Shown: in pieces, positions 1 to 64,000 of the stretch | How the letters are laid out: each line of letters opens with the position of its first letter | Numbering within the stretch: position 1 is the first letter of the stretch | NCBI GenBank assembly: GCA_963770895.1 | Contig: CAVYRF010000001.1 | Coordinates: 1,504,001 to 1,568,000, forward strand | Direction: 5' to 3' | Origin: an uncultured Acidobacteriota bacterium | GTDB taxonomy: Bacteria; Acidobacteriota; Thermoanaerobaculia; Multivoradales; UBA5704 | Length of the DNA stretch: 64,000 bases | The notes under the pieces: model-generated | The model's input: the letters and a program-made list of their open reading frames with translations, nothing else | Databases searched by the model: none | Told to the model about the DNA's origin: nothing | Position numbers and translations under genes: made by a program

Positions 1-294
1 CTCGACGAAAGCCTGCGCGAACTCCATAGCAAGCCCTTGGTGGACCTTGACCTCAGTGCCAATAACGCCCGCAGCCCGGGCCGTGCCGCTCGCTGCACCC
101 CCGCGATCTATAGGCATGGCCGCCTCACGCTCGGACTGGAACGCGGCGACGTGATCGTGATCGCCATGCGGAGCGGCGCCAAGGTCACCGAGGGAGTCCT
201 GAGGGTCTCGCCGCCCCTGTGGCGGCGAGCGGTGATCTCGAAGCCATGCCTCTATAAGCTTGTGCCTCTCCGAAACTCATGGAACACTCAGCTT

Positions 295-1944
295 ATGGTG
301 GACAGATCCCTCCGCAGGCAGTCAGTATCCTTGGCCGTGGCTTGGGCCATGGCACTCCTTGCCGTGGGTCTCCCACCAACCACGACGGCTCATGCCGCCA
401 CATTTGCGATGCAGGAGAGCCCGGCAGCTGTGCCGCAGGCCCCCTTGGCAACGCCACCGCCAGGCCTACCCGGTGTGATGCATTGGTGTGCGAAGCATTG
501 TATGACGCTCGTATGGCAGAACGACCACTATACCAGCGCCAGTGCACCGGGCAGCAATGAATGGATACTTGACAGTTTCACCCGAGAATCGTTCGTCATG
601 CGTCGCACGGACTATCAGGTCAAGGGAGGAGAAACAGTTGTGGGAGGCAAGGCGGTCCTTTCAGGAAGGATCTCCGAGCAGGGCGACACGGTTGCGGACG
701 GCAAGATCACGTGGATGTATCATCCCTGTTGCGGCACCGGCACCGCTACCTTCACCGCAGCGTGGGGAGCAGCCCTAGACACCGTTCCAGGAAGCGACGA
801 GGAACGTGACCGCCAGCAGGCAGCATCGACCTTCCAGCCGATGCCGCAAACTCAGAGTCAGGTAACCGTTGCTGTCGTCCTCGATCAGGACTGGACGGAC
901 ACTGGCGTCTACCTCCGGCAGAGTCAATCCGTGAAGGTCACCGCCCGAGGCACGATGAACTGGTACACCGGTGCCTGCGATGGCAAGTGCCTCTCGACTC
1001 CCGCCGGCATTCCCTGCCCAGGTGGTGGACCGATGCGACTTGGCCTCCCCTGCCTGTCGCTCTTGGGCCGCATTGGCAAAGGCGGCAGGCCCTTCGAGGT
1101 AGGCGGATCTGTAGCCTTTACGGCCAACACCTCGGGGGAATTCTTCCTTGGTGTCAATGACGAGTACCTGCCAGACAACACCGGAGCCTGGACCGCAACG
1201 ATAAGCTCCCCGTCCATTTTCGCGCAGGTCAAGGCTCGACAACAAACCACACTCTCTGTCGTCCTGGACCACCCCTGGACCGACACCGGTGTGTATCTCG
1301 CTCAGGGGCAGCCGGTTACGATCACCGCTCGGGGCACCATGAACTGGTATACCGGCTCCTGCGATGGGAAGTGCCTCTCGACCCCGGCGGGCATTCCGTG
1401 TCCTGGCGGGGGCCCTAAGCGCCTCGGCCTGACCTGCTTGTCGCTCATTGGCCTGATCGGAGTGTCCGGAAGGCCTTTCTATGTCGGCGACTCCCTGACC
1501 TTTAGCGCGCCTGCTGCCGGCGAGCTCTTCCTCGGCGTCAATGACGACAACGTGGCTGACAACACGGGTGAATGGACAGCCACGATCAGCTCGCCGATCG
1601 CCTTTGTTCAATGGGCGCAGGCCGGCATCGAGTGGGATCGCAAAGGGACTTCACCGTCTGTATCTGGACAGAACCTGCTATCGGCGTTCCTAAAGTGTGC
1701 GTTGATGTCTCTCGGGGAGGCGGCATGCAAGAAGCAGATGGAGCAGCGCCTTGGACCCTCCATGGGTGGGCTGTCATGCGCCACATTGCTCCAGACGATT
1801 GTCGATGGGCGAATCGATCCGACTTGGCTTATTATCGGTGCGATGGCAGACAGTGCATCAGATTCAAAGAGTGAGTTTTGGCAGACCGCCGGAGGAGCAG
1901 CTAAGTTTGTATTATTTTCGAAGTGCATGGCCGACAATCAATAG
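295..1944 (+). CDS. Secreted protein with two tandem LecA/PA-IL-like beta-sandwich domains
   Basis: Signal-peptide-like stretch (LAVAWAMALLAVGLP..AHA) follows ATG 295. Two near-identical repeats read 'WTDTGVYL..G/S..V.ITARG..MNWY..C.GKC..GI.CPGGGP..C.SL.G..G..F.VG....GE.FLGVND....DNTG.W'. The ORF-track start at 37 is probably too far upstream. Confidence 0.6.
   Translation: MVDRSLRRQSVSLAVAWAMALLAVGLPPTTTAHAATFAMQESPAAVPQAPLATPPPGLPGVMHWCAKHCMTLVWQNDHYTSASAPGSNEWILDSFTRESFVMRRTDYQVKGGETVVGGKAVLSGRISEQGDTVADGKITWMYHPCCGTGTATFTAAWGAALDTVPGSDEERDRQQAASTFQPMPQTQSQVTVAVVLDQDWTDTGVYLRQSQSVKVTARGTMNWYTGACDGKCLSTPAGIPCPGGGPMRLGLPCLSLLGRIGKGGRPFEVGGSVAFTANTSGEFFLGVNDEYLPDNTGAWTATISSPSIFAQVKARQQTTLSVVLDHPWTDTGVYLAQGQPVTITARGTMNWYTGSCDGKCLSTPAGIPCPGGGPKRLGLTCLSLIGLIGVSGRPFYVGDSLTFSAPAAGELFLGVNDDNVADNTGEWTATISSPIAFVQWAQAGIEWDRKGTSPSVSGQNLLSAFLKCALMSLGEAACKKQMEQRLGPSMGGLSCATLLQTIVDGRIDPTWLIIGAMADSASDSKSEFWQTAGGAAKFVLFSKCMADNQ
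877..1590 (+). repeat. Internal tandem domain duplication (about 877-1210 vs 1258-1590)
   Basis: Repeated DNA and protein, e.g. atgaactggtacaccgg / atgaactggtataccgg and aagtgcctctcgac twice. Confidence 0.85.
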
Positions 1945-2066
1945 CAGATCAATGGCACTATTTTGCAGCGGGGCGATTGCGGCTAACCGTCCAGAAGCCA
2001 GCTAAGCGCGCGGTGCTTGCCTTGCTCCTGGCCGGACACTCTTGCCTGCTTTACGAAAGGAAACGG

Positions 2067-2426
2067 ATGACAGATCTCGCTGCGGCAGAGACTGAGGCAA
2101 GGCGGAACGTGAACATCTGGACGACGGCTGGTGCGGTGGTCGGATGGCTACCTCTCAGCGTATTTCTCCTGGTGCCGGCAGACTACCTGATGATTCGCGC
2201 GGTCGCGCAGAAGTTCGGCACGCAAGACTTCGAAGCTCAGGCCATCATCGGGATGCTTGTGGCGTCTCTCGTCGGCAAGAGCGTCGCCGAGGTCCTGGCA
2301 TTCGGGCTCTCATGGACCTGCATCGCATGGGCTATCAAGCCCTTGGTCGCCGCGGTGGTCACGAAGATCGTTGGCGAGGTAGCGATAGCTCATTTCCGCA
2401 AATTATGCTCACAACGTCTCGTCTGA
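2067..2426 (+). CDS. Small membrane protein, DUF697-like
   Basis: RBS GAAAGGA before ATG 2067. 'AGAVVGWLP...LVPADYLMIRAVAQKFG' and hydrophobic helices resemble DUF697 proteins. Confidence 0.5.
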   Translation: MTDLAAAETEARRNVNIWTTAGAVVGWLPLSVFLLVPADYLMIRAVAQKFGTQDFEAQAIIGMLVASLVGKSVAEVLAFGLSWTCIAWAIKPLVAAVVTKIVGEVAIAHFRKLCSQRLV

Positions 2427-2536
2427 ACCGGCGGTATGGTCACTTGCTTGAGGCAAGCTGAAGGCAAAAGTTGGCGCCGTTGAGCGTCCGCCATCGCTTC
2501 TGGGCCGACAGCGCCGGGCTACTGGATCTGGGCTGG

Positions 2537-2591
2537 GGGTGGGTCACTTTCCGAACGTTGGGTGGGTCAATTTCCGAATGGCGCGTCCAAC
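2537..2591. mobile_element. Orphan IS21-family-like terminal end
   Basis: Tandem 19-bp repeats GGGTGGGTCACTTTCCGAA (2537-2555) and GGGTGGGTCAATTTCCGAA (2560-2578), followed by GGCGCGTCCAAC. This is the layout of IS21 ends; no istA/istB nearby. Confidence 0.55.
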
Positions 2592-2815
2592 GACGAGCAC
2601 ACCGACAGTTCGGATGCCCGCCGGGAACACTCTCAGATATCGGGCAGGCGGGAGCGGCGAGGTCGAGGGTGGGGGAATGGGGGGGAGGGAGGGCAGAGCG
2701 GTTGGCGGCGGAAGCCCGGCGCTCGACCCCCTACCTGCCTGGGTGGGTGGGGGAAGGCTTGCAGACCACGGTAGCTGTTGCGTGAGACAGCCGGCAAGCG
2801 TACCCTCCGCTGGAC

Positions 2816-2875
2816 TCGTTACAGTCGTTACAAATCAATACGGAAGCCGATTTGCCAGGAACGCTGGCACGTTAC
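2816..2875. repeat. CGTTACA iteron-like repeats upstream of the DUF3631 gene
   Basis: TCGTTACA at 2816-2823 and 2825-2832, CGTTAC at 2870-2875. Confidence 0.55.
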
Positions 2876-2979
2876 GTTGCGGGTCGTGAAAGGGCTCATG
2901 CTGGTAAGGAGAAGCACACGGAGGTGCTGGAGCGACGGTTAGATGGCCGTAGATCTCTTGCCGCAGGACGAGAGTCCGA

Positions 2980-4291
2980 TTGCAGACAGATGAATCAAAG
3001 GTAGATCCGTGTCTGCTCGCTGGCGCGAGCTGCGCCTCCCACGGCCGTTCAACCGGGATTGTGCCCGAGCCCTGGCCCGCGCCTGTGGAGGGTGCCGTCC
3101 TGCTGGGCAACATTGCGGCCACGTTCCAGCGTTTCGTGGCGCTGCCACGGTTCGCCGAGGTGGCTGCCGCACTATGGACAGTCCACGCTCACGCGATCGA
3201 GGCTGCCGGGGCTTCGCCGCTACTGGCCCTTACGTCGCCAGAGAAGCGGTGCGGCAAGACGACGACGCTGGCGCTGCTCGCCCGCCTGGTGCCGCGAGCT
3301 CTGCTCAGCTCGAACATCACGGCGGCGTCGCTCTTCCGGGTGGTGGAGAAGTACTCGCCGACGCTGCTGGTCGACGAGGCGGACACCTTCCTGCGGGAGA
3401 AGGAGGAGCTGCGCGGCATCCTCAATTGCGGCCACACGCGGGATGCCGCATACGTGGTGCGCACGGTCGGGGACGAGCACGAGCCGCGCCGGTTCTCGAC
3501 CTGGGCTCCCAAGGCCGTGGCGATGATCGGACGGCTCCCCGACACGCTGGCAGGCCGGAGCATCGTGGTGCCGATGCGCCGCCGCGCTCCGGGCGAGCAG
3601 GTGGAGCGGCTGCGGCTCGACCGGCCGGGTGACTTCGAGGCGCTGCGGCGGCGAGCAGCGCGCTGGGCCGCCGATCACCTGGCCGAGCTGCGCGCGGCGG
3701 ACCCCGAGGTGCCGGCGGAGCTCGGGGACCGGGCCGCCGACAACTGGCGGCCGCTGCTGGCGATCGCCGACCTGGCCGGCGGCGAGTGGCCGCAGCGGGC
3801 ACGGCGGGCGGCCGTCGCGCTGGCGAACTGCACCGCCGAAGAGCGGGACAGCGTGCGCGAGGAGCTGCTCGCCGACATCCGGGAGGCGTTCCGCGGGTGC
3901 AGCGGGGACCGGATTTTCACTGAGGAGCTGCTGGCCGAGCTGCGCACGCGGGAGGAGCGGCCCTGGGGGGAGTGGCGGCATGGCCAGGCCATGTTGGCCG
4001 TGCAGCTGGCCCGGCAGCTCAAGCCGTTCGGCGTCCGGCCCCGGCTGTATCGCGACGGCGCGAAGTGCGCGCGGGGATACTCGGCCGACGACTTCGCGGA
4101 TGCGTTCGCCCGCTACCTCCCCGCGGAGTCGCCGCCGGCGTTACAGGTCAATGCCGATCAGGGCTTGGCTGCATCTTCTGAGCGTTACGTCACGGCTGCC
4201 GCAACAGGTCGAGCGAGCGGCGCAAGCGCAAGCAGGCGTTGTAACGGATGTAACGAGCCCAGCCCCCGAGGCTCGCTGGGAGAAGGTGTAA
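2980..4291 (+). pseudogene. DUF3631-family replication protein of a phage satellite/integrative element, probable 3' frameshift
   Basis: 'PEPWPAPV', 'SPEKRCGKTT' (P-loop), 'TLLVDEAD', 'LGDRAADNWRPLLAIAD', 'DAFARYL'. The main frame runs on into nonsense, while another frame ends '..VTDVT..WEKV*' at 4291, just before the next RBS/ATG. Confidence 0.75.
4139..4255. repeat. Convergent CGTTACA/TGTAACG repeat array (putative origin)
   Basis: CGTTACA 4139-4145, CGTTAC 4183-4188, TGTAACG 4240-4246 and 4249-4255. Confidence 0.55.
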
Positions 4292-4295
4292 GCGG

Positions 4296-4760
4296 ATGGA
4301 TGCGGGAGAGCTGCTGGCGGAGCTGGCGGCGCGCGGGGTGGAGGTCCGCGCGGCTGGCGAGGATCTGGAGATCCGGCCGGCCGGGGCGGTGCCCGCAGGG
4401 TTGCTGGCGGAGCTGCGGGCGCACAAGCCGGAGGTGCTGCGACGGCTGGCGCGGCCGGTGGTGGGCGACGCTCTGGGGGGAGTGTCGGCGTGCAGCGCGG
4501 GGCTCCTCGCCGGCGATCCGTGCGCGATGCGGCTCGCGGACTTTCCTCGTGCGGGCCTGGTCGTTGAGGTGTGGAGCGACGTGCTCGGCGAGGCGGTGGT
4601 GTTCGCAAGCGACGACGCGTGCATCGACCCGGGCGAGCCGCGGCCGGTGTACCGGGCGTGCGAGCTGCTGGTGCTGCTCGGGCTCAGGGACGCTTGGGAG
4701 CTGCGGCGGATCCACGAGGTCAAGAGGACGTTTCGCGGCACAATCCGCCTCCACCCGGCC
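4296..4760 (+). pseudogene. Mobile-element protein with TubC-N-like N-terminal domain; natural stop lost
   Basis: 'MDAGELLAELAARGVEVRAAGEDLEIRPAGAVPAGLLAELRAHKPEVLRRL' resembles TubC_N. After 'IHEVKRTFRGTI' the ORF reads through into the opposite-strand NRPS. End coordinate is approximate. Confidence 0.5.
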
Positions 4761-4933
4761 GGGCGTCCGGCGGCGCTCTCGCCGCCGGCGGGGAGAGCGT
4801 ATCGACCGACTCACCCGCCCGCCTCCTCCCGACGATGCTCTCTGCGTGACCGCCGCCGGGCTGGTGCCGCTTCGTTGGTATCCGGCTGCCGGGCGATCGA
4901 TGGGGGAGAAGCAATGGCGTTGCGCGGCTCCTG

Positions 4934-7636
4934 TCAAGCCGCCGGCGTGGCGCCGGCCGCGGCTTCGGCGCCCGCCGGTGGTTGTTGGGCGCGCAGCGCA
5001 TCGACGCGTGCCGCGATGGCGGCCACCGTCGGCCGGGCGAAGAACTCGACCGCTGGGAAGCGAAGGTCGAACATCGCGCCGATGTTGGCGATCATCTGGG
5101 TCGCCATCAGCGAATGGCCGCCGAGGCGGAAGAAGTTGTCGTTGCGGCCCACTTCCTCGATTTTCAGGACCTCGGCGAACAGTCGGGCCACGGTGGCTTC
5201 GGTGGCGCTGAGCGGCGCCGCGGCCGCCGTGCCGGAGCCGCCGCCGCGCGCCGCCGCGGCTGGCGGGGCCGGCAGCGCGCCGCGGTCGATCTTGCCGTTC
5301 GGGTTGAGCGGCATTTCGTTCAGCCGCATGAACAGGTTGGGCACCATGTAGGGGGGCAGTTTCTGCTCCAGCAGTGCGCGCAGACGGTCTTCGAAGGTGT
5401 GCCGGTCTCCGGCTGCCGCCGTGGCTCCCTCCGGCGCGGTTGCCGCCGGGACGTAATAGGCGGTCAGCCGCATCTCGCCCGGCGCGGTCTCCGCCGCCAC
5501 CGCCACCGCCTCCTTCACGCCGGGGTCGGCGCGCAGAAGGGTTTCGATCTCGCCCAGTTCGATGCGCTGGCCGCGGATCTTCACCTGATGGTCGATGCGG
5601 CCGAGGAATTCCAGGTTGCCGTCCGGCAGGTAGCGAGCAAGGTCGCCGGTACGATACAGGCGTGCTCCCGGAGTGGCGGCAAAGGGGTCATCGACGAACT
5701 TTCGGGCAGTGAGGGCAGCGTCGTTGGCATAGCCCTGGCCGACGCCGTCGCCGGCCAGACAGATCTCGCCAGCGACGCCGATCGGCACCAGGTGCAGCCG
5801 CTCGTCCAGCACGTAGACCTTGCTGTTGTGAATCGGCCTGCCGATCGGCACCGAGGTACGGCTGTAGCGATCGAAGTCGATCAGCCGGTAGGCCGACGAC
5901 ACGTCGCTGCATTCGGCGGCGCCGTAGACGTTGACGATCTCGGCCGCGCGGCCTGGCGACGCCACCCAGCCCAGCAGGCGCGAGGCCGAGATCGCCTCGC
6001 CGCCCAGGAACAGACAGCGCAGCGATCGCAGGCTGGCGTGGCTGCCCGCCTCGGGCCCTTCGAGCAGCGGGTAGAAGGTGCTGGGGGCGCAGTTGAGCAG
6101 CGTGATCTCGGAGTTGCGCAGGGTGCGCAGCAGCAGCTCGGGGTCATACCCGTCCGGCACCAGGTGCAGCTCGCCCCCACGCGTCAGGGGCATGGCCATG
6201 CTGCGCTGGGTGAGGTCGAAGCTGATCGAGCTCATCAAGAGGTTCTTGTCGGCGGCCGAGATGGCGAAGTCGTGGCCGAACCACGACAGAAGGTTGGTCC
6301 AGCCGCGATGGTGGACCGCCGCGGCCTTGGGGCGGCCGGTCGAACCGGAGGTAAAGATGATGTAGCACAGATCTCCGGGCCCGCTGCGCCGCTCGGGTAG
6401 GTCGCCGGGACGCGCCGCCAGCGCGGCGGCGTCGCGGTCCACCAGGACCACGCGCGGTTTCCGGGCCGGCAGGCGATCGAGCAGCCGTTCGCTGGTGACC
6501 AGCGCCTTCAGCCTGACGCCCTCGAACATCACCGCCATGCGGTCGCTGGGATAGCTGGGATCGAAGGGCACGTAGGCGCCTCCCGCCTTGAGCACGGCCA
6601 GCACGGCCACCACCAGCGCGGGCGAGCGATTGAGGCAGATCCCGACCGGCGTGTTGGCGCCGGCGCCCAGGCTTTGCAGGTGATGGGCGAGCTGATTGGC
6701 GCGCCGGTCCAGCTCGCCGTAGCTGATCCGCAGCGGACCGTCCACCAGCGCAATGCGGTCGGGCGCCGCCGCCGCCTGCGCCGCGAACAGCTGATCCACA
6801 CAGACATCGCGCGGGTAGTTGTGCGCCGTGTCGTTCCAGTCGAAGAGCAGGCGCCGGCGCTCGCCTTCGTCGAGCATGCCGAGGTCGGCGAGAGCGGCGT
6901 TGGGGTCGCGCAGGCCGGCGTCGAGCAGCTGTGCCAGGTGGCACAACAAGCGTTCGACGGTGGCGGCCGCGAAGAGCAGCGGGCTGAAGGCGGCCCTGCC
7001 GCGCAGCCCATCGGGCACGCGCTCGAAGGTGATGGTCAGGTCGTTGCCGGTCGCCGGCAGCTCGCCGTGCAGGCCGCCGTGCACCAGCGCCACATCGAAC
7101 AGCGGGCAGCGGTCTGCCCCCGGTGGCAGGCCCAGGTCGCTCAGCAGCTGGGCGAACGGCACCTGCCGGTGGTCGTGCGCTTCGAGGAGAGCCTGGCGTA
7201 CGCGCAGGAGGGTCTGGCGGAAGCTCGCCTGCTCGTCGATCTCGCTGACCAGGACCAGGACGCTGTCCGCCGTGTCGTCCGCCGGGTTGCCGGTAGTGCG
7301 CACCGCCGCACAGCCGATGGCGATGGGCGACGCCTGGGTGTAGCGGTGCAGGCAGACGGCGAGCGTTGCCGCCAGCGCCACATGCTCGAGGAATGGCTCG
7401 CCGCCGGTCAGCTGGGAGAGACGGTCGAACAGCTGACCGCCCAGGACGATCTCCACGGAGGCGTTGTGGTCGAGCCGCCCGGCGGGGCGGCGATGGTCGG
7501 CGGGAGGACCCGCCGGACGCGGTCGAACCGCCAGCTTGTCGCGCCAGTAGCGGCGGCTTGCGGCGGCCGGGTCCTCGTCCGCGGCAACCGGCGGGGCGGC
7601 GCCGGCGGCCGCGGCGGTTTCGCTCACAGTGCTCAT
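4934..7636 (-). CDS. Stand-alone NRPS: half-C (interface-like) domain - A - T
   Basis: Starts at 'RYWRDKL' (C-terminal lobe only, no HHxxxDG). A motifs YIIFTSGSTGRPK, RTGDL and NGKID; T motif GGHSL. Hand-read code DLRNFGVDVK. RBS GGAGGG. Confidence 0.9.
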   Translation of the reverse strand: MSTVSETAAAAGAAPPVAADEDPAAASRRYWRDKLAVRPRPAGPPADHRRPAGRLDHNASVEIVLGGQLFDRLSQLTGGEPFLEHVALAATLAVCLHRYTQASPIAIGCAAVRTTGNPADDTADSVLVLVSEIDEQASFRQTLLRVRQALLEAHDHRQVPFAQLLSDLGLPPGADRCPLFDVALVHGGLHGELPATGNDLTITFERVPDGLRGRAAFSPLLFAAATVERLLCHLAQLLDAGLRDPNAALADLGMLDEGERRRLLFDWNDTAHNYPRDVCVDQLFAAQAAAAPDRIALVDGPLRISYGELDRRANQLAHHLQSLGAGANTPVGICLNRSPALVVAVLAVLKAGGAYVPFDPSYPSDRMAVMFEGVRLKALVTSERLLDRLPARKPRVVLVDRDAAALAARPGDLPERRSGPGDLCYIIFTSGSTGRPKAAAVHHRGWTNLLSWFGHDFAISAADKNLLMSSISFDLTQRSMAMPLTRGGELHLVPDGYDPELLLRTLRNSEITLLNCAPSTFYPLLEGPEAGSHASLRSLRCLFLGGEAISASRLLGWVASPGRAAEIVNVYGAAECSDVSSAYRLIDFDRYSRTSVPIGRPIHNSKVYVLDERLHLVPIGVAGEICLAGDGVGQGYANDAALTARKFVDDPFAATPGARLYRTGDLARYLPDGNLEFLGRIDHQVKIRGQRIELGEIETLLRADPGVKEAVAVAAETAPGEMRLTAYYVPAATAPEGATAAAGDRHTFEDRLRALLEQKLPPYMVPNLFMRLNEMPLNPNGKIDRGALPAPPAAAARGGGSGTAAAAPLSATEATVARLFAEVLKIEEVGRNDNFFRLGGHSLMATQMIANIGAMFDLRFPAVEFFARPTVAAIAARVDALRAQQPPAGAEAAAGATPAA

Positions 7637-7699
7637 TTCGCTCGCCCTCCAGGTCGCTCAGGTCGCTCAGGTCGCCGCGAAGCGCCGTGGTGTCCGCCC

Positions 7700-10216
7700 T
7701 CAAAAGTTGAACTGCAGGTTGGCAAGCGGCCGCCCGGTCGCGCTCTCGCGATCTGCCGTGGTGGCGATCGGCACGTCGCCCAGCAGGATGCCCGGCTCGC
7801 GCGCGGCCGCCGCCAGGACCGCCAGCAGCGCCTGGCCGAGCGCATCGCCGCCGTGGGGCGCCGCGTCGCCGCGCTCCAGGATGCGCAGCAGCAGGCCGCC
7901 GGCGCACTCCTGTACCCGCAGGATCAGCTCGACGTCCCGATAGGCCGGTACGGCGAAGCGCTCAGGCCCGTCCGCACCGCCCTCGCCATCCTGCAAAGTG
8001 AAGAGGCCCGGCGCCTCCGGCGGCGGCGGCGGGACCTCGACGTAACCGACCGCAAACACTGGACGCGCCTTCAGCGCGCCGGGGATCCGCAGGGTGGCGC
8101 CGAATAGGCTGGCGGCGAAGCGGCGGTGGGGCGCGGCGGCCTCCAGCCTGGCGCGCACCGCATGCGCCAGCTCGCGAAAGGCGGTGCGCTCGCTCGCCGC
8201 CAGGCGCACGGGGAACGGCTGCCCGCCGTCGCTCGCCACGATCACCGCCAGGTCGGTACGGCCGTCGAGCCGCAGCAGCGCGGCGGCGAGCGCGGCGAGC
8301 AGCAGGCTGCCCCGCTCGACACCGCAGCCGCGTGCCAGCGCATCCAGACGCGGCCGTGCCAGGTCGAGCGGCGAGCCCGAGCTCCAGGAGGCGTCCACTT
8401 CGTCCGGCCCGGCCGCCGCCATGGTGCCGCCGCGCCCTACCGAGAGCGGCGTGGCGAACTCGTCGCGCCAGTAGCGTTCGGCCTGGCGGAACGTCTCCGC
8501 GGACAGCGGCTGTCCCTGGTCGTGCGCCCCCGCCGCCCGGTCCCCCTCGGCCGCCGGGCGGTCGAACTGGCAGGAGCGGCGCAGCGCTTCGATGAGGAGC
8601 GGCGAGCCTTCGCCGCGCACCGGCTGCAGCACCTGTTCGCGCACCACCGCGTTCCAGCTGCCGAGGAAGGTATCGATCTGGTCGAACGACATGCCGCGGT
8701 TCTGCAGCAGGAACAGCGACACGAAGTTGAAGCCCGGATCGGGCACCCACTGTGGCCGATCGAAGCGGAAGAAGCAGCTTTCCACCAGATCGCAGGCGGT
8801 GCTCACGTCCATGGTGTCGTGCGACCAGGAGAAGTGATAGCCGCGGATGCCGTAGCGATCGCGCTCGTTCCAGATGGGCGTCACCGGGTCGCAGTACCAG
8901 ATCAGCGGGCGGTAGAAGTCGGGTCTGGTCTCCTCCAGGAAGTCGATGGTTTCCAGGGCGCTGGCGTAGGTTTCGCCGGGGAAGCCGAAGAAGAGGGACG
9001 CGAAGACCTTGATCCCCGCCGCCTTGAAAAGCGGAATGACCGAGAGGTAGTGCCGCTTGCGCGGCGTTTTGTGCATATTGACCAGCATCTGGTCGTTGGC
9101 CGATTCGAGGCCGAGGAACACCCCCTGGCAGCCGGCCTGCGCCATCAGCTGGACGAGCTCCTCGTCGCAGAAGTCGGCGCGGAAGAAGCAGTGCCAGCGA
9201 AAGCCGTAGCGCTGGCGGATCATCATGCGCATCATCTCTTTGAAGGTCTGCAGCGGCACGTTCGCCGTGTCGTCCACGAAGAACAGGCCGGTCACCGTGC
9301 CGACGTCGCGGATGGCGTTGAGCTCGCGCTCGATGTATTCGAGCTTCGAGACGTCGTACTTTTCGGTGCGCAGCGGAAACGAACAGAACGAGCAGGTGAA
9401 CGGACATCCTTTGGTGATGCGCACATTGACGTAGCTGCCCACCATGTCGGGCGGGAACAGCGAGTAGTCGATGAGGTTTTCGTACAGCGAGTTGAACTCG
9501 CGCTCGCTGGTGGTCAGCAGGAAGCGATCGCCCTGCCGATAGGCGATATTGGGGATGGCGGCGAAGTTGCGGTCTCCCTTGAGCGCCAGCAGGAGGCGCG
9601 CCAGCGCCTGCTCGCCCTCGCGGCTGCGCACGTAGAAGTCGGCGTCGATGTACCTGAACACCGCCTGCAGGTCGCTCTCCTCCATCGATTCGGAGCGCTT
9701 GGCGATGTAAGGTCCGCCCACCACGATGTGGGTGTCGGGGCTGTGCTCGCGCAAGAAGTTGACGACTTCCAGGATCGGTGCGTCGTAGTTGTAGATGGTG
9801 GTGGTGACCACCGCGGTCAGGTAGCGCCTGGTGCGCAGCTTTTCGCGCAGCTCGTCCTTTTGCAGTTGGAACAGGTTGATGTAGTCGAAGCTGAAGCCGC
9901 GCCGCGCCAGATAGGTCCCCAGGTACATCACCACCATCCACAGCACCTCGGTGTTGTGGAACTTGCGGCGAATGTCGAGCCCCGGCCGGCCCTCGAAGTG
10001 GAAGTGATCCAGGATGTCCATCGCCCGCCAGGGCCGGCCCTGGTACTGGATGTAGTTGAGGCTGAGGTCGCGATAGTCGGGATGGCCGGCGCCCATGGCG
10101 CGCATCATGTCGACTTCCTGCGCGAACTCGCTATCGTTGTAGCCGATGATGAGGCAGTCGGTGAGCATGGCTGGGGCTCCCACGGCGGATGGGACCTGCT
10201 GGCCCGAGGTTCCCAT
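7700..10216 (-). CDS. PhpK-like (B12-dependent class) radical SAM enzyme fused to a C-terminal half condensation domain
   Basis: 'DCLIIGYND' N-terminus, 'VVGGPYI', CxxxCxxC motif 'CPFTCSFC', 'FVDDTAN', 'GLESAN'. The C-terminal ~270 aa start 'AERYWRDEF' and resemble a C-lobe. Alternative start at 10168. Confidence 0.85.
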   Translation of the reverse strand: MGTSGQQVPSAVGAPAMLTDCLIIGYNDSEFAQEVDMMRAMGAGHPDYRDLSLNYIQYQGRPWRAMDILDHFHFEGRPGLDIRRKFHNTEVLWMVVMYLGTYLARRGFSFDYINLFQLQKDELREKLRTRRYLTAVVTTTIYNYDAPILEVVNFLREHSPDTHIVVGGPYIAKRSESMEESDLQAVFRYIDADFYVRSREGEQALARLLLALKGDRNFAAIPNIAYRQGDRFLLTTSEREFNSLYENLIDYSLFPPDMVGSYVNVRITKGCPFTCSFCSFPLRTEKYDVSKLEYIERELNAIRDVGTVTGLFFVDDTANVPLQTFKEMMRMMIRQRYGFRWHCFFRADFCDEELVQLMAQAGCQGVFLGLESANDQMLVNMHKTPRKRHYLSVIPLFKAAGIKVFASLFFGFPGETYASALETIDFLEETRPDFYRPLIWYCDPVTPIWNERDRYGIRGYHFSWSHDTMDVSTACDLVESCFFRFDRPQWVPDPGFNFVSLFLLQNRGMSFDQIDTFLGSWNAVVREQVLQPVRGEGSPLLIEALRRSCQFDRPAAEGDRAAGAHDQGQPLSAETFRQAERYWRDEFATPLSVGRGGTMAAAGPDEVDASWSSGSPLDLARPRLDALARGCGVERGSLLLAALAAALLRLDGRTDLAVIVASDGGQPFPVRLAASERTAFRELAHAVRARLEAAAPHRRFAASLFGATLRIPGALKARPVFAVGYVEVPPPPPEAPGLFTLQDGEGGADGPERFAVPAYRDVELILRVQECAGGLLLRILERGDAAPHGGDALGQALLAVLAAAAREPGILLGDVPIATTADRESATGRPLANLQFNF

Positions 10217-10250
10217 GTATAAGTGCAACCCGCAGTGCGCCGGCCGCCGG

Positions 10251-11177
10251 TCAGACCTTGCGCGCCACGATCTGGAACGAGTCCGTCGGATTCACGCATT
10301 CGCCCGGCGTCGGCGTGCGATGGAATGTCGTTTTGCCGAAACCGTCGAACAGCCGCGCGATCTCCTCCTCGCCGCTCAGCATGTGTCGGGTGTGGACGCT
10401 GGCGAACTGGCGGAACAGCTCGAGCAGGCTGTCGCGGCCGCCGTCCGGGTGCTGCGGGAAGTGGTCGCCGTGCCCGGCCAGCAGCCGCTCGGCGCGCTCG
10501 GCATAGCCGCTGCGCAGCTCGGGGGTGGTGGCGCCGCCGATCATCGCGGTGGTGACCAGGGTGCCGCCCGGCTTGAGCAGCTCCCGCCAGCGCTTGACGA
10601 TCGTCGGCTTGTCCGCCGCCTTGATGACGGTCAGGAACTCGTCGGTGACGATGAGGTCGTAGGCGCCCAGCGGCAGGTCATCGGTGAGCAGGTTGGCGCG
10701 GGCACACTCGACCTGGAAGCCATGCCGGTCGGCATACCATTGGCAGGCGCGCAGCGGGGTGCGACAGATATCGTAGATCTCGATCCGTGGGGCGGCGTCC
10801 ACCTCGACCATCGCGGCGTACAGGGTGGCCAGCATGCCGTAGTCCGCCGCCGCCGAGATCAGCACCCGGCTGTGCGGGGCGCGGCGCAGCACCGCCGTGA
10901 GCGCCTCCTGGTAGAACTCGTACCAGGGTGGCGTCGCCACCATGTTGAGCAGGCGCAGGTACTGCCACGTGCCGTGATACCAGCTGCAGCTGATGTCCGG
11001 CAGGGCCTTGGCTTCCTGGTGTGTCTTGGCCCACTCTTCCATCCCGCCGGTCTCCTTGGCGCCGCAGTGCTGGGCTGCCCACGCCTCCATCAGCGGGGCC
11101 GATTCGATCAAGAGCTCGCGGTTGAACGGATCCAGCTCGTACAGGCGGATGGCAGGAGCGGTGGCTGTCGATGGCAT
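10251..11177 (-). CDS. Class I SAM-dependent methyltransferase-fold enzyme (degenerate motif I)
   Basis: GGAGG RBS before the ATG at 11177. 'RVLISAAAD', 'IYDIC', 'YDLIVTD', 'LLKPGGTLV'; N-terminal 'CSWYHGTWQYLRLL'. Confidence 0.75.
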   Translation of the reverse strand: MPSTATAPAIRLYELDPFNRELLIESAPLMEAWAAQHCGAKETGGMEEWAKTHQEAKALPDISCSWYHGTWQYLRLLNMVATPPWYEFYQEALTAVLRRAPHSRVLISAAADYGMLATLYAAMVEVDAAPRIEIYDICRTPLRACQWYADRHGFQVECARANLLTDDLPLGAYDLIVTDEFLTVIKAADKPTIVKRWRELLKPGGTLVTTAMIGGATTPELRSGYAERAERLLAGHGDHFPQHPDGGRDSLLELFRQFASVHTRHMLSGEEEIARLFDGFGKTTFHRTPTPGECVNPTDSFQIVARKV

Positions 11178-11294
11178 TCGTCTGTCCTCCAAAGGGTTTC
11201 CATAGGGCAGCGGGCTATGGCGCCGGGGCTACGCTCTGCTCACGCCCCTCGCGCGATGCGAAACGCCAGCGTCGCGACAAAATACACCAGATAA

Positions 11295-11324
11295 TTGAAA
11301 ATTGGAATCTTCCAAAATTTTCAA
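11295..11324. promoter_or_regulatory. Inverted repeat in AT-rich divergent promoter region (putative operator)
   Basis: TTGAAAATT-N12-AATTTTCAA with inner GGAA-TC-TTCC, lying between the divergent genes starting at 11177 and 11438. Confidence 0.55.
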
Positions 11325-11437
11325 CCGGTACTACAATTAAACGCGCCGAAAGGGACTGCCTCGGTCCGCGTTCCACGCTCTGCGTCGCGCGCTCGAGGAA
11401 CCGCCCGACGGACCGCCCACGACCCCGAGGAGACCGC

Positions 11438-12199
11438 ATGGCGACAGCGCTCAACCCCGACGCCTTCGTCCGCAAGCAGGACCGGCCCCGAGCCCGCCTG
11501 CGCCTGTTCTGTTTCACCTTCGCGGCATCGAGCGCACAGCTGTTCCACGGCTGGAACGACCACGTTCCCGAATGGATCGAGGTGAGCGGCTGCGAGCTGC
11601 CGGGGCACGGCGGCCGCCTGGCGGAGACACCGGTCTCCAACCAGCACGAAGCGGCGATCGAGATCGCCGATATGTTGGAGCCGGCTATCGATCGCCCCTA
11701 CGCTCTCTTCGGCCACTGCCTGGGCGCCGCCCAGGCATACGAGGCGACCCGCCTGCTGCGCCAGCGCGGCAAAGCGCAGCCGGTGCGCCTGTTCAGCTCC
11801 GGCGCGCGGGGACCCCATCTGGGTATCCCCATCGCCGACGTCGAAAGCATGGACGACGACGTATTCATCGAGCACATGCATCAGGCGTATGCGGCGCCGA
11901 TCGCCTTTTTGCGCCACCCCGAGATGCGGCCGCTCTTCCTGCCCATGGTGCGTGCCGACGCCCGCATGACACAGAACTACCGCTACGTGTCCGGCCCGCC
12001 GGTCGACTACCCGGTGACCGCGGTGGCGGGCGAGACCGACCCCGACGTGCAGATGGAGCACCTGGTCGCTTGGCGCGACCACACCACGGCGCCGGTGACG
12101 GCGCGCATCTACCCCGGGAACCATTTCTTCTTCATCGACAGCGCGCCGCAGCTGCTCGCCGATTTCGCTCGCGAGCTCGCGGCGAGCCTGCCCGGCTGA
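11438..12199 (+). CDS. Type II thioesterase-family protein with Cys nucleophile (GHCLG)
   Basis: GAGGAG RBS. 'RLFCF', 'ELPGHGGRL', 'ALFGHCLG' (11711-11725), 'PGNHFF'. Confidence 0.9.
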   Translation: MATALNPDAFVRKQDRPRARLRLFCFTFAASSAQLFHGWNDHVPEWIEVSGCELPGHGGRLAETPVSNQHEAAIEIADMLEPAIDRPYALFGHCLGAAQAYEATRLLRQRGKAQPVRLFSSGARGPHLGIPIADVESMDDDVFIEHMHQAYAAPIAFLRHPEMRPLFLPMVRADARMTQNYRYVSGPPVDYPVTAVAGETDPDVQMEHLVAWRDHTTAPVTARIYPGNHFFFIDSAPQLLADFARELAASLPG

Positions 12200-12214
12200 C
12201 CGGAAACCTTGCCG

Positions 12215-12682
12215 ATGACGACCGGCCAGAGCCTGCAAGATCTCTACGCCCCCGCCGATCACTGCTTTGGCTGCGGGCCGGCCAACGAGCACGGCCTGCG
12301 CATCAAGAGCTATGTGGACGGCGACGAAGTGGTGGCCGAATGGACCCCCGATCGCCGTCATGAAGCGTTCGACGGCGTGGTCAACGGTGGCGTCATCGGT
12401 GCCCTGTTCGACTGCCACAGCAACTGGACGGCCGCCTGGCATCTGATGCTGCGCCACGGCGGCAGCGAGCCGCCCTGCACGGTCACCGCCGACTACCAGG
12501 TGCATCTGGTGTGGCCCACCTCGTCGCGCGGCCCGCTGCGGTTGCGCGCCTGGGTGGTGGAGTCGCAAGACGAGAGCGCCGTGGTCGAGGCCAGCCTGGA
12601 GGCGGCGGGCCGCACCACCGCCTACTGCCGTGGCACCTTTGTCGCCGTCCGGGAGGGCCATCCCGCCTTTCACCGGCGGTAG
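12215..12682 (+). CDS. PaaI-family hotdog-fold thioesterase
   Basis: 'HCFGCGPANEHGL', 'GVVNGGVIGALFDCH', 'VTADYQV'. Confidence 0.8.
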   Translation: MTTGQSLQDLYAPADHCFGCGPANEHGLRIKSYVDGDEVVAEWTPDRRHEAFDGVVNGGVIGALFDCHSNWTAAWHLMLRHGGSEPPCTVTADYQVHLVWPTSSRGPLRLRAWVVESQDESAVVEASLEAAGRTTAYCRGTFVAVREGHPAFHRR

Positions 12683-12757
12683 GAGCCCCGTGTCCGAGCC
12701 GGCCGACCGCCCCGCCCGCCCCGTGACGGAAGGCGCACCCGGGTCCGGAGTGTGCCG

Positions 12758-14086
12758 ATGAAGAGCCGCGGTATGGCAGCGTTCCTCGCCGTCTGGGCGG
12801 GGCAGGTGGTTTCCTCTCTGGGAACCGGTCTTAGCGGGTTCGCCCTCGGGGTATGGGTATACCAGCGGACGGGCTCGGCGACACGGTTCGCCCTCATTAC
12901 CTTGGTGACGACGCTGCCCGGCATTTTCCTGACACCGATCGCGGGCGCGCTGGTGGACCGCTGGGACCGTCGCCGGGCGATGATCCTGAGCAACGCGGGC
13001 GCGGGGTGCACCACCCTGATCCTCGCGCTCCTGTTCTGGTACGGCCGGCTGGAGCTCTGGCACATCTACCTCCTCCTGGCTCTCGGCTCGGCGTTCGGCA
13101 CCCTTCAGTGGCCGGCCTTTTCCGCGGCAACGACCCTGCTCGTCCCCAAGGAGCACCTCGGGCGCGCCGCCGGCCTGACGCAGGCGGGGGCAGCGGTCTC
13201 CGTGATCCTGGCCCCGGTGCTCGCCGGCGTTCTGGTAGTGAGGATCGGGCTCCAAGGGGTCGTGCTCGTCGACTGCGCGACCTTCGTCGTAGCGCTGGCT
13301 ACTCTCCTGTGCGTCCATGTGCCGCGCGCCGAGGTCACGGCGGAGGGACTGGCGACCCGGGGCTCCCTGCTGCGCGAGGCCGCATCGGGATGGTCGTACA
13401 TCCGCCAGCGGCCGGGCCTCCTGTCGCTGCTGGGTCTGAGCGCCGCGAGCAACTTCAGTGTGGGGATGATGCAGGTCCTGGTGACTCCGATGATCCTCTC
13501 CTTCACCTCGGCCGCCGTGCTGGGCCGCGTGATGTCGGTGGCCGGGGTCGGCATGCTCGCGGGCAGTCTACTGATCAGTGTGTGGGGCGGGCCCTCGCGG
13601 CGGGTTTTGGGCATCCTCGGCTTCATGATGCTCCAGGGCGCCATCCTCTTGGCTGGAGGGCTGTGGCCCAGCGCGATACTCATTGCCGCGGCGGGGTTCG
13701 TGTTCCTGTTCACCGTGCCGATCATCCTCGGCTGCAGCCAGGCCATCTGGCAGTCCAAGGTCGCGCCGGACCTGCAGGGACGGGTGTTCGCGGTGCGCAG
13801 GATGGTGGCCTGGTCGACCCTGCCGCTGAGCTACCTCATCACCGGGCCTCTGACGGACCGCGTCTTCGAGCCGCTGCTCGCGGTGAACGGCCCTCTCGCG
13901 GGCAGCGTCGGACGGCTCATCGGAGTGGGGAAGGGGCGTGGGAGCGCCCTTCTCCTCATCCTCCTCGGGGTACTCGTCATGGTGACGGCCGCGGCGTTCT
14001 CCCGGTACTCCCGGCTGCGGCAGCTCGAGTCGGAGCTGCCGGACGTACTACCGGAAACGTGGCTGGAACCGGCGTCGCAGACATAA
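12758..14086 (+). CDS. MFS transporter (NRPS-associated exporter)
   Basis: About 12 hydrophobic segments; motif A 'GALVDRWDRRRAM'; 'WQSKVAPDLQGRVF'. Confidence 0.9.
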   Translation: MKSRGMAAFLAVWAGQVVSSLGTGLSGFALGVWVYQRTGSATRFALITLVTTLPGIFLTPIAGALVDRWDRRRAMILSNAGAGCTTLILALLFWYGRLELWHIYLLLALGSAFGTLQWPAFSAATTLLVPKEHLGRAAGLTQAGAAVSVILAPVLAGVLVVRIGLQGVVLVDCATFVVALATLLCVHVPRAEVTAEGLATRGSLLREAASGWSYIRQRPGLLSLLGLSAASNFSVGMMQVLVTPMILSFTSAAVLGRVMSVAGVGMLAGSLLISVWGGPSRRVLGILGFMMLQGAILLAGGLWPSAILIAAAGFVFLFTVPIILGCSQAIWQSKVAPDLQGRVFAVRRMVAWSTLPLSYLITGPLTDRVFEPLLAVNGPLAGSVGRLIGVGKGRGSALLLILLGVLVMVTAAAFSRYSRLRQLESELPDVLPETWLEPASQT

Positions 14087-14427
14087 ATAGAAGGTTGAAC
14101 GTCATGCATGTTAAGACGACAATTTACAGGATTTCAAGTTATGCAGGACCGTAATACACTGTGTCTAGCCGTCGGCTACAAGCGGCGGGCTCAACGCCTG
14201 GGTTGATCCGCGTCGATGGGGCAAGGGGAAGCTGATGCCTTCAGTGAACATCGACCGCGCCATCGTCGACGCGACTCTCGAAGCCGGAGGCCGGAGGACA
14301 GCTTACTGCCGCGGCACTTTCGTAGCAGTCCAGGAAGGCCATCCCGCCTGTCACGAAGGGTAGTCCTTGCCATGCGGCCCAATAGCCTGATTGAAATCTT
14401 TCGAGCCGAGACTCTGGAGAGCTGGTT

Positions 14428-17400
14428 GTGACCGGGCGGCTCAAGGACCTGATCATTCTGCGCGGACGCAACTACTACCCGCAGGATATCGAGCGCACGG
14501 CCGCGCGGGTCCACCCGGCCCTGCGGCCGGACGGCGGAGCGGCCTTTTCGATCGAGCGCGAGGGCACAGCGCGCCTGGTGGTGGCGCAGGAGGTCGAGCA
14601 CGGCCGTGCGGATGTGCCGGATATGGCAGCTCTCGCCGAGGAGGTCCGGCGGATGGTTGCCGACGAGCTCGAGGTCGCGGTCGACGAGGTCGTGCTCCTG
14701 CGTAGCGGGACCCTCCCCAAGACCACCAGCGGCAAGGTCCGGCGCCAGGCTTGCCGGGAGGAGTACCTCGCGGGGAGGCTTTCCGTCGCCGGGCGCAGCG
14801 GGCTCGCCGCCGGCCGGGATCTGCCGGAAGACACCCCCACCAGCTTTGGCGATCTCGGGACGCTCGATCCGGCTGCCATCCGGGCGCTCGTCGCCGCGGA
14901 GGCCGCGCGCGTCCTCGGTCTCGACCCCGGAAGGCTGATGCCGGACCGTCCCCTCGCCGCGCTCGGACTGGACTCGCTGGCCGCTGTCGAGCTCAAGGCG
15001 GGACTGGAAGAGAAATCCGGTGTCTCCTTGTCGCTCACCCGGCTGCTCTCCGGGGCGAGCCTGGCGTCCGTCGCGGCGGAGGTGCTGGCGGGATCGGCGG
15101 TGCCGCGCCAGGTGCCGGAGTTGGAGATCGGGGCTCCTCTCGGCGACCATCCCCTCTCGGCAGGGCAGGAGGCTCTCTGGTTCTCCGACCGGCTGGCTCC
15201 GGAGGCCGCCGCTTACAATGTGGCGACGGCCGTCCACGTCGAGGGGGGGCTCGACCCGGAAGCCCTGGGGCGCTCCCTCCAGGCTCTGGCCGACCGCCAT
15301 CCGGCCCTGCGGACCACTTTCTTCTCTCAGCTCGGCGAGCCGCGCCAGATCGTTCACGAGCGCCTCGCCGTGGATTTCCGCGTCGAGCCATCGGGGTCGA
15401 AGGGGGCGGAGATCCCGCTCGTGGCCGAGGCCTACCGCCCATTCGATCTCGAAAACGAGTCTCTTCTACGGGTCCGGGTCTGGCCTCTGGAGGGTGGCGG
15501 CTGGCTTTTGCTCCTCGTCGTACACCATCTGGTGACCGATTTCTGGTCGCTCGGCCTCTTCGTCCGGGAGCTTGCAGCGCTCTATGGCGAGGCGACCGGC
15601 CAGGGACCGGCGCGGCTCGCACCCCTGCCGCTCGGCTACACCGACTACGTCCGCTGGCAGGGCAATCTTCTTGCCGGGGAGCAAGGTGAGCGGCTCTGGG
15701 AGCACTGGCGCCAACAGCTCTCGGGAGATCTTCCCGTGCTTGAGCTGGTGACGGACCGTCCCCGTCCCGCCGTCCAGACATATATCGGCCTCTCCCGCGG
15801 CCTGCGCCTCGCGCCCGAGCTTGCGGACCGGCTGCGGGCGCTCAGTCTGGCTTCGGGAACGACGCTCTTCGTCACTCTTCTGGCCGGGTTCCAGGCTCTC
15901 CTTGGCCGTTGCACCGGACAGGATGAGGTCGTGATCGGCTCCCCCACGGTGGGCCGGGGCGCCGCGCCCTTCCTGGGGGTGATGGGCTACTTCGTCAACC
16001 CGGTGGCGCTCCGCCTCTCCAGCGCCGGCGATCCTGCCTGGCGCGATCTCCTTTCGTTCGCCAAGGCGGTTTGTCTCGCCGCATTCGAGCACCGGGATCT
16101 CCCCTTTGCCACCTTGGCCGAGCGGCTCCATCCCGAGCGAGACCCCAGCCGTTCCCCGGTTTTCCAGACACTCTTCGCGCTCCAGAAGGCGCAGCGGCCG
16201 GAGGAGAGGGGCCTGGCGGAACTCGCCGCCGGAATAGAGAGGGCTCGGGCCACTCTGTCGGATCTCGAGCTCGTTGCCGTCCCCCTCGAGGAGTGCCGCT
16301 CTCCCTTCGACCTCACGTTGACGGCCGCCGATGCCGAGGCGGGCCTCCCGATCGTCCTGCAAGTCAACCGCGACCTCTTCGATCCCGCTACGGCGGAACG
16401 CCTTCTGCGTGCTCTCGAAAATCTGCTGTACGCCCTGGCTGAGGATCTCGATGCCCGAGTCTCCGCGGCCGAGATGCTCGGGGACGCGGAGCGCCGGCAA
16501 TGCGAGGCCTGGAGCCGCACCACGGTCGAGCTGCCGCGCGGCCTCTGCCTGCCGGACCTCTTCGCCGCGCAGGCGGAGCGCACTCCGGGGCGAGAGGCCC
16601 TCGTCGCCGGCAGTGAGCGTCTCACCTACCGAGAGCTGAGCCGTCGGGTGGAGATCCTGGCGCGGAGGCTTCGCGTCCTCGGCGTCGGACCGGAGAGCCG
16701 GGTCGGGGTTTCCGTCGGCCGATCCGCCGATCTCGTCGTCGCGCTTCTCGCGGTCTTGCGGGCAGGCGGCGCCTACGTGCCGCTCGACCCCGTTCAGCCC
16801 GCCGAGCGGCTCGCCTGGATGCTGCAGGACTCCGGGGCGGAGGTGTTGCTCGTCGAGGAGCGCCTCGCTCCAGGCCTGCTGGCAGCCGGGGTGCCCGCAC
16901 GCTGCCGAATCGTCTTGCTCGACCGCGGCGCGCACCGCAGCAGAGCCCAGCGGGGGATCCAGGGACGGCAAGATCCCATACTGCCCGGAAATCTCGCCTA
17001 CCTGATCTATACCTCGGGATCGACGGGACGGCCGAAGGGAGTGGCGATCGAGCACCGGAGCGCGGTGACGCTCGTACAGTGGGCGCGGCAGGTCTTCACG
17101 GACGCCGAGCTGTCCGGGGTCCTCGCCGCCACCTCGATCGGCTTCGACCTCTCGGTCTTCGAGCTCTTCGTACCTCTTTGCTGGGGTGGCCGGGTGATCC
17201 TGGCCGAGAATGCCCTGGCCCTCCCCGGACTGCCCGCGGCGGGCGAGGTGCGGCTGGTCAACACCGTGCCTTCGGTCCTCGCCGAGCTGGTCCGTGGGGA
17301 GGACGGGCTGGAGCTGCCGGGCTCGGTCACCACGATCAACCTGGCCGGAGAGCCCCTGCCGCGCTCCCTGGTGCGGGCCATCCACGAGAAACACCCGGCG

Positions 17401-20400
17401 GCGCGGGTGCTCAACCTCTACGGCCCTTCCGAGGACACCACCTACTCGACGTTCGCCGTGGTCTCGCCGGACGGAGAGCTGCCGCCGGCCATCGGCCGGC
17501 CGATCGCCAACACCCAGGCCCATGTGCTGGACCGCGGCAGACGCCAGGTGCCGGCCGGCGTGCCAGGCGAGCTCCATCTCGGCGGAGAGGGTCTGGCGCG
17601 CGGCTACCACGGGCGGCCGGATCTCACGGCGGAGCGGTTCGTGCCGGACCCGTTCGCGACGGGAGCGCGGCTCTACAGGACCGGGGACCTGGCCCGCTGG
17701 CGGCCGGACAGGGAGCTCGAGTTCCTCGGCCGCATCGATCATCAGGTGAAGATCCGCGGCGTCCGCATCGAGCCGGCGGAAGTGGAATCGGCGCTGCTCT
17801 CGCGGCCGGGAGTGCGCGAGGCGGTGGTCCTGCCGCAGGGGGAGGGTAGCGACCGGCGCCTCATCGCCTATGTCGTCGCCGAGACCGGTGCGGAGCTGGA
17901 CGAGGGCGCCCTCCGCGAGTCGCTCCTCGGGCTCCTGCCGCGGGCCATGGTGCCCGCGGCGATCGTGCCAGTTCCCGGGCTGCCGCTCACTCCGAACGGC
18001 AAGCTGGACCGCCGCGTCCTGGCGCGGCTCGCCCCGGAGCCATCGGCAGGTGGAGGAGGGGAGCCCGCGGCGCCGCGCTCGCCGGTGGAGGAGCTGCTCG
18101 CCGGCATCTGGACGGAGGTCCTCGGGGTCGAGCGGGTAGGGGCGGGAGACGACTTCTTCGCGCTCGGCGGGCATTCCCTTCTCGCTCCGCGCGTCCAGGC
18201 ACGGGTGCGCGAACGGCTCGGCGCCGAGCTGCCGCTCTCCGTGTTCTTTCAGCATCGCACGCTGGCGGAGCAGGCGCGGCGGCTCGCCGTCCGCAAGGTG
18301 GACGACCGCCCTCCACTTCGTCCGTCGCCGCGGGAGCGGACCGTTTTTCCTCTCTCCTTCGCTCAGGAACGCGTCTGGTTCCTCGAGCGGCTCGAGCCGG
18401 GCACAGCGGTCTATCACATGGCCGGCAGCACCCGCCTGACCGGCCCACTCGATCTCGCGGCGTTACGCCGCGCGCTTTGCGAGCTCGAGCGGCGGCACGA
18501 CGCCCTCCGCGCCCGGTTCCGGGAAGTAGACGAGATCCCGGTCCAGGAGATCGCCCCTGGGGGGCTGGACGGTCCGGAGTTGCCGGTCGTGTGCCTCGGG
18601 GGGTTGGAACCGGCGGCGCAGGAAGCCGAGGCGGAGCGTCTCACCAGAGACGAAGCCCAGCGCCCCTTCGATCTGGAGAACGGGCCGCCGTGGCGGCTCC
18701 TTCTCCTGCGCAAAGATTCCTGCCTTCACGAGCTCCTCATCACTCTGCACCACATCGCCGCCGATGAGGAATCGCTGGTGATCCTGGCGCGGGAGCTGGC
18801 CGCGCTCTATGCCGCCTTCCACAAAGGAAGGCCTCCCAGGTTGCCGGAGTTGCCGCTGCGCTCCGTTGACTTTGCCCTGTGGCAGAGGGAAGGGCTGGTT
18901 GGCGAGGTGCTGGAGAAGCGGCTCGCCTGGTGGCGGGAACGCCTGGCCGATCTCCCCATCATCGAGGTGGCGGCCGACCGTCCTCGTCCTGAGGCGCGGA
19001 GCTCCCGTGGGGATGTGGTCACCACCGTTTTGTCGCCGGCCCTCGCCGATGCCCTCGCTGCTCTGGGCCGCCGGGAGGGCGTCACGTTGTTCATGGTGCT
19101 CCTCGCCGGCTTCCAGGTCATCCTGGAGCGGATCTCTGGCGAGCCTGAGGTGCCGGTCGGCTGTCCGGTCTCCAACCGCGACCGCGAGCCGATCCTCCCG
19201 GTGATCGGTTTCCTGGTCAACACCCTGGTCCTCCGAGCGAGCAGCACAGCGGCCCCAAGCTTCGGCGGATTCCTGCGGCGGGTGCGGGAAGTCACCGTCG
19301 AGACCTTCGAGCATGGTGATGTCCCGTTCGAGCTGCTGGTCCAAGCACTCCAGCCGGAACGGGCTCTCGGCCGCAACCCACTCTTCGAGGTGGCTTTCGC
19401 GCTCCAGCGGCCACCCCATGGCTGGCAGGTCGACGATCTCGCCTTCGCGCCTCGGATCGTGCCGACCAGGACGGCCAAGTTCGCCCTCACCCTGTTCGCC
19501 ATCGCAGAGGAGGGGAAGCTCTCGCTTCTCCTCGAGTACGCGACGGACCTCTTCGACCGGCCGACCCCGGCGCGCCTGCTGGGTTACCTCGAAACGCTGC
19601 TCGCCGTGGCGGCCGCGGAGCCTGCGCGCCCTCTCGCCCTGCTCCCCTTGTTCGCTCCGGCGGAGCAGCAGGAGCTGATCCATCATCCGGAAGCACGGCT
19701 CTTTCGCAAGGTGGCGAGGGCGCGCGTCCCGGAGAGTCGCGGGGAGAATGGGCCGCGCGTCCTGGCCGCTCCGCGGACTCCCACCGAGGAGCGGCTGGTC
19801 GAGATCTGGGCCGGTGTGCTGGAACGCAGGCAGGTGTCGATCCACGACGACTTCTTCAGCCTCGGTGGCCATTCGCTCCTGGCCTCTCGGGTCGTGGCAC
19901 GGATTCGCAAATCCCTGGGCGTCGACCTGCCGCTCTCGATCCTCTTCACCTGTCCGACCATCGCGCGACTGGCCGGCGAGGTCGACCGCGCGCGCCGCGC
20001 TGCCGATGCGGGCGTGACGGAGGTAGAGCCGGTGGCGGCACCCCTCACCTTCCGCTGGGAGGACGGCTCCGCCCCACCGCTTTCCTTTGCTCAGGAGCAG
20101 CTCTGGTTCATTGACCAGCTGGAGCCGGGGAGCCCGGTTTACAACCTCTCCACCGCCGTATGCCTCGATGGGGCTCTCGACCGGAATGCCCTGCGCAGGG
20201 CTCTGGTCCAGGTCGTCGAGCGCCACTCGGTCCTCCGCACGACCTTGCGCGCCTTCGAGGGGCGACCGGTCCAGGTCGTGGCGCCGCATTTCCTCCCCGT
20301 CCTGCACGAGATCGATCTCCTGGATCTCGCTCCCGGAGTGCGGCAGGACGAGGCGGCGCGCCATGTGGCGGCCGGGGCGCTCGCCCCCTTCGACCTTGCC

Positions 20401-22107
20401 GAAGGCCCCCTCTTCCGCGCTTCCTTGCTGCGGCTGGGCGAGAACAGCCACCTCCTGCTTGTCACCTTCCATCACTCCATCACCGACGGCTGGTCGTTGC
20501 GTATCTTCTATGAAGAGCTCGGGGCGCTCTATGCGGCAGTCCATGGGGAGGTGCCGGTCCTCCCGGCTCTGCCGATCCAATACGCCGACTTCGCCTCCTG
20601 GCAGCGTGAGCGGCTTCGCGGCGGCGTGCTCAAGCGCCTGATCGCCTACTGGCGGCAGCGGCTGGCCGGTGCCCCCGCTGTTCTCGACCTGCCGTTCGAC
20701 CGTCCGCGTCCGCCGGTCCAGACCTACGGCGGCACCTCACAACTCCTGGAGATCGGCACCGAGGCCACACAGGCCCTCCGTACCTTCGCCCGCGACGAGA
20801 GCGCAACCCTCTTCATGGCGCTTACCGCCGCGTGGGCGACACTCCTGCACCTGCTGAGCGACGAGGAGGACGTGATCCTGGGGACTCCCACGGCCAACCG
20901 TTCGCTCCCCGAGCTCGAGCCGCTCATCGGCTTGTTCGCCAACACCATCCCCCTGCGCGTTGATCTCTCGGGAGATCCGACATTCCGCGAGCTCGTCGGA
21001 CGGGTCCGGACCGCAGCGCTGGCCAACTTCGCCCATCAGGAGATGCCGTTCGAGAAGATCGTCGAGGAGCTGAAGCCCGAACGCGACCTCAGCCACCATC
21101 CGATCTATCAGGTGGCCTTCGCGCTCGAGACGTCGTCCCGGCCGGACTTCCTGGACCTCCCCGGCCTGCGGATGGCGCCGCTGCCTCCGACCGAGGGGAC
21201 GGCGAAGTTCGACCTCGCCCTCTACATGGACGACCGCGGCGGCCGGCTCGCCGGTCTGTTCGAGACGAACCGCGATCTTCTCGACCGCAGCACGGCCGCG
21301 CGCTGGCTCGGACACTTCACGGCCCTCGCCGCGGCGGGGGCGGCAGATCCGGCGCGGCGCCTCTCGGAGCTGCCGTTGCTCGGCCCGGCCGAGCAGCTCG
21401 AGCTCCTCAGCCGCGTCGGTGAGCGGGTGAAGGTCCGCGGCTACAGGATCGATCCCCGGATCGTCGAGGCCTCCCTCGTCGGCCATCCGGCGGTCGGCTC
21501 CGCGATCGTGATCCGGCGCGCCGATCCGCCCGCGGAGGAGCGGCTCGTCGCCTATGTGACGGTGCGGCCGGAGCGCTCGGCTCCCAGCGGGGGAGAGCTG
21601 CGCTCGTTTCTCGCCGGGCGCCTGCCCGAGTACATGCTGCCCGGCGCGTTTGTCGTCCTCGCCGATCTGCCACGGACCGCCGGCGGTGAGCTCGACCTGG
21701 GCGCCCTGCCTGTGCCGCAGGAGAAGGCCGACCTCGGCGGCGACCCTATGGCGCCGGGTGACGGTGCTGACGGTGCGGGGCGGATCGTCGCCGAGATCTG
21801 GCAGGAGCTCCTGGAGGTCGAGAAGGTCGAGCTGCGCGACAACTTCTTCGCTCTCGGCGGGCACTCGCTCCTGCTTCTCCCAATGCAGGAGCGCCTGCGC
21901 GAGCGGTTCGGAGTCAGTCTGCCGATCATCGAGCTGTTCAAGTTCCCGACCGCGGGCGCGCTCGCCGCACACCTGGCTGCGAGGAGGGCTGCGGAGGCCC
22001 CCCGTCCCCCCGCGAAGACCCTGGACCGCAGCGACGCTTTGCGCCAGGGCCGCGAGCGGCTGAAGCAGCGCGCGGAGCGGCATGCCCGCAAGACAGGAGC
22101 GAGGTAA
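14428..22107 (+). CDS. NRPS1: FAAL C-terminal fragment - ACP - C-A(Ala)-T - C-T - C-Asub-T
   Basis: 'TGRLKDLIILRGRNYYPQDIE..LPKTTSGK' (FAAL C-subdomain); ACP 'LGLDSL'. C motifs HHLVTD, HHIAAD and HHSITDG. One full A domain with code DLFNNALTYK; three GGHSL T domains. Confidence 0.9.
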   Translation: MTGRLKDLIILRGRNYYPQDIERTAARVHPALRPDGGAAFSIEREGTARLVVAQEVEHGRADVPDMAALAEEVRRMVADELEVAVDEVVLLRSGTLPKTTSGKVRRQACREEYLAGRLSVAGRSGLAAGRDLPEDTPTSFGDLGTLDPAAIRALVAAEAARVLGLDPGRLMPDRPLAALGLDSLAAVELKAGLEEKSGVSLSLTRLLSGASLASVAAEVLAGSAVPRQVPELEIGAPLGDHPLSAGQEALWFSDRLAPEAAAYNVATAVHVEGGLDPEALGRSLQALADRHPALRTTFFSQLGEPRQIVHERLAVDFRVEPSGSKGAEIPLVAEAYRPFDLENESLLRVRVWPLEGGGWLLLLVVHHLVTDFWSLGLFVRELAALYGEATGQGPARLAPLPLGYTDYVRWQGNLLAGEQGERLWEHWRQQLSGDLPVLELVTDRPRPAVQTYIGLSRGLRLAPELADRLRALSLASGTTLFVTLLAGFQALLGRCTGQDEVVIGSPTVGRGAAPFLGVMGYFVNPVALRLSSAGDPAWRDLLSFAKAVCLAAFEHRDLPFATLAERLHPERDPSRSPVFQTLFALQKAQRPEERGLAELAAGIERARATLSDLELVAVPLEECRSPFDLTLTAADAEAGLPIVLQVNRDLFDPATAERLLRALENLLYALAEDLDARVSAAEMLGDAERRQCEAWSRTTVELPRGLCLPDLFAAQAERTPGREALVAGSERLTYRELSRRVEILARRLRVLGVGPESRVGVSVGRSADLVVALLAVLRAGGAYVPLDPVQPAERLAWMLQDSGAEVLLVEERLAPGLLAAGVPARCRIVLLDRGAHRSRAQRGIQGRQDPILPGNLAYLIYTSGSTGRPKGVAIEHRSAVTLVQWARQVFTDAELSGVLAATSIGFDLSVFELFVPLCWGGRVILAENALALPGLPAAGEVRLVNTVPSVLAELVRGEDGLELPGSVTTINLAGEPLPRSLVRAIHEKHPAARVLNLYGPSEDTTYSTFAVVSPDGELPPAIGRPIANTQAHVLDRGRRQVPAGVPGELHLGGEGLARGYHGRPDLTAERFVPDPFATGARLYRTGDLARWRPDRELEFLGRIDHQVKIRGVRIEPAEVESALLSRPGVREAVVLPQGEGSDRRLIAYVVAETGAELDEGALRESLLGLLPRAMVPAAIVPVPGLPLTPNGKLDRRVLARLAPEPSAGGGGEPAAPRSPVEELLAGIWTEVLGVERVGAGDDFFALGGHSLLAPRVQARVRERLGAELPLSVFFQHRTLAEQARRLAVRKVDDRPPLRPSPRERTVFPLSFAQERVWFLERLEPGTAVYHMAGSTRLTGPLDLAALRRALCELERRHDALRARFREVDEIPVQEIAPGGLDGPELPVVCLGGLEPAAQEAEAERLTRDEAQRPFDLENGPPWRLLLLRKDSCLHELLITLHHIAADEESLVILARELAALYAAFHKGRPPRLPELPLRSVDFALWQREGLVGEVLEKRLAWWRERLADLPIIEVAADRPRPEARSSRGDVVTTVLSPALADALAALGRREGVTLFMVLLAGFQVILERISGEPEVPVGCPVSNRDREPILPVIGFLVNTLVLRASSTAAPSFGGFLRRVREVTVETFEHGDVPFELLVQALQPERALGRNPLFEVAFALQRPPHGWQVDDLAFAPRIVPTRTAKFALTLFAIAEEGKLSLLLEYATDLFDRPTPARLLGYLETLLAVAAAEPARPLALLPLFAPAEQQELIHHPEARLFRKVARARVPESRGENGPRVLAAPRTPTEERLVEIWAGVLERRQVSIHDDFFSLGGHSLLASRVVARIRKSLGVDLPLSILFTCPTIARLAGEVDRARRAADAGVTEVEPVAAPLTFRWEDGSAPPLSFAQEQLWFIDQLEPGSPVYNLSTAVCLDGALDRNALRRALVQVVERHSVLRTTLRAFEGRPVQVVAPHFLPVLHEIDLLDLAPGVRQDEAARHVAAGALAPFDLAEGPLFRASLLRLGENSHLLLVTFHHSITDGWSLRIFYEELGALYAAVHGEVPVLPALPIQYADFASWQRERLRGGVLKRLIAYWRQRLAGAPAVLDLPFDRPRPPVQTYGGTSQLLEIGTEATQALRTFARDESATLFMALTAAWATLLHLLSDEEDVILGTPTANRSLPELEPLIGLFANTIPLRVDLSGDPTFRELVGRVRTAALANFAHQEMPFEKIVEELKPERDLSHHPIYQVAFALETSSRPDFLDLPGLRMAPLPPTEGTAKFDLALYMDDRGGRLAGLFETNRDLLDRSTAARWLGHFTALAAAGAADPARRLSELPLLGPAEQLELLSRVGERVKVRGYRIDPRIVEASLVGHPAVGSAIVIRRADPPAEERLVAYVTVRPERSAPSGGELRSFLAGRLPEYMLPGAFVVLADLPRTAGGELDLGALPVPQEKADLGGDPMAPGDGADGAGRIVAEIWQELLEVEKVELRDNFFALGGHSLLLLPMQERLRERFGVSLPIIELFKFPTAGALAAHLAARRAAEAPRPPAKTLDRSDALRQGRERLKQRAERHARKTGAR

Positions 22108-22122
22108 AGCAGGAGCTGATCC

Positions 22123-25100
22123 ATGGAGCAGGACATGAATGAGCCGAATGTCGAACAGATCGAACGGACGGACGTGGAGGGGATCGCCATCGTCGGCATC
22201 GCCGCGCGATTCCCGGGCGCACGCAACGCCGCCGAGCTGTGGCGCAACCTGCGTGACGGGATCGCATCGATCTCGTTCTTCAGCGAGGAGGAGCTGGCTG
22301 CGGCCGGAGTGGAGCCCGCGCTGCTGGCCGATCCACGCTACGTGCGGGCCAAGGGCTCCCTGGAGGACGCGGACCTCTTCGACGCAGCCCTCTTCGGCCT
22401 CACGCCGCGCGAGGCCGAGACCATGGATCCTCAGCACCGGATCTTCCTGGAGTGCGCCTGGGAGGCGCTGGAGGATGCGGCTTGCGATCCGGAGCGCTTC
22501 GGGGGCCGCATCGGCGTCTGGGCCGGCTCGGGCTTCAGCTCCTACCTGCTCTCGAACCTCCTGCCCAACCAAGAGAGGATGGAGGGCTTCGGCGCCCTCC
22601 AGGTGGCGCTCCTGAACGACCGCGACTTCCTCGCCACGAGGGCCTCGTACCAGCTGAATCTCAGGGGACCCAGCGTGTCGGTCCAGACCGCCTGCTCGAC
22701 CTCCCTGGTGGCAACTCACATGGCCTGCCAGGGCCTGATCGGGGGTGAGTGCGACATGGCGCTCGCCGGGGGCGTCTCGATCAGCGCGCCGCTGCGCACG
22801 GGCTACCTGTACCAGGAGGGGAGCGTGCTCTCGCCGGACGGCTGCTGCCGCGCCTTCGACGCCTCCGCGGCCGGCACTGTGGAGGGGAACGGCTGCGGAA
22901 TCATCGTCCTGAAGCGGCTTGACGACGCCCTGGCCGACGGCGACCGCATCTACGCGGTGATCCGCGGCTCGGCGGTGAACAACGACGGATCGGCCAAGAT
23001 CGGCTTCACCGCGCCCAGCGTGGAGGGGCAGGCCTCGGCCATTTCCGAGGCCCTGATCACGGCCGGGGTCGATCCCGCGACGATCGGCTACGTCGAGGCC
23101 CATGGCAGCGGCACGCCGCTCGGCGATCCCATTGAGATTGCGGCGCTCACCAAGGCTTTCCGCGCAGCGGGAGCCGAGGGCATGGGCTTCTGCGCCATCG
23201 GATCGATCAAGACCAACTTAGGCCATTGCAACACGGCGGCGGGCGTGGCCGGGCTCATCAAGGCCACCCTGGCGCTGGCGCACGAGACTCTGCCACCCAG
23301 CCTTCACTACGAGAGCCCCAACCCGCAGATCGACTTCGCCGGCAGCCCCTTCTATATCTGCACAGAGGCGCGGCCGTGGACCACCACTGGAGGGCCGAGG
23401 CGGGCCGGCGCGAGCGCGTTCGGCCTGGGCGGGACGAACGCCCATGCCGTGCTGGAGGAAGCGCCCGAGCAGGAGCCGGGCGATCTCCCCTCGCGGCCGG
23501 CACAGCTCCTGGTCCTTTCGGCCCGCACCCCGGCGGCGCTCGACGCGGCGGCGGCCCGGCTGGCGGACCACCTGGAGGCGAATCCGGACGTCGACATCGC
23601 CGACGTCGCGTGGACCCTTCAAGTCGGGCGCAAGGAGCTCGAGCACCGCCGGATCGCCGTGGCCCGCGACCGCGAGTCCGCCAGCTCCGCGCTCAAGGAC
23701 CGTGCCCCCGCCGCCGTCACCGGCAAGCAGGAGGGCGCATGGTCGAGGCCGGTGGTGTTCCTCTTCCCAGGGCTCGGCGACCAGTACGTGGACATGGCGC
23801 GGGAGCTTTACGAGACCGAGGCGCTCTTCCGCGGGCAGGTCGACCTTTGCGCCTCCAAGCTCCAGTCCTGGCTGGGCGCCGACCTGCGCGAGGTGCTCTT
23901 TTCGCCCGGGGAGTGGTCGCTGCCCGCCAAGGCAGCCCCGGACCTGCGCACCATGCTCCGCCGCAACGCGGAGACCTCGCGCCTCGACGAAACCCTGTTC
24001 GCGCAGCCGGCCTGCTTCGTGGTCGAGTACGCCCTGGGCCGTCTGTTGATGGACTGGGGGATCGTGCCGCGGGCCCTGATCGGCTACAGCCTCGGCGAGT
24101 ACGTGGCGGCGTGCCTGTCGGGAGCGCTCTCCCTGGACGATGCCCTGGAGCTGGTGGCGCGGCGGGCGAAGTTGATCCAGGCCCTCCCCGGGGGAGCCAT
24201 GCTTGCGGTGCCCTTGCCCGAGGAGGAGATCCGGCTCCTGCTGGGGGAGGGCCTGTCGCTCTCCGCTACCAACGGCCCGCATTTCTGTGTGGTGGGAGGG
24301 ACCGGCGAGGCGGTGGATACGCTGGACCGGCAACTGGCCGAGCGCGGTGTGAGCTGCCTCCGGCTGCGGACCACGCACGCGTTCCACTCCGCGCTGATGG
24401 AGCCGGCCGTGGCTCCCTTCACGAAGATTGCGTGCAAGGTGCGCATGCAGGCGCCGGCCATCCCCTTTGTCTCCAACGTCACCGGCACCTGGATCACCGC
24501 GGACGACCTCGCCGGCCCCGCCTACTGGGCGCGGCACCTGCGCCATCCCGTACGCTTCGCGGAGGGCATCGGCGAGCTGCTCCAGGAGCCCGAGCACGTT
24601 TTCCTGGAGGTCGGCCCGGGCGCGACCCTGGGTACGCTGGTCAAGCAGCACCCGGCTGCCGTGGCCAACCGGGTCACGGTGCCGACTCTGCGCGCAGGGG
24701 GCTCCGACCTGGAGACCCTGCTGGAGGCCGTGGGCCGGCTCTGGATCGCGGGGACCCACGTCGACTGGGCCCGCTTTCACGGCGGCGAGCGCCGCCTCAA
24801 GGCGCCGCTGCCGACCTATCCCTTCGAGCGCCAGCGCTACTGGATCGATCCGTCGAAGGACTCGGCGAAACCCGCGGCGGCCGCCGGTCCCGCGGCCGAC
24901 CTCGCGGACTGGTTCTGGGTCCCGGCCTGGAAGCAGGTGCCTCGCATGGCCGGCCTCCGGGAGACCCTCCGCTGGCTGGTCTTTCTGGATGAAGCAGGGC
25001 TGGGAGACAGAATCGCGGCGCGGCTGCGTAAGGACGGCCACGAGGTCGTTACCGCGAGGCCGGGCACCGCCTTCGAGGAGATCGGGGAGGGTGCGTTCAC

Positions 25101-26784
25101 CATCCATCCCGCCCGCCGGCAGGACTACGACGCGCTGCTCCGTGGCAGGCCGCCCGGGAAGATCCTCCACCTCTGGGGGATCACGTCCGTGGCGCCCTCC
25201 TTCGCGGCGGCGCAGACGGCGGGGCTCGTCAGCCTGGTGCTGTTGACGCAAGCCCTCTCGGTCGTCGAGAGCGATACTCAGATCCGGCTCACCGTCGCGA
25301 CCAACGGTCTCCACGAGCTGGTGGACGGCGATCCGATCCATCCCGGCAAGGGCACCCTCCTCGGAGCCCTGAAAGTGTTCCACCAGGAGCTGCCGCGCCT
25401 GACCTGCTCCAGTGTCGACGTCGCGCTCTCCGCAGTCGAGCAAGACCGCCTCGTGGAACAGCTCCTGGCCGAGATATCTGGTCCGGCGGAGACGGTCGTG
25501 GCCCTGCGGGGCCGCCAGCGTTGGGTCCGAGGCTTCGAGCCGATGCGTCTCGCCGATGAGGGGTCCAGGCTCGCCGAGGAGGGTGTCTACCTGATCGCCG
25601 GTGCCGCGCATGGTCCCGGCATGGCGATGGCCGAGCATCTGGTGCGCTCGGGAGCCCGGGTCGGGCTGGTCCTGCCGCCGCAGCTTCCGGCACGGGAGCA
25701 GTGGGAGACCTGGAAGGGGCTGCCTGAGCTGCCGCCAGGACAGGACGTGATCGGTGCCGTCATTCTGCGGCTCCTGGCGATCGAGCGTGAGGTGGGGCTC
25801 GACCGGGTCCTGATCCTGCGCTCGGACCCGGCAGCGGCCCTCACAGAGACCCGCGCCCGCTTCGGCCCGATTCATGGCGTCTTCTTCACCGGCGGCATTT
25901 TCGCCGGCGGCCTGATCCAGCTCAAGGCTCCGGAGGCCCTGCAGAAAGCCCTGGCCCCGCTGGCCCGGGAGGCCGAAACGCTCCTCGACGCCGTGGACGC
26001 CGCACCCGAGCCGCCTTCCTTCGTCATGCTGTCTTCCACCGTCCTTGCCGTCACGGGCGGCCTGGGCCAGCTCGAGGTTGCCGCGGCCGGTGGCTTCCTG
26101 GAGGCGCTCGCCGCGTGGCGGAATGCGGAGGGGAAGCCATTCACCGTGGCTGCGCACTGGGATGCTTATCAGTGGGGTGGCTGGCTGGTGACCGGGGTGG
26201 CCGGCGGCATGTCCGGCTTCACTCCGGAAGCGGTGCAGGCGAATCTGGCGACGTACGGCGTCTCGGAGGATCAGAGCGCCGGCGCGATGCGGCGGCTCTT
26301 GGCGAGCTCCCTGCCCCGGGTGATCGTCTCCGCCCAGGATCTCCCCCGTCTGATTGCAGCCGCGGACAGCGTCACCGCGGACACCCTGCTGGCCCAGATG
26401 GCGCCGGCCCACCACGGAGAAAGGGCGCAGAGGCCGGGGCTCTCGACCGCCTATGAGCCGCCGCGGGACGAGCTCGAAGAGAGCCTCGCCGGCATCTGGC
26501 AGGACCTCTTCGGCATCGAGCCCATCGGCCGAGACGACACCTTCCTGGAGCTGGGCGGCCATTCACTCCTCGCCGTCCAGATCGTCACGCAGATCCGGAG
26601 CGTTCTGGAGGTCGACCTGCCGGTGACCACGCTCTTCGAGTCACCGACTGTCACGGAGCTGGCCAAGGCTGTGCGCCGAGCTCGCGGCCAGGGCACCCCC
26701 GTGAACGTGGAGGCGCTGCTCGCCCTGGTCGAGGGGATCTCCCCCGCCGAAGCCGCGCAGAAGCTCGCGGAGCTGGGGGTCTGA
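22123..26784 (+). CDS. Type I PKS module KS-AT-KR(inactive)-ACP
   Basis: KS 'VQTACSTS' (NRPS-accepting type) and HGSGT. AT 'GYSLG' and 'HAFH' (malonyl). KR with GAAHGPG and 'GQLEVAAA' (no catalytic Tyr). ACP GGHSL. Confidence 0.92.
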   Translation: MEQDMNEPNVEQIERTDVEGIAIVGIAARFPGARNAAELWRNLRDGIASISFFSEEELAAAGVEPALLADPRYVRAKGSLEDADLFDAALFGLTPREAETMDPQHRIFLECAWEALEDAACDPERFGGRIGVWAGSGFSSYLLSNLLPNQERMEGFGALQVALLNDRDFLATRASYQLNLRGPSVSVQTACSTSLVATHMACQGLIGGECDMALAGGVSISAPLRTGYLYQEGSVLSPDGCCRAFDASAAGTVEGNGCGIIVLKRLDDALADGDRIYAVIRGSAVNNDGSAKIGFTAPSVEGQASAISEALITAGVDPATIGYVEAHGSGTPLGDPIEIAALTKAFRAAGAEGMGFCAIGSIKTNLGHCNTAAGVAGLIKATLALAHETLPPSLHYESPNPQIDFAGSPFYICTEARPWTTTGGPRRAGASAFGLGGTNAHAVLEEAPEQEPGDLPSRPAQLLVLSARTPAALDAAAARLADHLEANPDVDIADVAWTLQVGRKELEHRRIAVARDRESASSALKDRAPAAVTGKQEGAWSRPVVFLFPGLGDQYVDMARELYETEALFRGQVDLCASKLQSWLGADLREVLFSPGEWSLPAKAAPDLRTMLRRNAETSRLDETLFAQPACFVVEYALGRLLMDWGIVPRALIGYSLGEYVAACLSGALSLDDALELVARRAKLIQALPGGAMLAVPLPEEEIRLLLGEGLSLSATNGPHFCVVGGTGEAVDTLDRQLAERGVSCLRLRTTHAFHSALMEPAVAPFTKIACKVRMQAPAIPFVSNVTGTWITADDLAGPAYWARHLRHPVRFAEGIGELLQEPEHVFLEVGPGATLGTLVKQHPAAVANRVTVPTLRAGGSDLETLLEAVGRLWIAGTHVDWARFHGGERRLKAPLPTYPFERQRYWIDPSKDSAKPAAAAGPAADLADWFWVPAWKQVPRMAGLRETLRWLVFLDEAGLGDRIAARLRKDGHEVVTARPGTAFEEIGEGAFTIHPARRQDYDALLRGRPPGKILHLWGITSVAPSFAAAQTAGLVSLVLLTQALSVVESDTQIRLTVATNGLHELVDGDPIHPGKGTLLGALKVFHQELPRLTCSSVDVALSAVEQDRLVEQLLAEISGPAETVVALRGRQRWVRGFEPMRLADEGSRLAEEGVYLIAGAAHGPGMAMAEHLVRSGARVGLVLPPQLPAREQWETWKGLPELPPGQDVIGAVILRLLAIEREVGLDRVLILRSDPAAALTETRARFGPIHGVFFTGGIFAGGLIQLKAPEALQKALAPLAREAETLLDAVDAAPEPPSFVMLSSTVLAVTGGLGQLEVAAAGGFLEALAAWRNAEGKPFTVAAHWDAYQWGGWLVTGVAGGMSGFTPEAVQANLATYGVSEDQSAGAMRRLLASSLPRVIVSAQDLPRLIAAADSVTADTLLAQMAPAHHGERAQRPGLSTAYEPPRDELEESLAGIWQDLFGIEPIGRDDTFLELGGHSLLAVQIVTQIRSVLEVDLPVTTLFESPTVTELAKAVRRARGQGTPVNVEALLALVEGISPAEAAQKLAELGV

Positions 26785-28235
26785 TGAGCGTCGCCGACCG
26801 CCTGTCCTCCTTGAGCCGGGAGCAGCGGGCCCTGTTCGAGCGGCTGCTGCAGCAGCAGAGCCGCCCGGGGGCCCGAACTCCGCCGCCGGTACGCCCGGTC
26901 TCCGGCCCGTCCGGCGTCGGCGACTGGCCTCTCTCCTTCGACCAGGAGCGGGTCTTGCAGCTCCACCGGGACGATCCCGGTCTGGTCGCCTGGAACGTGG
27001 ATGTGGGCAGCCACGTCACGGGCGAGCTGGATGTCCCTCTGTTCCTGGCCGCCTTCCGCGAGGTCGTCCGCCGGCACGCGGCTTGGCGCACCACGTTTCC
27101 GGTCGTGGATGGCCGTCCCGTGCAGCGGGTCCATCCCTGGGTGGAGCCCGGGGCCTGCGTCATCGACTTGAGCGAACTGCCGGCGGCGAGGAAGGAGGAG
27201 ACAGGGCACGCGGCCCTCTACGAGCACACGCGGAACCCGTTCGACCTGGAGGAGGGACCACTGCTGCGCATCGCGCTGGTGCGGCTCGCCGGGCGGGAGC
27301 ATCTGCATCAGGTGACGATCCATCACACGGTCACGGACTGGATCGCCTATCAGATCTTCTTCCAGGAGCTGATCGCCCTGTACGAGGCGTTCCGCGCCGG
27401 CCGTCCCTCGCCGCTGCCGCCGCCGCCCGTGCAGTTCCCCGACTTTGCCGTGTGGGAGCGGGAGTGGCTCCAGGGGGAGGTGCTGGACGAAGAGGCCCGC
27501 TTCTGGCGCCGGGAGCTGGAGGGCTTCCCCTTGGTGCTGGACCTTCCGGCGAGCCGCCCTCGTCCGCCGGTGCAGAGCCAGCGGGGTGGGCTCCTGCGCA
27601 TCGCGGCCGGGTCCGGGCGCACGGACCGCCTGCGAGCGCTGGCGCAGAGGGAGGGGGGCACCATGTTCATGGCGGTGCTGGCTGTCCTCAACGCGCTCGT
27701 GCGGGGCCTCACCGGGCGGGACAGAATCGTGATCGGCTCGAACAGCGCCAACCGGCCCCGGCCGGAGCTGGCGGGGGTGGCCGGCTTCTTCCTCACCCAG
27801 GTGCCCTTCGCGACCGACGTGTCGGGAGATCCCACGTTCCGCGAGCTGCTCGCCCGCACGAAGCGAACGGCCCTGGCGGCCTACGCTCACCAGAACCTGC
27901 CGTTCACCAAGCTGATCGAAGCGCTGGAGCTGGAGCCCGACCCGAGCCGCTACCCGGTCGTGCAGGTCCTCCTTCTGGTCCTGGAGGGGCAGAGCCGGGG
28001 TCGATCCGGGAACCTGGATTTCCGGCCGGTGTGGATCTCCGACGGCAACTCCCGCTGGGACCTCGCGATCGTCCTCTACGACTACCACGACGTCGGTCTC
28101 ACCGGGGCCCTGGAGTACAACGCGGACATCTTCGATGCCCGGGACGCCGAGCGGCTGGTCGGTCGGTTGCTCTCGATCCTCGATGCCGTGGCCACCGACC
28201 CCGACGTCCACCTGTCCGGTCTGGAGCTCAGATGA
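26784..28235 (+). CDS. Free-standing condensation domain protein
   Basis: 'PLSFDQER', 'RHAAWRTTF', active site 'HHTVTDW', 'QFPDFAVWERE'. No A or T domain; coupled to both neighbours. Confidence 0.9.
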   Translation: MSVADRLSSLSREQRALFERLLQQQSRPGARTPPPVRPVSGPSGVGDWPLSFDQERVLQLHRDDPGLVAWNVDVGSHVTGELDVPLFLAAFREVVRRHAAWRTTFPVVDGRPVQRVHPWVEPGACVIDLSELPAARKEETGHAALYEHTRNPFDLEEGPLLRIALVRLAGREHLHQVTIHHTVTDWIAYQIFFQELIALYEAFRAGRPSPLPPPPVQFPDFAVWEREWLQGEVLDEEARFWRRELEGFPLVLDLPASRPRPPVQSQRGGLLRIAAGSGRTDRLRALAQREGGTMFMAVLAVLNALVRGLTGRDRIVIGSNSANRPRPELAGVAGFFLTQVPFATDVSGDPTFRELLARTKRTALAAYAHQNLPFTKLIEALELEPDPSRYPVVQVLLLVLEGQSRGRSGNLDFRPVWISDGNSRWDLAIVLYDYHDVGLTGALEYNADIFDARDAERLVGRLLSILDAVATDPDVHLSGLELR

Positions 28236-31200
28236 GCGTCACCGACCGCCTGGCGGCTCTGGCCCCCGAGCAGCGAGCCCTGTTCGAAAAGCTGCTGGAG
28301 AAGGAGCTCAAGGACGCGCGCACGCACCAGACGGCTCCTCCGATCCTGCCGGTGCCGCGAGACCGTGACCTTCCTCTCTCCTTCGCCCAGCAGCGACTCT
28401 GGCTCATCGACCAGATCGAGCCGGGCAGCCCTGCGTACAACATCCCGCAGGTCCTGCGTCTGGTTGGTGAGCTCGATCCCGGTCTGCTGCAATGGATCTT
28501 CTCCGAAATCGTCCGCCGGCACGAGTCGCTGCGCACGACGTTCATCTCTCGAGAAGACGGTCCCGTGCAGGTGATCGCCTCTCCGGAGCCGCTCGCTCTC
28601 TCGCTCCTCGATCTTTCTCATCTGCCCGCGAAGGAACGCGAATCTCAGGCGCGGGATCTCGCCTTGGCCGCGGCTCGGCGCCCGTTCGACCTGCAGCGGG
28701 GTCCGCTGCTGCGCCTGCTCCTGGTGCGCCTGGTCGAGAGACACCACATCCTGCTCTTGACCATGCACCATATCGTCGCGGATGGCTGGTCCATGGGCAT
28801 CCTGGTCCGCGAGATCATGGCACTGTACACGGCGTTTACCGAAGGCAGACCGTCGACCCTGCCGAAGCTGCCGGTACAGTACGCGGATTTTGCGGTGTGG
28901 CAAGCCTCCTGGTTGCAGGGAGAGGTCCTGGCGAGCGAGATCTCCTTCTGGAAGCGGCAGTTGGCGGGAATGCCGCCGCTCTTGGAGCTGCCCACCGACC
29001 GGCCACGTCCGGCCGTGCAGACCTTCCGCGGCGTCACCCGGCCGTTTCATCTCGAGCCTGGCTCCTCGGACGCCGTGCGCGAGCTGTGCCGGCGCGAAGA
29101 AGCGACCCCCTTCATGGCCCTGCTCGCCTCGTGGGCGGTCCTGCTGGGGCGCCATGCGGGACAGGACGACGTGGTCGTGGGCGCCCCGGTTGCCGGGCGC
29201 AACCGGCGGGAGATCGAAGGATTGATCGGGTTCTTCGTCAACACCCTGGTCCTGCGATCGGATCTGTCCGGAAATCCGAGCTTCCGTGAGCTGCTGCAGC
29301 GAGTGCGCCAGGCGTCGCTCGACGCCTTTGCCCACCCGGATCTCCCCTTCGAGCGGATCGTCGAGGAGATCGGGGTCGAGAGAAACCTGGCGATCTCTCC
29401 GCTCTTTCAGGTGCTCTTCGTTTTTCAGAACGTCCCGGTGGGGAATCTCACCGTGCCGGGGCTGACGCTGTCGCAGATCGACGTGGACGCAGGCATCGCG
29501 AAATTCGATCTCTCCCTGGCCCTGACGGACACGGGAGTCGGGTTTTCGGGCGCTCTCGAATTCGCCACGGACCTGTTTGATGCAACGACCGTGGACCGGC
29601 TTCGGGACCACTTCCGGACCCTGCTGGCAAGTGCCATGTCCGATCCGCAACGGCGCCTGGCGGAGCTGCCGTTGCTGGCGATCGGCGAGCTGCACCAGAT
29701 CCTTTGGGAGTGGAACGATGCTCCAGGTTGGGACGGGTCTGCGTGCGTCCACCACCTCATCGAGACGCAGGCGCGGCGGAGGCCGGAGCTGGCTGCCGTT
29801 CTGACCTCGGATGGAATGGAGATCTCCTATGGCGAGCTCGACCGGCTGGCAGACAGGCTCGCGTTGAGACTGCGCGCGCTCGGTGTGCTGCCGGATGACA
29901 GGGTCGGCGTCTGGCTGGATCGGGGCTGGGAAGGAGTCGTGGCTTTGCTCGCTATTCTGAAGGCGGGTGGCTGCTACCTGCCTCTCGACCCGGCCTACCC
30001 GCGCGAGCGATTGGGATTCATGCTGTCTGACGCTGCGGCACCAGTGATCGTGACGCGCGACGGATTGGTCGAAGCCCAGCCTGTGCAGGGCGTCCGCCTG
30101 CTCTCGCTCGATGACTTCTGGGAGGGCGATCGGCCTCGCGAGGAGAGGAGAGGAGATCTCCCCGTGGTGGATCTCGACCACCTGTCCTACATCGTCTACA
30201 CCTCCGGCTCGACAGGCCAGCCCAAGGGGGTGGCTCTGCCGCACCGCACACTGGCCAACCTGATCGCTTGGCAGCTTGCCGCCTCGGCGGTACCCGCAGG
30301 GCGGACCCTGCAATTCGCCTCGCCGAGCTTCGACGCGTCGCTGCAGGAGACGCTCGCAACCTGGGCCGCGGGGGGCACGCTGGTCCTGTTGTCCGCGGAC
30401 GACCGCAGAGATCCCGAAGCCGTGCTGCGCCGCTTGTGCGGAGCGCGCGTCGAGCGCCTGTTCCTGCCGTTCGTCGCCCTCCAGCAGATCGCCGTGGCAG
30501 CCTCCCGCGCCGGCGCGCTTCCCCCCCTGCGGGAGGTGATCACCGCGGGCGAGCAGCTCCAGGTGACTCCCGAGGTACGTGCCTTCTTCTCGCGCCTTCC
30601 CGGCTGCGTGTTGCGCAACCAGTACGGGCCGTCCGAGACCCACGTGGTGACCGAGTCTTCGCTGTGGACCGAGCCGTGCGGAGAGGTGGAGGAGTGGCCT
30701 GCCTTGCCGTCCATCGGGCGCCCCATCGCCGGCACCGAGGTCCATCTGCTGGATCCTCAGGGCGAGCTGGTCCCGATCGGAGCCCCAGGGGAAATCTATC
30801 TGGGAGGCCAGGGGCTGGCGCGCGGCTACCTGGGCCGTGCGGACCTGACCGCCGCGCGGTTCCTCCCCGATCCATGGGGTAGCCAGGGTGACCGGCTCTA
30901 TCGAACCGGGGATCTGGCACGCCGCAGTCGCTCGGGCGAGATCGAATTCCTGGGCCGCATCGACCACCAGGTCAAGATCCGCGGATTCCGGGTCGAGCCG
31001 GGGGAGATCGAGGCGGCTCTGGCCGAGCACCCCGGCGTGCGCCAGGCCGTGATCGCCGTCCGGGAGGATCTCCCCGGCGGGCGTGGGCTGGTGGCGTTCG
31101 TGGTGCCGGACGGCGAGCCCGTGCCCGCTGTCGCCGAGCTGCGGCAGTTTCTGCGCGAGCGTCTGCCGGAGTTCATGGTGCCCGGCCACCTTACCTTCCT

Positions 31201-34200
31201 CGACCAGCTGCCGGTCACCCCGAGCGGCAAAGTGGACCGCCGGGCTCTGTCGAAGCTGCGGGTCTTCCCCGAAATTCCCCACCGTGCTGACCGGGCGGAG
31301 GCCACGCCGGCCGCCAGCCGGAGCCCGGTCGAAGAGTTGCTGGCCGGGATCTTCGCCGAGCTGCTCCAGGCGGAGCGAGTGGCTCCCGGCGAGAGCTTCT
31401 TTGATCTCGGCGGCCACTCGCTGCTCGCGACCCAGTTGGTGTCGCGGCTGCGGCTGGTCTTCGGCGTGGAGCTGCCGGTGCGGGCGGTGTTCGAAGCTCC
31501 CACCGTAGCCAGCTTGGCCACGGCCGTGCAACGAGCGCGGCGGAAAGGGGAGGCAGCGCGGCTCCCGCCGCTGGTCCGGGTGGCGCGGGAGGGTCCGCTC
31601 CCCCTGTCGTTCGCCCAGCAGCGGCTCTGGCTCGTCGACCAGCTGCAACCCGGCAGCGCGGCCTACAACATCCCCGTGGCGTTGCGCCTCGCGGGGAGAC
31701 TCGATCCGAGGGCTCTGGCGGCGGCGCTGTCGGAGGTCGTCTGGCGCCACGAAGCGCTGCGCACGGTGTTCGAGCTCGGGCCCGCGGGCGAGCCGGTGCA
31801 GCGGATCCAGCCCAGCGCCCCCGTACCCTTGCCGGTGATCGATCTGCGGGGGCTCTCCTCCCCCGCGGCGGAGTCGATGCGTCTGGCGCGGCAGGAGGCG
31901 AGCCGGCCGTTCGATCTGACCGCGGGACCGGTGCTGCGCGCTGCGCTCGTGTTGTCGGGAGAGCTGGAGCAGGTTCTGCTCCTGACCGTCCACCACATCG
32001 TCAGCGACGGCTGGTCGACGGGGGTGCTCATCCAGGAGCTGGCGACGCTCTACCCGGTAATGGCCCGCGGGGAGGCGTCGCCCTTACCGGAGCTGTCGGT
32101 CCAGTATGCCGATTTCGCCGTGTGGCAGCGACGTTGGCTCACCGGAGAGGTCATGGCGGCGGAGCTGGCGTACTGGCGGGAGCGCCTGGCCGGAGCTCCG
32201 CAGGCGCTGGAGCTGCCCATGGATCGTCCGCGTCCGGCGGTGCAGACTTTCCGCGGCAGGACCCTGTTTCTCTCTCTTCCCACCCCGCTGGAGAGTCTGC
32301 ACGAGCTGGCCCGCCGTCGGCGGGCGACCCTGTTCATGGTTCTCCTGGCCAGCGTCCAGACTCTGCTGGCCCGCCTCGCCGGCCAGTCCGACGTCTCCGT
32401 GGGGACGCCCATCTCCGGCCGCAACCACGCCCAGACCGAGGGGCTGATCGGTTTCTTCGTCAACACGCTCGTGATGCGCTCGGACCTGGCGGACGAGCCG
32501 GCCTTCGGAGCGTTGCTGGAGCGCGTGCGGGAGACCGCCCTGGAGGCCTATGCCCACCAGGACCTGCCGTTCGAGAAGCTGGTGGAGGAGGTGGCGCCGG
32601 AGCGCAACCTGGGCCGGACGCCGCTGTTCCAGGTGATGCTCGTCCTCCAGAACGCCGCGTTAGCAGGCCTGGAGCTGCCGGATCTACGCCTGGAGCCTCT
32701 GCCCGTGGACAGCGGCACGGCAAAGTTCGATCTCACCCTGAGCCTGGGCGAGCATCGCGGCGCCCTCGCGGGGTTCGCCGAGCACAATCGGGACCTCTTC
32801 GATGCGACCACGGTCCGCCGCCTGCTGAGCCAACTGGACAACCTCCTTCAGTCGGCCCTGGCCGCGCCGGAAAGAAACGTCTTCGATCTGGAGCTGATGG
32901 GAGCGGCCGAGCGCCTGCAGGTAGTGCAGGAGTGGAGCGGGGAGGATCTGGCCTACCCGCGGGAGCGCTGCGTCCACGAGCTGTTCGCGGAGCGGGCGGC
33001 GCTCCATCCGGAGGCCCTGGTGGTGTCGTTCCGGGACGAGGCCTGGAGCTATGGGGAGCTGGACCGCCGCTCGGCTCTCGTCGCGGAGCACTTGCGGAGC
33101 CTCGGGATCGGGCCGGAGGTGCCGGTGGGGCTGCTCACCGAGCGCTCGCTCGAGATGGTGGCCGGCGTGCTGGGAATCCTCAAGGCTGGCGGGGCATACG
33201 TGCCGCTGGACTCGTCCTTCCCGGCCGAACGGCTGGAGTGGATGCTGCGGGACACCGGCGCCCCGGTGGTGCTGGTCCAGGAGCGGCGGCTGGGGGATCT
33301 GCCGGCCGGCCCCTGGCGGGCCGTGAGCTTGGAGGGCCTCTGCCAAGGCTCCGAGATGGCTGCCACACCGGGACGGAGCCCTGGCGCGTCCCCGGACAAT
33401 CCGGCCTATGTCCTCTACACCTCGGGCTCGACGGGGGCGCCGAAGGGGGTGGTCGTGCCGCACCGGGCGGTGGTCCGCCTGGTGCGCGGCCGGGGCGACC
33501 TGTGCATCGGCGCCGACGAGGTCTGGCTCCAGCTCGCACCTCTGGCCTTCGACGCCTCGACGTTGGAGATCTGGGGGGCCCTGGCCAACGGCGGACGCCT
33601 GGAAGTCCTTGGACCCGACAAACCGACGATCGAGGAGCTCGGGCGGACGGTCGAGTCCACAGGCGTGACCTCCGTCTGGCTGACGGCGGGTCTCTTCCAC
33701 CAGGTCGCGGAGTCGGACCTGCGGCCCTGGCGGGGTCTGCGCAGGCTCCTGGCCGGGGGGGACGTGCTCTCTCCGGCCCACGTCCGGAGGGCCCTGGAAG
33801 AGCTGCCGGACTGCCGCGTGATCAACGGCTACGGCCCCACGGAGAACACCACCTTCACCTGCTGCCATGACCTGACGGCACCCTCCCAGTTGGAGGGTCC
33901 GGTGCCGATCGGCCGTCCGATCGCCAACACGCGGGTCCATCTGGTGGACCGCCGCGGCCATCCGGTGCCGCCCGGAGCCCCGGGCGAGCTGCTGACGGGA
34001 GGCGACGGCCTGGCCCGCGGCTATCACGGCCGGCCGGACCTCACGGCGGAGCTCTTCGTCCCCGATCCGTTCGCCGGGCAACCGGGAGAGCGGCTCTACC
34101 GCACGGGCGACCTGGCGCGCTGGCGGCCCGGCGGGGAGATCGAATTCCTCGGCCGGATCGACCAGCAGGTCAAGATCCGCGGCTTCCGCGTCGAGCCGGG

Positions 34201-37200
34201 GGAGATCGAGGCGGCGCTGGCAACCCTGCCCGGAGCTCGGGAGGTCGTCGTGGTGGCGCGTGAGGATAGGTCCGGTAACCAGCGGCTGGTCGCCTATGTG
34301 GTCGGGGACGTCGAGGCCGACTCGCTGCGCCGGTCCCTGCGAGAACGGCTGCCGGACTACATGGTGCCTGCCGTCTTCGTGACCCTCGATGCGCTGCCCC
34401 TCACCGCCAATGGCAAGGTCGACCGGAGAGCCCTGCCTGCGCCCGACGGGCCACCTGCCGGCGTCGGCGATCTGGCACCGCGGACACCCGTCGAAGAGAT
34501 CCTCGCAGGAATCTGGGCTGATGTCCTCGGCGTCGGACGGGTCGGAGTGAACGATCACTTTTTCGACCTGGGAGGACACTCGCTGCTGGCAACGCGTGTG
34601 ATGTCGCGTATGCGCGGCGCCTTCGGGGTCGAGATCCCGCTGCGCAGCCTCTTCGAGGCTCCGACGCTGGCGCATTTCGCAGCCCGGATCGAGGCGGCGC
34701 TCCAGGCCCGCGCGGCCGAGCTCGCACCGCCGCTGATTCCCATCCCGCGGACCGGGCCCCTGTCCCTGTCGTTCGGCCAGCAGCGCCTCTGGTTCATTGA
34801 CCAGCTCGCGCCGGGCAGCCCGCTCTACAACATTCCGGCGGTGTTGCGCGCCGAAGGGAGTCTGGACCCTCGGGTCCTGGCGCTCACCCTCGGTGAGATC
34901 GTGCGCCGTCATGAGGCCTTGCGCACGGTCTTCGCTGCGCCGGAAGGCTCACCGGTGCAGGTCATTCAACCCGAGACCCCCTTTCTACTGCACGTGGTGG
35001 ACCTCTCGGGGCTCCCGGAGAGCGCGCGCAAGCCGCTGGCCCACACCCTGGCCTGGGAAGAGGCCGTCCATCCCTTCGATCTCGCTCGCGGCCCCTTGCT
35101 GCGCGTGCTGCTGCTGCGGGTGGCGGAGGGAGACCATGTCGTTGTATTGACCATGCATCACATCGTCAGCGACGGCTGGTCGATGGGCATCCTGGTGGGA
35201 GAGCTGAGAGATCTCTACGAGGCGTTCGCCCAGGGCAGGCCGTCCACCTTGCCGGAGCTGCCGATCCAGTACGCCGATTTTGCGGTCTGGCAGCGGAGCT
35301 GGCTCCAGGGGGAGGCCCTGGAGGCGCAGCTCGATTATTGGAAACACCAGCTCCAGGGGGCGCCCACCGCTCTGGACCTCCCTCTCGACCACCCGCGCCC
35401 GGCGTTGCAGGGCCACCGCGGTGCGAAGCGCCTCGTCGCCCTCCCCGGCCTGCTTTCGGAGGCAATCGGACGCCTGTGCAGCCAGCGGGAGGTGACCCCC
35501 TTCATGACCCTGCTCGCCGCCTGGGCGGTCCTGCTGGGACGCCATGCGAGGCAGGACGACGTGCTCGTGGGCGCGCCGATCGCCGGCCGCAACCGGCGCG
35601 AGATCGAGGGACTGATCGGCTTTTTCGTCAACACGCTGGTGTTGCGTTCGGATCTGTCAGGAACCCCGAGCTTCCATGAGCTCCTGGACCGGGTTCGCCG
35701 CACGGCCCTCGACGCCTTCACCCATCAGGATCTTCCCTTCGAGCGGATCGTCGAGGAGGTCGTCGCCGAGCGGAACCAGGCGATCTCTCCGCTCTTCCAG
35801 GCGGTCTTCGCCCTGCAGAACGCCCCCCTGGAAGACCTGGAGATACCAGGGCTGGTGCTCTCGCCATTCGACGTGGATATGGGCATTGTGAAATTCGATC
35901 TCACCCTGACTCTGCGGGAGAGCCCGGCGGGTTTTGTGGGAGTGCTGGAGTACAACGCGGATCTGTTCGAGGTCAGCACGGTGGATCGCCTGCTGGCTCG
36001 CTTCGAGGCCCTCCTCGCAGCCGCGGTCCAGGAGCCATCCCTGCCCGTGGCGGATCTGCCGATCCTCCTGCTCGGAGAACGGCAGCAAATGCTCGTGGAG
36101 TGGAACGACACGCGCATCCCCCTCTTCCCAGCTGGTCTCCACGAGCTCGTCGAGGCCCAGGTCGACCGCTCTGCGGACACCGTGGCCGTCGTCGCCGGAG
36201 ACGAGTCCCTCACCTACCGCGAGCTGGATCTTCGCGCCGACCGTGTGGGCCATCACCTGCGCACGTTGGGGGTCGGCCCGGACGTCCTCGTCGGCCTCTG
36301 TGCCGAGCGCTCACCGGAGATGGTGATCGGCATGTTGGGCATCCTCAAGGCGGGAGGCGCCTACGTGCCCATCGATCCGGACAATCCCCCGGAGCGTTTC
36401 GCCTTTCTCCTCGCGGATTCAGGGGTCCGGGTGGTGCTGACGCAACGGCATCTGGCGGACCGGATTCCGGCCGCAGAGGTGTGTCTCGTCCTCTTGGACG
36501 GCGAGGTTAGGACCGCGGGCGCACGAGGCGAGAGGCCTCGCGGCGGGGCGCTGCCGGAGAGCCTCGCCTACGTCATCTACACCTCGGGCTCGACCGGCCG
36601 TCCCAAAGGGGTCCTGGTCCCGCACGCCGGTGTGGTGAACCGCCTCCTGTGGGCTCAAGACGCCTACCCGGTGACCGCCGCGGACCGGGTCCTGCACAAG
36701 GCCTCCTTCAGCTTCGATTTCTCGGTGTGGGAGTGCTTCGGACCGCTGATCGCGGGAGCCCGGCTGGTCCTCGCCCGCCCCGGAGAGCAGCGCGATCCCG
36801 CCCAACTGGTCCGCACCATCCGGGAACAGGAGATCACGCTCGTCCACTTCATCCCGTCCATGCTCCAGGTCTTCGTGGCCGAGGAAGGGGTCGAGGCGTG
36901 CACGAGCCTGCGCTATGTCTTCTCCGGCGGCGAGGCGCTTCCCGCGGAGCTTGCGGAGCGCTGCCTCGAGCGGCTGCCGGCGGTGCTGCGCAACCAGTAC
37001 GGCCCCACGGAGATCTCCATCGACACAACCGATTGGATCTGCCGGCCGGAGGACTCTCGCCGGGGCTTCGTCCCCCTGGGGCTTCCCCTCGCCAACACAG
37101 CCCTGTATGTCCTCGATCAGACCCTCTCTCCCATGCCGCCTGGGGTGGCTGGCGAGCTATGCGTGGGAGGCGCGGGAGTGACGCGAGGCTACTGGCAGCG

Positions 37201-40200
37201 GCCGGACCTCACCGCCGAAAAATTCGTCCCCGACCCCTTCTCCGGGCAGCGGAGCGCCCGGCTGTACCGGACCGGCGATCGAGCCCTCCGCCTGCTCGAC
37301 GGCAACGTCAAGTTCCTTGGCCGCATGGATCACCAGGTCAAGATCCGCGGCTTCCGGATCGAGCTCGGAGAGATCGAGGCGACGCTCGCAAGCCATCCCG
37401 CGGTGCGGGAGTGTGTGCTCCTCGTGCGCGAGGATACGCCAGCCTCGCGCCTCCTCGTCGCCTATGTCGTCCTGGAGCCGCAAGCGGAAATCCAGGAGCC
37501 GGGCTCAGACCTCCGCAGCTTCGTGGGCGAGCGGCTGCCCGGATACATGGTGCCGTCCGCCATCGTGGCTCTGGACGCCTTCCCCCTGTCGCCCAATGGC
37601 AAGTTGGACCGGCGGGCTCTGCCGGCTCCGCAGAGCACCCGGACGTCCCGGTCAAAGCGCCGGCGAGCGGCACGTCCGGTTGAAGAGAGCTATACGGCGC
37701 CGTCCAACCCGGTGGAGGAGCTGCTGGCGGGGATCTGGGGCGAGGTCCTGGGGATCCAGCGCGTCGGGATTCATGAGAGCTTCTTTGCTCTTGGCGGGCA
37801 CTCCCTGCTGGCGACGCAGGTGGTGTCGCGCGTCCGGAGCGTGCTCGGCGCGGAGCTGCCGCTGCGCCAGCTCTTTGAATCTCCGACCATCGCGAGCCTC
37901 GCCCGCATCCTGCAGAGCTCGGGGAGCACCGTCCAGGCGCCGCCCATCCTGCCAGTGCAGCGCGACCACGATCTGCCCCTCTCCTTTGCCCAGCAGCGGC
38001 TCTGGCTCGTGGATCAGATCGAGCCGGGCAACCTCGCGTACAACATGCCCCTGGCGCTGCGCCTGACCGGCGGGATCGCGCCCGGGCTGCTGCAGGGGAT
38101 CTTCTCCGAGATCGTCCGCCGGCATGAGGCGCTGCGGACCACGTTCGCGTCGCGCGACGGCTGGCCCGTGCAGGTGATCGCCCCGACGGGGCCGGTCGAG
38201 CTGCCGGTTCTCGACCTTTCCCATTTGCCGGAGAGCGAACGCGAGGCGCAGGCGCGGGATCTGGCGCTTTTCGAGGCCCAACGTCCCTTCGACCTCCGGG
38301 GCGGACCGTTGCTGCGCCTGCTCCTGGTGCGCCTGGCCGGGACGGACCACCTCCTGCTCCTGACCCTCCACCACATCGTCTCGGACGGCTGGTCCACGGG
38401 GGTGATGCTGCGCGAGATCGCGGCTCTTCACGAGGCCTTCTCGCAGGGGCGGCCTTCCCCTCTCGCCGACCTGCCGGTGCAGTACGCCGATTTCGCGGTC
38501 TGGCAGCGGAGCTGGCTGCAGGGCGAGGTCCTCGACGCGCAGCTCGCAGGCTGGAAGCGCCAACTCGCCGGGGCGCCGGCGGTGCTGGAGCTGCCTCTTG
38601 ACCGCCCGCGCCCGGCGATCCAGAGCTACCGCGGCGCGAGACGCCCGGTGGTCCTCTCCTCTCCTCTCTCGGAGGCGGTCGGGCGCCTGTGCCGCCAGCA
38701 AGGGGTGACCCCCTTCATGGCCCTGCTCGCCGCCTGGGCGGTCCTGCTGGGGCGCCACGCGGGAGAGGACGACGTGCTCGTCGGCGCGCCGATCGCCGGG
38801 CGGAACCGGCGGGAGATCGAAGACCTGATCGGGTTCTTCATCAACACTCTGGTGTTGCGCCTGGACCTTTCCGGAGCCCCGAGCCTCGCCGAGTTTCTGG
38901 GCCGGGCGCGCCGGACCGCCCTCGACGCTTTCGCCGGCCAGGACCTCCCTTTCGAGCGCCTGGTCGAAGACCTCGCCCCGGAGCGGTCCCTCGCCTACGC
39001 GCCGCTTTTCCAGGTGATGTTCGTCTTGCAGAACATGCCGGTCGGGGAGCTCGCCGTTCCGGGTCTTGCGATCTCCCCGCTCAACGTGGACGCAGGTCTC
39101 GCGAAATTCGATCTCTCTCTGAACCTGTTCGAGGGCCCGGAAGGGGTTATGGGGACGTTGACGTACGCCGTGGACCTCTTCGACGAGAGCACCGTGGAAC
39201 GGTTGATCGCTGGTTTCCAGACCCTCCTTGCCGCGATGGCCGCGGCCGATCCCGCCGCGCCGCTACACGACCTGGAGGTCCTGCCGGAAGCCGAGCGGCG
39301 GCAGCTCCTGGAGGGGTGGAGCGCCGAGGAGACGGGGGCCTCGGACCTCTCCCTCTACGAGCTGTTCGAACGCCAGGCCGAGCGGACGCCTGACGCCGTG
39401 GCGGTGATCTATGAAGAGGAGTCCTGGACCTACCGGGACCTGCTGCGCCGGAGCCGCGAGATCGCCGGCTTCCTCCGCGAGCAGGGGGTCGGTCCGGAAG
39501 ATCGCGTGGCGATCCTTGACCGGCGTTCGCCGGAGCGGCTCGCCCGGGTCCTGGGCGTGCTCGCTTCCGGAGCGGCGTTCGTGGCAATCGACCGCGAGCA
39601 GCCCCGGGCGCGCCGGGCGGAGGTCCTGGCCGACGTGGCGCCGGTGTGGGTCTTCCCCCCGCAGCCGCCACTCCCGGAAGAGGGAGAAGGGGAGGTGGAG
39701 GCGGGAGTGACCGTCCTCCCGGAGGTCGGCATCGGAGGCTCCCACGTGCCGTGCTCCTGCCAGGGACCCGCCTATGTGGTCTATACGTCCGGCTCCACCG
39801 GACGCCCCAAGGGCATCTTCGCCCATCACCGGGGCGCCGCCACCTACCTGGAGTGGATCGTCCGCAACTACGGCCTCTCGGAATCCGACGTGGCGTTGCA
39901 GCTCGCGCCTCTCACCTTCGACGCCTCCCTGCGCGACACGCTCGCGCCGCTGGCGGCAGGGGGGCGGATCGTGATCGTCCCGGATGACGTGGCGCGCGAT
40001 CCGGCGGCTCTCCTGGAACGAATGGCGGCGCACGGGGTCACCTGCCTGCCGAGCATCGTCCCTTCGCTGCTCCGCCTCCTGGTCGAGGAGGCGCTGGCCG
40101 CGGGCCGGAAGATCCCTTCGCTGCGCCTGCTGCTGGCGAGCGGCGAGAAGCTTCACGGCGCGGACGCCGCGGCGGTCCGGAGGGCCTTCGGCCCTCGGGT

Positions 40201-41788
40201 CTCGCTGGTCAACCAGTACGGAGCGAGCGAGACGACCATGACTTCGACCTGGTACGCGGCCACTGCGGACGACGAGGCCCGGCCGGCGCTGCCGGTGGGC
40301 CGGCCGGCCGCGTCCTCGCGGGTCTACCTGCTGGACCGGAGGCTCCGCCCCGTGCCGCTGGGCGCAGCCGGGGAGATCTGCTGCGGAGGTCCCGGCCTGA
40401 CGTATGGGTACCTTGGGCAACCGGACCGCACGGCCGAGGCCTTCATCCCCGATCCCTGGAGCGCCGTGGGCGAGCGGCTCTACCGGTCGGGAGACCGCGG
40501 CCGGTACCGTCCCGATGGCGTCCTGGAGCTGCTCGGACGCATCGATTTCCAGGTGAAGATCCGCGGTCAGCGCGTCGAGCCCGGGGAGGTCGAGGCCGTG
40601 CTGCGCAGCCATCCGGCCGTGCGGCAGGCGGTTGTGGAGGCCCGCGGAGAAGAGCAGCCACGCCTGGCGGCCTGGCTGGTGGCGCAGGGCGTGAGCGCCA
40701 ATGACCTCCGCGCTTTCCTGGCGGAGCGTCTCCCCGCTTCCATGATTCCTGCCGACTGGGTCTTCCTCGACGCCCTGCCGCTCACGCCACACAACAAGGT
40801 CGACCGCTCGCGCCTGCCGGAGCCCAGCCGCGAGCGCGCGGTGGCCGTCCAGGAGCCCCGCGACCGGACCGAGCTGCGGCTCGTCCGCCTGTGGGAAGAG
40901 GTCCTGGGCATCCAGCCGGTCGGGATCTCCGACAACTTCTTCACCCTCGGAGGTCACTCCCTGTCCGCCGTCCGCCTGATGGCCGGCATCCGTCGCCTCT
41001 TCGGCCGGGACCTCCCCCTCTCCGTGCTCTTCCGGAAGCCCACGGTCGAGGAGCTCGCCGACACCCTGCGGCAGGGCGGCCAGGATCTCCCTTGGTCCCC
41101 CCTGGTGGCGCTGACGCCGGGGCCCGCGGGCGAGATGCCTTGGCTCTTCATCCACGGCGGAGACGGGCACGCCCTCACCTTTGCCGATCTGGCCCGTACC
41201 TTGAGCGCGGCTGGTGAAGACCGGCCGGTCGTCGCCTTGGAGGCCCGCGGTCTCGCCGACGGGCAGACGCCGCTGGAGAGCATCGAAGACTTGGCGGAGG
41301 TCTACCTCAGCGCAATCCGGAAGGCCTGGCCAAGGGGCCCCTACCGGCTGCTGGGGTACTCCATGGGGGGCAAGGTCGCCTTCGAAATGGCCCGCCGGCT
41401 GGAGCAGGAGGGCGAAACCGTGGAGCCGCTGATCCTCCTGGACATTCCCGCCCTCCCGCGCCCCGAGTCGGTTCCGGATCTCGAGGTCCCCGAGGAGGTC
41501 CGCGCTCTGCCGGGCTTCGATCCCGAGCTGGCGGACCGCTACCTCGCCGTCTGGAGGGCGCACCTGAAAGCCTCCCATTCCTGGACGCCGGCGCCCTTCG
41601 GGGGCAAGGTCCGCCTCCTCGTGGCGGAGGGGGGAACCTATGCCGGGAACCCGGATCCGGCCCTCGGCTGGGGAGCCGTGGCCGGGGGAGGGGTCGAGGT
41701 CGCCTCAACCCCGGGAGATCACTTCAGCCTGCTCCGGCCGCCGCACGTCCAGATCCTCGTGGAGCGCTACTTGAAGAGGTGTCTATGA
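28232..41788 (+). CDS. NRPS2: four C-A-T modules plus terminal TE
   Basis: True start is ATG 28232 (ATGA overlap). Four HHIVxDGWS motifs and TE GYSMG; no E domains. Hand-read codes: DAQFIAQVVK (Pro/Pip-like), DALWLGGTFK (Val), DFWHFGQIDK (polar, Gln/Ser-like), DARSLSQMTK (acidic?). Confidence 0.93.
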   Translation: MSVTDRLAALAPEQRALFEKLLEKELKDARTHQTAPPILPVPRDRDLPLSFAQQRLWLIDQIEPGSPAYNIPQVLRLVGELDPGLLQWIFSEIVRRHESLRTTFISREDGPVQVIASPEPLALSLLDLSHLPAKERESQARDLALAAARRPFDLQRGPLLRLLLVRLVERHHILLLTMHHIVADGWSMGILVREIMALYTAFTEGRPSTLPKLPVQYADFAVWQASWLQGEVLASEISFWKRQLAGMPPLLELPTDRPRPAVQTFRGVTRPFHLEPGSSDAVRELCRREEATPFMALLASWAVLLGRHAGQDDVVVGAPVAGRNRREIEGLIGFFVNTLVLRSDLSGNPSFRELLQRVRQASLDAFAHPDLPFERIVEEIGVERNLAISPLFQVLFVFQNVPVGNLTVPGLTLSQIDVDAGIAKFDLSLALTDTGVGFSGALEFATDLFDATTVDRLRDHFRTLLASAMSDPQRRLAELPLLAIGELHQILWEWNDAPGWDGSACVHHLIETQARRRPELAAVLTSDGMEISYGELDRLADRLALRLRALGVLPDDRVGVWLDRGWEGVVALLAILKAGGCYLPLDPAYPRERLGFMLSDAAAPVIVTRDGLVEAQPVQGVRLLSLDDFWEGDRPREERRGDLPVVDLDHLSYIVYTSGSTGQPKGVALPHRTLANLIAWQLAASAVPAGRTLQFASPSFDASLQETLATWAAGGTLVLLSADDRRDPEAVLRRLCGARVERLFLPFVALQQIAVAASRAGALPPLREVITAGEQLQVTPEVRAFFSRLPGCVLRNQYGPSETHVVTESSLWTEPCGEVEEWPALPSIGRPIAGTEVHLLDPQGELVPIGAPGEIYLGGQGLARGYLGRADLTAARFLPDPWGSQGDRLYRTGDLARRSRSGEIEFLGRIDHQVKIRGFRVEPGEIEAALAEHPGVRQAVIAVREDLPGGRGLVAFVVPDGEPVPAVAELRQFLRERLPEFMVPGHLTFLDQLPVTPSGKVDRRALSKLRVFPEIPHRADRAEATPAASRSPVEELLAGIFAELLQAERVAPGESFFDLGGHSLLATQLVSRLRLVFGVELPVRAVFEAPTVASLATAVQRARRKGEAARLPPLVRVAREGPLPLSFAQQRLWLVDQLQPGSAAYNIPVALRLAGRLDPRALAAALSEVVWRHEALRTVFELGPAGEPVQRIQPSAPVPLPVIDLRGLSSPAAESMRLARQEASRPFDLTAGPVLRAALVLSGELEQVLLLTVHHIVSDGWSTGVLIQELATLYPVMARGEASPLPELSVQYADFAVWQRRWLTGEVMAAELAYWRERLAGAPQALELPMDRPRPAVQTFRGRTLFLSLPTPLESLHELARRRRATLFMVLLASVQTLLARLAGQSDVSVGTPISGRNHAQTEGLIGFFVNTLVMRSDLADEPAFGALLERVRETALEAYAHQDLPFEKLVEEVAPERNLGRTPLFQVMLVLQNAALAGLELPDLRLEPLPVDSGTAKFDLTLSLGEHRGALAGFAEHNRDLFDATTVRRLLSQLDNLLQSALAAPERNVFDLELMGAAERLQVVQEWSGEDLAYPRERCVHELFAERAALHPEALVVSFRDEAWSYGELDRRSALVAEHLRSLGIGPEVPVGLLTERSLEMVAGVLGILKAGGAYVPLDSSFPAERLEWMLRDTGAPVVLVQERRLGDLPAGPWRAVSLEGLCQGSEMAATPGRSPGASPDNPAYVLYTSGSTGAPKGVVVPHRAVVRLVRGRGDLCIGADEVWLQLAPLAFDASTLEIWGALANGGRLEVLGPDKPTIEELGRTVESTGVTSVWLTAGLFHQVAESDLRPWRGLRRLLAGGDVLSPAHVRRALEELPDCRVINGYGPTENTTFTCCHDLTAPSQLEGPVPIGRPIANTRVHLVDRRGHPVPPGAPGELLTGGDGLARGYHGRPDLTAELFVPDPFAGQPGERLYRTGDLARWRPGGEIEFLGRIDQQVKIRGFRVEPGEIEAALATLPGAREVVVVAREDRSGNQRLVAYVVGDVEADSLRRSLRERLPDYMVPAVFVTLDALPLTANGKVDRRALPAPDGPPAGVGDLAPRTPVEEILAGIWADVLGVGRVGVNDHFFDLGGHSLLATRVMSRMRGAFGVEIPLRSLFEAPTLAHFAARIEAALQARAAELAPPLIPIPRTGPLSLSFGQQRLWFIDQLAPGSPLYNIPAVLRAEGSLDPRVLALTLGEIVRRHEALRTVFAAPEGSPVQVIQPETPFLLHVVDLSGLPESARKPLAHTLAWEEAVHPFDLARGPLLRVLLLRVAEGDHVVVLTMHHIVSDGWSMGILVGELRDLYEAFAQGRPSTLPELPIQYADFAVWQRSWLQGEALEAQLDYWKHQLQGAPTALDLPLDHPRPALQGHRGAKRLVALPGLLSEAIGRLCSQREVTPFMTLLAAWAVLLGRHARQDDVLVGAPIAGRNRREIEGLIGFFVNTLVLRSDLSGTPSFHELLDRVRRTALDAFTHQDLPFERIVEEVVAERNQAISPLFQAVFALQNAPLEDLEIPGLVLSPFDVDMGIVKFDLTLTLRESPAGFVGVLEYNADLFEVSTVDRLLARFEALLAAAVQEPSLPVADLPILLLGERQQMLVEWNDTRIPLFPAGLHELVEAQVDRSADTVAVVAGDESLTYRELDLRADRVGHHLRTLGVGPDVLVGLCAERSPEMVIGMLGILKAGGAYVPIDPDNPPERFAFLLADSGVRVVLTQRHLADRIPAAEVCLVLLDGEVRTAGARGERPRGGALPESLAYVIYTSGSTGRPKGVLVPHAGVVNRLLWAQDAYPVTAADRVLHKASFSFDFSVWECFGPLIAGARLVLARPGEQRDPAQLVRTIREQEITLVHFIPSMLQVFVAEEGVEACTSLRYVFSGGEALPAELAERCLERLPAVLRNQYGPTEISIDTTDWICRPEDSRRGFVPLGLPLANTALYVLDQTLSPMPPGVAGELCVGGAGVTRGYWQRPDLTAEKFVPDPFSGQRSARLYRTGDRALRLLDGNVKFLGRMDHQVKIRGFRIELGEIEATLASHPAVRECVLLVREDTPASRLLVAYVVLEPQAEIQEPGSDLRSFVGERLPGYMVPSAIVALDAFPLSPNGKLDRRALPAPQSTRTSRSKRRRAARPVEESYTAPSNPVEELLAGIWGEVLGIQRVGIHESFFALGGHSLLATQVVSRVRSVLGAELPLRQLFESPTIASLARILQSSGSTVQAPPILPVQRDHDLPLSFAQQRLWLVDQIEPGNLAYNMPLALRLTGGIAPGLLQGIFSEIVRRHEALRTTFASRDGWPVQVIAPTGPVELPVLDLSHLPESEREAQARDLALFEAQRPFDLRGGPLLRLLLVRLAGTDHLLLLTLHHIVSDGWSTGVMLREIAALHEAFSQGRPSPLADLPVQYADFAVWQRSWLQGEVLDAQLAGWKRQLAGAPAVLELPLDRPRPAIQSYRGARRPVVLSSPLSEAVGRLCRQQGVTPFMALLAAWAVLLGRHAGEDDVLVGAPIAGRNRREIEDLIGFFINTLVLRLDLSGAPSLAEFLGRARRTALDAFAGQDLPFERLVEDLAPERSLAYAPLFQVMFVLQNMPVGELAVPGLAISPLNVDAGLAKFDLSLNLFEGPEGVMGTLTYAVDLFDESTVERLIAGFQTLLAAMAAADPAAPLHDLEVLPEAERRQLLEGWSAEETGASDLSLYELFERQAERTPDAVAVIYEEESWTYRDLLRRSREIAGFLREQGVGPEDRVAILDRRSPERLARVLGVLASGAAFVAIDREQPRARRAEVLADVAPVWVFPPQPPLPEEGEGEVEAGVTVLPEVGIGGSHVPCSCQGPAYVVYTSGSTGRPKGIFAHHRGAATYLEWIVRNYGLSESDVALQLAPLTFDASLRDTLAPLAAGGRIVIVPDDVARDPAALLERMAAHGVTCLPSIVPSLLRLLVEEALAAGRKIPSLRLLLASGEKLHGADAAAVRRAFGPRVSLVNQYGASETTMTSTWYAATADDEARPALPVGRPAASSRVYLLDRRLRPVPLGAAGEICCGGPGLTYGYLGQPDRTAEAFIPDPWSAVGERLYRSGDRGRYRPDGVLELLGRIDFQVKIRGQRVEPGEVEAVLRSHPAVRQAVVEARGEEQPRLAAWLVAQGVSANDLRAFLAERLPASMIPADWVFLDALPLTPHNKVDRSRLPEPSRERAVAVQEPRDRTELRLVRLWEEVLGIQPVGISDNFFTLGGHSLSAVRLMAGIRRLFGRDLPLSVLFRKPTVEELADTLRQGGQDLPWSPLVALTPGPAGEMPWLFIHGGDGHALTFADLARTLSAAGEDRPVVALEARGLADGQTPLESIEDLAEVYLSAIRKAWPRGPYRLLGYSMGGKVAFEMARRLEQEGETVEPLILLDIPALPRPESVPDLEVPEEVRALPGFDPELADRYLAVWRAHLKASHSWTPAPFGGKVRLLVAEGGTYAGNPDPALGWGAVAGGGVEVASTPGDHFSLLRPPHVQILVERYLKRCL

Positions 41789-43431
41789 GCCGCAGCCGAA
41801 TGGATTGCCTGAGCATCGGGTACTACGAGCCCGCCTTCGAGGAGCACGAGAGGATCCTCCGCCAGCTTGGAGAGGACTCGGAGGCCTACCGCGACCTGCA
41901 GTTCAGCTTCGTCGACCTGGGCGACCGGAAGCTGACCTACATGGGGCTCCTGAGCTATGCCTACCGCCTGGCCCATGGCCTGGATCCCGCAGGGGAAGAC
42001 GACTTCAAGTCGGGGGACATCCCGAACCTGGCCGCGGTCTACCTGACGCACTTCCTGCGCCTCAAGGGGTTGCGGGCCGAGTACGTCAACCTGTTCTCCT
42101 ACGAGCAGGACCGGCTGCGGAGCTGCCTGGACGAGGACCCGCTCTGCGTGTCCATCACGACCACGTTCTACAGCCTCAACTTCCCGGTCATCGAGATCGT
42201 CAAGGGAATCCGCCGGTACAGCACGCGGACGCGGATCGTGGTCGGCGGCCCCCTGGTGGCGAACCACCACCGTCGCTACCCGCCCGACGAGCTGCTCATC
42301 GCTCTCGACGATATGGGCGCGGACATCTACGTCATCGAGTCACAGGGTGAGCAGACTCTGTGGCGCGTGGTCGAGTGCCTGAAAAATGGCGGCGACCTGT
42401 CCCGGGTGCCGAACATCGTCTACCGCGACGAGGCGACCGGGGAGTTGCGCCTGAACGAGGCCGAGCGGGAGAACAACTCCCTCAACGAGTACGCCATTGA
42501 CTGGCGGCTCTTCCGGGGCGACGCCTTGGGGCCGACGCTGCAGACGCGGACCGCCCGAAGCTGTGCGTTCAGCTGCGCCTTCTGCGGCTACCCGACGAGG
42601 GCGGGAAAGCTCACCCTGGCCAGCCTCGACACCATCGAGCGCGAGCTCGATTCGATGCGGGACATTGGCGGCGTCCAGAACGTGGTCTTCATCGACGACA
42701 CCTTCAACGTGCCCCTGCCGCGGTTCAAGGACATCTGCAGGCTGATGATCCGCAAGGGCTACGGCTTCAACTGGTTCTCCTACTTTCGCTGCAGCAACTC
42801 CGACGAGGAGGCGTTCGAGCTGATGGCCCGCAGCGGGTGCAAGGGAGTGTTCCTCGGTATCGAGTCGGGCTCGCCCCGGATCCTGGAGAACATGGACAAG
42901 CACGCGGCTGCCGACAAGTACCGCGAGGGAATTCGCAGGCTCAAGCAGCACGGGATTCTGACCTTCGGCTCCTTTATCGTCGGCTTTCCCGGTGAGACCG
43001 AGGAGACGATCCGGGAGACCGTGGACTTCATCCGGGAGACCCGGCCGGACTTCTATCGGGCCCAGATCTGGTACTGCGAGCCGGGGACCCCCATTTACTA
43101 CCGAAAGGAGAAGTACGGGATCGAGGGCGAGGGCTACAGGTGGCGGCACTCCACCATGGAGAGCCAGGAAGTGATGGACTACATCGACGACATGTTCCTC
43201 GACATCCGGGAGTCGGAGTGGCTTCCACAATGGTCCTTCGACTTCTGGGTCATCCCGTACCTGCTTGGCAAAGGAATGTCCCTGGAGCAGTTCCGAGGCT
43301 TCGTCCACGAGGCCAACCGGGCGCTGTCGCTGGAGATCGAGTACGTGCCGGACGCGGAGAAACGGCGGCTCCAGCGCGACTGTGTCCAGAAGATGGTTGA
43401 CAACCTTCGCGGGTGGCGCCCGGCCGCCTAG
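41785..43431 (+). CDS. PhpK-like B12-dependent radical SAM methyltransferase
   Basis: 'MDCLSIGY', 'IPNLAAVYL', 'SITTTFY', 'VVGGP', CxxxCxxC motif 'CAFSCAFC', 'FIDDTFNVP', 'GIESG'. ATGA-coupled to NRPS2. Confidence 0.88.
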   Translation: MSRSRMDCLSIGYYEPAFEEHERILRQLGEDSEAYRDLQFSFVDLGDRKLTYMGLLSYAYRLAHGLDPAGEDDFKSGDIPNLAAVYLTHFLRLKGLRAEYVNLFSYEQDRLRSCLDEDPLCVSITTTFYSLNFPVIEIVKGIRRYSTRTRIVVGGPLVANHHRRYPPDELLIALDDMGADIYVIESQGEQTLWRVVECLKNGGDLSRVPNIVYRDEATGELRLNEAERENNSLNEYAIDWRLFRGDALGPTLQTRTARSCAFSCAFCGYPTRAGKLTLASLDTIERELDSMRDIGGVQNVVFIDDTFNVPLPRFKDICRLMIRKGYGFNWFSYFRCSNSDEEAFELMARSGCKGVFLGIESGSPRILENMDKHAAADKYREGIRRLKQHGILTFGSFIVGFPGETEETIRETVDFIRETRPDFYRAQIWYCEPGTPIYYRKEKYGIEGEGYRWRHSTMESQEVMDYIDDMFLDIRESEWLPQWSFDFWVIPYLLGKGMSLEQFRGFVHEANRALSLEIEYVPDAEKRRLQRDCVQKMVDNLRGWRPAA

Positions 43432-43432
43432 T

Positions 43433-43511
43433 CTAGTGGCCTGTATCAGAGGAATCGGTAGTGGCTGGCGCCGCCATTCGGCGGCGCGGCCCTGGTACAG
43501 GCCGCCACTAG
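43433..43511. terminator. Nested inverted repeat between convergent genes (terminator or MITE-like)
   Basis: Inner stem GCGCCGCC-ATTC-GGCGGCGC (43468-43487). Outer arms CTAGTGGCCTGTATCAG and CTGGTACAGGCCGCCACTAG. Confidence 0.6.
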
Positions 43512-43534
43512 TACCGACCGACTCGAGCGGAGCG

Positions 43535-45982
43535 CTACTTGGAGCGGAACAGGGTGGAAGGATCCGCCTTGGTCGCCCAGTAGGCCGGCCTCAGGATCGC
43601 CGGCAGGGAGAACAGCGCGATGATGCAGGGCACGATGAGGAAGACGACGGGATCGTAAGGATCGACGTCGAACAGGATACTCCCCATCGTCTTCGCCAGG
43701 CCGAGAGCGAACGCGAGCCCCGCGACCAGGCCGATGGCGAGCAGCACCGCCCCTTTCCCGGCGAACTGCCGCAGGATGTCGGACGGGTCGGCCCCGATTG
43801 CCATGCGGATGCCGATCTCGAAGCTCTGCTGGCGTACGGTATAGACCAGGATCGAGTAGATCCCGATCACCGCGAGCAGGAGGGCCGACGACGCGAAGAA
43901 GATCAGCAGGAAGGCGTTGAGCCGCATGCCGGCCTCCTCGTTGTGCCTCCGTTCCTGCAAGGTCTGGATGTCGTAGACTGGGATGTCGGGGGCGATCGTC
44001 TGCATCAGGTTGCTCAGCTGGAAGCGGGTCTGGTTACCCTCCCCGCGCGTATGCAGCAGGATCGACGCGGTCCTCGCCCGCATCTGGAGCAGGGGAAAAT
44101 AGACGTCGCGGTGGAAATCGTGATCGAACAGGAGGCGCCCGCGCTGGTCGACATCCTCGACGACGCCGACCACCTCCGCCCAGACGTTCTGCGAGGCCCC
44201 CGAAAAGAACCGCTTGCCGACCGGGTTCTGGGAGGGCCAGAGCGCCTCCGCCGTGGAGCGGCTGAGGATGGCGACCACGGGGTGGCTGGCGTCGTCCTGC
44301 TCGTTGAAATCGCGCCCCTGGATGAGCTTGATGCCCGTCTTCCGCAGTAAGTTGGGCGAGCTCCGGTTGTCATAGACCTTGACCTTGTCCTCCGGCGCTT
44401 CGAGCGACTTCCCTGCCGGGACGATGAACCGGTAGGTATAGCCTTCGCCCAGAATGCCGGGACCCCACAGGCCCGCCTCCTCCACGTCCGGCAGAGTCCG
44501 TGCCTTCTCGAGCACCTGCTTGTACAGCAGGTATACGGGCCCGTCCTCCTTGTACTGCGTTGGAGGCAGCTCGAACCGGGCGCTCAGGACGTGCGCCACC
44601 TGGAACCCGGGGTCGCTCTGGATCAAGGCCCTCAGGCTCTTGATCAGGAGACCCGCTCCGACCAGCAGGATGACGGAGAAGAAAACCGCCGAGACGACCA
44701 GGAAGCTCCGGGTGAAAGCCGTGGCCGCCGACTGGCTGTGCCCCTTGCCCTCGGACTGCAGCTCCTCCTGGAGGTCCACGTTCAGGCTTTTCCGGGCCGG
44801 GATCACGCCGATCAGGACGCTGACCAGGACAGACACGATCACCGCCGCCGCCAGGGCTCGCAGGTCCACCGAGAACTGCATGAAGGCCGGGAGGTTGTAG
44901 GCTTGCCCGCCGAACGTGGAGAGGAGCTTCACCGCGAAGAAGGCCGCGCCGACGCCGAGCAGGGCGCCCGCCAGGCAGAGGAGGGCCCCTTCGAGGACGA
45001 AATGGCGGATCAGGCGCAAGCGGCTGCTTCCCAGGGCTAGCCGCAGGGCCACTTCCTTGCGCCGGTCGACCGCCCGCACCAGGAGCAGGTTGGTGACGTT
45101 GGCGCAACCGACGAACAGAACGAAGACCGCTCCGATGAGCAGGGTCAGGACGGACAGGCGCATGCGCTCGAAGTCGAACTGGAATGTACGCAAGGGATCG
45201 ACGGTGGTCACGAAGCCCTGGTTGGAGCTCGGGAAGGTGTGGGCGAGCTGTTGCGAGATCGCGCGCATGTCCTGCCGGGCCCGCTCCAGGCTGACCCCCG
45301 GCCGCCGGCGCGCGAACACGTCCAGCCAGCGCGCGATCCGGTCCTCGACGTAACCCGGCCGTTGCGTCAGCCTGGAGATGGTCACGGGCACGTAGAGATC
45401 GATGTCGCGATAAATGTCGCGGAAGCCCTCGGGCAGGACACCGATGACCTGAAACGCGAGGCCCTGGAGCTGGATGCTCCGGCCGACGATCGAAGGGTCC
45501 CCGCCGAAGCGGCGTTTCCACAGGCCGTGGCTGATCACGGTCACCGCCTGCGGGCTGGTCCGGTTCTCCTCCTCCGGCTGGATGTTCCGCCCGAGAGCCG
45601 GCCGGACTCCCAGAAGATCCAGATAGGAAGCAGAAACGTAGCCGGCGTTGACCCGCTCGGCACGGTCGCCCCCGGTCAGGTTGAGCTGCTGGCCGTTCGA
45701 GCTCGCGGAGATCAGCTCCAGAGTCTGGCTCTGCTCACGCCAGGAATCGACGTCCATGTAGGAGGCCGGCAGGATCGACCCATCCCCTGCGGCCCGCATC
45801 CTCAGGACGGTCAGGCGGTCTCCCTCCTTGTAGGGGATCTCGCTCAGCAGCACGGAGCTCGCGATGCTGCAGATCGTCGTCGTCGAGCCGATGCCCAGGG
45901 CCAGGATCATGAGGATGGAAAACGAGAGGCCGGGCCTTTTCACCAGGGCTTTGAAAGCTTGTCGAAGATCCGATGCCATCAT
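43535..45982 (-). CDS. ADOP-type duplicated ABC permease (MacB/FtsX domains)
   Basis: 'LALGIG.TT', 'CANVTNLLL.R...R.KEVALRLALG', 'EIGIRMAIGA'. Duplicated periplasmic plus FtsX architecture; no ATPase adjacent. Confidence 0.88.
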   Translation of the reverse strand: MMASDLRQAFKALVKRPGLSFSILMILALGIGSTTTICSIASSVLLSEIPYKEGDRLTVLRMRAAGDGSILPASYMDVDSWREQSQTLELISASSNGQQLNLTGGDRAERVNAGYVSASYLDLLGVRPALGRNIQPEEENRTSPQAVTVISHGLWKRRFGGDPSIVGRSIQLQGLAFQVIGVLPEGFRDIYRDIDLYVPVTISRLTQRPGYVEDRIARWLDVFARRRPGVSLERARQDMRAISQQLAHTFPSSNQGFVTTVDPLRTFQFDFERMRLSVLTLLIGAVFVLFVGCANVTNLLLVRAVDRRKEVALRLALGSSRLRLIRHFVLEGALLCLAGALLGVGAAFFAVKLLSTFGGQAYNLPAFMQFSVDLRALAAAVIVSVLVSVLIGVIPARKSLNVDLQEELQSEGKGHSQSAATAFTRSFLVVSAVFFSVILLVGAGLLIKSLRALIQSDPGFQVAHVLSARFELPPTQYKEDGPVYLLYKQVLEKARTLPDVEEAGLWGPGILGEGYTYRFIVPAGKSLEAPEDKVKVYDNRSSPNLLRKTGIKLIQGRDFNEQDDASHPVVAILSRSTAEALWPSQNPVGKRFFSGASQNVWAEVVGVVEDVDQRGRLLFDHDFHRDVYFPLLQMRARTASILLHTRGEGNQTRFQLSNLMQTIAPDIPVYDIQTLQERRHNEEAGMRLNAFLLIFFASSALLLAVIGIYSILVYTVRQQSFEIGIRMAIGADPSDILRQFAGKGAVLLAIGLVAGLAFALGLAKTMGSILFDVDPYDPVVFLIVPCIIALFSLPAILRPAYWATKADPSTLFRSK

Positions 45983-46089
45983 GATGGTCCCCTGGCTCCA
46001 TACGGCGCAGGGCTGAGAGTATAGAGTATAAGCACCTTCTCAGGGAATGGGCGATGGTGACACAATTCCCCTCCGGAGGAAGAAAACGC

Positions 46090-48087
46090 ATGACCATTGG
46101 GCGCGCTCTGGCCCTGATCCCACTCGTCTCGCTGCTGATTCTGCCGCTGCCCGCGCAGACGCCGTCCCCCTCGCTCCTGGTGGACCGCATCGGCGCCCGC
46201 GGCTATCTGCAGGTCGAGGCCCCAAGCTATTCCAGGCTGCCGCTGCGCGAGAAGCTCGTCGCCTGCCACCTGTACCGGGCGGCGGTGCAACTCGATCCCA
46301 TCTTCTACGACCAGATGTCGGCTTACGGGCTGACGGCCAAGCGGCTGCTGGGCGCGATGGTCGAGCGTCCGGAGCGGCTGCCGGAGGGGGCCCGCGCGGC
46401 GATCATCGAGTATACGAAGCTCGTCTTCGGCAACCACGGGAACCACAACGAGGTCACGGGGGGAAAATTCATCCCCACGATCTCGTTCGAGGAATTCTCC
46501 CAGGCCGCCCAGCAGGCGCGCGCGAAAGGGGCCGAGCTCGGCACCCAGGTCCAACTCGCGCAGACGCTCGAGTCGCTCCAGGCCCCGCTCTTCGATCCCA
46601 AAGTCCAGCCGCGGCTCACCACCAAGAACCCGCCGCCGGGCGAGGACATCCTCACCGCGTCGGGCAACAACTACTACCAGGGGGTCAAGCTCGACGACCT
46701 CAAGGGATTCACCGAGAGATATCCCCTGGATTCCCGCCTGGTCAAGAAGGACGGCAAGCTGGTCGAGGAGGTCTACCGGGCCGGCACGCCGGACGGCAAG
46801 GTCCCGCCCGGCCTCTACGCCAAGGAGCTGCGGGCGGTCAACCGCGAGCTCGAGGAGGCGGCCCAGTCCGCTGATCCCGGCCTGGCCAAGGTGCTGCGCG
46901 CCCTGGTCCGCTTCTATCAGACCGGCGATCTCAAGGACTGGCACGATTTCAACGTCCACTGGATCCAAAACGACGAGGAGGTGGATTTCGCCTCCGGCTT
47001 CATCGAGGTCTACCGCGACGCCCGGGGGATCAAGGGGTCGTCGCAGATGGTGGTGGCCGTGGTCGACCAGGAGCTCGCGCCGCTGATGCACAAGCTGGCC
47101 GACAACGCCGTCTATTTCGAGCGCAAGGCGCCGTGGGAGGAGCGGTTCAAGAAGCTCGACGTCAAGCCGCCGGTCGGCAAGGCGATCGAGACGCTGATCG
47201 CCAGTGGCGATTTCAGCGTCGCCACGACCGGGGACAACCTGCCGAACGAGCAGGACATCCGCGAGAAATACGGCACCAAGAGCATCATGCTGACCTCCAC
47301 GATCAACGCCGTCAACGCCACGCGCGGCGCCAAGGCGGCGATCGAGTTCTCGGACGACCCGGAGGCGGGAGACCTCTTCTACCGCTACGGCATCACGGCG
47401 GACAAACTCCACACGGCGCTGCACGAGATCATCGGCCACGGCTCGGGCAAGGTGGCGGTGCCCAAGGAACCGTCGACCTACCTCCGCGAGTACTTCTCGA
47501 CGCTGGAGGAGGCGCGGGCCGACCTGGTGGCCTACTGGAACATCTACGATCCCAAGCTGGCCGAGCTCGGCGTGAAGGACGTCCCCGAGGTGGGCCGCGC
47601 GCTCTACCGGCAGATGGCGCGGGCTGGCCTCACGCCGCTCAAGAGCTACCCCACGGGGGACACGATCCAGTCGGACCCCGACCGCGCGCGCATGCTGGTG
47701 GCCAACTATCTGATCGAGGCCGGGGCCCTGGAGCGGGTGAAGAGGAACGGCCACTGGTACGTCGACGTGAAGGATTACGACAAGGCGCACGAGGCGGTCG
47801 GCAAACTGCTCGCCGAGCTCATGCGGATCAAGGCCACCGGGGATTACGACGGGATCAAGAAGCTGATCGACACCTACGGCCTCCACTTCGATCCGGCGGT
47901 GCGCGACGACGTGATCGCCCGCTACAAGAAGATCGACACTCCGATCTACCTCTCGGGCGTCTTCGCGGACCTGGCCCCCATCAAGGACCAATCGGGGAAG
48001 GTGACCGACGTCGCCATCTCCTACCCCCGTGACTTCCTCGCCCAACAGCTCGCCTGGGCGCGGGAGAACGGGACGTTGGGGCTTTAG
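46090..48087 (+). CDS. Secreted dipeptidyl peptidase III (family M49)
   Basis: GGAGGA RBS and signal peptide; 'GDNLPN', Zn motif 'HEIIGH', 'EEARAD'. Confidence 0.88.
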   Translation: MTIGRALALIPLVSLLILPLPAQTPSPSLLVDRIGARGYLQVEAPSYSRLPLREKLVACHLYRAAVQLDPIFYDQMSAYGLTAKRLLGAMVERPERLPEGARAAIIEYTKLVFGNHGNHNEVTGGKFIPTISFEEFSQAAQQARAKGAELGTQVQLAQTLESLQAPLFDPKVQPRLTTKNPPPGEDILTASGNNYYQGVKLDDLKGFTERYPLDSRLVKKDGKLVEEVYRAGTPDGKVPPGLYAKELRAVNRELEEAAQSADPGLAKVLRALVRFYQTGDLKDWHDFNVHWIQNDEEVDFASGFIEVYRDARGIKGSSQMVVAVVDQELAPLMHKLADNAVYFERKAPWEERFKKLDVKPPVGKAIETLIASGDFSVATTGDNLPNEQDIREKYGTKSIMLTSTINAVNATRGAKAAIEFSDDPEAGDLFYRYGITADKLHTALHEIIGHGSGKVAVPKEPSTYLREYFSTLEEARADLVAYWNIYDPKLAELGVKDVPEVGRALYRQMARAGLTPLKSYPTGDTIQSDPDRARMLVANYLIEAGALERVKRNGHWYVDVKDYDKAHEAVGKLLAELMRIKATGDYDGIKKLIDTYGLHFDPAVRDDVIARYKKIDTPIYLSGVFADLAPIKDQSGKVTDVAISYPRDFLAQQLAWARENGTLGL

Positions 48088-48112
48088 CCCCCTCGGACCG
48101 CTGGCATTACGC

Positions 48113-48130
48113 TTTCCCAGGCCTGGGAAA
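48113..48130. terminator. Perfect 18-bp palindrome downstream of the peptidase gene
   Basis: TTTCCCAGGCCTGGGAAA. Confidence 0.45.
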
Positions 48131-48228
48131 TCATAGGCGAAAGCCAGCTCGAGCGCGAGCATGGGAACCGAACCGCCGAAGCTGCCGCGCTTCATCTCAA
48201 AGCGGCGATCGCGATGCGCGCCGGCAGT

Positions 48229-48506
48229 TGACGTGCCCCCCTGAAACTGGCCAGGCGATAGAGTGAGTCCTCCGGCAAAGGCAGTGCCTGGAGGAAGCGA
48301 TGAGGAAAAGTCGGTTCACGGAAGAGCAGATCATCCGGGTGTTGAAGGCGGCTGAAGCTGGAGAAAAAGCCACGGACCTGTGCCGGAAGCACGGCATTAG
48401 CGAGCAGACTTTCTACCGTTGGAAGGCCAAATTTGGCGGTATGGACGTCAGTGAAGCGCGGCGGACGGCTCTCACGCTCGCGGCCTCCTGGCGACCGGCG
48501 GTGTAG
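48229..48506 (+). mobile_element. IS3-family remnant: left end plus truncated OrfA
   Basis: TG-start end TGACGTGCCCCCCTGAAACTGG. OrfA 'MRKSRFTEEQII..LCRKHGISEQTFYRWKAKFGGMDVSEARR' (48300-) breaks off; no OrfB. Confidence 0.85.
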
Positions 48507-48791
48507 GCGTTGCTCGCGCCGGCCGACAGTCCAGGGTGGCAGGTGGCTGACCCGCCTGCGGCGCTGGCTGTGGCCGCGGTAGCGGTGCTTTCTCGGCGGC
48601 GTGAGCGCCCGGCCGCTTCCGGGGCCTCTAACGGCTCTCCGCTTTGTCAAACAACCAATCTTTGATGAAGTCGATATCTTCGCGGAGCTCTGACCCAGCG
48701 CACAAATCCGTCCTGGGCCTGTCGGTCCATGGCTGACCTGTTCCATAGTAAATGAATGGTAGCAAGGCTTGATCAATCAAAATTGGAGCCA

Positions 48792-49601
48792 TTAGCTCGC
48801 GAACGGCGCGCGCTGTTTCGGCGAGCAAGCTGTGCGCGAAATCACCAACCGCCTCCGCCTGACGGCGAGTTCAGCCGGTTTACCCCCAACCATGAGCATC
48901 TCAACCGTACCGTCAATGTTGGTTGAACAGTCGCTCGCCTGAGTCATTGCTGTCACGCTCAGTTGAGCCATTATCCGGAACCGCTTGGAGGGGTTCTTAA
49001 CAAGCACATATTGCTCCGTAGTCTGCTTCCCGCTTACTGCAGTGGTGGTTCTAGTGGTGCTCAGCAACTTCAATGCTTCCCGCCTGCCTTGCTGCGCTGC
49101 ATAATCAGACGGGGTGTTGCCCTTCTGGTCTTCAGCATGGGTGTCAGCACCGTTGGCCAGCAGCACTTTCACTACGTCGGCCTTGCCGAGCAGTGCGGCT
49201 ACATGTAGGGCGGTCATGCCATTAAGGGATTTAGCGTTGATGTCTGCCTTATGTGCGAGCAGCAGGGCCACAAGAGGTCCCTGTCCATCGATTTCGACCT
49301 TGCCTCCCATTGCGGCTAATATCAGGGGTGTCGCGCCATTGTTTTCTCTCGCGTTGACATCCGCTCCCTTGGAAAGCAGGAACTCCGCAACGTCCGTGTG
49401 GGACGTGAAGACAGCTTCGTGCAAGGGTGTATTGCCAGATGCGTCCTTACTGGAGATAGCTACCGGATCGCGCGCGAGCAGAGACTTCACCTTCGCAAGA
49501 TCGCCTTGCTTTGCTGCGTCATGTATCTCGCCACAAAAAGCGACAGTGGGCAGGATACCATCCGTGGCGCTCCGGCCGCGCCGCTGTAAGCGGTGCAGCA
49601 A
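48792..49601 (-). pseudogene. Ankyrin-repeat protein, probably truncated at both ends
   Basis: Repeats 'GNTPLHEA', 'GATPLILA', 'GMTALHVA', 'GNTPSDYA'. Lower GC and no clear start. Confidence 0.7.
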
Positions 49602-49807
49602 CGGTTCGCCTCGAGGTGAACGTCAAGAGAGCCTGCGTCCGGGCGGCGCGTTCCTCGCCAGGTCTGCGAGGTGACGCAGGCGGGCAGCTGAAGCCTTGCT
49701 ACGGCTCCAGGTGGGTGACATGGAGCACGGTCCGAGCGAAACCAACGGCGCCGCGAGGCCGCCTGCAACGGTGGGTGGTCCTTGGCTAACATAGGGCTCC
49801 TCCGCCC

Positions 49808-50469
49808 ATGTGGATGCTCCCGCCCAACGCCAACCGCCTGCCGCGCAGCGGCGAAAGCGCGACAGAACTTTGGCTGCGAGCGCGACCGCTGGCGGGGACG
49901 GCGGCGGAGGCGTATCTCGAACGGCGGCGGGTGGCGCTGGCGGTGGCAGCGGCGGCTGAGGTGCGCTACACGGACGACTTGAACGGACGCCCGGCGGTGC
50001 TGGGCCGGCTGGTGGGGCCGCAGGGCGAGTTGCGGGCGGTGCACGGACGGCACCTCGAGGTGCGGCGAGGCGAGGGGAAGATGTTCACGGTGGGCGAGGC
50101 GGGCGGGGTGTTCGTGACGCTCGATGGCCTTGCCGCGGCGCCGCTGGTGTTGGTCGAAGGGATGTTCGATGCGCTTTCGGTCGGCGGCGGTGGCCTGGCG
50201 TGCGTGGCGACGATCGGGCGCTGGGTGGATTGGCTGCCGGCGGCGGCGCGCGGGCGGGAGGTGTGGCTGGCTTTCGACGCCAACCGGCCGGGGGAGCGGT
50301 CGGCGCGGGAGTTCGCGGCGGCACTGGCGGCGGCGGGAGCGGACTGCCGGCGGCTGCGGCCGCCGAGCGGTCACGGTGACTGGAACGCCGAGGCGCGGCG
50401 CCACGGCGCGGCGAGCCTGGCGCGGTGGCTGGAGCGACATGCTGCCGGCTCACTCGAGGAGGTGCGGTG

Positions 50470-50470
<1 letters not shown>
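49808..50470 (+). CDS. TOPRIM-domain (primase-like) protein, likely N-terminally truncated
   Basis: '[13 protein letters not shown]', '[11 protein letters not shown]', 'VWLAFDAN..G', 'RLRPP...GDWN'. Confidence 0.7.
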
Positions 50471-51036
<566 letters not shown>

Positions 51037-51151
51037 CGTCGGGTCCCGCCACGCCGCTGAGGACCACGCAGAGGCTTTGAAGCGGGCGGCCGACCGGGCC
51101 CGCCGCCCGCTGGCGAATTGGATGCCCGACCGCCGCTCCGCCGGCCGCGGT

Positions 51152-54100
51152 CTAGAAAGCACCGGTATCGGCCACGCTGGCCAGGTTACCGGCTGGGTTG
51201 GTGTATGTGCGCACGGCGCCGGTCTGGGTGTCGATGACGGTGATGGTGTAGGCGACGTTGGAAAGCGCGCCGTAGAACACCCAGAACTTGCCGTTGACCG
51301 CCACGCCGTCGAGCACCTTCAGCATGACCTCCACGTTGTCGGCGGCGAAAAACCACAAGTAGCCGGTGTCGCCGCTGATCGGCACTACCGAGGCGGTGCC
51401 CTGGTTGCCTGCCGAGTCCTGCCAGGCGGCGGTCACGGCGAAACGGCCACCCTGCAGGCAGAGGCGGTTGGACGCGGGCGCACAGCCGCCGGCCGCCGCG
51501 AGCGATGCGGCGGCGGGCGGGGCAAGTTGGACGATCCGCGCCGTGCCGGGGCGGCCGGTGGGACCCTGGGTGACGGTGCCGGCCGCGTTGGCGTCAAGGG
51601 GGTCGAAGGCGGTGGTATCAGCAACGCTGGCCAGGAGGCCGTATGGGTTGACGTAGCGGCGCGCTGCGCCGGTCTGGGTGTCGGTTTCGGTGATCTCGTA
51701 TTGAACGTTCGACAGCGCGCCGTAGAAGGTCCAGAAGTGACCGTTGACGCCGCGGCCGTCCAGGGTCTTCAGCACCACCTCGACGTTGCTGGGATCGAAA
51801 AACCAGAAGTAGCCGGTGTCATCGGTCAGCGCCACGGCCTGCGCATCGCCGGCGTTGCCCGTCGCATCCTGCCAGCTTGCCGTGACCGAGAAGCGGCTGC
51901 CGGCCAGGCAGAGGGCTCGCGCTGTCGGCTGGCAGCCGGCGCCCGCCGCGAACGGGTAGACCCACAGCTCGTCGCCGTGCAGGCCGTCGTCGGCGCCGAA
52001 GTAGAGCTGGTTGCCGGCGACCGCCAGCGCGTTGGGGCTGGACGACGCGGGGCCGGGCTGGATGTCCTGCACCAGGTGGGTGCCTGCCGCCGTGCCGTCG
52101 CTCTGCCAGAGCTCGGTGCCGTGCACCAGGTCGTTGGCCGCAAAGTAGACCAGGCCGCCCGCCGCGGCGAGCGACATCGGGTTGGACGACGCCGTGCCGG
52201 GCGCAATGTCGGCCACCAGGACGGTGCCGGCGGCGGTGCCGTCGGTCTTCCACAGCTCGGTGCCGTGCGACGCGTCGGCGGCGGCGAAGAGCAGCGCCCC
52301 GCCCAATGGCGCGAAGTCGGCGGGGACGGGCTCCGGCTGCGGCTGCTGGGACGTCGTCTCGGCGAAGGGCGGAGCGACCGGCTGCAGCAGCACGGTGCCG
52401 GCGGCGGTGCCGTCGGTGCGGAACAGGCCGCGCTGGGCGCCGTTGCCGGTGTAGGCGAAAAACAGCAGACCACCGGCGAACCCCGTCAGGTCGGTGGCCT
52501 CCGCTCCCAGGTTCAAGGCCTGGTCGGCCTGCGGCAGAAGCGGCGCCGTGCCGGCGACGGTGCCGTCGGAGCGCCACACCGCGCCCTGGTGCGTGAAGTA
52601 GAGGGCGCTGCCGATCGCCACCAGCTGGGCGAAGCGCACGATGTCGGCGTCCCGCGGGATCTGCGTCAGCTGCCGGGTGCCGGCGGTAGTGCCGTCGGAC
52701 ACCCACATCTGGTCGAAAGGATTGGTGCCGCAACCGCCGTAGAAGTAGAGCAGCGGTCCGGCCGGCGTCAGCTGCTTTGCCGAGCACGACACCGGCAGCC
52801 ATGGCAGTGGCACCGTGCCCGCCGCGGTGCCGTCGCTGCTCCAGATCGGCGCTCCCGTGGCGGGCGGATCGGTCGAGTTCATGTACAGCCGGCCGGAAAA
52901 CGGCACCAGGCTGGTGATGAACCCGGAGAAGTTGGTCACCTGCCGGGTGCCGGCAGGGGTGCCGTCGGTGCGCCAGAGGTTGGTGGACAGGAAGTACAGA
53001 TCACCGTTCAGGGTCAGATAGCTGGGCGGCGTGAAGCTATCCACCGTCACCGGCAGCTGTTGGGGAACCGTGGAGCGCGCGCCGTGCACCCCGAGCGACC
53101 AGAACGTCTGGTTGGCGACGAAGACGATGCCGCCGCCATAGGAGACGATGTCGGACGGCGACGACGAGGCGTTTTCGGAGCTCTGCACCGTCAGCTGCTC
53201 GAGGCCGCCGGACGGCGTGTCATAGACCCAGAGCTGGTCCGCCGGGCCGCCGGCCCTGATGATCGGTACGGCTTCCACGAACAGGCGCCCGCCCGCCGTC
53301 GCACCCAGATCCGGGAACTGGACCGACGCCAATTGCAGCAGCAGGTGCGTGCCTGCCGGCGTGCCGTCGGTGATCCAAAGGGCGGAGGAGCCCACCACCG
53401 GCCAGGTGAAAAGGGCTTGGCCGGCAAACCGCGTCAGGCCGACCACGCCGGATCCCACGTTCCCGGTCAATAGGATCCTCGTCCCAGCGGCGGTGCCGTC
53501 GCTCGTCCACAGCGAGGAGGTGGACGGGGTTGACGAGCTGAACACCGCCCGGCTTCCCGCCGGGACCAGGACGCTGCTCGGCGGCACGGCCGGGCAACCG
53601 CCGGGGCAGCCGCTGAGCGGCGCCGCCTCGCCGGTCGTCCCGACCGTCCACAGGCCCTCGGGGTGTGTGCCGTCGCTGGCCAGGAAGAGCACGCGCGTTC
53701 CGACCTGCACCAGGACGCGGGCCTGGCCCTGGGCGCCGGGGCTGCCGAAGGCGGCCGGGACCACAAAGGAGGTCACCGGGCCGGTGCCGGCGGCGGTGCC
53801 GTCGCTGCGGAACAGCTGGTCGCCATGGGTGCCGTCGTTGGCGATGAAGAAGTAGCGGCCGCCGGCAACCAGGTAGCTGTCGGCGAAGTCGAAGCTGACA
53901 TCGGAACCGAAGCTGGTTATGGGGAGGGTGCCGGCGGCGGTGCCGTCGCTGGTCCACAGCTGTTCGCCGTGGGCCGCGTCGGTGGCGACGAAGAAGGCGC
54001 GCGCCGGTGCAGCGAGAAGGGCGAAGGGTTGCCCGACCTGACCCTGCGCGGCGCCGGGGAATCCGTGCACGGCGACTGTACCCGCCGCGGTTCCGTCCGA

Positions 54101-54718
54101 GGTCCACACCACGCCGTCGACGACGAAGAACGCCCGGCCGCCGGCGGCCGCCAGGGAGGGCTGTCGGAAGCTGTCCCCAATGGGCAGCGCGGTCAGCGCC
54201 ATGGTGCCGGCCGGAGTGCCGTCGGTGCGGATCAGCGAGCAGGTCTGGCCGACGTCCGGTGGCACGCAGCCGAACAGGAGCGCCGCCCCTCCGATCGAAA
54301 CCGGCGCCGGCAGCTGGAGGTCATCTTCGAGGAACGGTGCAACGTAGCCCAGCGGGACCGTGCCGGTCACGGTGCCGTCGCTGGACCAGAGCTGGCCATC
54401 GACCTCGAGCAGCGCCGCCTTCCCGGCGGCACCCAGAAACTGATCGATCGGGCAGGTGTCGCAGAACTGATAGATCGGAACCGTCCCCTCGATGGTGCCG
54501 TCGCTGGTCCACAGCGTGTTGTAGACGGCAAACAACATGTTGCTGCCCAGCGCCTGCAGCGCGGAAACCGATTCGGATGGGGAAAAGAGTTCGACCTGAT
54601 CCAGATCCGCCACCATGGATGCGGTCGCCGCCGCGGCCGGCCTGCCCCCGTACGCGATCCCGACCACTGCCCACGGCCAGACGACCCATGCCGCGACCCT
54701 CCGGAGCCTGGAAGCCAC
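51152..54718 (-). CDS. Secreted ELWxxDGT-repeat protein with two C-terminal repeated domains
   Basis: Many 'LWxSDGTxAGT' repeats (ELWKTDGT, ELWQSDGT). Two C-terminal 'LCL.G.RF.VTA.W..DTGY.WFF...NVEV..K.LDG..VNG.FW.FYGALSNV' domains; signal peptide. Confidence 0.9.
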   Translation of the reverse strand: MASRLRRVAAWVVWPWAVVGIAYGGRPAAAATASMVADLDQVELFSPSESVSALQALGSNMLFAVYNTLWTSDGTIEGTVPIYQFCDTCPIDQFLGAAGKAALLEVDGQLWSSDGTVTGTVPLGYVAPFLEDDLQLPAPVSIGGAALLFGCVPPDVGQTCSLIRTDGTPAGTMALTALPIGDSFRQPSLAAAGGRAFFVVDGVVWTSDGTAAGTVAVHGFPGAAQGQVGQPFALLAAPARAFFVATDAAHGEQLWTSDGTAAGTLPITSFGSDVSFDFADSYLVAGGRYFFIANDGTHGDQLFRSDGTAAGTGPVTSFVVPAAFGSPGAQGQARVLVQVGTRVLFLASDGTHPEGLWTVGTTGEAAPLSGCPGGCPAVPPSSVLVPAGSRAVFSSSTPSTSSLWTSDGTAAGTRILLTGNVGSGVVGLTRFAGQALFTWPVVGSSALWITDGTPAGTHLLLQLASVQFPDLGATAGGRLFVEAVPIIRAGGPADQLWVYDTPSGGLEQLTVQSSENASSSPSDIVSYGGGIVFVANQTFWSLGVHGARSTVPQQLPVTVDSFTPPSYLTLNGDLYFLSTNLWRTDGTPAGTRQVTNFSGFITSLVPFSGRLYMNSTDPPATGAPIWSSDGTAAGTVPLPWLPVSCSAKQLTPAGPLLYFYGGCGTNPFDQMWVSDGTTAGTRQLTQIPRDADIVRFAQLVAIGSALYFTHQGAVWRSDGTVAGTAPLLPQADQALNLGAEATDLTGFAGGLLFFAYTGNGAQRGLFRTDGTAAGTVLLQPVAPPFAETTSQQPQPEPVPADFAPLGGALLFAAADASHGTELWKTDGTAAGTVLVADIAPGTASSNPMSLAAAGGLVYFAANDLVHGTELWQSDGTAAGTHLVQDIQPGPASSSPNALAVAGNQLYFGADDGLHGDELWVYPFAAGAGCQPTARALCLAGSRFSVTASWQDATGNAGDAQAVALTDDTGYFWFFDPSNVEVVLKTLDGRGVNGHFWTFYGALSNVQYEITETDTQTGAARRYVNPYGLLASVADTTAFDPLDANAAGTVTQGPTGRPGTARIVQLAPPAAASLAAAGGCAPASNRLCLQGGRFAVTAAWQDSAGNQGTASVVPISGDTGYLWFFAADNVEVMLKVLDGVAVNGKFWVFYGALSNVAYTITVIDTQTGAVRTYTNPAGNLASVADTGAF

Positions 54719-54992
54719 TCGCGCCCTCCTGTAGCTGCTGTACCTGAAGGATGCATTTTAGCATGTGTTGGGTGCAACCCAGAAGCTCCGACGGTGCGGC
54801 CCCCCGCCGCCCGCAGGCGCTCGCAACGCGGCCTGCGATGAGGCGGGGCGCCCCGCAGGGTGGCGATTGCAGCCCAAGGCAAGAGGGGTGACGAGTGGCG
54901 ACCTGGCCGGTGCGTCGCCTCGGCATGGGGGTTGACGCCGGGTGTGCGGTTGCGCAACGCTTGCCGCCCCGAACAGAACACCCGGAGGTCCC

Positions 54993-55229
54993 ATGGCTGA
55001 TTTCAAGGTGACGGTGCTTAGGAATGGCCCGCTGCGCGTCGAGGGCGAGAACCTGCAGATCCACGATCCAGAGGGCAACGCCTACGGGCTCGGCGGCCGC
55101 AGCGTCGTGTCACTCTGCCGCTGCGGCGCGTCGAACAACAAGCCGTTTTGCGATGGCAGCCACAACCATCACGGCTTTCAGGACGATCCGCACGCACGCG
55201 ACCTGCCGCCGCGCAAGCCGAGCGCCTGA
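54993..55229 (+). CDS. CDGSH iron-sulfur domain protein
   Basis: GGAGG RBS; 'NGPLRV', 'LCRCGASNNKPFCDGSH'. Confidence 0.92.
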   Translation: MADFKVTVLRNGPLRVEGENLQIHDPEGNAYGLGGRSVVSLCRCGASNNKPFCDGSHNHHGFQDDPHARDLPPRKPSA

Positions 55230-55313
55230 GCCGCCGCCAGGGACCGCGGCCGCCGACCAGCACCTGCAAACCCGGCGCTGGGTTCCTGGCTGAGCAGGCG
55301 GCTGACGGCGGTG

Positions 55314-55355
55314 CTGCCCACCCGCTCTCCAGGACGGGGAGAGTAGGGTGGGCAG
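55314..55355. terminator. Hairpin between convergent genes
   Basis: CTGCCCACCC/GGGTGGGCAG outer stem and CTCTCC/GGAGAG inner stem. Confidence 0.6.
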
Positions 55356-55384
55356 GAGGGGGCATGTCAGGCGGCAGCGCGGGA

Positions 55385-55603
55385 TCAGCAGGAACGCCAA
55401 TGATCCGGGTTGCCTTTGTCCGTATGACGGACTCGAGCGCAGAGCGGATGATGGCCCTGCGCCTTGGCATAGCGCACCGCTTCTTCCTGCGTGCTGAAGG
55501 GGCCACCTAGAGTCTTGCCGCCTGCCAATTCGAGTACGTAGTCCTCGATCTTGGTTCCTTCTGGACGTCCCTTGGGTCGCGGTTCGACGTAGACATTTGG
55601 CAT
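55385..55603 (-). CDS. Small hypothetical protein (DUF2188-like)
   Basis: 'MPNVYVEPRPKGRPEG..F.TQEEA..AK..GH.P..ARVRH.DKGNPDHWR'; GAGGA RBS. Confidence 0.6.
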   Translation of the reverse strand: MPNVYVEPRPKGRPEGTKIEDYVLELAGGKTLGGPFSTQEEAVRYAKAQGHHPLCARVRHTDKGNPDHWRSC

Positions 55604-55679
55604 GGCCGGGTCCTCGAAGTTGTCGGTTGGTAAAAGCGTAGTTCGTTGCGTGTTGCGTTTTCCGCCCAGGCATTGGGAA

Positions 55680-55994
55680 TCAGCGACGGCGACCGGCACG
55701 TCCGCTGGAAGGGGGTGGAATGGGGCCGGCCTTCGCGGCTCCAGGTCCACTGAAACCTCCGGAATTGCCAGCCTTTTGCCCCTCGAAGCCGTGATTTCCT
55801 GTATTCCCACCATAGCGTGGATCCCCGTTGCCACCGACGCGCTCCGAAGGGATCGGTGTCTGCGTGGTCAAGTTCTCCGATGTGCTCGCCGCCTCCGGAG
55901 TTGACGAATAGCCGCTGCCCGGCGGATCACAAGCTGTCAACACGGCGACGAGAACGAAAAGGACCAGGGATGCGAGAAGAGGCAGCTTTCTCAT
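55680..55994 (-). CDS. Small putative lipoprotein
   Basis: 'MRKLPLLASLVLFVLVAVLTAC' lipobox followed by a low-complexity G/S/P tail. Confidence 0.55.
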   Translation of the reverse strand: MRKLPLLASLVLFVLVAVLTACDPPGSGYSSTPEAASTSENLTTQTPIPSERVGGNGDPRYGGNTGNHGFEGQKAGNSGGFSGPGAAKAGPIPPPSSGRAGRRR

Positions 55995-56023
55995 GGATTT
56001 ACCATCCTTTCATAATAATTGAG

Positions 56024-57229
56024 CTACTGTTCATGGCGAGGGCCAAAAGCACGTTCGAAAAGGCTGTGCGTTGTGACAGCAAGCACGGGCAGCACCGGAT
56101 CGAAGAAGATCGCCAGGTGCCGTAGGAGTAAGTAACTCAGCACGACGGCTGAGCCAAGGAAACCCACGAAATACGCCACCTTCTTAACCTGCCCTGCGCG
56201 GGACGCGAAGAGCACCGCTACCGCCAGCGATAACAGCACTTCGGCGCCTTCGCTGAAATACGCCGGGCTCACCGGGTAGAGCTTGTCGCGCACCAACGCC
56301 TCGACATAGTTGGCGTGCGCCACAACTCCCGGCACCTCACCCACGGGAGTGAGCCAGGTATCGAGGAACGGTCCTCGCCGGAAGGCTTCGGCGTGAGCAA
56401 AACTACCGACAATCACTACCTGATGCTTGACGATCTCGCGCCAAGCGCCGGCCGGTTGCGCCAGCACCAATCCGGCCGCTACCGTGTCGAAGGCGTTTTT
56501 CGGAATGAAGCTGCCAAACAGCTCGGCCTCCGAGATCCGCGTCGCGGTTCCGCGGCGGTCGAGCAGCGCCGCAATCTCCTGAGCGAACGACCGCACGCGG
56601 GCCCCGCTCCCCTGCGCACGGATGGTGAGTGGGATCTGCCGGATATCGAAGCGCAGGTTGAGATAGCCCCAGTAGACATGGGGATTGGTAAACCGGTGGT
56701 TGCTGAAGATACTCGAATCCAGCGCAAAGGTTCCGTGGCGGGAGTCGTAGGAGTGCTGATCGAAGGTCAGCGGCAGCACGACCCAGGCGTTCCGTGTTGC
56801 TTCGACGGCTTCGATCAGCTTTGCGGTCTCCCCGGCGTAGGCGGGGGTCTCGACCAGCCTGCCGTCGAGCACCGGAGAGCGAAAGTTGTAGTCGAGCGCC
56901 AGCACTGCCGGGTTGGCGGCGTCGAGGACCGACACCAGGCGCGCGATGTAGTCGCGCTTGATCGGGATGCGTTGATCCAGCTCGCCGGTCCAGAACTCAT
57001 CGTCGCCGATCGCGACGAATACGACCCGCTGGGCGTACTTCATCTCGTGCCGGTCGGTATGCTCCAGCAACTGGTAGGCGCTGTAGCGCAGGCCGAGGAA
57101 CAGATACCGGTGCTCGATCTCGTAGCTCAGCAACATGCCGCCTGCGATCGCCGCCACCGCGAAGGCCCAATAGCGCCACCCCCGCGCACGGATATCGGAC
57201 GCGATCTTGTCGAGCCGGCCTTTCGTCAC
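56024..57229 (-). CDS. Stand-alone CHASE2 domain membrane sensor
   Basis: N-terminal TM, 'VVFVAIGDD', 'PAVLALD', 'VVIVG', 'D.WLTP.G.VPGV.AHAN', three C-terminal TMs; no output domain. Confidence 0.8.
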   Translation of the reverse strand: MTKGRLDKIASDIRARGWRYWAFAVAAIAGGMLLSYEIEHRYLFLGLRYSAYQLLEHTDRHEMKYAQRVVFVAIGDDEFWTGELDQRIPIKRDYIARLVSVLDAANPAVLALDYNFRSPVLDGRLVETPAYAGETAKLIEAVEATRNAWVVLPLTFDQHSYDSRHGTFALDSSIFSNHRFTNPHVYWGYLNLRFDIRQIPLTIRAQGSGARVRSFAQEIAALLDRRGTATRISEAELFGSFIPKNAFDTVAAGLVLAQPAGAWREIVKHQVVIVGSFAHAEAFRRGPFLDTWLTPVGEVPGVVAHANYVEALVRDKLYPVSPAYFSEGAEVLLSLAVAVLFASRAGQVKKVAYFVGFLGSAVVLSYLLLRHLAIFFDPVLPVLAVTTHSLFERAFGPRHEQ

Positions 57230-57509
57230 GATCCCCCCGCGGCGCCCCCCAGCATGCGCCCATCTTCTACGCGATGAAAGGAGTACGAAAGGACCAGGCT
57301 GGGCAGGTGATCAGCAGGCCTCGAGGGTGATTTGGAGGACCCTATCGCCTGTATGTCTGCTCATGGCGCAGCCGGCCTCGGCCCACCCGCGCTTCAGGAG
57401 CGGGGAGAGGGTGTGTCCTGCCGGGCCGGGCGCGGCAGACACCGGCAGATCCGTATACCATTGACGATTCGTTGAGGATCGGCATTGCGCGAAGCCACGG
57501 AGGCAGCGG

Positions 57510-60500
57510 TTGAGTCACGATGATTCAGAGACCGCGTCGCTCTGTTCCGATGGCCCTTCGCCGGCCGCCGGTGCGGCTGCGCCGATCTTCCTGCCGGGCG
57601 AGATGGCCGCCAACCGCTTCCGCGTGGTGGGTCTGCTCGGCCAGGGAGGCATGGCGCAGGTGTTCCAGGCCGAAGACCTCGAGCTGGGCCAGGGCGTGGC
57701 CATCAAGGTCATCCGGCCCGAGCTGGCCGCCAGCCGCCGGGCCGGCGAGCTGCTGCGGCGCGAGGTGCTCCTGGCGCGCCGGATCACCCATCCCAACGTC
57801 TGCCGGATCTTCAACGTCTTCCATCACCAACCGGCTCCGGCGGCGGACCCTGGGCTGACGGGCGAGGACGGCCGGGAGGCCGCGCCGCCGAGCGTGCTGC
57901 TGCTGGTCATGGAGCTGCTGCGCGGCGAGACCCTGGCGCAACGGCTCGCTGCCGGCGGTCCGTTGACCGCGGCCGAAGCGCTGCCGATCGTGCGCCAGCT
58001 GGCGGAGGCGCTGGACGCGGCGCATCGCGCCCAGGTGGTGCACGGCGACTTCAAGAGCAGCAACGTGATCGTCGAGCGGACCTGGCGCGGGCCCAGGGCG
58101 GTGGTGACCGACTTCGGGCTGTCGCAGCACGCGTCGACGGCCGCGGACTGTGCCGGCGGCACCACCGCCTACATGGCCCCCGAGCAGCGGATGCGGCGCC
58201 AGGTCACGCCGGCAAGCGACATCTATGCTCTGGGGATCGTGATTTTCGAAATGGTCTGTGGCAGCCGTCCGCTCGCCGCCGAGATGGGCGCCGCCGTCGC
58301 CATGCCGCTCGACCCGAGGCTCGCCGCTGCCGCGCCGCCACGCTGGCCGCGGCTGCCGGCGGGTTGGGAGGCGATCCTGGTGCGCTGCCTGGCGCCCGCG
58401 GCCGGCGACCGCCCGGCCAGCGCTGGCGAGGTTGCGGCGGCACTCGCCCAAAGCGTCGCCAGGCAGCCGGCGCCGGGTGCCGGGCCGGCGCAGCGCGGGC
58501 GCGCGATCGGTTGGGCGCGCACCCTGGTGCGCTACGCCCTGGCCTTGGGCTGTCTCTGCCTGGTGGCGCCCGGCCGCGCCGGCATGGAGAGGGCGGCCGG
58601 CGCACCGGCGGCAGCGGAGAGCGCGGTGCGGGCGGCGGCCGGGGCATCCGACCCGGGCGCCGCCGCCGGCGCGGAGGGCGCCGCGGCAGACCTGGGTGCC
58701 ACGGCGCGGCAGGTGGTGGCCGTCGCCGATCTGGTGGATGGCTCGGCACCGCCCGCCGAGCCATGGTTGAGGGCGGCCCTGGGCCATGCGATCGCCACCG
58801 AGATCGCCGCTGGCGGCAGCGGCAGGGTCGAGGTCCTGCGGGCGGCGGCGCCCGGTCCGGGCGCGGATCGCCGGCCGCCCGCCGGCACGGAGCTGCTGGT
58901 GAGCGGTTCCTTTGCGGTGGCCGGCGAGGTGGCCGGGCAGCGCCTGCGGATCGACCTCACGCTCGTCCGGGCACCGACAGGGGCGCGTCTCGCCACCCTT
59001 CACGAAGCGGGAAGCCGGGCCGATGCCGCCGGCCTGATTTCGCGGCTCGGCTTCCGCCTGCGCCGGGCGATCGGCATCGCCGACCCCCAGCGGGAGGAGC
59101 GCGCGGCGATGCTGGCGTCGCGGCCCGCGACCCTCGAGGCCGAGGGCCTGCTGGCCGACGGTCTGGCCCAGCTCGAGCGCGGCCAGGCGGTCGAGGCGCG
59201 CGCCGTGCTCGGCCGCGCGCTCGCGGCCGACCGGTCCTTTCCGCTCACCCATGCGGCGCTGGCGCGGGCGAGCGTCGAGCTGGGCGACGGCCGGCGGGCG
59301 CGGCAAGAGGCTGCGTACGCGGCGCAACAGCCACGACGTCTGCCGGAGCAGCCGCGGCTCGAGATCGCCGCCGTCGCCAAGCGGGCCGACGACGACCTGG
59401 CCGGCGCCGAGGGTATGTTGCGGGCGCTGTGGCGGTTCGCGCCCCACCACCTCGACTACGGCGTGCAGCTCGCCGAGGCGCAGCTGGCGGGCGGTGAGGC
59501 GGCGGCGGCGCTCGCGACGGTCGAGCGCCTTGCCGGCAGCGGCCTGGGGGACGAGATGGCGGCGCGGGCCGATCTGGTGGCGGCGCACGCTCGCTCGATC
59601 CAGGCGGATTTCCGGGCATCGCTGGCGGCGGCGCTGGCGGCTGCCAGCCGGGCCAGGCGGACCGGAGCCGCCTCGCTGCTGGCTGCCGCCCGGCTCGCCG
59701 AGGCCGACGCGCGCGCCGAGGGTGGCGACGCCGTGCAGGTCGGTGCCGCGCTGGCGGAAGCGCGCGACATCTACCGGCGGCTCGGCTTCCGCGCCGGCGA
59801 GGCAGACGTCCTCTACCGGCGGGCGGCGCTGGTGCTGCGCGCCGGTCAGCCGCGCCAGGCCGTGGCGCTCGACGAGGAGGCACTGGCGATCTTCGACGCC
59901 GCCGGGTGCGCCCGTGGATCGGCGGTGGCCGACCTGGCGATCGGCCGCTACTGGCACACCCAGCACGCGTTGCCGCGTGCCGGGGCGCTGCTCGAGCGGG
60001 CGCTGGCGGCGTTCCGCAGCCTCGGCGACCGTGCCGACGAAGCCCAGGCGCTCAACGCCCTGTCGTTCGTGGCCTTCGACAGCGGCGATTTCCTCAAGGC
60101 CCAGAAGCTGCTCGAGGACGAGGTGGGCGTCGATTCGGGAATCGGCGACCGCAAGGGCCTCAGCCGGGCGCTGATCAATCTCGGCGACTTCGAGTGCCTG
60201 CACGGCGACGTCCATGCCAGCCGCCAGCACCTCGAAGAGGCGTTGCGGCTGGCGCAGGCGCTCGGCGACAAGACCCTCGAAGCCTTCGCGCATGTGAATC
60301 TCGCCGTGGTGCTGTTTGCCGAGCGCGACCTGCACGGTGCCGGCGTCGAGGCATGGCGGTCCGCCAGCGTCGCGCGCCAGGCCAACTTCCCCTACCTGCA
60401 ACGCCGGGCGCTGCAGGTGCTCTCGGCGGTGCTCCTCCTGGAGCGCAGGTTCCAGCCGGCGGAAAACGTTCTCGGCCAGGCCCTGGCCCTGGGGGGCGAG

Positions 60501-61079
60501 CACGGCGATCCGACCTACGAGTCGGTGCTGCTCCTCTTGGCGCGCATCGAGCTTTGGCAAGGGAAGATCGCCGAGGGCGAGCGCGCGGTCCGCCAGGCGC
60601 AGGCGATGATGCCGGCGATGGAGCCGCCCGTCGAGCCGCTCGCGGTGCTGGCCTGGGCGCTGGCCGCGCGCGGCGACCTGGTGGCGGCGCGGGCGGCGGC
60701 CGAGCGCGCGGCGCGGCTGGTGTCCAAGGCGACCGACCACGATGACCGCCTGCTGGTGGCCATCGGCAGCGCGCGGGTGGCGCTGGCGGGCAACGACGCT
60801 GCGGCAGCGGCACAGGGGCTCGAAGCGGCGCTGCGGCAGACCGCGCTTTCGCCCCGGCCCGATCTGCGCTACGAAGCGCGCCTGCTGCGCGACGCCGCGC
60901 TGCTCGCCGGCGGCGGCCGTGCGGGGAGCGGCGTTGCCAGCGTCGTGGCAGCCGACGACCTGCGGGCGCTGGCACAGGAGGCCCGCCGGCTGCGCTTCGA
61001 GCTGATCGCGCGCGAGGCCGAGCGGCAGCTCGCGGCGGCCGCACCTGCAAGCGGCAGGTCGGCCGGAAACCATGGGTGA
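57510..61079 (+). CDS. Ser/Thr protein kinase with TPR-rich C-terminus
   Basis: 'LGQGGMAQV', 'VAIK', 'HGDFKSSN', 'DFG', 'YMAPE', followed by TPR-like repeats. Confidence 0.88.
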   Translation: MSHDDSETASLCSDGPSPAAGAAAPIFLPGEMAANRFRVVGLLGQGGMAQVFQAEDLELGQGVAIKVIRPELAASRRAGELLRREVLLARRITHPNVCRIFNVFHHQPAPAADPGLTGEDGREAAPPSVLLLVMELLRGETLAQRLAAGGPLTAAEALPIVRQLAEALDAAHRAQVVHGDFKSSNVIVERTWRGPRAVVTDFGLSQHASTAADCAGGTTAYMAPEQRMRRQVTPASDIYALGIVIFEMVCGSRPLAAEMGAAVAMPLDPRLAAAAPPRWPRLPAGWEAILVRCLAPAAGDRPASAGEVAAALAQSVARQPAPGAGPAQRGRAIGWARTLVRYALALGCLCLVAPGRAGMERAAGAPAAAESAVRAAAGASDPGAAAGAEGAAADLGATARQVVAVADLVDGSAPPAEPWLRAALGHAIATEIAAGGSGRVEVLRAAAPGPGADRRPPAGTELLVSGSFAVAGEVAGQRLRIDLTLVRAPTGARLATLHEAGSRADAAGLISRLGFRLRRAIGIADPQREERAAMLASRPATLEAEGLLADGLAQLERGQAVEARAVLGRALAADRSFPLTHAALARASVELGDGRRARQEAAYAAQQPRRLPEQPRLEIAAVAKRADDDLAGAEGMLRALWRFAPHHLDYGVQLAEAQLAGGEAAAALATVERLAGSGLGDEMAARADLVAAHARSIQADFRASLAAALAAASRARRTGAASLLAAARLAEADARAEGGDAVQVGAALAEARDIYRRLGFRAGEADVLYRRAALVLRAGQPRQAVALDEEALAIFDAAGCARGSAVADLAIGRYWHTQHALPRAGALLERALAAFRSLGDRADEAQALNALSFVAFDSGDFLKAQKLLEDEVGVDSGIGDRKGLSRALINLGDFECLHGDVHASRQHLEEALRLAQALGDKTLEAFAHVNLAVVLFAERDLHGAGVEAWRSASVARQANFPYLQRRALQVLSAVLLLERRFQPAENVLGQALALGGEHGDPTYESVLLLLARIELWQGKIAEGERAVRQAQAMMPAMEPPVEPLAVLAWALAARGDLVAARAAAERAARLVSKATDHDDRLLVAIGSARVALAGNDAAAAAQGLEAALRQTALSPRPDLRYEARLLRDAALLAGGGRAGSGVASVVAADDLRALAQEARRLRFELIAREAERQLAAAAPASGRSAGNHG

Positions 61080-63048
61080 AGATGAGATGGACGACCGGCC
61101 GGCGGCGCCCGCACGGCGCGGTCCGCGATACTGCCTGCGCGGGCTGGTGCGGGGAAGGGAGCGCCGCTTCTTCCTGCTGCCGGGGATCAACCAGGTCGGC
61201 AGCCTGGCGAGCGGCGAAATCGTGCTGGCGGAGAAAGGCATCTCCCGCCGCCATGCCGCGATCGCCGTCGAGGGCGACAGCGTCACCCTGCGCGACCTGG
61301 GGAGCAAGAACGGGACGCTGCACAACGGGTTCGCCGCGGTCGAGGCGCACCTGGTCGCCGGCGACCAGGTGCAGCTCGGCGGGCGCGGCGGTGTGCAGCT
61401 CGAGCTCGAACGGCTGAGCGGCGCCGACGGCGAGCTGGCCATTCACTTCGGCAGGTCGGCGGCGATCCAGGGCGGGGAGGCGGCGGAGACCTCGCTGCTC
61501 GCCGGGAGGGCCGGCGAGCTGCTGGCCGCGGTCGACAGGCTGATCGACCAGCTGCAAGCGGCGGGGGAGGACGAATCGACCGCGACCGCCGCCGCCTTGC
61601 GCACGCTGGTCGCGGCGTGCGGCGCGACCGGGGCGATCGCCGGCAGCTGGGACGGAGTGGGCGAGCCCGTGGCGCTGGCGGCCTGCGGCGACGCCGCCGC
61701 GGCGAGCGCGGCGCCGGAACAGATGATGGCGGCCCTGGCGGCGATCCGCGAGTGCGCCGCCCACGATGTCCCTGGCGGGTCTGCCGGCGGTGCGATCTGG
61801 CGGGGTCTTGGCCCGCCGGCTGGTGGGGGTTCGGCGTGCGGCCGGCTGTCGTCGTCCGGCGGCGGCCTGCTCTACCTGGCGATCTTCGGCGCGATCGAAC
61901 ATGACAGCGGCGTGGCGCAAGGGCTGGCGCGGATCTTCCTGCAGCTGCTCGACCGTCGCCAGGTCGCGACCGGTGCGGTGGTGCAGGGGCCGGCCGCGTC
62001 GCCGGCTCGGCCGGGGCAGGCGGCAGGAGGACCAGAGCTGGTGCTGCCCGAGGGCTACGTGCGCAGCCAGTCGCCGGCCATGGAGCAGGTCTACACGGCG
62101 GTGGCCGAGCTTGCCGGGTCGGACCTGGGCCTGCTGATCGAAGGCGAGACCGGGGTCGGCAAGGAGTGCCTGGTCCGCATGCTGCACGCCTCGTCGCCGC
62201 GCGCCGGCGAGCCGTTCGTCGCCATCAACTGCGCGGCGATCCCGGCCGAGCTGCTGGAAGCGGAGCTGTTCGGCATCCGCAAGGGGGTGGCAACCGGCGT
62301 CGAAGAGCGGCGGGGCCGCTTCCAGCAGGCGGCTGGCGGCACGCTGTTCCTCGACGAGGTGGCCGACCTGCCGCCGGGCCTGCAGGGCAAGCTGTTGCGG
62401 GTGCTGCAGGAACGGATGGTCGAGCCGGTGGGCGGCACGCCGCGGCCGTTGCACGCGCGGATCGTCGCCGCGACCAACCGCCGCCTCGACGAGGAGGTGG
62501 CGCAGGGGCGTTTCCGCGCCGACCTGTACTACCGCATCGCCGGTTACGTGCTGCAGGTGCCGCCCTTGCGCGGCCGGCGCCAGGACATCCCGCTGCTGCT
62601 CGAAAGCCTGGCCTGGCGCGAGGCGAAGGCGGCCGGCAAGCGGCTCCATGGCGTCACGCTGAGCGCGCTCGGGGCGCTGGTCGCCTACTCCTGGCCGGGC
62701 AACGTCCGCGAGCTGGAGAACGAGGTGCGGAGCATGGTGCGCCGCTGCCCGGCGGGCGGCGCCATCGACTCGTCCATGCTCTCCGCCGCGGTGCTGCGCG
62801 GCGGTTCGCCGCGCGCCGCCGCCGCGCCGGGAGACCCGCAAGGAGAGCTGGACAGCGATCTGGATCTGGGGCTCCAGGGGGCGGTCGAGCGCCTGGAGCG
62901 GCGCTTGATCCTGCGCGCCATCGAGCGCACGGCGGGCAACCGTTCGCAGGCCGCGAGGCTTCTCGGCATCTCGCGCAACGGCCTGGCGGAGAAGATGGGG
63001 CGCCTGCGCATCACCTTGCGGTTGCAGGCCGGCGGTCAGGACGGCTGA
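61072..63048 (+). CDS. FHA-domain sigma-54-dependent transcriptional activator (Fis HTH)
   Basis: FHA 'ISRRHA..DLGSKNGT'; Walker A 'GETGVGKE'; 'GVATGV' loop; 'LFLDEV'; 'WPGNVRELEN'; HTH 'GNRSQAARLLGISR'. Confidence 0.9.
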   Translation: MGEDEMDDRPAAPARRGPRYCLRGLVRGRERRFFLLPGINQVGSLASGEIVLAEKGISRRHAAIAVEGDSVTLRDLGSKNGTLHNGFAAVEAHLVAGDQVQLGGRGGVQLELERLSGADGELAIHFGRSAAIQGGEAAETSLLAGRAGELLAAVDRLIDQLQAAGEDESTATAAALRTLVAACGATGAIAGSWDGVGEPVALAACGDAAAASAAPEQMMAALAAIRECAAHDVPGGSAGGAIWRGLGPPAGGGSACGRLSSSGGGLLYLAIFGAIEHDSGVAQGLARIFLQLLDRRQVATGAVVQGPAASPARPGQAAGGPELVLPEGYVRSQSPAMEQVYTAVAELAGSDLGLLIEGETGVGKECLVRMLHASSPRAGEPFVAINCAAIPAELLEAELFGIRKGVATGVEERRGRFQQAAGGTLFLDEVADLPPGLQGKLLRVLQERMVEPVGGTPRPLHARIVAATNRRLDEEVAQGRFRADLYYRIAGYVLQVPPLRGRRQDIPLLLESLAWREAKAAGKRLHGVTLSALGALVAYSWPGNVRELENEVRSMVRRCPAGGAIDSSMLSAAVLRGGSPRAAAAPGDPQGELDSDLDLGLQGAVERLERRLILRAIERTAGNRSQAARLLGISRNGLAEKMGRLRITLRLQAGGQDG

Positions 63049-64000
63049 GCCGCTGGTCGCTGCCAGCTGCCGGGGGGCGGTTCGATCAGGTCGATGCCGG
63101 GCGGGCCGCTGTCGATGCCGGACGTCAGGTTGACTGCCAGGCATGCCAGCGCGGCCTCGCCGCCGTACAGGCCGGCCAGCGGCCAATCCGCCCGATCGCA
63201 GAGCAGGGTCGATAGCGCCAAGTCCTGAGCCGCCTTGCGCCATGGCCCGCCGGCGTCCTGGCGGGCGAGCGGCAGCAGGGCGAAGGCGCAGCCGGCGGCG
63301 CCGCAGCACAGGTCTGCGTAGGCGGGAGGGTGGCGGATCACCAGCGCGCCGGCGGAGCGGGCCGCGGCAAGCAGCGACGAGTCCCCCAGGAGCTCGGCGG
63401 CGCGAGCGGCGAGGAAGGCAAAGCCGCTGAGCCCGCCACACAGCCGGGAGCACGAGGGCGCGTCGCCGGTCGAGCGCTGGTGGGCATCGAGCGCGGCGGC
63501 CACCAGGGAGGTCAGGGAAGGCGCGAACCACCTCGGGATGTCGCATCGGGCGGCGGCCGACCACAGGAGGATGGCGAGGAAGGCTCCGGCCGGACCGTGC
63601 GCCAGCCCTGGGCCACGCCCTTCCCAGGTCGTGGTTTCGCCGCCGCCCGCCGCGGGTCGTACGGCGCGTCGCATCAGGGCGGCGCAGAGCTCGGCGCCCA
63701 GGTCGAGCAACGCGGCGTCGCGCAGGTGGTCGAAGAGGATCGCGGTGGCTGCCAGGCACCCCGCGGTCCCCATGTACAGGTCTGCGGTGCCCTCGGCCGT
63801 GGTGCGGCACAGCTCGGCGAAGCGCGTCAAGGCACGCCGTCTGGTGCGGCGGTCGTCGCGGGAGTGAGCGACCAGGGCGCGAACCAGGTAGAGACCGGTA
63901 TGGCCGAAGAGGTAGGCGCCGCTGGATATGGCATCCGCCGACAGGGCGCGTTTGTCGACGAAAGCGAAGCGGTGGCGCTGGCCGGCAAGGGTGGCGCGGA
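63036..64000 (-). CDS. LanC-like (lanthionine cyclase fold) protein, 5' part outside the window
   Basis: Frame is open to the window edge. 'DLYMGTAG', 'GLAHGPAG', 'LCGGLSG', 'LCCGAAG', 'GLYGGEA'. Confidence 0.75.
   Translation of the reverse strand, partial: RATLAGQRHRFAFVDKRALSADAISSGAYLFGHTGLYLVRALVAHSRDDRRTRRRALTRFAELCRTTAEGTADLYMGTAGCLAATAILFDHLRDAALLDLGAELCAALMRRAVRPAAGGGETTTWEGRGPGLAHGPAGAFLAILLWSAAARCDIPRWFAPSLTSLVAAALDAHQRSTGDAPSCSRLCGGLSGFAFLAARAAELLGDSSLLAAARSAGALVIRHPPAYADLCCGAAGCAFALLPLARQDAGGPWRKAAQDLALSTLLCDRADWPLAGLYGGEAALACLAVNLTSGIDSGPPGIDLIEPPPGSWQRPAAQPS

Follow-up and report, generated by a model that had tools for sequence, protein, structure and literature searches.

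The azetidine-2-carboxylate synthase VioH is paired with the cobalamin radical SAM enzyme VioG (PMC11794875; PMC12930334), and in cluster III of the AzeJ family, a B12-dependent radical SAM enzyme and NRPS parts accompany an MT1-fold protein whose glycine motif is altered (PMC11794875). In the Orf29/Orf30 and BnvC/Orf5 systems, which give methyl-ACC and cis-MeAze, respectively, a cobalamin radical SAM enzyme methylates SAM at C4'' and a PLP-dependent or DUF364 cyclase follows; in all cases studied, namely Orf29, BnvC, and VioG, methylation of free SAM before cyclisation is described as shown or proposed (PMC12930334; PMC7277169). SAM lyases forming homoserine lactone have also been described, for example from phage Svi3-3 (PMC11794875). 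In the SyrB1/SyrB2/SyrC, CmaA-E/T, CytC1-4, and LgnA (PMC8748450) cassettes, a stand-alone A(-T) protein loads a small amino acid, which is tailored while carrier-bound and then transferred or set free by a protein with a hydrolase fold; LgnA is described as a TEII-type protein that moves the aminoacyl group between T domains (PMC8748450).

The window analysed here is a stretch of 64,000 nucleotides from an uncultured Acidobacteriota bacterium (GCA_963770895.1, CAVYRF010000001.1:1504001-1568000). Three minus-strand genes with high GC3 span its positions 4934-11177, confirming the earlier observation of a three-gene SAM/NRPS cassette, and two SAM enzymes indeed stand beside an A domain with a homoserine-like code. 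The genes encode a stand-alone NRPS protein composed of a half-condensation domain, an A domain, and a T domain (the A-T protein; 4934..7636, 900 aa), a PhpK-family cobalamin radical SAM methylase (rSAM; 7700..10228, 842 aa, with an ambiguous start at TTG 10228, ATG 10216, or ATG 10168), and a class-I-methyltransferase-fold protein (MTL; 10251..11177, 308 aa). Divergently from MTL, on the plus strand, lie genes for a thioesterase-family protein (Cys-TE; 11438..12199) and an adjoining hotdog-fold (4HBT) thioesterase-like protein (12215..12682) that is conserved in related loci. Homologues of MTL at least 46% identical to it were found at 109 loci, 29 from genomes and 80 from metagenomes, 51 of them well flanked; 32 of these 51 have an A domain that shares 44% identity or more with that of the window.

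Pfam recognises in the A-T protein a Condensation match followed by AMP-binding, AMP-binding_C, and PP-binding. The Stachelhaus positions of the A domain, read from the translation and by script, are D L R N F G V D V K, identical on both occasions to the code DLRNFGVDVK that the first-pass annotation had read by hand. The homoserine code named there for comparison, DLKN(F/V)GSDVK, was found in print: DLKNFGSDVK is read as Hse (PMC7524897), and DLKNVGSDVK and DLKNLGTDVK are given for Hse/Hsl (PMC12283262). With these three codes the window code agrees at 8, 7, and 7 of 10 positions, including N278 and D330, and with the azetidine codes printed in the same source, DVQCLSEVTK and DMQLVSQQVK (PMC12283262), at 2-3 of 10. 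It differs from the codes of Hse A domains in that Lys239 is replaced by Arg and Ser/Thr322 by Val in every family member. Across the 109 loci, the codes DIRNFGVDVK (27), DLRNFGVDVK (5), DIRNIGVDVK (2), and DIRHIGVDVK (2) were read, besides three that were cut off. The MTL-linked code, D(I/L)R(N/H)(F/I)GVDVK, is nearly invariant, and it is the same with or without rSAM. A further difference is that the window A domain is strictly coupled to MTL, whereas genuine Hse modules, for example in laxaphycin, seem to lack an MTL-like partner and not to need one; the laxaphycin study nowhere uses the word 'methyltransferase' in its main text (PMC7524897).

MTL shows a remodelled SAM-binding loop on an otherwise recognisable fold. 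Its motif VLISAAADYGM aligns where the O-methyltransferase BelI has VLDLGAGTG; the GxGxG motif is thus absent and SAAAD stands in its place, as noted in the first reading. In this alignment the loop A-A-A-D-Y replaces G-A-G-T-G, and the preceding Asp is Ile. Class I motif I consists of GxGxG with a preceding acidic residue; all three glycines and the acidic residue are replaced in 17 of 17 aligned family members. The adenine-binding position and the acidic residue that closes strand 2 are kept: the ribose Asp (D136) and N162 align with the corresponding Asp residues of BelI and, like the altered loop and many aromatic residues of the N-terminal lid, are invariant in the 17 sequences. The family also shares the invariant motifs GGMEEWAK, WYHGTWQYLRLL, and TPGECVNPT and four invariant cysteines. 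No Pfam methyltransferase model reached its gathering score with MTL (Methyltransf_25, 25.7-25.8 bits against 27; Methyltransf_12, 23.4 against 30; Methyltransf_11, 20.1 against 21.2). For its AF2 model (pLDDT 85), the Foldseek and VIA matches listed are all class I methyltransferases (Z 19.8-17.3), SpnF among them; by sequence, the solved proteins closest to it are phosphoethanolamine N-methyltransferases and the O-methyltransferases CysG/BelI. MTL belongs to a large uncharacterised family whose members are 50-77% identical across phyla, and we propose that it may act as a lyase or transferase on the aminobutyryl (3-amino-3-carboxypropyl) unit of SAM, with release of MTA.

With AzeJ and VioH, MTL has in common the class I methyltransferase fold with a non-canonical glycine motif (AAADY), the linkage to NRPS A domains, and a B12-dependent radical SAM enzyme as an optional partner; the use of SAM as a building block with release of MTA would be a further likeness. 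The suggestion that MTL is itself a VioH/AzeJ-type enzyme was not borne out. The AzeJ/VioH structures 8RYD-8RYG were matched neither by MTL (phmmer, E<=1, all PDB chains) nor by the profile of the 17-sequence MTL family (E<=10, all PDB chains), and AzeJ/VioH were not among the 50 structural matches listed for MTL, for which the Z-scores were flat. The signature motifs described for that family, 17-FY-18, 133-PFNxxGN-139, and 172-RxxYYxxC-179 (PMC11794875), are all missing from the window MTL, and none is conserved in the MTL family alignment. Membership was rejected on these two grounds, the missing sequence match and the missing motifs. Unlike AzeJ/VioH, MTL has about 308 aa with invariant motifs of its own, and its partner A domain has a homoserine-like, not a proline-like, code. 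The PFN at MTL residues 17-19 is a chance occurrence: G and N do not follow it, and other family members do not share it.

Genes of methionine salvage were found near MTL in 16 of the 51 well-flanked loci (18 of 109 overall), encoding MTA phosphorylase, MtnB, acireductone synthase, and ARD. As judged with NCBIfam equivalog models, three loci (L019, L022, L024) have MTA phosphorylase (TIGR01694, 309-311 bits, cut-off 274.85) and acireductone synthase (TIGR01691, 222-225 bits, cut-off 128.1) directly upstream of MTL, L009 has MtnB (TIGR03328, 197 bits, cut-off 137) together with TIGR01691, and L018 has ARD (Pfam) together with TIGR01691. At least three different arrangements occur around MTL, in a set of which most loci are of the Terriglobia type and partly redundant (for example, the feature maps of L054 and L055 are identical). 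Because MTL lies among such genes in 16 of 51 loci, MTA rather than SAH is suggested as its by-product. Chemistry on the aminobutyryl unit of SAM, as put forward in the first-pass annotation, fits these neighbours, the remodelled glycine loop, the kept adenosine positions, and the homoserine-like code, although MTL is not an enzyme of the AzeJ/VioH type; an O-methylated homoserine made by ordinary methyl transfer, also put forward there, fits the MTA-salvage neighbours poorly. The window itself holds no salvage genes, and TIGR01691 and TIGR01694 are both found elsewhere in its own genome. In operons without rSAM, MTL adjoins a SyrB2-type halogenase (TIGR01762, 423 bits, cut-off 226; 2fct, 441 bits), a further likeness of these sister operons to the SyrB2 cassettes.

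The rSAM exceeds the cut-off of TIGR04479, the PhpK family of radical SAM P-methyltransferases (640.4 bits against 600, residues 24-528), and matches Pfam Radical_SAM (76 bits); the B12-binding match (24.2 bits) stays under its cut-off of 32.1. Across 11 aligned sequences, the cysteines of its CxxxCxxC motif (C275, C279, and C282) do not vary. All 22 complete rSAM ORFs carry a C-terminal tail of 236-301 aa, which in the window (residues ~570-842; 7703..8521, minus strand) weakly resembles the C-terminal half of a condensation domain (Pfam Condensation, E 0.011; 1.6e-6 in L010 and 5.2e-4 in L023), and the tails match profile positions 185-274 or 296-448 only. The N-terminal half-condensation domain of the A-T protein (residues 1-270; 6827..7636, minus strand) likewise covers only profile positions 193-456 with its residues 26-264. 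Catalytic condensation domains have both subdomains and HHxxxDG, a combination found neither in this half-domain nor in the rSAM tails; both lack even HHxxxD. A terminal (Q/E)F(N/A/T)F is present on rSAM in the window and in 13 of 13 other loci in which the A-T protein has the half-condensation domain, and in none of six loci without it. When the rSAM tail (570-842) and the half-condensation domain (1-275) were modelled together from alignments made in this analysis, ipSAE, which is the model's own confidence, was 0.64, 0.64, and 0.66, with 0.00 for the best control; of 157 solved complexes 116 attained the level of the modelled pair, as did 2 of 215 mismatched pairs. The runs had at least 27% of contacts in common, with a partner pLDDT of at least 78, and the predicted interface comprises rSAM residues 833 and 835-842, which lie in the C-terminal peptide ...PLANLQFNF (residues 833-842; 7703..7732, minus strand). 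Model and co-variation thus support a predicted docking of this peptide on the half-condensation domain; this docking and the half-condensation tail distinguish the window rSAM from VioG. A cobalamin radical SAM enzyme that a half-condensation docking domain recruits for C-methylation of an aminoacyl-S-carrier would be a novelty, though a milder one than the heteroatom reading given below. The half-condensation domains of both proteins and their predicted docking had escaped the first-pass annotation.

The explanation that we favour, though we rate it slightly below an even chance as a whole, is that the three genes supply a building block to the hybrid NRPS-PKS line next to them. MTL would bind SAM through its conserved adenosine positions and, as the genomic context suggests, use it as donor of the aminobutyryl rather than the methyl group; MTA would be released and a homoserine-like four-carbon amino acid formed, in the simplest case homoserine via its lactone. 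Such products, MTA and homoserine lactone or homoserine, are those of the Svi3-3 SAM lyase, which serves in phage counter-defence and is not known to have the methyltransferase fold or a role in biosynthesis. The stand-alone A domain with the code D(L/I)RNFGVDVK would then activate the MTL product and load it on its own T domain, the ...LQFNF peptide of rSAM would bind the N-terminal half-condensation domain, as co-variation and model indicate, and rSAM would C-methylate the unit, most likely while it is T-bound. Finally, Cys-TE would hand the finished residue to one of the modules of the line that lack an A domain. If true, three neighbouring genes make, methylate, and feed an unusual SAM-derived four-carbon amino acid to an NRPS by means of an unstudied enzyme family. 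Several points count against this reading. A dedicated and costly SAM route to homoserine would be odd because homoserine is a primary metabolite, and true Hse modules seem to do without such a partner; the C-H chemistry of a SyrB2-type halogenase beside MTL agrees poorly with homoserine; among solved proteins, those closest to MTL in sequence are genuine N- and O-methyltransferases; salvage genes are missing from the window and rSAM occurs in just 2 of the 16 salvage loci (L002, L013); and the precedent of Orf29, BnvC, and VioG, in which free SAM is methylated first, would speak against T-bound methylation.

That precedent leads to a different order of steps, in which rSAM first methylates free SAM at C4'', MTL converts the methyl-SAM, and the sole role of docking is to guide the product towards the A domain. 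It is the sole order shown so far for Orf29/Orf30 and BnvC/Orf5 in the sources cited above and is supported there for VioH, and those systems would share with the window the pairing of a cobalamin radical SAM enzyme and an enzyme that cleaves SAM, by which an NRPS obtains a methylated residue of four carbons; unlike the second enzyme there, MTL is neither PLP-dependent nor a DUF364 protein. We nevertheless consider this order somewhat unlikely: the A code stays unchanged in loci that have no rSAM, and the predicted docking ties rSAM to the A-T protein, not to MTL, which argues for action at the carrier protein. Moreover, wherever a locus has both rSAM and the A domain, A is fused to T, whereas several loci without rSAM have a free A domain and a separate T domain. 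MTL could also be an ordinary methyltransferase that acts on a homoserine-like amino acid, free or T-bound, with release of SAH, giving, for example, O-methyl-homoserine, to which rSAM adds a second, C-linked methyl group. The class I fold, the weak Pfam matches, the solved N- and O-methyltransferase relatives, and the retained adenosine-binding positions are in line with this, and the exchange of Ser/Thr for Val at code position 322 would go well with a gamma-substituent of lower polarity; the complete replacement of motif I in the family and neighbours that recycle MTA, not SAH, make it unlikely.

A convergent azetidine route, by which MTL cyclises SAM, or 4''-methyl-SAM supplied by rSAM, to azetidine-2-carboxylate or its methyl derivative and MTA, and the A domain loads Aze or MeAze, follows the gene logic of AzeJ cluster III (PMC11794875), also accommodates the MTA-salvage neighbours, and is in keeping with the proline racemase gene that lies beside a distant MTL homologue (30% identity) in L038. 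We judge it distinctly unlikely, given that MTL has no sequence relation to AzeJ/VioH and lacks their motifs, that the code is far closer to the Hse codes (7-8 of 10) than to the printed proline-like Aze codes (2-3 of 10), and that it is the same with and without rSAM. Very improbable in our estimation is that MTL itself performs no chemistry on SAM and is instead a scaffold that binds SAM, or a cyclase whose substrate is the T-bound residue, for instance after halogenation. Methyltransferase-fold proteins without methyl transfer are described (PMC10491745), SpnF is among the fold matches, and in some operons MTL lies between the halogenase and the A domain; L019, for example, however, has MTL and the A domain together without any tailoring enzyme, and the salvage neighbours would be left unexplained. 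There is likewise a slim chance at best that MTL passes the aminobutyryl unit of SAM to an unusual heteroatom nucleophile, such as a P, As, S, or Se species, held by the four invariant cysteines and that rSAM methylates the heteroatom, to give a phosphinothricin- or arsinothricin-like warhead residue in the peptide. The substrate of PhpK has a gamma-substituted 2-amino-butanoate skeleton, the type considered here as well, and both rSAMs of the window, including a second PhpK-family member at 41785-43431, exceed the cut-off of TIGR04479 (640 and 642 bits against 600). Unlike in PhpK and BcpD, the rSAM tail extends beyond the family model (504 positions), and none of the window proteins scanned pointed to a phosphonate pathway.

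For the favoured homoserine-like route, delivery to the adjacent line is proposed to involve Cys-TE as an aminoacyl shuttle. This protein matches Pfam Thioesterase with 125 bits, and its nucleophile motif is GHCLG, with Cys in the place of the Ser of GxSxG; GHCLG is found in the window and in five of nine homologues, and GHS(M/V)G in the other four. SyrC and CmaE use a Cys nucleophile. In comparison with the Syr, Cma, and Cyt cassettes, the window would differ in that the tailoring enzyme is a cobalamin radical SAM enzyme, predicted to be recruited by a half-condensation domain, and in that an extra SAM-using enzyme, MTL, is an obligatory partner of the A domain. The Cys-type thioesterase-like protein and the A-less modules were not mentioned in the first-pass annotation. 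The line, encoded on the plus strand, consists of NRPS N1 (14428..22107; FAAL C-terminal subdomain, ACP, C-A-T, C-T, and C-Asub-T), a PKS module (22120..26784; KS-AT-KR-ACP), a free-standing condensation domain (26784..28235; 483 aa, HHTVTDW) that has no A or T domain of its own and overlaps its neighbours at start and stop, and NRPS N2 (28232..41788; four C-A-T modules and a TE). It thus offers three acceptor positions without an A domain, namely the two N1 modules that lack an A core, C-T and C-Asub-T, and the free-standing C domain.

The stretch between positions 4934 and 11177 holds three minus-strand genes, delimited from frames with high GC3 in a window of about 70% G+C. Gene 1 (4934-7636) encodes a 900-residue NRPS protein, here called the A-T protein, in which Pfam models recognize a half-condensation domain (half-C), a full A domain, and a T domain; the condensation part is the C-terminal half only, covering profile positions 193-456. 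Translation of this gene gives the A-domain code DLRNFGVDVK exactly as it had been read by hand in the first-pass annotation. Gene 2 (7700-10228) encodes an 842-residue radical SAM protein (rSAM), residues 24-528 of which match the NCBIfam model TIGR04479, 'PhpK family radical SAM P-methyltransferase', with 640.4 bits (cut-off 600), leaving about 270 residues beyond the match. Gene 3 (10251-11177) encodes a 308-residue protein with the class I methyltransferase fold (MTL), whose methyltransferase matches are all sub-threshold.

MTL belongs to a large, tightly conserved, uncharacterized methyltransferase-fold family that most likely uses SAM as a building block. One search at E≤0.001 yielded 389 relatives, the best 120 of which are 56-100% identical, and a literature search found no paper on the family. 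The family is found chiefly in Acidobacteriota, Thermoanaerobaculia, and Eremiobacterota, with further members in an actinomycete (Microbispora), a cyanobacterium, Nitrospirota, Bacillota, and proteobacteria (Rhizobium). Among 17 aligned members, GGMEEWAK, CxWYH(G/S)TWQxLRLL, LISA(A/C)AD(Y/F/W)GM, DICxTPL, (L/I)IVTDEFL, and four cysteines are invariant, and so is TPGECVNPT except for one member with L in place of the P. The best matches among PDB chains were phosphoethanolamine N-methyltransferases (5wp5, 1.2e-7) and the O-methyltransferases CysG and BelI. In the BelI alignment, the loop G-A-G-T-G corresponds to A-A-A-D-Y, with SAAAD at the place of GxGxG, so that the loss of this motif noticed at first reading is borne out; Ile replaces the preceding acidic residue, whereas D136, the Asp that binds ribose, is retained, as is N162 at the adenine position. 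With these two positions kept and the glycine loop replaced, the adenosine part of SAM should still be bindable and the site for the methionine part appears rebuilt. Longer or fused forms found in the search (the tandem duplicate P0126, the apparently frame-shifted product P0127, and distant fusions) included none that was informative. MTL copies also stand in tandem at the loci L054 and L055 9001-10800, and P0126 joins two copies in one 642-residue product.

MTL is not a VioH/AzeJ-type enzyme, the comparison raised in the first-pass annotation. The azetidine-2-carboxylate (AZE) synthase signature motifs FY, PFNxxGN, and RxxYYxxC, as far as the accessible part of PMC11794875 gives them, are neither found in MTL nor conserved in its family, and the AzeJ and VioH entries of the PDB were not listed by phmmer (E≤1) or by a 17-sequence profile (E≤10) against all PDB chains. 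Sequence searches and motif absence together rule out MTL as a member of the AzeJ/VioH family. The AF2 model of MTL (pLDDT 85) matches class I methyltransferases generally, with a flat VIA Z of 19.8 to 17.3 over the 50 matches listed; AzeJ and VioH are not among the structural matches listed, the fold searches did not separate families, and the ESM Atlas returned generic methyltransferase clusters only. A likeness to AzeJ lies in the non-canonical glycine motif of both proteins, that of AzeJ being GxxxG, which also departs from GxGxG. MTL looks like a functional parallel of AzeJ and VioH outside their family, with a product that seems homoserine-like rather than azetidine-like.

To study the genomic setting, 42 genome and 80 metagenome loci with MTL relatives (L-numbers) were fetched, and window and locus proteins were mapped by tblastn. 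A close MTL was present in 109 loci. Of these, 51 counted as well flanked, having a combined flank of 8 kb or more, or 3 kb on both sides. A counterpart of the window's A domain, with an identity of 44% or higher, was found in 32 of the 51 well-flanked loci and in 39 of the 109 overall. The codes over the 109 loci were DIRNFGVDVK (27), DLRNFGVDVK (5), DIRNIGVDVK (2), and DIRHIGVDVK (2), with three cut by contig ends; the codes of the remaining A domains at MTL loci were unrelated. The rSAM occurs in only 22 of the 51 loci, and its presence or absence makes no difference to the A code. Certain feature maps match (for example, L050 with L005 and L076 with L010), metagenome loci apparently repeating genome loci, and the locus counts are therefore not independent events. 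No paper holding DLRNFGVDVK or DIRNFGVDVK was found in the literature search.

MTL has methionine-salvage genes in its vicinity at 16 of the 51 well-flanked loci (18 of 109 overall), the assignments being confirmed by NCBIfam equivalog models above their cut-offs and, for the ARD of L018, by Pfam. In L019, L022, and L024, MTA phosphorylase (TIGR01694, 309-311 bits, cut-off 274.85) and acireductone synthase (TIGR01691, 222-225 bits, cut-off 128.1) are encoded directly upstream of MTL. L009 encodes MtnB (TIGR03328, 197 bits, cut-off 137) with acireductone synthase, and L018 an ARD-family protein with acireductone synthase; in L019, L092, and L101, MTL sits between MtnC/MTAP and MtnB/ARD. The pathway formed by MtnC, MTAP, MtnB, and ARD recycles MTA. 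Such neighbours agree with an enzyme that consumes the aminobutyryl part of SAM stoichiometrically and fit poorly with methyl transfer, and the SAM-aminobutyryl chemistry first proposed for this cassette thus fits the recurrence of MTA-recycling genes. No salvage neighbour lies in the window, the genes for MTA phosphorylase and acireductone synthase being elsewhere in its genome, and salvage genes occur together with the rSAM in L002 and L013 only. Class II aldolases adjoining MTL in rSAM loci (L010, L013) were not counted as salvage because they score below the MtnB cut-off.

The A-domain code, read at the outset as homoserine-like, does share 8, 7, and 7 of 10 positions with printed homoserine codes. 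ClbH-A2 is the only A domain known to load SAM itself. In the accessible part of PMC5490422, it carries Ala in place of Asp235 and a hydrophobic-type code; D235 is kept here, which, as far as that account goes, rules out direct loading of SAM in the manner of ClbH-A2. The azetidine-2-carboxylate codes printed in the part of PMC12283262 available (DVQCLSEVTK and DMQLVSQQVK) have 2 and 3 positions in common with the window code. The match to homoserine codes and the mismatch to azetidine codes and ClbH-A2 point to a small, homoserine-like residue as the most likely substrate. Plain homoserine is doubtful, because it is a primary metabolite and because every member departs from the homoserine codes, with Arg in place of Lys at position 239 and Val in place of Ser/Thr at position 322. 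The laxaphycin cluster has a true homoserine module, and the paper on it does not use the word 'methyltransferase' in its main text.

The cassette holds more interest than a homoserine module would. As building blocks, amino acids derived from SAM (Aze, ACC, and their methyl forms) are uncommon and in demand, and we know of few enzyme families that make them. MTL represents a further methyltransferase-fold family, with an A-domain code of its own and a link to MTA recycling. If MTL cleaves SAM, it would be a new entry in non-methylating SAM chemistry, and MTL plus the code D(I/L)RNFGVDVK would serve as a genome-mining handle.

Across loci, the MTL and A-domain pair is combined with varied carrier-protein tailoring enzymes. 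L011, L014, L015, L020, and L028, from Eremiobacterota-type and alphaproteobacterial MAGs, share the order stand-alone T, SyrB2-type halogenase, MTL, stand-alone A, with a PLP decarboxylase added in L011 and L020. The operon of L011 (8680-13965) is compact and has the A code DIRNFGVDVK; its halogenase, which carries the His-x-Ala signature, scores 423 bits against TIGR01762 'chlorinating enzyme' (cut-off 226) and 441 bits against SyrB2. A CmlA-type beta-hydroxylase is added at L026, L057, L081, and L082, and a fused protein of about 400-420 residues, joining haem-oxygenase-like and cupin domains, the domain pair of SznF-type N-oxygenases, directly follows the A-T protein at L007, L010, L012, L076, and L118. 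KASIII-like proteins were found at 8 loci and thioesterases at 22. These arrangements resemble the SyrB, Cma, and CytC cassettes, in which a small amino acid is loaded on a carrier, tailored there, and passed on.

In the loci with an rSAM, the extension of this enzyme appears linked to the half-C of the A-T protein. Each of the 22 complete rSAM ORFs continues for 236-301 residues past the core. The Pfam Condensation model gives weak matches to these tails through its C-terminal half (E 0.011 in the window, 1.6e-6 in L010, 5.2e-4 in L023), the tail of L027 giving no match. Direct BLASTP between the rSAM tail and half-C was likewise weak (E 0.007), which rules them out as close copies. A terminal (Q/E)F(N/A/T)F motif ends 16 of the 22 ORFs, two residues following it in L021. 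It is present in 13 of 13 loci where the A-T protein starts with half-C, the A domain lying 739-893 nt past the rSAM stop in 11 of them and off the contig in 2, and absent from 6 of 6 loci where the A domain lies within 93-178 nt of the rSAM or elsewhere; three further loci (L001, L043, L098) have the motif and no partner on the stretch covered. The window has both motif and half-C. Complex prediction with rSAM 570-842 and half-C 1-275, both supplied as alignments, gave ipSAE values of 0.64, 0.64, and 0.66, the best control reaching 0.00; 116 of 157 solved complexes attain this ipSAE mark, as do 2 of 215 mismatched pairs. The runs had at least 27% of contacts in common and partner pLDDT of at least 78, with confident contacts between rSAM residues 833 and 835-842 and half-C residues 75-87, 112, 140-154, and 245. 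The modelling supports a predicted binding of the rSAM C-terminus to half-C.

Three observations together suggest that the rSAM methylates at the carrier protein: this predicted docking, an A code that does not change, and the fusion of a T domain to the A domain in all rSAM loci having an A domain. By analogy, a strong rival is that free SAM would be methylated first, as in the studied precedents Orf29, BnvC, and VioG, for which the accessible portions of the reports show or propose this order. If real, half-condensation docking of a radical SAM enzyme on an A-T protein would be a new mode of in-trans recruitment of a tailoring enzyme, and it makes testable whether amino acids bound to a carrier are substrates of cobalamin rSAM methylases.

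The genes divergent from MTL begin with a thioesterase-family protein (Cys-TE, 11438-12199), followed by a hotdog-fold protein, an MFS transporter, and the NRPS N1 (14428-22107, plus strand), then a KS-AT-KR-ACP PKS module, a free-standing C domain, a four-module NRPS ending in a TE, and a tail-less PhpK-family rSAM. N1 comprises a FAAL C-terminal subdomain, for which no ligase core was seen within the window, an ACP, C-A-T, C-T, and C-Asub-T, the last two being modules without an A core. The free-standing C (26784-28235, plus strand, 483 residues, HHTVTDW) is placed between the PKS and four-module NRPS genes. Stop and start codons overlap on both sides of it (TGATG, ATGA), which shows it to be a gene of its own, coupled to its neighbours in translation; the stand-alone half-C-A-T protein may be its partner in trans. 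The N1 layout and the free-standing C thus leave three positions without an A core in the line, whose only stand-alone A-T protein is gene 1; its remaining A codes are DLFNNALTYK, DAQFIAQVVK, DALWLGGTFK, DFWHFGQ-IK, and DARSLSQMTK. The second rSAM (41785-43431, plus strand; TIGR04479, 642 bits, cut-off 600) lacks the half-condensation tail, is about 38% identical to the first, and starts in overlap with the stop of the last NRPS gene. The nucleophile elbow of the thioesterases reads GHCLG in the window, L001, L003, L005, L006, and L013, and GHS(M/V)G in L018, L019, L023, and L027. SyrC and CmaE have a cysteine nucleophile. Transfer of an aminoacyl group from one T domain to another is described for the TEII-type protein LgnA in PMC8748450, which also cites CmaE-like shuttles. 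As with the product and the order of methylation, we infer the shuttle step: given the three A-less positions, Cys-TE would reasonably act, by analogy, as an aminoacyl shuttle.

The cluster is flanked on the left by a DUF3631 protein gene (2980-4200, plus strand) and on the right by Toprim/DUF7146 primase-like genes (49790-51036, plus strand), which hints at a mobile-element neighbourhood. The region 57465-63998, with 74-78% G+C, encodes a TPR-repeat Ser/Thr kinase, an FHA-domain sigma-54 activator, and, at the window end, a LanC-like protein. The neighbours of distant MTL homologues (30-46% identity, L030-L042) are heterogeneous, including VOC/glyoxalase proteins, a Cys/Met PLP enzyme, a proline racemase, and an ATP-grasp protein, and do not settle the product. 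The distant actinomycete relatives L037, L041, and L042 (35-38% identity over the aligned part) keep WYHGTW, have (V/L)LVSGCADYS at motif I, and are each followed by a VOC/glyoxalase-family gene. A Na+/H+-exchanger-family transporter gene recurrently adjoins MTL in several phyla (17 of 109 loci, among them L006, L008, L019, L022, and L024).

What the first reader, a model, noticed from the sequence alone, without database searches (positions are those of the whole stretch)
6850..8500. Two adjacent half-condensation domains: a possible split docking interface for a radical SAM enzyme
Seen: the radical SAM C-terminus ('AERYWRDEF...') and the N-terminus of the next gene ('RRYWRDKL...') each carry only the C-terminal lobe of a C domain, with no HHxxxDG. 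Established: 'interface' domains are truncated C homologues that recruit beta-hydroxylases in siderophore NRPSs. Inference: here the lobes dock a B12-radical SAM enzyme onto a T-bound substrate, perhaps pairing into a pseudo-C domain.
Basis: partly seen in the sequence, partly recalled or inferred. Interest (0 to 1): 0.8.

Follow-up and report, generated by a model that had tools for sequence, protein, structure and literature searches.

The report
Radical SAM methylase docked to NRPS
A vitamin-B12 radical SAM methylase carries half of a peptide-synthetase condensation domain and a short tail that probably plugs it into the matching half-domain of the next enzyme, which may explain how such methylases join peptide assembly lines.

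Summary
On the minus strand, a PhpK-family B12 radical SAM (rSAM) protein (7700-10228) ends in the C-terminal lobe of an NRPS condensation (C) domain. The next gene (4934-7636) begins with a homologous C-lobe followed by A and T domains. Neither has HHxxxDG.

These lobes are not decaying relics. 110 of the 120 best homologues carry the fusion, and 8 of 10 fused loci with downstream sequence have the lobe-A partner immediately after.

The proposed pairing of the two lobes into a pseudo-C domain is not supported. The complex model places only the rSAM protein's last eight residues (...LQFNF) with confidence, in a groove of the partner lobe. The score is 0.62, and the best of 3 controls is 0.01. 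That FxF end occurs in 105 of 110 fused homologues. It also occurs in unfused rSAMs that precede a lobe-A gene, and in none of 12 unfused rSAMs that do not.

Two database proteins join rSAM, one lobe, A and C in a single chain.

Best reading: a docking peptide and half-C receptor tether the methylase to an A-T loading module so that it alters a carrier-bound amino acid. No searched paper describes this. Interest 0.68.

The parts
7700..10228 (-). Gene for the B12 radical SAM::C-lobe fusion protein (P0001, 842 aa from TTG 10228). The database version P0003 starts at ATG 10168 and has 822 aa. The stop codon TGA is at 7700-7702.
8645..10159 (-). PhpK-family B12-binding radical SAM core (aa 24-528). 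The CX3CX2C cluster motif is at nt 9383-9406.
   Evidence: TIGR04479 640.4 bits, cut-off 600; Pfam Radical_SAM and B12-binding; motif; Foldseek neighbours TsrM, CysS, MgmA, AprD4, TokK
7736..8512 (-). C-terminal lobe of a condensation domain fused to the rSAM (the 'tail' lobe). It contains AERYWRDEF at nt 8462-8473 and has no N-lobe and no HHxxxDG.
7703..7726 (-). C-terminal docking peptide ...LANLQFNF (the FxF motif, the last 8 residues). It is disordered in the monomer model and is the only segment placed with confidence against the partner lobe.
   Evidence: F820 and F822 invariant in 75 aligned homologues
4934..7636 (-). Gene for the C-lobe-A-T protein (P0002, 900 aa). A GGAGG sits upstream of ATG 7636.
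6845..7561 (-). N-terminal C-lobe of P0002 (aa 26-264, with RRYWRDKL at nt 7538-7549). This is the predicted receptor for the FxF peptide; contact residues are 75-78, 80, 82-83, 86, 112, 140, 143-144, 147, 151, 154 and 245.
   Evidence: Pfam profile 193-456; complex model; contact residues distinct from ordinary C-lobes; separate clade
5291..6787 (-). Adenylation domain of P0002 (core plus C-terminal subdomain, aa 284-782).
5003..5194 (-). Thiolation (carrier) domain of P0002 (aa 815-878). The GGHS phosphopantetheine site is at nt 5111-5122.
10251..11192 (-). Class I SAM methyltransferase-like gene, first gene of the operon. It is conserved upstream of the fused rSAM in L001, L002, L003, L005, L006, L007 and L020.
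11171..12199 (+). Type II thioesterase (alpha/beta hydrolase), divergently transcribed; the real start is probably near 11435. A homologue lies beside the cassette in L003, L005, L006, L007 and L020.
12209..12682 (+). Hotdog-fold (4HBT) thioesterase. A homologue is present in L003, L005 and L006.

Best explanation
The operon (class I methyltransferase, rSAM::C-lobe, C-lobe-A-T), with a divergently transcribed thioesterase, is a building-block tailoring cassette of a large NRPS/PKS cluster.

Proposed mechanism:
1. The A domain loads an alpha-amino acid onto its own T domain.
2. The B12 radical SAM enzyme, a PhpK-family methylase working here as a C-methylase rather than a P-methylase, is held on this loading module by its disordered C-terminal peptide (acidic/polar-x-F-N-F). 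That peptide binds a remodelled hydrophobic groove on the N-terminal half-C domain of the A-T protein.
3. The rSAM then modifies the phosphopantetheine-tethered substrate.
4. The product is released by the thioesterase or passed on to the assembly line.

On this reading the half-C on the A-T protein is both the usual structural platform of the A domain and the docking receptor. The half-C on the rSAM packs rigidly on the rSAM core and sits where the N-lobe of a C domain would sit in a C-A-T module. I infer that it helps present the carrier domain or pantetheine arm to the rSAM active site.

Status of each step:
- Shown: the domain identities, their conservation, the synteny, the covalent fusions and the distribution of the motif.
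- Modelled only: the FxF-groove contact.
- Inferred: the substrate (T-bound aminoacyl), the chemistry (C-methylation) and the role of the rSAM-side lobe.
For: 1. Conservation. 110 of the 120 best homologues are at least 770 aa, i.e. fused. The tails form one clade with support 100.

2. Synteny. Of 11 fused loci, one ends inside the tail. Of the other 10, 8 have lobe-A directly downstream: the window, L001-L004, L007, L008 and L020.

3. Partner-lobe phylogeny. 23 of 25 partner lobes form one clade (support 96), separate from 62 ordinary C-lobes. That clade includes lobes beside the unfused rSAMs L021, L023 and L024.

4. Complex model. The tool's verdict is that the model supports binding but does not show it. 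The score is 0.62 (runs 0.62, 0.60, 0.64) and the best of 3 controls is 0.01. The mark was reached by 58 of 80 solved complexes and 2 of 110 mismatched pairs; these counts hold only roughly because my own alignments were used. The runs agree in at least 40% of contacts and the partner pLDDT is at least 71. The confident contacts are tail residues 279-280 and 282-286 only.

5. The FxF motif.
- It lies within the last 6 residues in 105 of 110 fused homologues.
- It is present in unfused L021 (...EAFNF*), L024 (...TFEFL*) and P0089 (...KFNF*).
- It is absent from 12 of 12 unfused rSAMs that are not followed by lobe-A.

6. Contact residues. They differ systematically between the partner clade and ordinary C-lobes. 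Position 83 is L in 21/23 partner lobes versus T in 52/62 ordinary lobes. Position 144 is L in 21/23 versus variable. Position 82 is F/L versus A/V. Six of the 25 most discriminating positions are contacts. Mean JSD is 0.47 versus 0.33, one-sided Mann-Whitney p = 0.045.

7. Full-length model. pLDDT 87.6 and pTM 0.89, with residues 804-822 (including FNF) below pLDDT 50. This fits a rigid rSAM+lobe body with a flexible end.

8. Covalent forms. P0221 reads rSAM-lobe-A-(T)-C, and P0220 contains rSAM-lobe-A... Their rSAM cores group with L023/L024 (support 99), sister to the fused clade.

9. Structural neighbours. They include CysS and TokK, both solved with pantetheinylated substrates.

10. Thioesterase. 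A TEII homologue lies beside the cassette in L003, L005, L006, L007, L020 and the window.

11. No phosphonate pathway. No PEP mutase in the 95%-complete genome exceeds its cut-off (best 42.5 bits versus 319.55).
Against: - There is no experimental binding or activity data. The docking contact is a model's confidence score, not a measurement.
- Two fused loci (L009 and L005) keep FNF but have no lobe-A-T next to them. L005 has a frameshifted rSAM and looks like a decaying copy.
- L023's rSAM ends ...DFDLD, which is not a strict FxF.
- In 6 loci, the NRPS protein encoded upstream of the rSAM ends in a full C domain followed by the same acidic FxF-like motif. The peptide may therefore be a general subunit-ordering signal that is not specific to the rSAM, and two proteins may compete for one receptor.
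- The only biochemically studied NRPS-associated B12-rSAM that I found, DscE, methylates the free, released peptide in vitro (PMC12858407, section 10 read). That argues against obligatory on-carrier action. I could not learn whether DscE carries a lobe.
- The enrichment of contact residues is modest (p = 0.045) and the sequences are related to one another.
- All trees are FastTree only, and the root (L030/L031) is my assumption.
- The A-domain specificity was not determined.
Confidence: 0.55

Rival explanations
1. One reading: the two C-lobes pack against each other into a pseudo-C domain (lobe:lobe heterodimer), and this places the rSAM on the T-bound substrate.
For: Both are CAT-fold lobes, each missing its usual partner lobe, and they co-occur in 8 of 10 fused loci. 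The complex runs show 92-144 residue contacts in total, more than the 24 confident ones, so some lobe-lobe contact was drawn.
Against: All contacts with expected error under 8 A involve only tail residues 279-286. The partner lobe occurs with rSAMs that have no lobe (L021, L023, L024). The covalent forms P0221 and P0220 have only one lobe. In the rSAM tree, the association with the partner lobe predates the tail fusion, and L021 and P0089 lost the lobe but kept FNF.
Confidence: 0.12
2. The lobes are structural leftovers. The A-side lobe is kept only because A domains taken from elongation modules need the C-lobe platform. The rSAM-side lobe is a passenger from a past recombination. Neither docks anything, and the rSAM acts on a free amino acid or on the released peptide, as DscE does.
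For: DscE methylates free discodermin D in vitro (PMC12858407, section 10). The tail is less conserved than the rSAM core (consensus frequency about 0.3-0.45 versus 0.65-0.75). L009 and L005 have no adjacent partner. That the C-lobe:A interface is the standard rigid platform in C-A-T structures is recalled, not tested here.
Against: The tail is kept in 110 of the 120 best homologues at identities down to 39%, in Acidobacteriota, an Entotheonellaceae bacterium and Ktedonobacteraceae. It folds confidently and packs in a fixed position on the rSAM (pTM 0.89). The near-invariant terminal FxF and its correlation with a downstream lobe-A gene are unexplained by this view. The partner-lobe clade has a remodelled surface exactly where the peptide is modelled.
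Confidence: 0.2
3. The FxF/half-C pair is a general subunit-ordering (docking) code at a split C|A junction. It mainly joins an upstream NRPS protein ending in a C domain to the lobe-A-T protein, and the rSAM merely borrows or competes for that site. In the window's stand-alone cassette it would be a vestige of that arrangement.
For: In L021, L022, L023, L024, L026 and L008, the protein upstream of the rSAM ends in a full C domain followed by ...EEFDFCA...EQFKF...AEFDID...AEFDF...EQFEF and ...EQFDFGLP respectively.
Against: In the window and in the Thermoanaerobaculia loci, no NRPS protein ending in C-FxF is seen beside the cassette. The window's other NRPS/PKS C-termini lack the motif, and genome-wide only one ORF ends in lobe+FNF. 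The motif is nonetheless nearly invariant in these fused rSAMs. This rival is compatible with the best explanation rather than exclusive of it.
Confidence: 0.1
4. The annotation is literal: the enzyme is a phosphinate P-methyltransferase like PhpK/BcpD, acting in a phosphinothricin-like peptide pathway.
For: TIGR04479 'PhpK family radical SAM P-methyltransferase' at 640.4 bits, over the 600 cut-off. That phosphinothricin tripeptide is made by an NRPS is recalled.
Against: No PEP mutase exceeds its cut-off anywhere in the 95%-complete genome (best 42.5 versus 319.55 bits, about 780 kb from the window). No phosphonate genes were seen among the window's ORFs. TIGR04479 is a 'subfamily' model, and both rSAMs of this NRPS cluster pass it.
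Confidence: 0.03

Closest known systems
DscE, the B12 radical SAM C-methyltransferase of the discodermin NRPS cluster ('Entotheonella'; PMC12858407, sections 9-10 and passages read)
   Same: A cobalamin-dependent rSAM methylase encoded in an NRPS cluster, which that paper calls 'an unusual enzyme combination'. A fused homologue from an Entotheonellaceae bacterium (P0097, 805 aa, PF00668 at 55 bits) is among my hits.
   Different: DscE was shown to methylate free discodermin D/B (Val to tert-Leu) after assembly. The text I read mentions no condensation-like domain, docking peptide or A-T partner. Supplements were closed, so I cannot say whether DscE carries the lobe or FxF.
PhpK/BcpD P-methyltransferases (NCBIfam TIGR04479)
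   Same: Same HMM family over its cut-off, a B12-binding plus radical SAM core, and the CX3CX2C motif.
   Different: The genome has no phosphonate context. This protein has an extra C-lobe of about 250 aa and an FxF end, and it is linked to an A-T module.
X domain of glycopeptide NRPSs, which recruits Oxy P450s (PDB 4tx3, 6m7l)
   Same: A catalytically dead C-like domain on the NRPS recruits a trans-acting tailoring enzyme to a carrier-bound substrate. 4tx3_B is the third-best Foldseek match of the tail (E 3.7e-11).
   Different: The X domain is a full two-lobe domain that binds the folded P450 (recalled). Here the receptor is a half domain (C-lobe only) at the N-terminus of an A-T protein, the modelled ligand is a C-terminal peptide, and the tailoring enzyme carries a half domain of its own.
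Interface (I) domains that partner siderophore beta-hydroxylases (Reitz et al. 2019, recalled; antiSMASH 8 now has profiles for them, PMC12230676 passage read)
   Same: A C-domain relative without catalytic histidines, associated with a trans-acting tailoring enzyme.
   Different: As I recall they are full-length C-like domains inside siderophore NRPSs, not N-terminal half domains, and their partner is an Fe/2OG hydroxylase.
SLiM/beta-hairpin docking domains, COM domains and PAX docking domains of NRPSs (review PMC9113145, passages read)
   Same: A short, intrinsically disordered C-terminal motif of one protein binds an N-terminal element of the next. In COM docking, the receptor is part of a C domain.
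   Different: All the classes described there sit at T|C, T|Cy or E|C junctions between assembly-line subunits. Here the receptor is a C-lobe in front of an A domain, the motif is FxF at the extreme C-terminus, and the docked protein is a tailoring enzyme.
CysS and TokK, class B rSAM methylases solved with pantetheinylated substrates (PDB 9n1b, 7kdy)
   Same: They are structural neighbours of the rSAM core (Foldseek E 2.8e-17 and 3.0e-15). They show that this enzyme class can take pantetheine-linked substrates (entry titles).
   Different: They are stand-alone enzymes with their own C-terminal domains, with no C-lobe and no FxF partner system known to me.
A-T + tailoring enzyme + thioesterase cassettes for non-proteinogenic amino acids (e.g. 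BpsD/OxyD/Bhp, NovH/NovI; recalled)
   Same: The same logic: a free-standing A-T protein, a tailoring enzyme acting on the tethered amino acid, and a dedicated thioesterase nearby.
   Different: Those cassettes use P450s or non-haem iron enzymes. As far as I recall, they have no half-C domains and no docking peptide.

Membership tests
PhpK family B12 radical SAM (TIGR04479) | HMM score above the curated cut-off over the whole model | tested here: met
   640.4 bits versus 600, aa 24-528, model positions 2-503 of 504
PhpK family B12 radical SAM (TIGR04479) | CX3CX2C [4Fe-4S] motif and an N-terminal B12-binding domain | tested here: met
   CPFTCSFC at aa 275-282. Pfam B12-binding at aa 100-184 scores 24.2 bits, below its 32.1 cut-off, but it is covered by the TIGR04479 match.
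PhpK/BcpD P-methyltransferase (function) | A phosphinate substrate, i.e. a phosphonate pathway (PEP mutase) in the cluster or genome | tested here: not met
   Best TIGR02320 match 42.5 bits versus the 319.55 cut-off; genome 94.95% complete
NRPS condensation domain (PF00668), catalytic | N-terminal lobe with HHxxxDG | tested here: not met
   Both proteins match only profile positions about 185-456. Regex finds no HHxxxD[GA] in either, whereas 5 motifs are found in the window's ordinary C domains.
NRPS condensation domain (PF00668), fold | C-terminal lobe homology and fold | tested here: met
   hhalign 98.9%; local HMM hits; PDB profile hits; Foldseek
Glycopeptide X domain | Full two-lobe C/E-like domain at the end of the last NRPS module that binds Oxy P450s | tested here: not met
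   Only one lobe is present. The position is N-terminal to A, or C-terminal to the rSAM. There is no P450 in the window's Pfam scans. The fold resembles the X domain no more than it resembles ordinary C domains.
Siderophore interface (I) domain | Membership of the I-domain clade in a C-domain phylogeny; a beta-hydroxylase partner | not testable with these tools
   No I-domain reference sequence or profile was available. No TauD-type hydroxylase lies next to the cassette in the window.
SLiM-type NRPS docking pair | A disordered C-terminal motif that is conserved and co-occurs with its receptor | tested here: met
   pLDDT <50 for residues 804-822. FxF in 105 of 110. Present with the receptor and absent without it.
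SLiM-type NRPS docking pair | Physical binding of the motif to the receptor | tested here: inconclusive
   Model only: score 0.62, best of 3 controls 0.01; mark reached by 58 of 80 solved complexes and 2 of 110 mismatched pairs.
SLiM-type NRPS docking pair | Beta-hairpin docking domain as the receptor | tested here: not met
   The receptor region is a C-lobe, not a separate small N-terminal domain.

The most novel reading that the evidence does not exclude
In this lineage the radical SAM domain has taken the place of the donor (N-terminal) lobe of a condensation domain. The unit rSAM + C-lobe (+A+T) would then be a 'radical condensation-like module'. In it, the C-lobe still supplies the acceptor carrier-protein site and pantetheine channel, but the channel leads to a B12/[4Fe-4S] active site instead of HHxxxDG.

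The unit exists in three interchangeable forms:
- covalent (rSAM-lobe-A-T);
- split, with an FxF peptide;
- split, with a duplicated lobe plus FxF.

The FxF/half-C pair would be a previously undescribed NRPS docking code at the C|A junction. It could be reused to attach tailoring enzymes or to split modules by design.
Probability: 0.3. Interest if true: 0.85.

Novelty: new variant of a known kind. Interest (0 to 1): 0.68.

Why it matters
How radical SAM enzymes reach substrates on NRPS assembly lines is largely unknown. The one studied case I found, DscE, was assayed only on the released peptide.

This finding offers a family of more than 100 proteins with a built-in NRPS-derived domain, a defined docking peptide and a dedicated A-T partner. 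That gives a direct experimental handle: delete FNF, mutate the groove, and watch the +14 Da shift on the carrier protein.

If the docking pair is real, it has two further uses:
- It is a compact natural tool for recruiting tailoring enzymes. It also shows that Nature cuts modules between the two lobes of the C domain and between C and A, the same places chosen in engineered exchange units (the XUC concept, recalled).
- It flags uncultivated Acidobacteriota as sources of radically C-methylated (for example tert-butyl-type) non-ribosomal peptides.

Tried and rejected
- Direct BLASTP of the two lobes gave only E 0.007 over 53 aa, too weak alone. Profile comparison was needed.
- A single-sequence HMMER search of the tail against 1.84 billion representatives returned only 30 hits, mostly fragments. 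It added little.
- The metagenome scan gave just one further fused locus (L020). Most of its 80 loci were distant rSAMs that I did not use; I examined L020-L033.
- The survey of 401 Acidobacteriota genomes found PhpK-like rSAMs in 6, with only the window's own genome fused. The five contexts I fetched (L108-L112) showed no half-C beside unfused rSAMs.
- C-lobe phylogeny: the tail clade sits on a long branch that joins at the node between the partner lobes and the ordinary lobes. I therefore could not tell whether tail and partner lobes are sisters. No I-domain or X-domain sequences could be added.
- Many 'N-lobe without C-lobe' hits in the genome scan probably reflect my narrow C-lobe HMM missing E/Cy-type lobes. 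I drew nothing from them.
- A-domain specificity: I did not derive a Stachelhaus code, because I had no reference alignment and would not trust positions from memory.
- P-methylation was rejected.
- Literature searches for a description of the fusion or docking pair found none. The library lacks most subscription journals and supplements were closed.
- A first MAFFT run timed out and was repeated with faster settings.


Full report
**What is there**

The window has about 70% GC, and the relevant genes lie on the minus strand.

P0001 (7700-10228, 842 aa) has these features:
- a Radical_SAM domain and a weak B12-binding hit;
- a match to NCBIfam TIGR04479 'PhpK family radical SAM P-methyltransferase' over aa 24-528, at 640.4 bits against a cut-off of 600;
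- a CX3CX2C motif at aa 275-282;
- a further 300 or so residues after the core.

P0002 (4934-7636, 900 aa) starts 63 nt downstream, behind a GGAGG. It matches Pfam Condensation only over profile positions 193-456 (aa 26-264, 62.2 bits), followed by AMP-binding, AMP-binding_C and PP-binding. Neither protein contains HHxxxDG, whereas the window's ordinary C domains do.

**Is the rSAM tail really a half C domain?**

On its own the evidence is marginal. Pfam gives E 0.0098 and 15.1 bits over profile positions 185-274. BLASTP against the P0002 lobe gives E 0.007 over 53 residues.

Relatives settle the question.
- The search for homologous proteins scored 1195 proteins at E<=0.001 among 8000 candidates. 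110 of the 120 listed are at least 770 aa and align over about 98% of the query at 39-80% identity.
- Of 25 scanned, 23 hit PF00668 at E<=0.01 and 15 exceed the gathering score (maximum 64.7 bits). All matches fall within profile positions 185-456.
- An HMM of 75 tails finds the C-lobes of all 8 full C domains in the window, and the P0002 lobe at 3.4e-14.
- hhalign of the tail family against the partner-lobe family gives 98.9% probability and E 3.7e-17, colinear over 291 columns.
- The family profile hits the C-terminal halves of solved C domains: 2jgp at 5.8e-21, and also LgrA and SrfA-C residues 181-447.
- The AF2 model of the tail (pLDDT 85.6, pTM 0.86) matches C and X domains best in Foldseek.

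Within this very NRPS-rich genome, only 5 of 256 C-lobe hits lack an upstream N-lobe hit, and two of those are the lobes in question.

**Are the lobes relics?**

No. The tail is less conserved than the rSAM core, but it keeps the C5-C7-like positions (P653 invariant; R655, H681, P703, F705). It is also retained in Thermoanaerobaculia, Pyrinomonadaceae, 'Ca. Angelobacter', an Entotheonellaceae bacterium and Ktedonobacteraceae.

Local HMM scanning of all fetched loci and Pfam show 11 fused loci.
- One ends inside the tail.
- Of the other 10, 8 have a lobe-A(-T) gene with no N-lobe directly downstream.
- The two exceptions are L009 and L005. L005 has a frameshift in its rSAM and comes from the same MAG as L001.

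A class I methyltransferase-like gene precedes the rSAM in 7 related loci. A type II thioesterase homologue lies beside the cassette in 5.

In a FastTree of 160 C-lobes:
- the 75 tails form one clade (support 100);
- 23 of 25 partner lobes form another (support 96);
- 62 ordinary C-lobes form the remainder (support 88).

The partner clade includes lobes that sit beside rSAMs with no lobe of their own (L021, L023, L024).

**How do the two proteins meet?**

The complex model of tail (286 aa, 75-row alignment) and partner lobe (275 aa) passed. The score was 0.62 (runs 0.62, 0.60, 0.64), and the best of 3 controls was 0.01. The mark was reached by 58 of 80 solved complexes and 2 of 110 mismatched pairs; these counts are only rough because my own alignments were used. 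The runs agree in at least 40% of contacts, and the partner pLDDT is at least 71. The tool's verdict is that the model supports binding but does not show it.

The confident contacts are not lobe-on-lobe. They are tail residues 279-280 and 282-286, the extreme C-terminus LANLQFNF. These touch partner residues 75-78, 80, 82-83, 86, 112, 140, 143-144, 147, 151, 154 and 245.

Independent observations fit a docking peptide.
- F820 and F822 are invariant in 75 aligned homologues.
- FxF lies within the last 6 residues in 105 of 110 fused homologues.
- In the full-length model (pLDDT 87.6, pTM 0.89), residues 804-822 are below pLDDT 50, while the rSAM and lobe form one confident body.
- Unfused rSAMs that precede a lobe-A gene end in the same way: L021 ...EAFNF*, L024 ...TFEFL*, and L023 the looser ...DFDLD*. 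Pelosinus P0089 ends ...KFNF*; its neighbours were not examined.
- None of 12 unfused rSAMs without a following lobe-A ends in FxF. This group includes the window's second rSAM at 41779-43431.
- The modelled contact residues are among those that best separate partner lobes from ordinary C-lobes. Position 83 is L in 21/23 versus T in 52/62. Position 144 is L in 21/23 versus variable. Position 82 is F/L versus A/V. Six of the top 25 discriminating positions are contacts, with one-sided Mann-Whitney p = 0.045. This last test is modest, and the sequences are related.

**Evolutionary frame**

I built a FastTree of rSAM cores rooted on the distant L030/L031. The rooting is my choice.
- All lobe-associated rSAMs form one clade of 125 (support 97).
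- Within it, a group of P0220, P0221, L023 and L024 (support 99) is sister to the 121-member tail-fused clade (support 100).
- L021/L022 and P0089 are nested in the tail-fused clade as secondary losses of the lobe. L021 and P0089 kept FNF.
- The window's second rSAM and 8 others without the motif form a separate clade (support 98).

The search for longer forms found two proteins.
- P0221 (1897 aa) reads rSAM-lobe-A-(T)-full C.
- P0220 (3009 aa) contains rSAM-lobe-A, with an rSAM-like insert, then a C domain.

In both there is one lobe, of the partner type, and the rSAM stands where the N-lobe of a C domain would stand. These covalent forms are Rosetta-stone evidence that the rSAM and lobe-A-T work together. 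They also argue against any need for two lobes.

**Likely chemistry**

The 95%-complete genome has no PEP mutase above cut-off (42.5 versus 319.55 bits), so P-methylation is unlikely.

The nearest solved rSAM structures are TsrM, CysS, MgmA, AprD4 and TokK. The CysS and TokK entries contain pantetheinylated substrates.

There is also a free-standing A-T with an intact GGHS site, plus neighbouring thioesterases. I therefore infer that a carrier-tethered amino acid is C-methylated and then released or passed on. This step is inference.

The only related enzyme with biochemistry that I found, DscE, methylates free discodermin in vitro (PMC12858407, section 10). That keeps a post-assembly role open.

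**Unexplained**

- In six loci, the NRPS protein upstream of the rSAM ends in a full C domain followed by an acidic FxF-like end. The peptide may be a broader C|A-junction docking signal, and two proteins may share one receptor.
- The function of the rSAM-side lobe is not shown. Its fixed packing on the rSAM (pTM 0.89) suggests a role in presenting the substrate.

**Comparison with what is known, and novelty**

The docking-domain review I read in passages (PMC9113145) lists COM, PAX and beta-hairpin/SLiM classes, all at T|C, T|Cy or E|C junctions. None uses a half C domain before an A domain. The X domain and the interface domain are the conceptual relatives, and the membership tests above cover them.

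Seven literature searches found no description of the rSAM::C-lobe fusion or of the FxF/half-C pair. The library is incomplete and supplements were closed.

**Verdict**

The feature is real and conserved. It is a new variant of a known theme, namely a dead C-like domain recruiting a tailoring enzyme.

Noticed in passing
window 41779-43431 (+): A second PhpK-family B12 rSAM (550 aa, TIGR04479 641.9 bits) lies directly after the TE of the 4.5k-aa NRPS. It has no C-lobe and no FxF end, and it belongs to a different rSAM clade from the fused one.
   Followed up: partly
window 14428-22107 (+): NRPS1 has the domain order Asub-T-C-A-T-C-T-C-Asub-T. Three carrier domains lack an adenylation core; two of these keep only the small C-terminal A subdomain. 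They must therefore be loaded in trans, possibly by the free-standing lobe-A-T protein.
   Followed up: partly
window 26850-28229 (+): A full C domain is encoded in its own reading frame between the PKS (22120-26784) and the big NRPS (starting near 28256). It is either a stand-alone C protein or a frameshift. A regex finds no canonical HHxxxDG in it.
   Followed up: no
L021, L022, L023, L024, L026, L008 (gene upstream of the rSAM): NRPS proteins that end in a full C domain, an unusual place to end a subunit, finish with an acidic FxF-like motif (EEFDFCA, EQFKF, AEFDID, AEFDF, EQFEF, EQFDFGLP). This is the same kind of end as on the rSAM.
   Followed up: partly
L023:7700-9742 and P0220 aa 1154-1755: The lobe-A protein carries an additional B12/rSAM-like segment after the lobe. 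In P0220 it is inserted within the A domain. These look like in-line radical SAM domains inside NRPS modules.
   Followed up: no
L005:10001-11558: A second fused rSAM copy in the same MAG as L001 has its rSAM core split over two frames (HMM positions 1-73 and 73-517) and has no lobe-A-T partner. It is probably a decaying duplicate that still ends in LQFNF.
   Followed up: partly
window 2980-4299 (+) and 49790-51033 (+): A DUF3631 protein, whose frame runs on into apparent out-of-frame sequence, and Toprim/DUF7146 and exonuclease-like ORFs flank the biosynthetic cluster. GC dips to 0.61-0.62 at 1-2000 and 48-50 kb. These may be remnants of a mobile element around the cluster.
   Followed up: no
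whole genome G000: Six-frame HMM scanning gave about 300 C-domain N-lobe hits, 256 C-lobe hits and 318 A-domain hits in 8.16 Mb. This is an exceptionally NRPS-rich genome.
   Followed up: no
window 51155-54754 (-): An ORF of 1200 aa with coding-like GC3 has no Pfam match at E<=0.001.
   Followed up: no
tail C-terminus versus C-A linkers (window 7703-7726; P0002 aa 262-275): The terminal Q-F-N-F follows the end of the C-lobe at about the place where ordinary modules have the C-A linker motif (L)xEWN(D)T. The docking peptide may be a relic of that linker. This was noted by eye only.
   Followed up: no

Follow-up and report, generated by a model that had tools for sequence, protein, structure and literature searches.

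A Cys-for-Ser type II thioesterase, an off-line loading cassette and disappearing A domains: a candidate aminoacyl shuttle in an acidobacterial NRPS-PKS cluster

We wondered how an NRPS might continue to use modules that no longer carry a working A domain. The question arises from a 64,000-nucleotide stretch of acidobacterial DNA (hereafter the window; positions count from its first letter). It carries the gene cluster of a hybrid NRPS-PKS assembly line to which one residue, built off-line, is probably supplied from outside. The records of its nearest homologues are labelled Thermoanaerobaculia/Acidobacteriota. A trio of minus-strand genes encoding a SAM-fold enzyme, a radical SAM enzyme and a C'-A-T protein diverges from a plus-strand thioesterase gene, and every element of the anatomy drawn in the original prediction for this locus was found in its place by Pfam and by our own HMM map:

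4934-7636, minus strand: stand-alone loading module C'-A-T (Pfam, own-HMM domain map)
7700-10228, minus strand: B12 radical SAM enzyme fused to a C-lobe extension termed X (Pfam, TIGR04479, hhalign)
10251-11192, minus strand: enzyme with a class-I SAM-methyltransferase fold (Pfam below cut-off; AlphaFold2 model)
11438-12199, plus strand: type II thioesterase with a Cys nucleophile (PF00975, RifR match)
12752-14086, plus strand: MFS transporter between the thioesterase and NRPS1 (Pfam MFS_1, 104 bits)
14372-14431, plus strand: relic of a FAAL N-terminus, 19 codons in another frame (sequence reading; comparison with the intact FAAL of L048)
14428-22107, plus strand: NRPS1 (Pfam, own-HMM domain map)
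22123-26784, plus strand: PKS module KS-AT-KR-ACP, after T3 of NRPS1 (Pfam)
41779-43431, plus strand: second PhpK-family B12 radical SAM enzyme (rSAM2), without X (Pfam, TIGR04479)

NRPS1 reads, in order, FAAL C-subdomain relic, T0, C1-A1-T1, C2-T2 and C3-Asub-T3. All its parts lie on the plus strand and were placed by Pfam and our own HMMs:

NRPS1 residues 7-120: FAAL C-subdomain relic
14872-15093: T0
15142-16461: C1
16537-18027: A1
18067-18294: T1
18325-19638: C2
19765-19995: T2, with no A domain between it and C2
20050-21369: C3
21400-21717: A-subdomain relic
21763-21987: T3

Two modules of NRPS1 had been predicted to lack a working A domain, and this was borne out. Neither Pfam nor our own map gave an AMP-binding match between C2 and T2, and after C3 both found only AMP-binding_C; this relic is a C-terminal subdomain of about 100 residues in which the A10 Lys is replaced by Glu. 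T0 is a third orphaned carrier, left by deletion of the FAAL core. The TGA of the 19-codon FAAL relic overlaps the GTG start of NRPS1, and comparison with L048, whose FAAL is intact, shows a deletion of about 1.3 kb in the window.

The stand-alone loader, on the minus strand, has the following domains in our own HMM map:

6827-7636, minus strand: C', the C-terminal lobe only
5618-6814, minus strand: A core
5264-5611, minus strand: A subdomain
4991-5221, minus strand: T

Its Pfam matches are Condensation (profile positions 193-456 only), AMP-binding and PP-binding, and the Ser of its carrier domain is intact. The ten specificity positions of its A domain are identical in five lineages, except that the second is Leu or Ile. 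Specificity codes were taken by hand from alignments throughout, and their amino-acid assignments, which follow the code table, are tentative.

How might these parts work together? The C'-A-T protein would activate an amino acid and keep it on its own carrier. The tail that follows the C-lobe-like domain of the radical SAM protein is predicted to bind the N-terminal C-lobe of the loader, whereupon the PhpK-family enzyme would methylate the tethered residue at an unactivated carbon, and the SAM-fold enzyme may introduce a further SAM-dependent modification. Cys94 of the thioesterase would then take over the aminoacyl group as a thioester and pass it to an NRPS1 carrier without a working A domain, most likely T3 and possibly T2. 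We give this transfer of an off-line residue by the Cys thioesterase an even chance of being correct. The originally predicted shuttle is favoured by comparative sequence data on the Cys clade, on its linkage to the off-line cassette and on the decay of A domains while C and T stay constrained; a homologous cluster with full-length A domains (L055 plus L132) counts against it.

The thioesterase belongs to PF00975 (125.2 bits, cut-off 26.4) and matches RifR over residues 11-249 (E 7.7e-41) in an end-to-end alignment, as a full-length homologue. As predicted, it is a type II thioesterase in which Cys replaces the catalytic Ser. Its nucleophile elbow reads GHCLG where relatives read GHS.G, which places Cys94 (codon 11717-11719) at the position of the nucleophile; Asp201 and His229 are kept and invariant, and the canonical Ser of the Ser-Asp-His triad is absent. 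Among 36 aligned sequences of the 120 homologues listed, GHCLG was found in all 19 with at least 57% identity and GHS.G in all 17 with at most 40% identity, and the two groups are split by a long 100/100 branch. Thioesterase matches in 80 genome loci behaved likewise, with Cys in 10/10 at 58% identity or more and Ser in 72/72 at lower identity. The Cys thioesterases are one clade, and the member in the window is a candidate carrier-to-carrier aminoacyl shuttle. SyrC, CmaE and CysB were not among the PDB sequence matches of the thioesterase. A Cys hydrolase of the Dieckmann-cyclase type, as described for NcmC/TrdC (PMC10956176), is unlikely, with no such PDB match at E 1e-5 and RifR aligned end to end.

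We found the off-line cassette in eight places (the window, G005, G017, L047, L048, L050, L053 and L055), and in seven of them the Cys thioesterase adjoins it. The eighth is G017, where the contig breaks off within the SAM-fold gene. Counting against the shuttle, our search of this genome (89% complete) gave no Cys-clade thioesterase, although the cassette and a truncated module 3 are present. Five genomes (G015, G003, G001, G007 and G024) carry an in-line form instead, arranged C / rSAM(-X) / C'-A and continuing as T-C in G015, G003 and G001, where the contig reached far enough. None of the five yielded a Cys-clade thioesterase, their best thioesterase match having only 34-35% identity. Such a distribution would be unexpected if A1 or the loader's A domain loaded T2 and T3 directly in trans and the Cys thioesterase served in editing or housekeeping. 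A strictly conserved Ser-to-Cys exchange on a 100/100 branch is not what an editing hydrolase leads one to expect, the clade is tied to the off-line cassette rather than to the in-line form, and a loader carrier with an intact Ser is needless for pure trans-adenylation. We consider direct loading unlikely. In its favour, trans A domains for A-less modules are established in capreomycin (CmnI/CmnA-A1; PMC12400406), with yersiniabactin and viomycin named as examples elsewhere (PMC7539972). The thioesterase is, moreover, a full-length homologue of RifR, and deletion of a TEII homologue in the bripiodionen cluster was without effect (PMC10956176).

Other members of the Cys clade have other neighbours. 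Against the shuttle, L052 and L054 follow a C-A-T with a different, Pro-like A code, and no radical SAM gene lies within 10 kb of them. In its favour, the member in L051 adjoins a PhyH-dioxygenase::carrier fusion, an independent setting that resembles the CmaB/CmaD/CmaE arrangement. In the Blastocatellia-labelled L055 plus L132, cassette and Cys thioesterase occur together with A domains that are full-length in modules 1-3, core motifs intact. Homologous clusters lacking A-less modules were what the original prediction had named as evidence against itself; this cluster is one such case and bears that out in part. Within the stretch read of L055 plus L132 there is no TE besides the Cys thioesterase, which in this cluster might serve chain release or some other purpose.

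This last cluster lends some weight to a role of the Cys thioesterase in off-loading, which we nevertheless judge improbable: it would remove the loader's residue, by hydrolysis or by transfer to a hydroxyl or amine of the finished chain such as the PKS ketoreductase hydroxyl, or would release the chain, and the A-less modules would be skipped or act as non-elongating relays. A parallel exists in FR900359, where the TE on a separate C-A-T-TE protein carries out side-chain transesterification. That residues can be tailored on a stand-alone module, released and then activated anew is discussed in PMC7966384. However, NRPS1 has no A3 with which to activate a freed amino acid again in cis, and purifying selection on C2, T2, C3 and T3 together with their intact motifs fits unloaded modules poorly.

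From lineage to lineage, modules 2 and 3 lose their cis A domains step by step, while C and T are under purifying selection. The A domain of module 3 is full in L055 plus L132; about 170 residues of it are left in G017 and L048, and about 100 in the window, G005, L046 and L047. Its A10 position holds Lys in L048, Arg in G017 and Glu in the window. The A domain of module 2 is full in L055 and G017, reduced to 80 residues in L048, and gone from the window, G005, L046 and L047. Between the window and L048, dN/dS was 0.26 for C2, 0.31 for T2, 0.19 for C3 and 0.27 for T3, as against 0.82 for the C2-T2 linker, and domain values ranged from 0.15 to 0.34 overall. None of the five lineages with A-less modules has lost its HHxxxD motifs or carrier serines. 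When the window is compared with G017, C3 is the part conserved best (78% identity), which again speaks against off-loading. Constraint is not uniform, which counts against the shuttle: T2 shows little conservation relative to L046 and L047 (42% identity, dN/dS 0.9), and for Asub3 and T0 the comparison with the very close G005 gave dN/dS estimates that are about neutral, based on few changes.

One might also read the FAAL, A2 and A3 deletions as pseudogenisation of a decaying cluster to which the cassette is unrelated. Three adenylating domains have been lost, the FAAL core went in independent deletions with different end points (out of frame in the window, in frame in G005), and the overall dN/dS against G005 is 0.50. 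Decay is nonetheless very unlikely. Reading frames of 2,470 to 3,283 codons are open in five lineages, every deletion inside NRPS1 preserves the frame as well as the C and T motifs, and L046 and L047 show the same domain order despite an identity of only about 70%; the low domain dN/dS values against L048 argue in the same direction.

We then turn to the enzymes that would tailor the residue under the shuttle proposal. The first radical SAM protein joins B12-binding and Radical_SAM domains (Pfam) to the 282-residue extension X (7703-8548), which ends in a conserved LQFNF tail. Its PhpK-family part spans residues about 24-528 (HMM) and contains the motif CPFTCSFC (CxxxCxxC). The start chosen by the gene caller probably lies 20 codons downstream of the TTG, giving the 822-residue protein P0245. 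With TIGR04479, the PhpK family, it scores 640.4 bits, and rSAM2, which shares 38% identity with it and follows directly after the TE of NRPS2, scores 641.9 (curated cut-off 600). Both enzymes thus resemble the P-methyltransferases PhpK and BcpD in family score, B12-binding domain and CxxxCxxC motif. They differ from these in the absence of PEP mutase, in their NRPS context and, for the first enzyme, in the C-lobe fusion. Pfam found no PEP mutase gene within the window, and none in the genome (95% complete) was above the cut-off, the best reaching 42.5 bits against 319.55; a phosphinate substrate is therefore unlikely. The same holds for P-methylation of a phosphinate residue, as suggested by TIGR04479, also because the A domains served by the in-line relatives differ in code. 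PhpK-family radical SAM genes had an NRPS context in all ten loci examined, and in other genomes the enzyme lies within NRPS modules that vary in their A-domain codes.

X alone has no Pfam match. By hhalign, however, it aligns to columns 190-440 of the 440-column condensation profile (probability 97.8%, E 9.8e-13) and therefore represents a C-terminal lobe, like the N-terminus of the loader. When X was compared with C' by BLASTP, no more than 53 residues matched (E 0.008). The half-C pieces of the original prediction are thus both present, but X and C' are not the two complementary halves of a split C domain, as both are C-lobes by profile comparison (Pfam positions 193-456 for C', hhalign columns 190-440 for X). 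In neither piece did we find the N-terminal lobe with the catalytic HHxxxDG, there being no coverage before column about 190. Complex prediction of X with C' gave an ipSAE of 0.63, the best of three controls reaching 0.00. In the tool's calibration, 58 of 80 solved complexes scored this high, as did 2 of 110 mismatched pairs; these counts are rough here because our own alignments were used. The docking runs share at least 62% of contacts with a partner pLDDT of at least 79, and the predicted interface is formed by the conserved C-terminal tail, X residues 275-282. The prediction may lean on solved C-domain structures, and both proteins are products of neighbouring genes. Of the two parts of the predicted tailoring step, the enzyme is in place, and for methylation on the free carrier the one basis is this predicted X-C' docking contact.

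The SAM-fold gene (308 aa by the gene caller) matches Methyltransf_25 with 25.7 bits, below the cut-off. Its AlphaFold2 model has a class-I methyltransferase fold (pLDDT 86.6) with CysG and BelI as best Foldseek matches (TMq 0.48), and VIA-align returned a flat list with Z about 16-17 to many class-I methyltransferases. We found 388 homologues, and a protein atlas search gave generic methyltransferase clusters only.

In vioprolide biosynthesis, a radical SAM enzyme is paired with a SAM cyclase of methyltransferase fold. A comparable route here, in which the two enzymes act on free SAM by C-methylation and then cyclisation to a methyl-azetidine or methyl-cyclopropane amino acid that is activated by an A domain, would suit the Pro-like code of the first A domain of NRPS2 and the norcoronamic acid B12 radical SAM enzyme, which methylates SAM before cyclisation (PMC7277169), but we think it scarcely probable, since the C-lobe on the radical SAM enzyme, its predicted docking to the loader and its in-module relatives with different A codes point to carrier-bound substrates. 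Neither AzeJ nor VioH is among the sequence or fold matches listed for the SAM-fold enzyme, although so flat a fold list says little against a cyclase of this family.

Taking the shuttle proposal further, we offer a wider scheme tentatively, leaning against rather than for it. In Acidobacteria, a family of PhpK-type B12 radical SAM C-methylases would be built into NRPS lines through dead C-lobe adaptors, one on the methylase with its LQFNF docking tail and the other at the N-terminus of the A-T unit served. Where this unit is detached, its methylated residue would be returned by the RifR-type Ser-to-Cys clade, which would make the cis A domains redundant and allow their piecewise deletion.

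The original prediction did not recognise the combination from a characterised pathway. This needs revision, as the logic is characterised in cystobactamid (CysH/CysB), legonindolizidine (LgnA), WS9326A and the SyrC/CmaE systems. SyrC and CmaE are Cys-nucleophile alpha/beta-hydrolases that move aminoacyl groups tailored on a free carrier, with an A-less C-T as acceptor in syringomycin, and the tailoring in syringomycin and coronamic acid is Fe/2-oxoglutarate halogenation. With SyrC, CmaE and CysB the window's thioesterase shares a Cys nucleophile in an alpha/beta-hydrolase; unlike the SyrC/CmaE systems, the window has radical SAM tailoring as its proposed chemistry. SyrB1/SyrB2/SyrC (syringomycin) and CmaA/CmaB/CmaD/CmaE (coronamic acid) are cited in PMC7966384, PMC8748450 and PMC10956176.

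For cystobactamid, PMC7966384 describes the stand-alone module CysH with in-cis tailoring, CysJ and CysQ tailoring in trans, and CysB, called SyrC-like at 20% identity to SyrC, which shuttles to module 3 of CysK, whose A domain lacks the A10 Lys. Judged from its genes, the window would likewise have a stand-alone loader, carrier-bound tailoring and a dedicated alpha/beta-hydrolase-type shuttle, and its acceptor module likewise has a dead A domain that lost the A10 Lys. As far as that description goes, the window differs in its shuttle candidate, a RifR-type PF00975 thioesterase; in its tailoring enzymes, PhpK-family B12 radical SAM and SAM-fold; in an acceptor A domain that is physically truncated, not merely inactive; and in the C-lobe pseudo-domains carried by loader and radical SAM enzyme. 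LgnA moves Thr from an A-T carrier to a C-T carrier with a Ser77-Asp184-His212 triad and a GHSxG motif, and the same source cites WS5/WS20 of WS9326A as a TEII-type shuttle from Kim 2021 (PMC8748450). These systems and the window cluster share a stand-alone PF00975 thioesterase, a stand-alone A-T donor and a C-T module without A. In contrast to LgnA, the window's clade reads Cys at the nucleophile in every member examined, and the LgnA system includes no residue tailoring.

In the open-access literature searched, we found no report of a Cys-nucleophile PF00975 shuttle or of a radical SAM::C-lobe fusion. If the shuttle proposal is true, a PF00975 thioesterase with GHCLG would be a sequence marker for carrier shuttles in seemingly broken, A-less NRPS clusters. 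B12 radical SAM chemistry would be physically coupled to NRPS carriers via half condensation domains, a docking device for engineers, and the lineages compared would form a natural series of an assembly line shedding its cis A domains once a trans supply exists. It would also suggest that uncultured soil Acidobacteria make methylated lipopeptide-polyketides that have yet to be described.

The discodermin enzyme DscE, a B12 radical SAM C-methyltransferase whose combination with a non-ribosomal peptide pathway its authors call unusual, methylates the released peptide in vitro (PMC12858407). The window's first enzyme is proposed to be, like DscE, a cobalamin radical SAM methylase serving a non-ribosomal peptide; in that report, DscE is not described as fused to NRPS pieces or inside a module, unlike the window enzyme. 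By analogy, rSAM2, encoded after the terminal TE, could work like DscE. The position of the MFS transporter gene is syntenic in G005. The window also carries kinase and sigma-54 genes (Pfam). These had suggested a myxobacterial origin, which the labels of the nearest homologues led us to reject. When 11100-14500 was scanned for promoters and terminators, a single promoter-like site came up, located on the minus strand.

A single hybrid NRPS-PKS cluster spans 4.9-43.4 kb of the window, which has a G+C content of about 70%. Its genes are the following:

4934-7636, minus strand: C'-A-T gene encoding the stand-alone loader (C', N-terminal C-lobe), 900 residues; Condensation profile positions 193-456 only, then a complete A and T
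7700-10228, minus strand: B12-binding radical SAM gene with a 282-residue C-terminal extension (X)
10251-11192, minus strand: SAM-fold gene, 308-313 residues
11438-12199, plus strand: type II thioesterase, PF00975, 253 residues, nucleophile Cys94
between thioesterase and NRPS1, plus strand: MFS transporter
14428-22107, plus strand: NRPS1
downstream of NRPS1, plus strand: PKS module KS-AT-KR-ACP
26784-28235, plus strand: stand-alone C-domain gene, 483 residues, between PKS and NRPS2
from 28231, plus strand: NRPS2, four C-A-T modules and a TE
41779-43431, plus strand: second PhpK-family radical SAM gene, without C-lobe, starting inside the last NRPS2 codons after the TE

The three minus-strand genes, hereafter the cassette, are separated from the divergent plus-strand genes by a 245-base spacer. 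When NRPS1 was cut into pieces, its domain order read as a FAAL C-subdomain relic, T0, C1-A1-T1, C2-T2, C3, an A C-terminal subdomain only, and T3. This order, together with Pfam matches and the GHCLG at the thioesterase nucleophile elbow, bore out the gene arrangement and the A-less modules of the original prediction. Stop and start codons of the C-domain gene overlap with those of the PKS and NRPS2 on either side, which places the NRPS2 start at ATG 28231 and not at 27083. The two frames are arranged likewise in the related genome G005, and the homologous locus L133 has one fused gene with one C domain. At the cluster border, an open frame with a DUF3631 domain (2980-5211) converges on the C'-A-T gene and overlaps its 3' end by about 280 bases; a mobile element may have its edge here.

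The finding is real and coherent. The proposal that the thioesterase carries the tailored residue of the loader to the A-less carriers T2 and T3 of NRPS1 was thought to have no counterpart in a characterised pathway. This was overstated, because the logic of an off-line module plus shuttle is already established in other systems. In the biosynthesis of cystobactamid, Asn is loaded by the stand-alone module CysH, undergoes tailoring while bound to the carrier and is then transferred by CysB to module 3 of CysK (PMC7966384). The A domain of that module lacks the A10 lysine, a position at which the module 3 remnant of the window has Glu. In legonindolizidine biosynthesis, Thr passes from an A-T module to a C-T module by way of the PF00975 thioesterase LgnA; the paper on it also discusses SyrC and WS5/WS20 of WS9326A (PMC8748450). 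LgnA has a canonical Ser triad, whereas the window enzyme, also PF00975, has a Cys nucleophile. A 2024 paper that lists these shuttle cases also describes one A-less module that can do without a shuttle enzyme (PMC10956176). For DscE, which acts on the free peptide, the pairing of B12 radical SAM methylation with an NRPS pathway was described as unusual in 2025 (PMC12858407). Our searches of open-access literature, supplements aside, turned up neither a PF00975 shuttle with a Cys nucleophile nor any fusion of a radical SAM enzyme with a condensation-domain lobe. The features of its own that this cluster has are, first, a Cys clade of RifR-type thioesterases, second, a PhpK-type methylase predicted to be tethered through a C-lobe and, third, an A-domain erosion series.

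Erosion of the NRPS1 A domains could be read in those lineages that have a readable NRPS1.

Table. A domains of NRPS1 modules 2 and 3 (L, homologous loci; G, related genomes; L055 plus L132, a Blastocatellia-labelled homologous cluster)
L055 plus L132: module 2, full length; module 3, full length with core motifs intact
G017: module 2, full length; module 3, about 170 residues, from about motif A6
L048: module 2, about 80 residues; module 3, about 170 residues, from about motif A6
Window, G005, L046 and L047: module 2, none; module 3, about 100 residues, from motif A8

At the A10 position of the module 3 remnant, L048 retains the lysine, G017 has Arg and the window has Glu. T0 is orphaned as well. 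FAAL is intact in L048 (about 11250-13000) and apparently retained in L050, L053 and L055; it is absent from the window, G005, L046 and L047. Mapping on the intact L048 FAAL revealed that about 1.3 kb was deleted out of frame in the window, leaving a C-subdomain (14428-14790) with 87% identity to its L048 counterpart. A relic of the FAAL N-terminus, 19 codons long, lies upstream in another frame (14372-14431), its TGA overlapping the GTG start of NRPS1. The very closely related G005 (dS 0.06) carries an in-frame deletion that leaves about 40 N-terminal residues (3372-3530 of its locus L041), with end points that differ from those of the window and are non-nested. Immediately upstream of the window's relic, in surroundings of 70% G+C, lies a short A+T-rich stretch (14087-14170), likely the NRPS1 promoter region; a promoter scan around it returned a single promoter-like site, on the opposite strand.

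Despite these losses the NRPS1 reading frames remain open, and each of the five lineages with A-less modules retains intact HHxxxD motifs in C1-C3 and intact carrier serines. Between the window and L048, dN/dS was 0.26 for C2, 0.31 for T2, 0.19 for C3 and 0.27 for T3, versus 0.82 for the C2-T2 linker. Against G005, values drawn from few changes were 0.30 for T2, 0.33 for T3, 1.4 for the A subdomain of module 3 and 0.9 for T0. T2 compared with L046 and L047 gave a near-neutral 0.9 at 42% identity. Our reading of these sequences is that the cluster is not dead and that the NRPS1 modules probably work, their own A domains having become dispensable. The C2 domain (18325-19638) and its orthologues in the lineages that lost A2 read HHIAADE(E/D)S and not the usual HHxxxDG; HHIVSDGWS is found in the homologue that keeps a full A2.

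Over its full length the thioesterase is homologous to RifR, an editing thioesterase (E 7.7e-41). Its 123 homologues in the database show an identity gap between 57% and 40%. Among the 36 aligned of 120 listed, the nucleophile is Cys in all 19 above the gap and Ser in all 17 below, while the Asp and His are invariant; a maximum-likelihood tree parted the two groups by a branch with 100/100 support and a length of about 1.5 changes per site. The same split was found across 80 loci taken from species-representative genomes (Cys in 10/10 hits of at least 58% identity, Ser in 72/72 lower hits). As the Cys loci are labelled Thermoanaerobaculia, Terriglobia, Candidatus Angelobacter and Blastocatellia, the clade is old within Acidobacteriota. 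Three Cys-clade loci (L051, L052 and L054) have no cassette. In L052 and L054 a C-A-T lies upstream of the thioesterase, its A domain carrying what we take to be a Pro-like code. In L051 (8305-12539) the thioesterase adjoins a PhyH-dioxygenase::carrier fusion and a PhzF homologue, and no NRPS module was found within 10 kb of it.

The off-line form of the cassette, in which the radical SAM::X gene is followed by a C'-A-T gene ending after its carrier, was seen at eight places (window, G005, G017, L047, L048, L050, L053 and L055). The SAM-fold gene lies beside this pair everywhere but in L055, and L132 has it after the PKS. The Cys thioesterase adjoins the cassette in seven of the eight. The exception is G017, whose contig stops inside the SAM-fold gene and whose 89%-complete assembly yielded no Cys-clade member elsewhere. 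Five related genomes have the radical SAM family in line instead (L009/L010 of G015, L012/L011 of G003, L013 of G001, L005 of G007, L008 of G024): an NRPS gene ending in a complete C domain is followed by the radical SAM gene and then by C'-A, which continues as T-C in G015, G003 and G001, the contigs that reach far enough. X is present in G015 and G001, gave no hit in G007 and G024, and would sit in a region of G003 outside the comparison. The best thioesterase matches in these five genomes reach only 34-35% identity, so that no Cys-clade member was found in them. This contrast between an off-line form with the Cys thioesterase and an in-line form without it is the strongest comparative argument that the enzyme would return the off-line residue to the line.

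The main doubt over this mechanism comes from L055 plus L132. Here all A domains are kept and no other TE occurs in the stretch read, so the thioesterase of this cluster may serve a different function, or may have done so in the past. Taken together, we consider the shuttle mechanism to be evenly poised between right and wrong.

What the loader carries was approached through its ten specificity positions, which were read by hand. They are the same in the window, in G017 and in loci labelled Thermoanaerobaculia, Candidatus Angelobacter and Blastocatellia, save for Leu/Ile at the second; Arg at the third and Asn at the fourth are reminiscent of the aminoadipate code. The in-line A domains differ at these positions among genomes, and that of G015 carries an embedded class-I methyltransferase insert. 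By code table, one in-line type is presumably aromatic and another presumably Cys-like, with an embedded methyltransferase. Both radical SAM proteins of the window have a B12-binding domain and a CxxxCxxC motif and score 640.4 and 641.9 bits for the PhpK P-methyltransferase subfamily, above its curated cut-off of 600. A phosphinate substrate is nevertheless unlikely, since the 95%-complete genome has no PEP mutase over the cut-off (best 42.5 bits versus 319.55) and the in-line A-domain codes differ; C-methylation of residues bound to a carrier is more plausible. The second radical SAM protein (41779-43431) has a 72% identical relative in G024 (L008), in line between a C domain and a C'-A unit.

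X has no Pfam match. Against a 440-column C profile derived from the eight C domains of the window itself, it aligned to columns 190-440 (hhalign probability 97.8%, E 9.8e-13), and by this alignment X and the loader C' are both C-terminal lobes, neither with the HHxxxDG lobe. Complex prediction with both partners entered as alignments supports binding of X to C', scoring 0.63 versus 0.00 for the best of three controls. When the tool was calibrated, 58 of 80 solved complexes and 2 of 110 mismatched pairs attained this mark, counts that are only rough for our own alignments. Runs shared at least 62% of contacts, with a partner pLDDT of at least 79, and the model may owe something to solved condensation-domain structures. 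On the X side, the confident contacts are confined to the final eight residues, the LQFNF tail, which touches C' residues 75-87, 112, 140-154 and 245. The tail is conserved in six of ten aligned sequences; three of the other four are cut at the HMM envelope. A methylase held on the loader and acting on the tethered residue would fit this docking model.

The sequence of the SAM-fold enzyme gives a hint of a metal site, or of a reaction different from simple methyl transfer. The family is well conserved, with 388 homologues that include records labelled Microbispora and Stellaceae. The confident protein model (pLDDT 86.6) is about equally like many class-I methyltransferases (Foldseek best CysG and BelI, TMq 0.48; VIA-align Z about 17). 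The family (10251-11192) has SAAADYG in place of the glycine-rich SAM loop of methyltransferases, and many Cys, His and Trp residues are invariant in its alignment.
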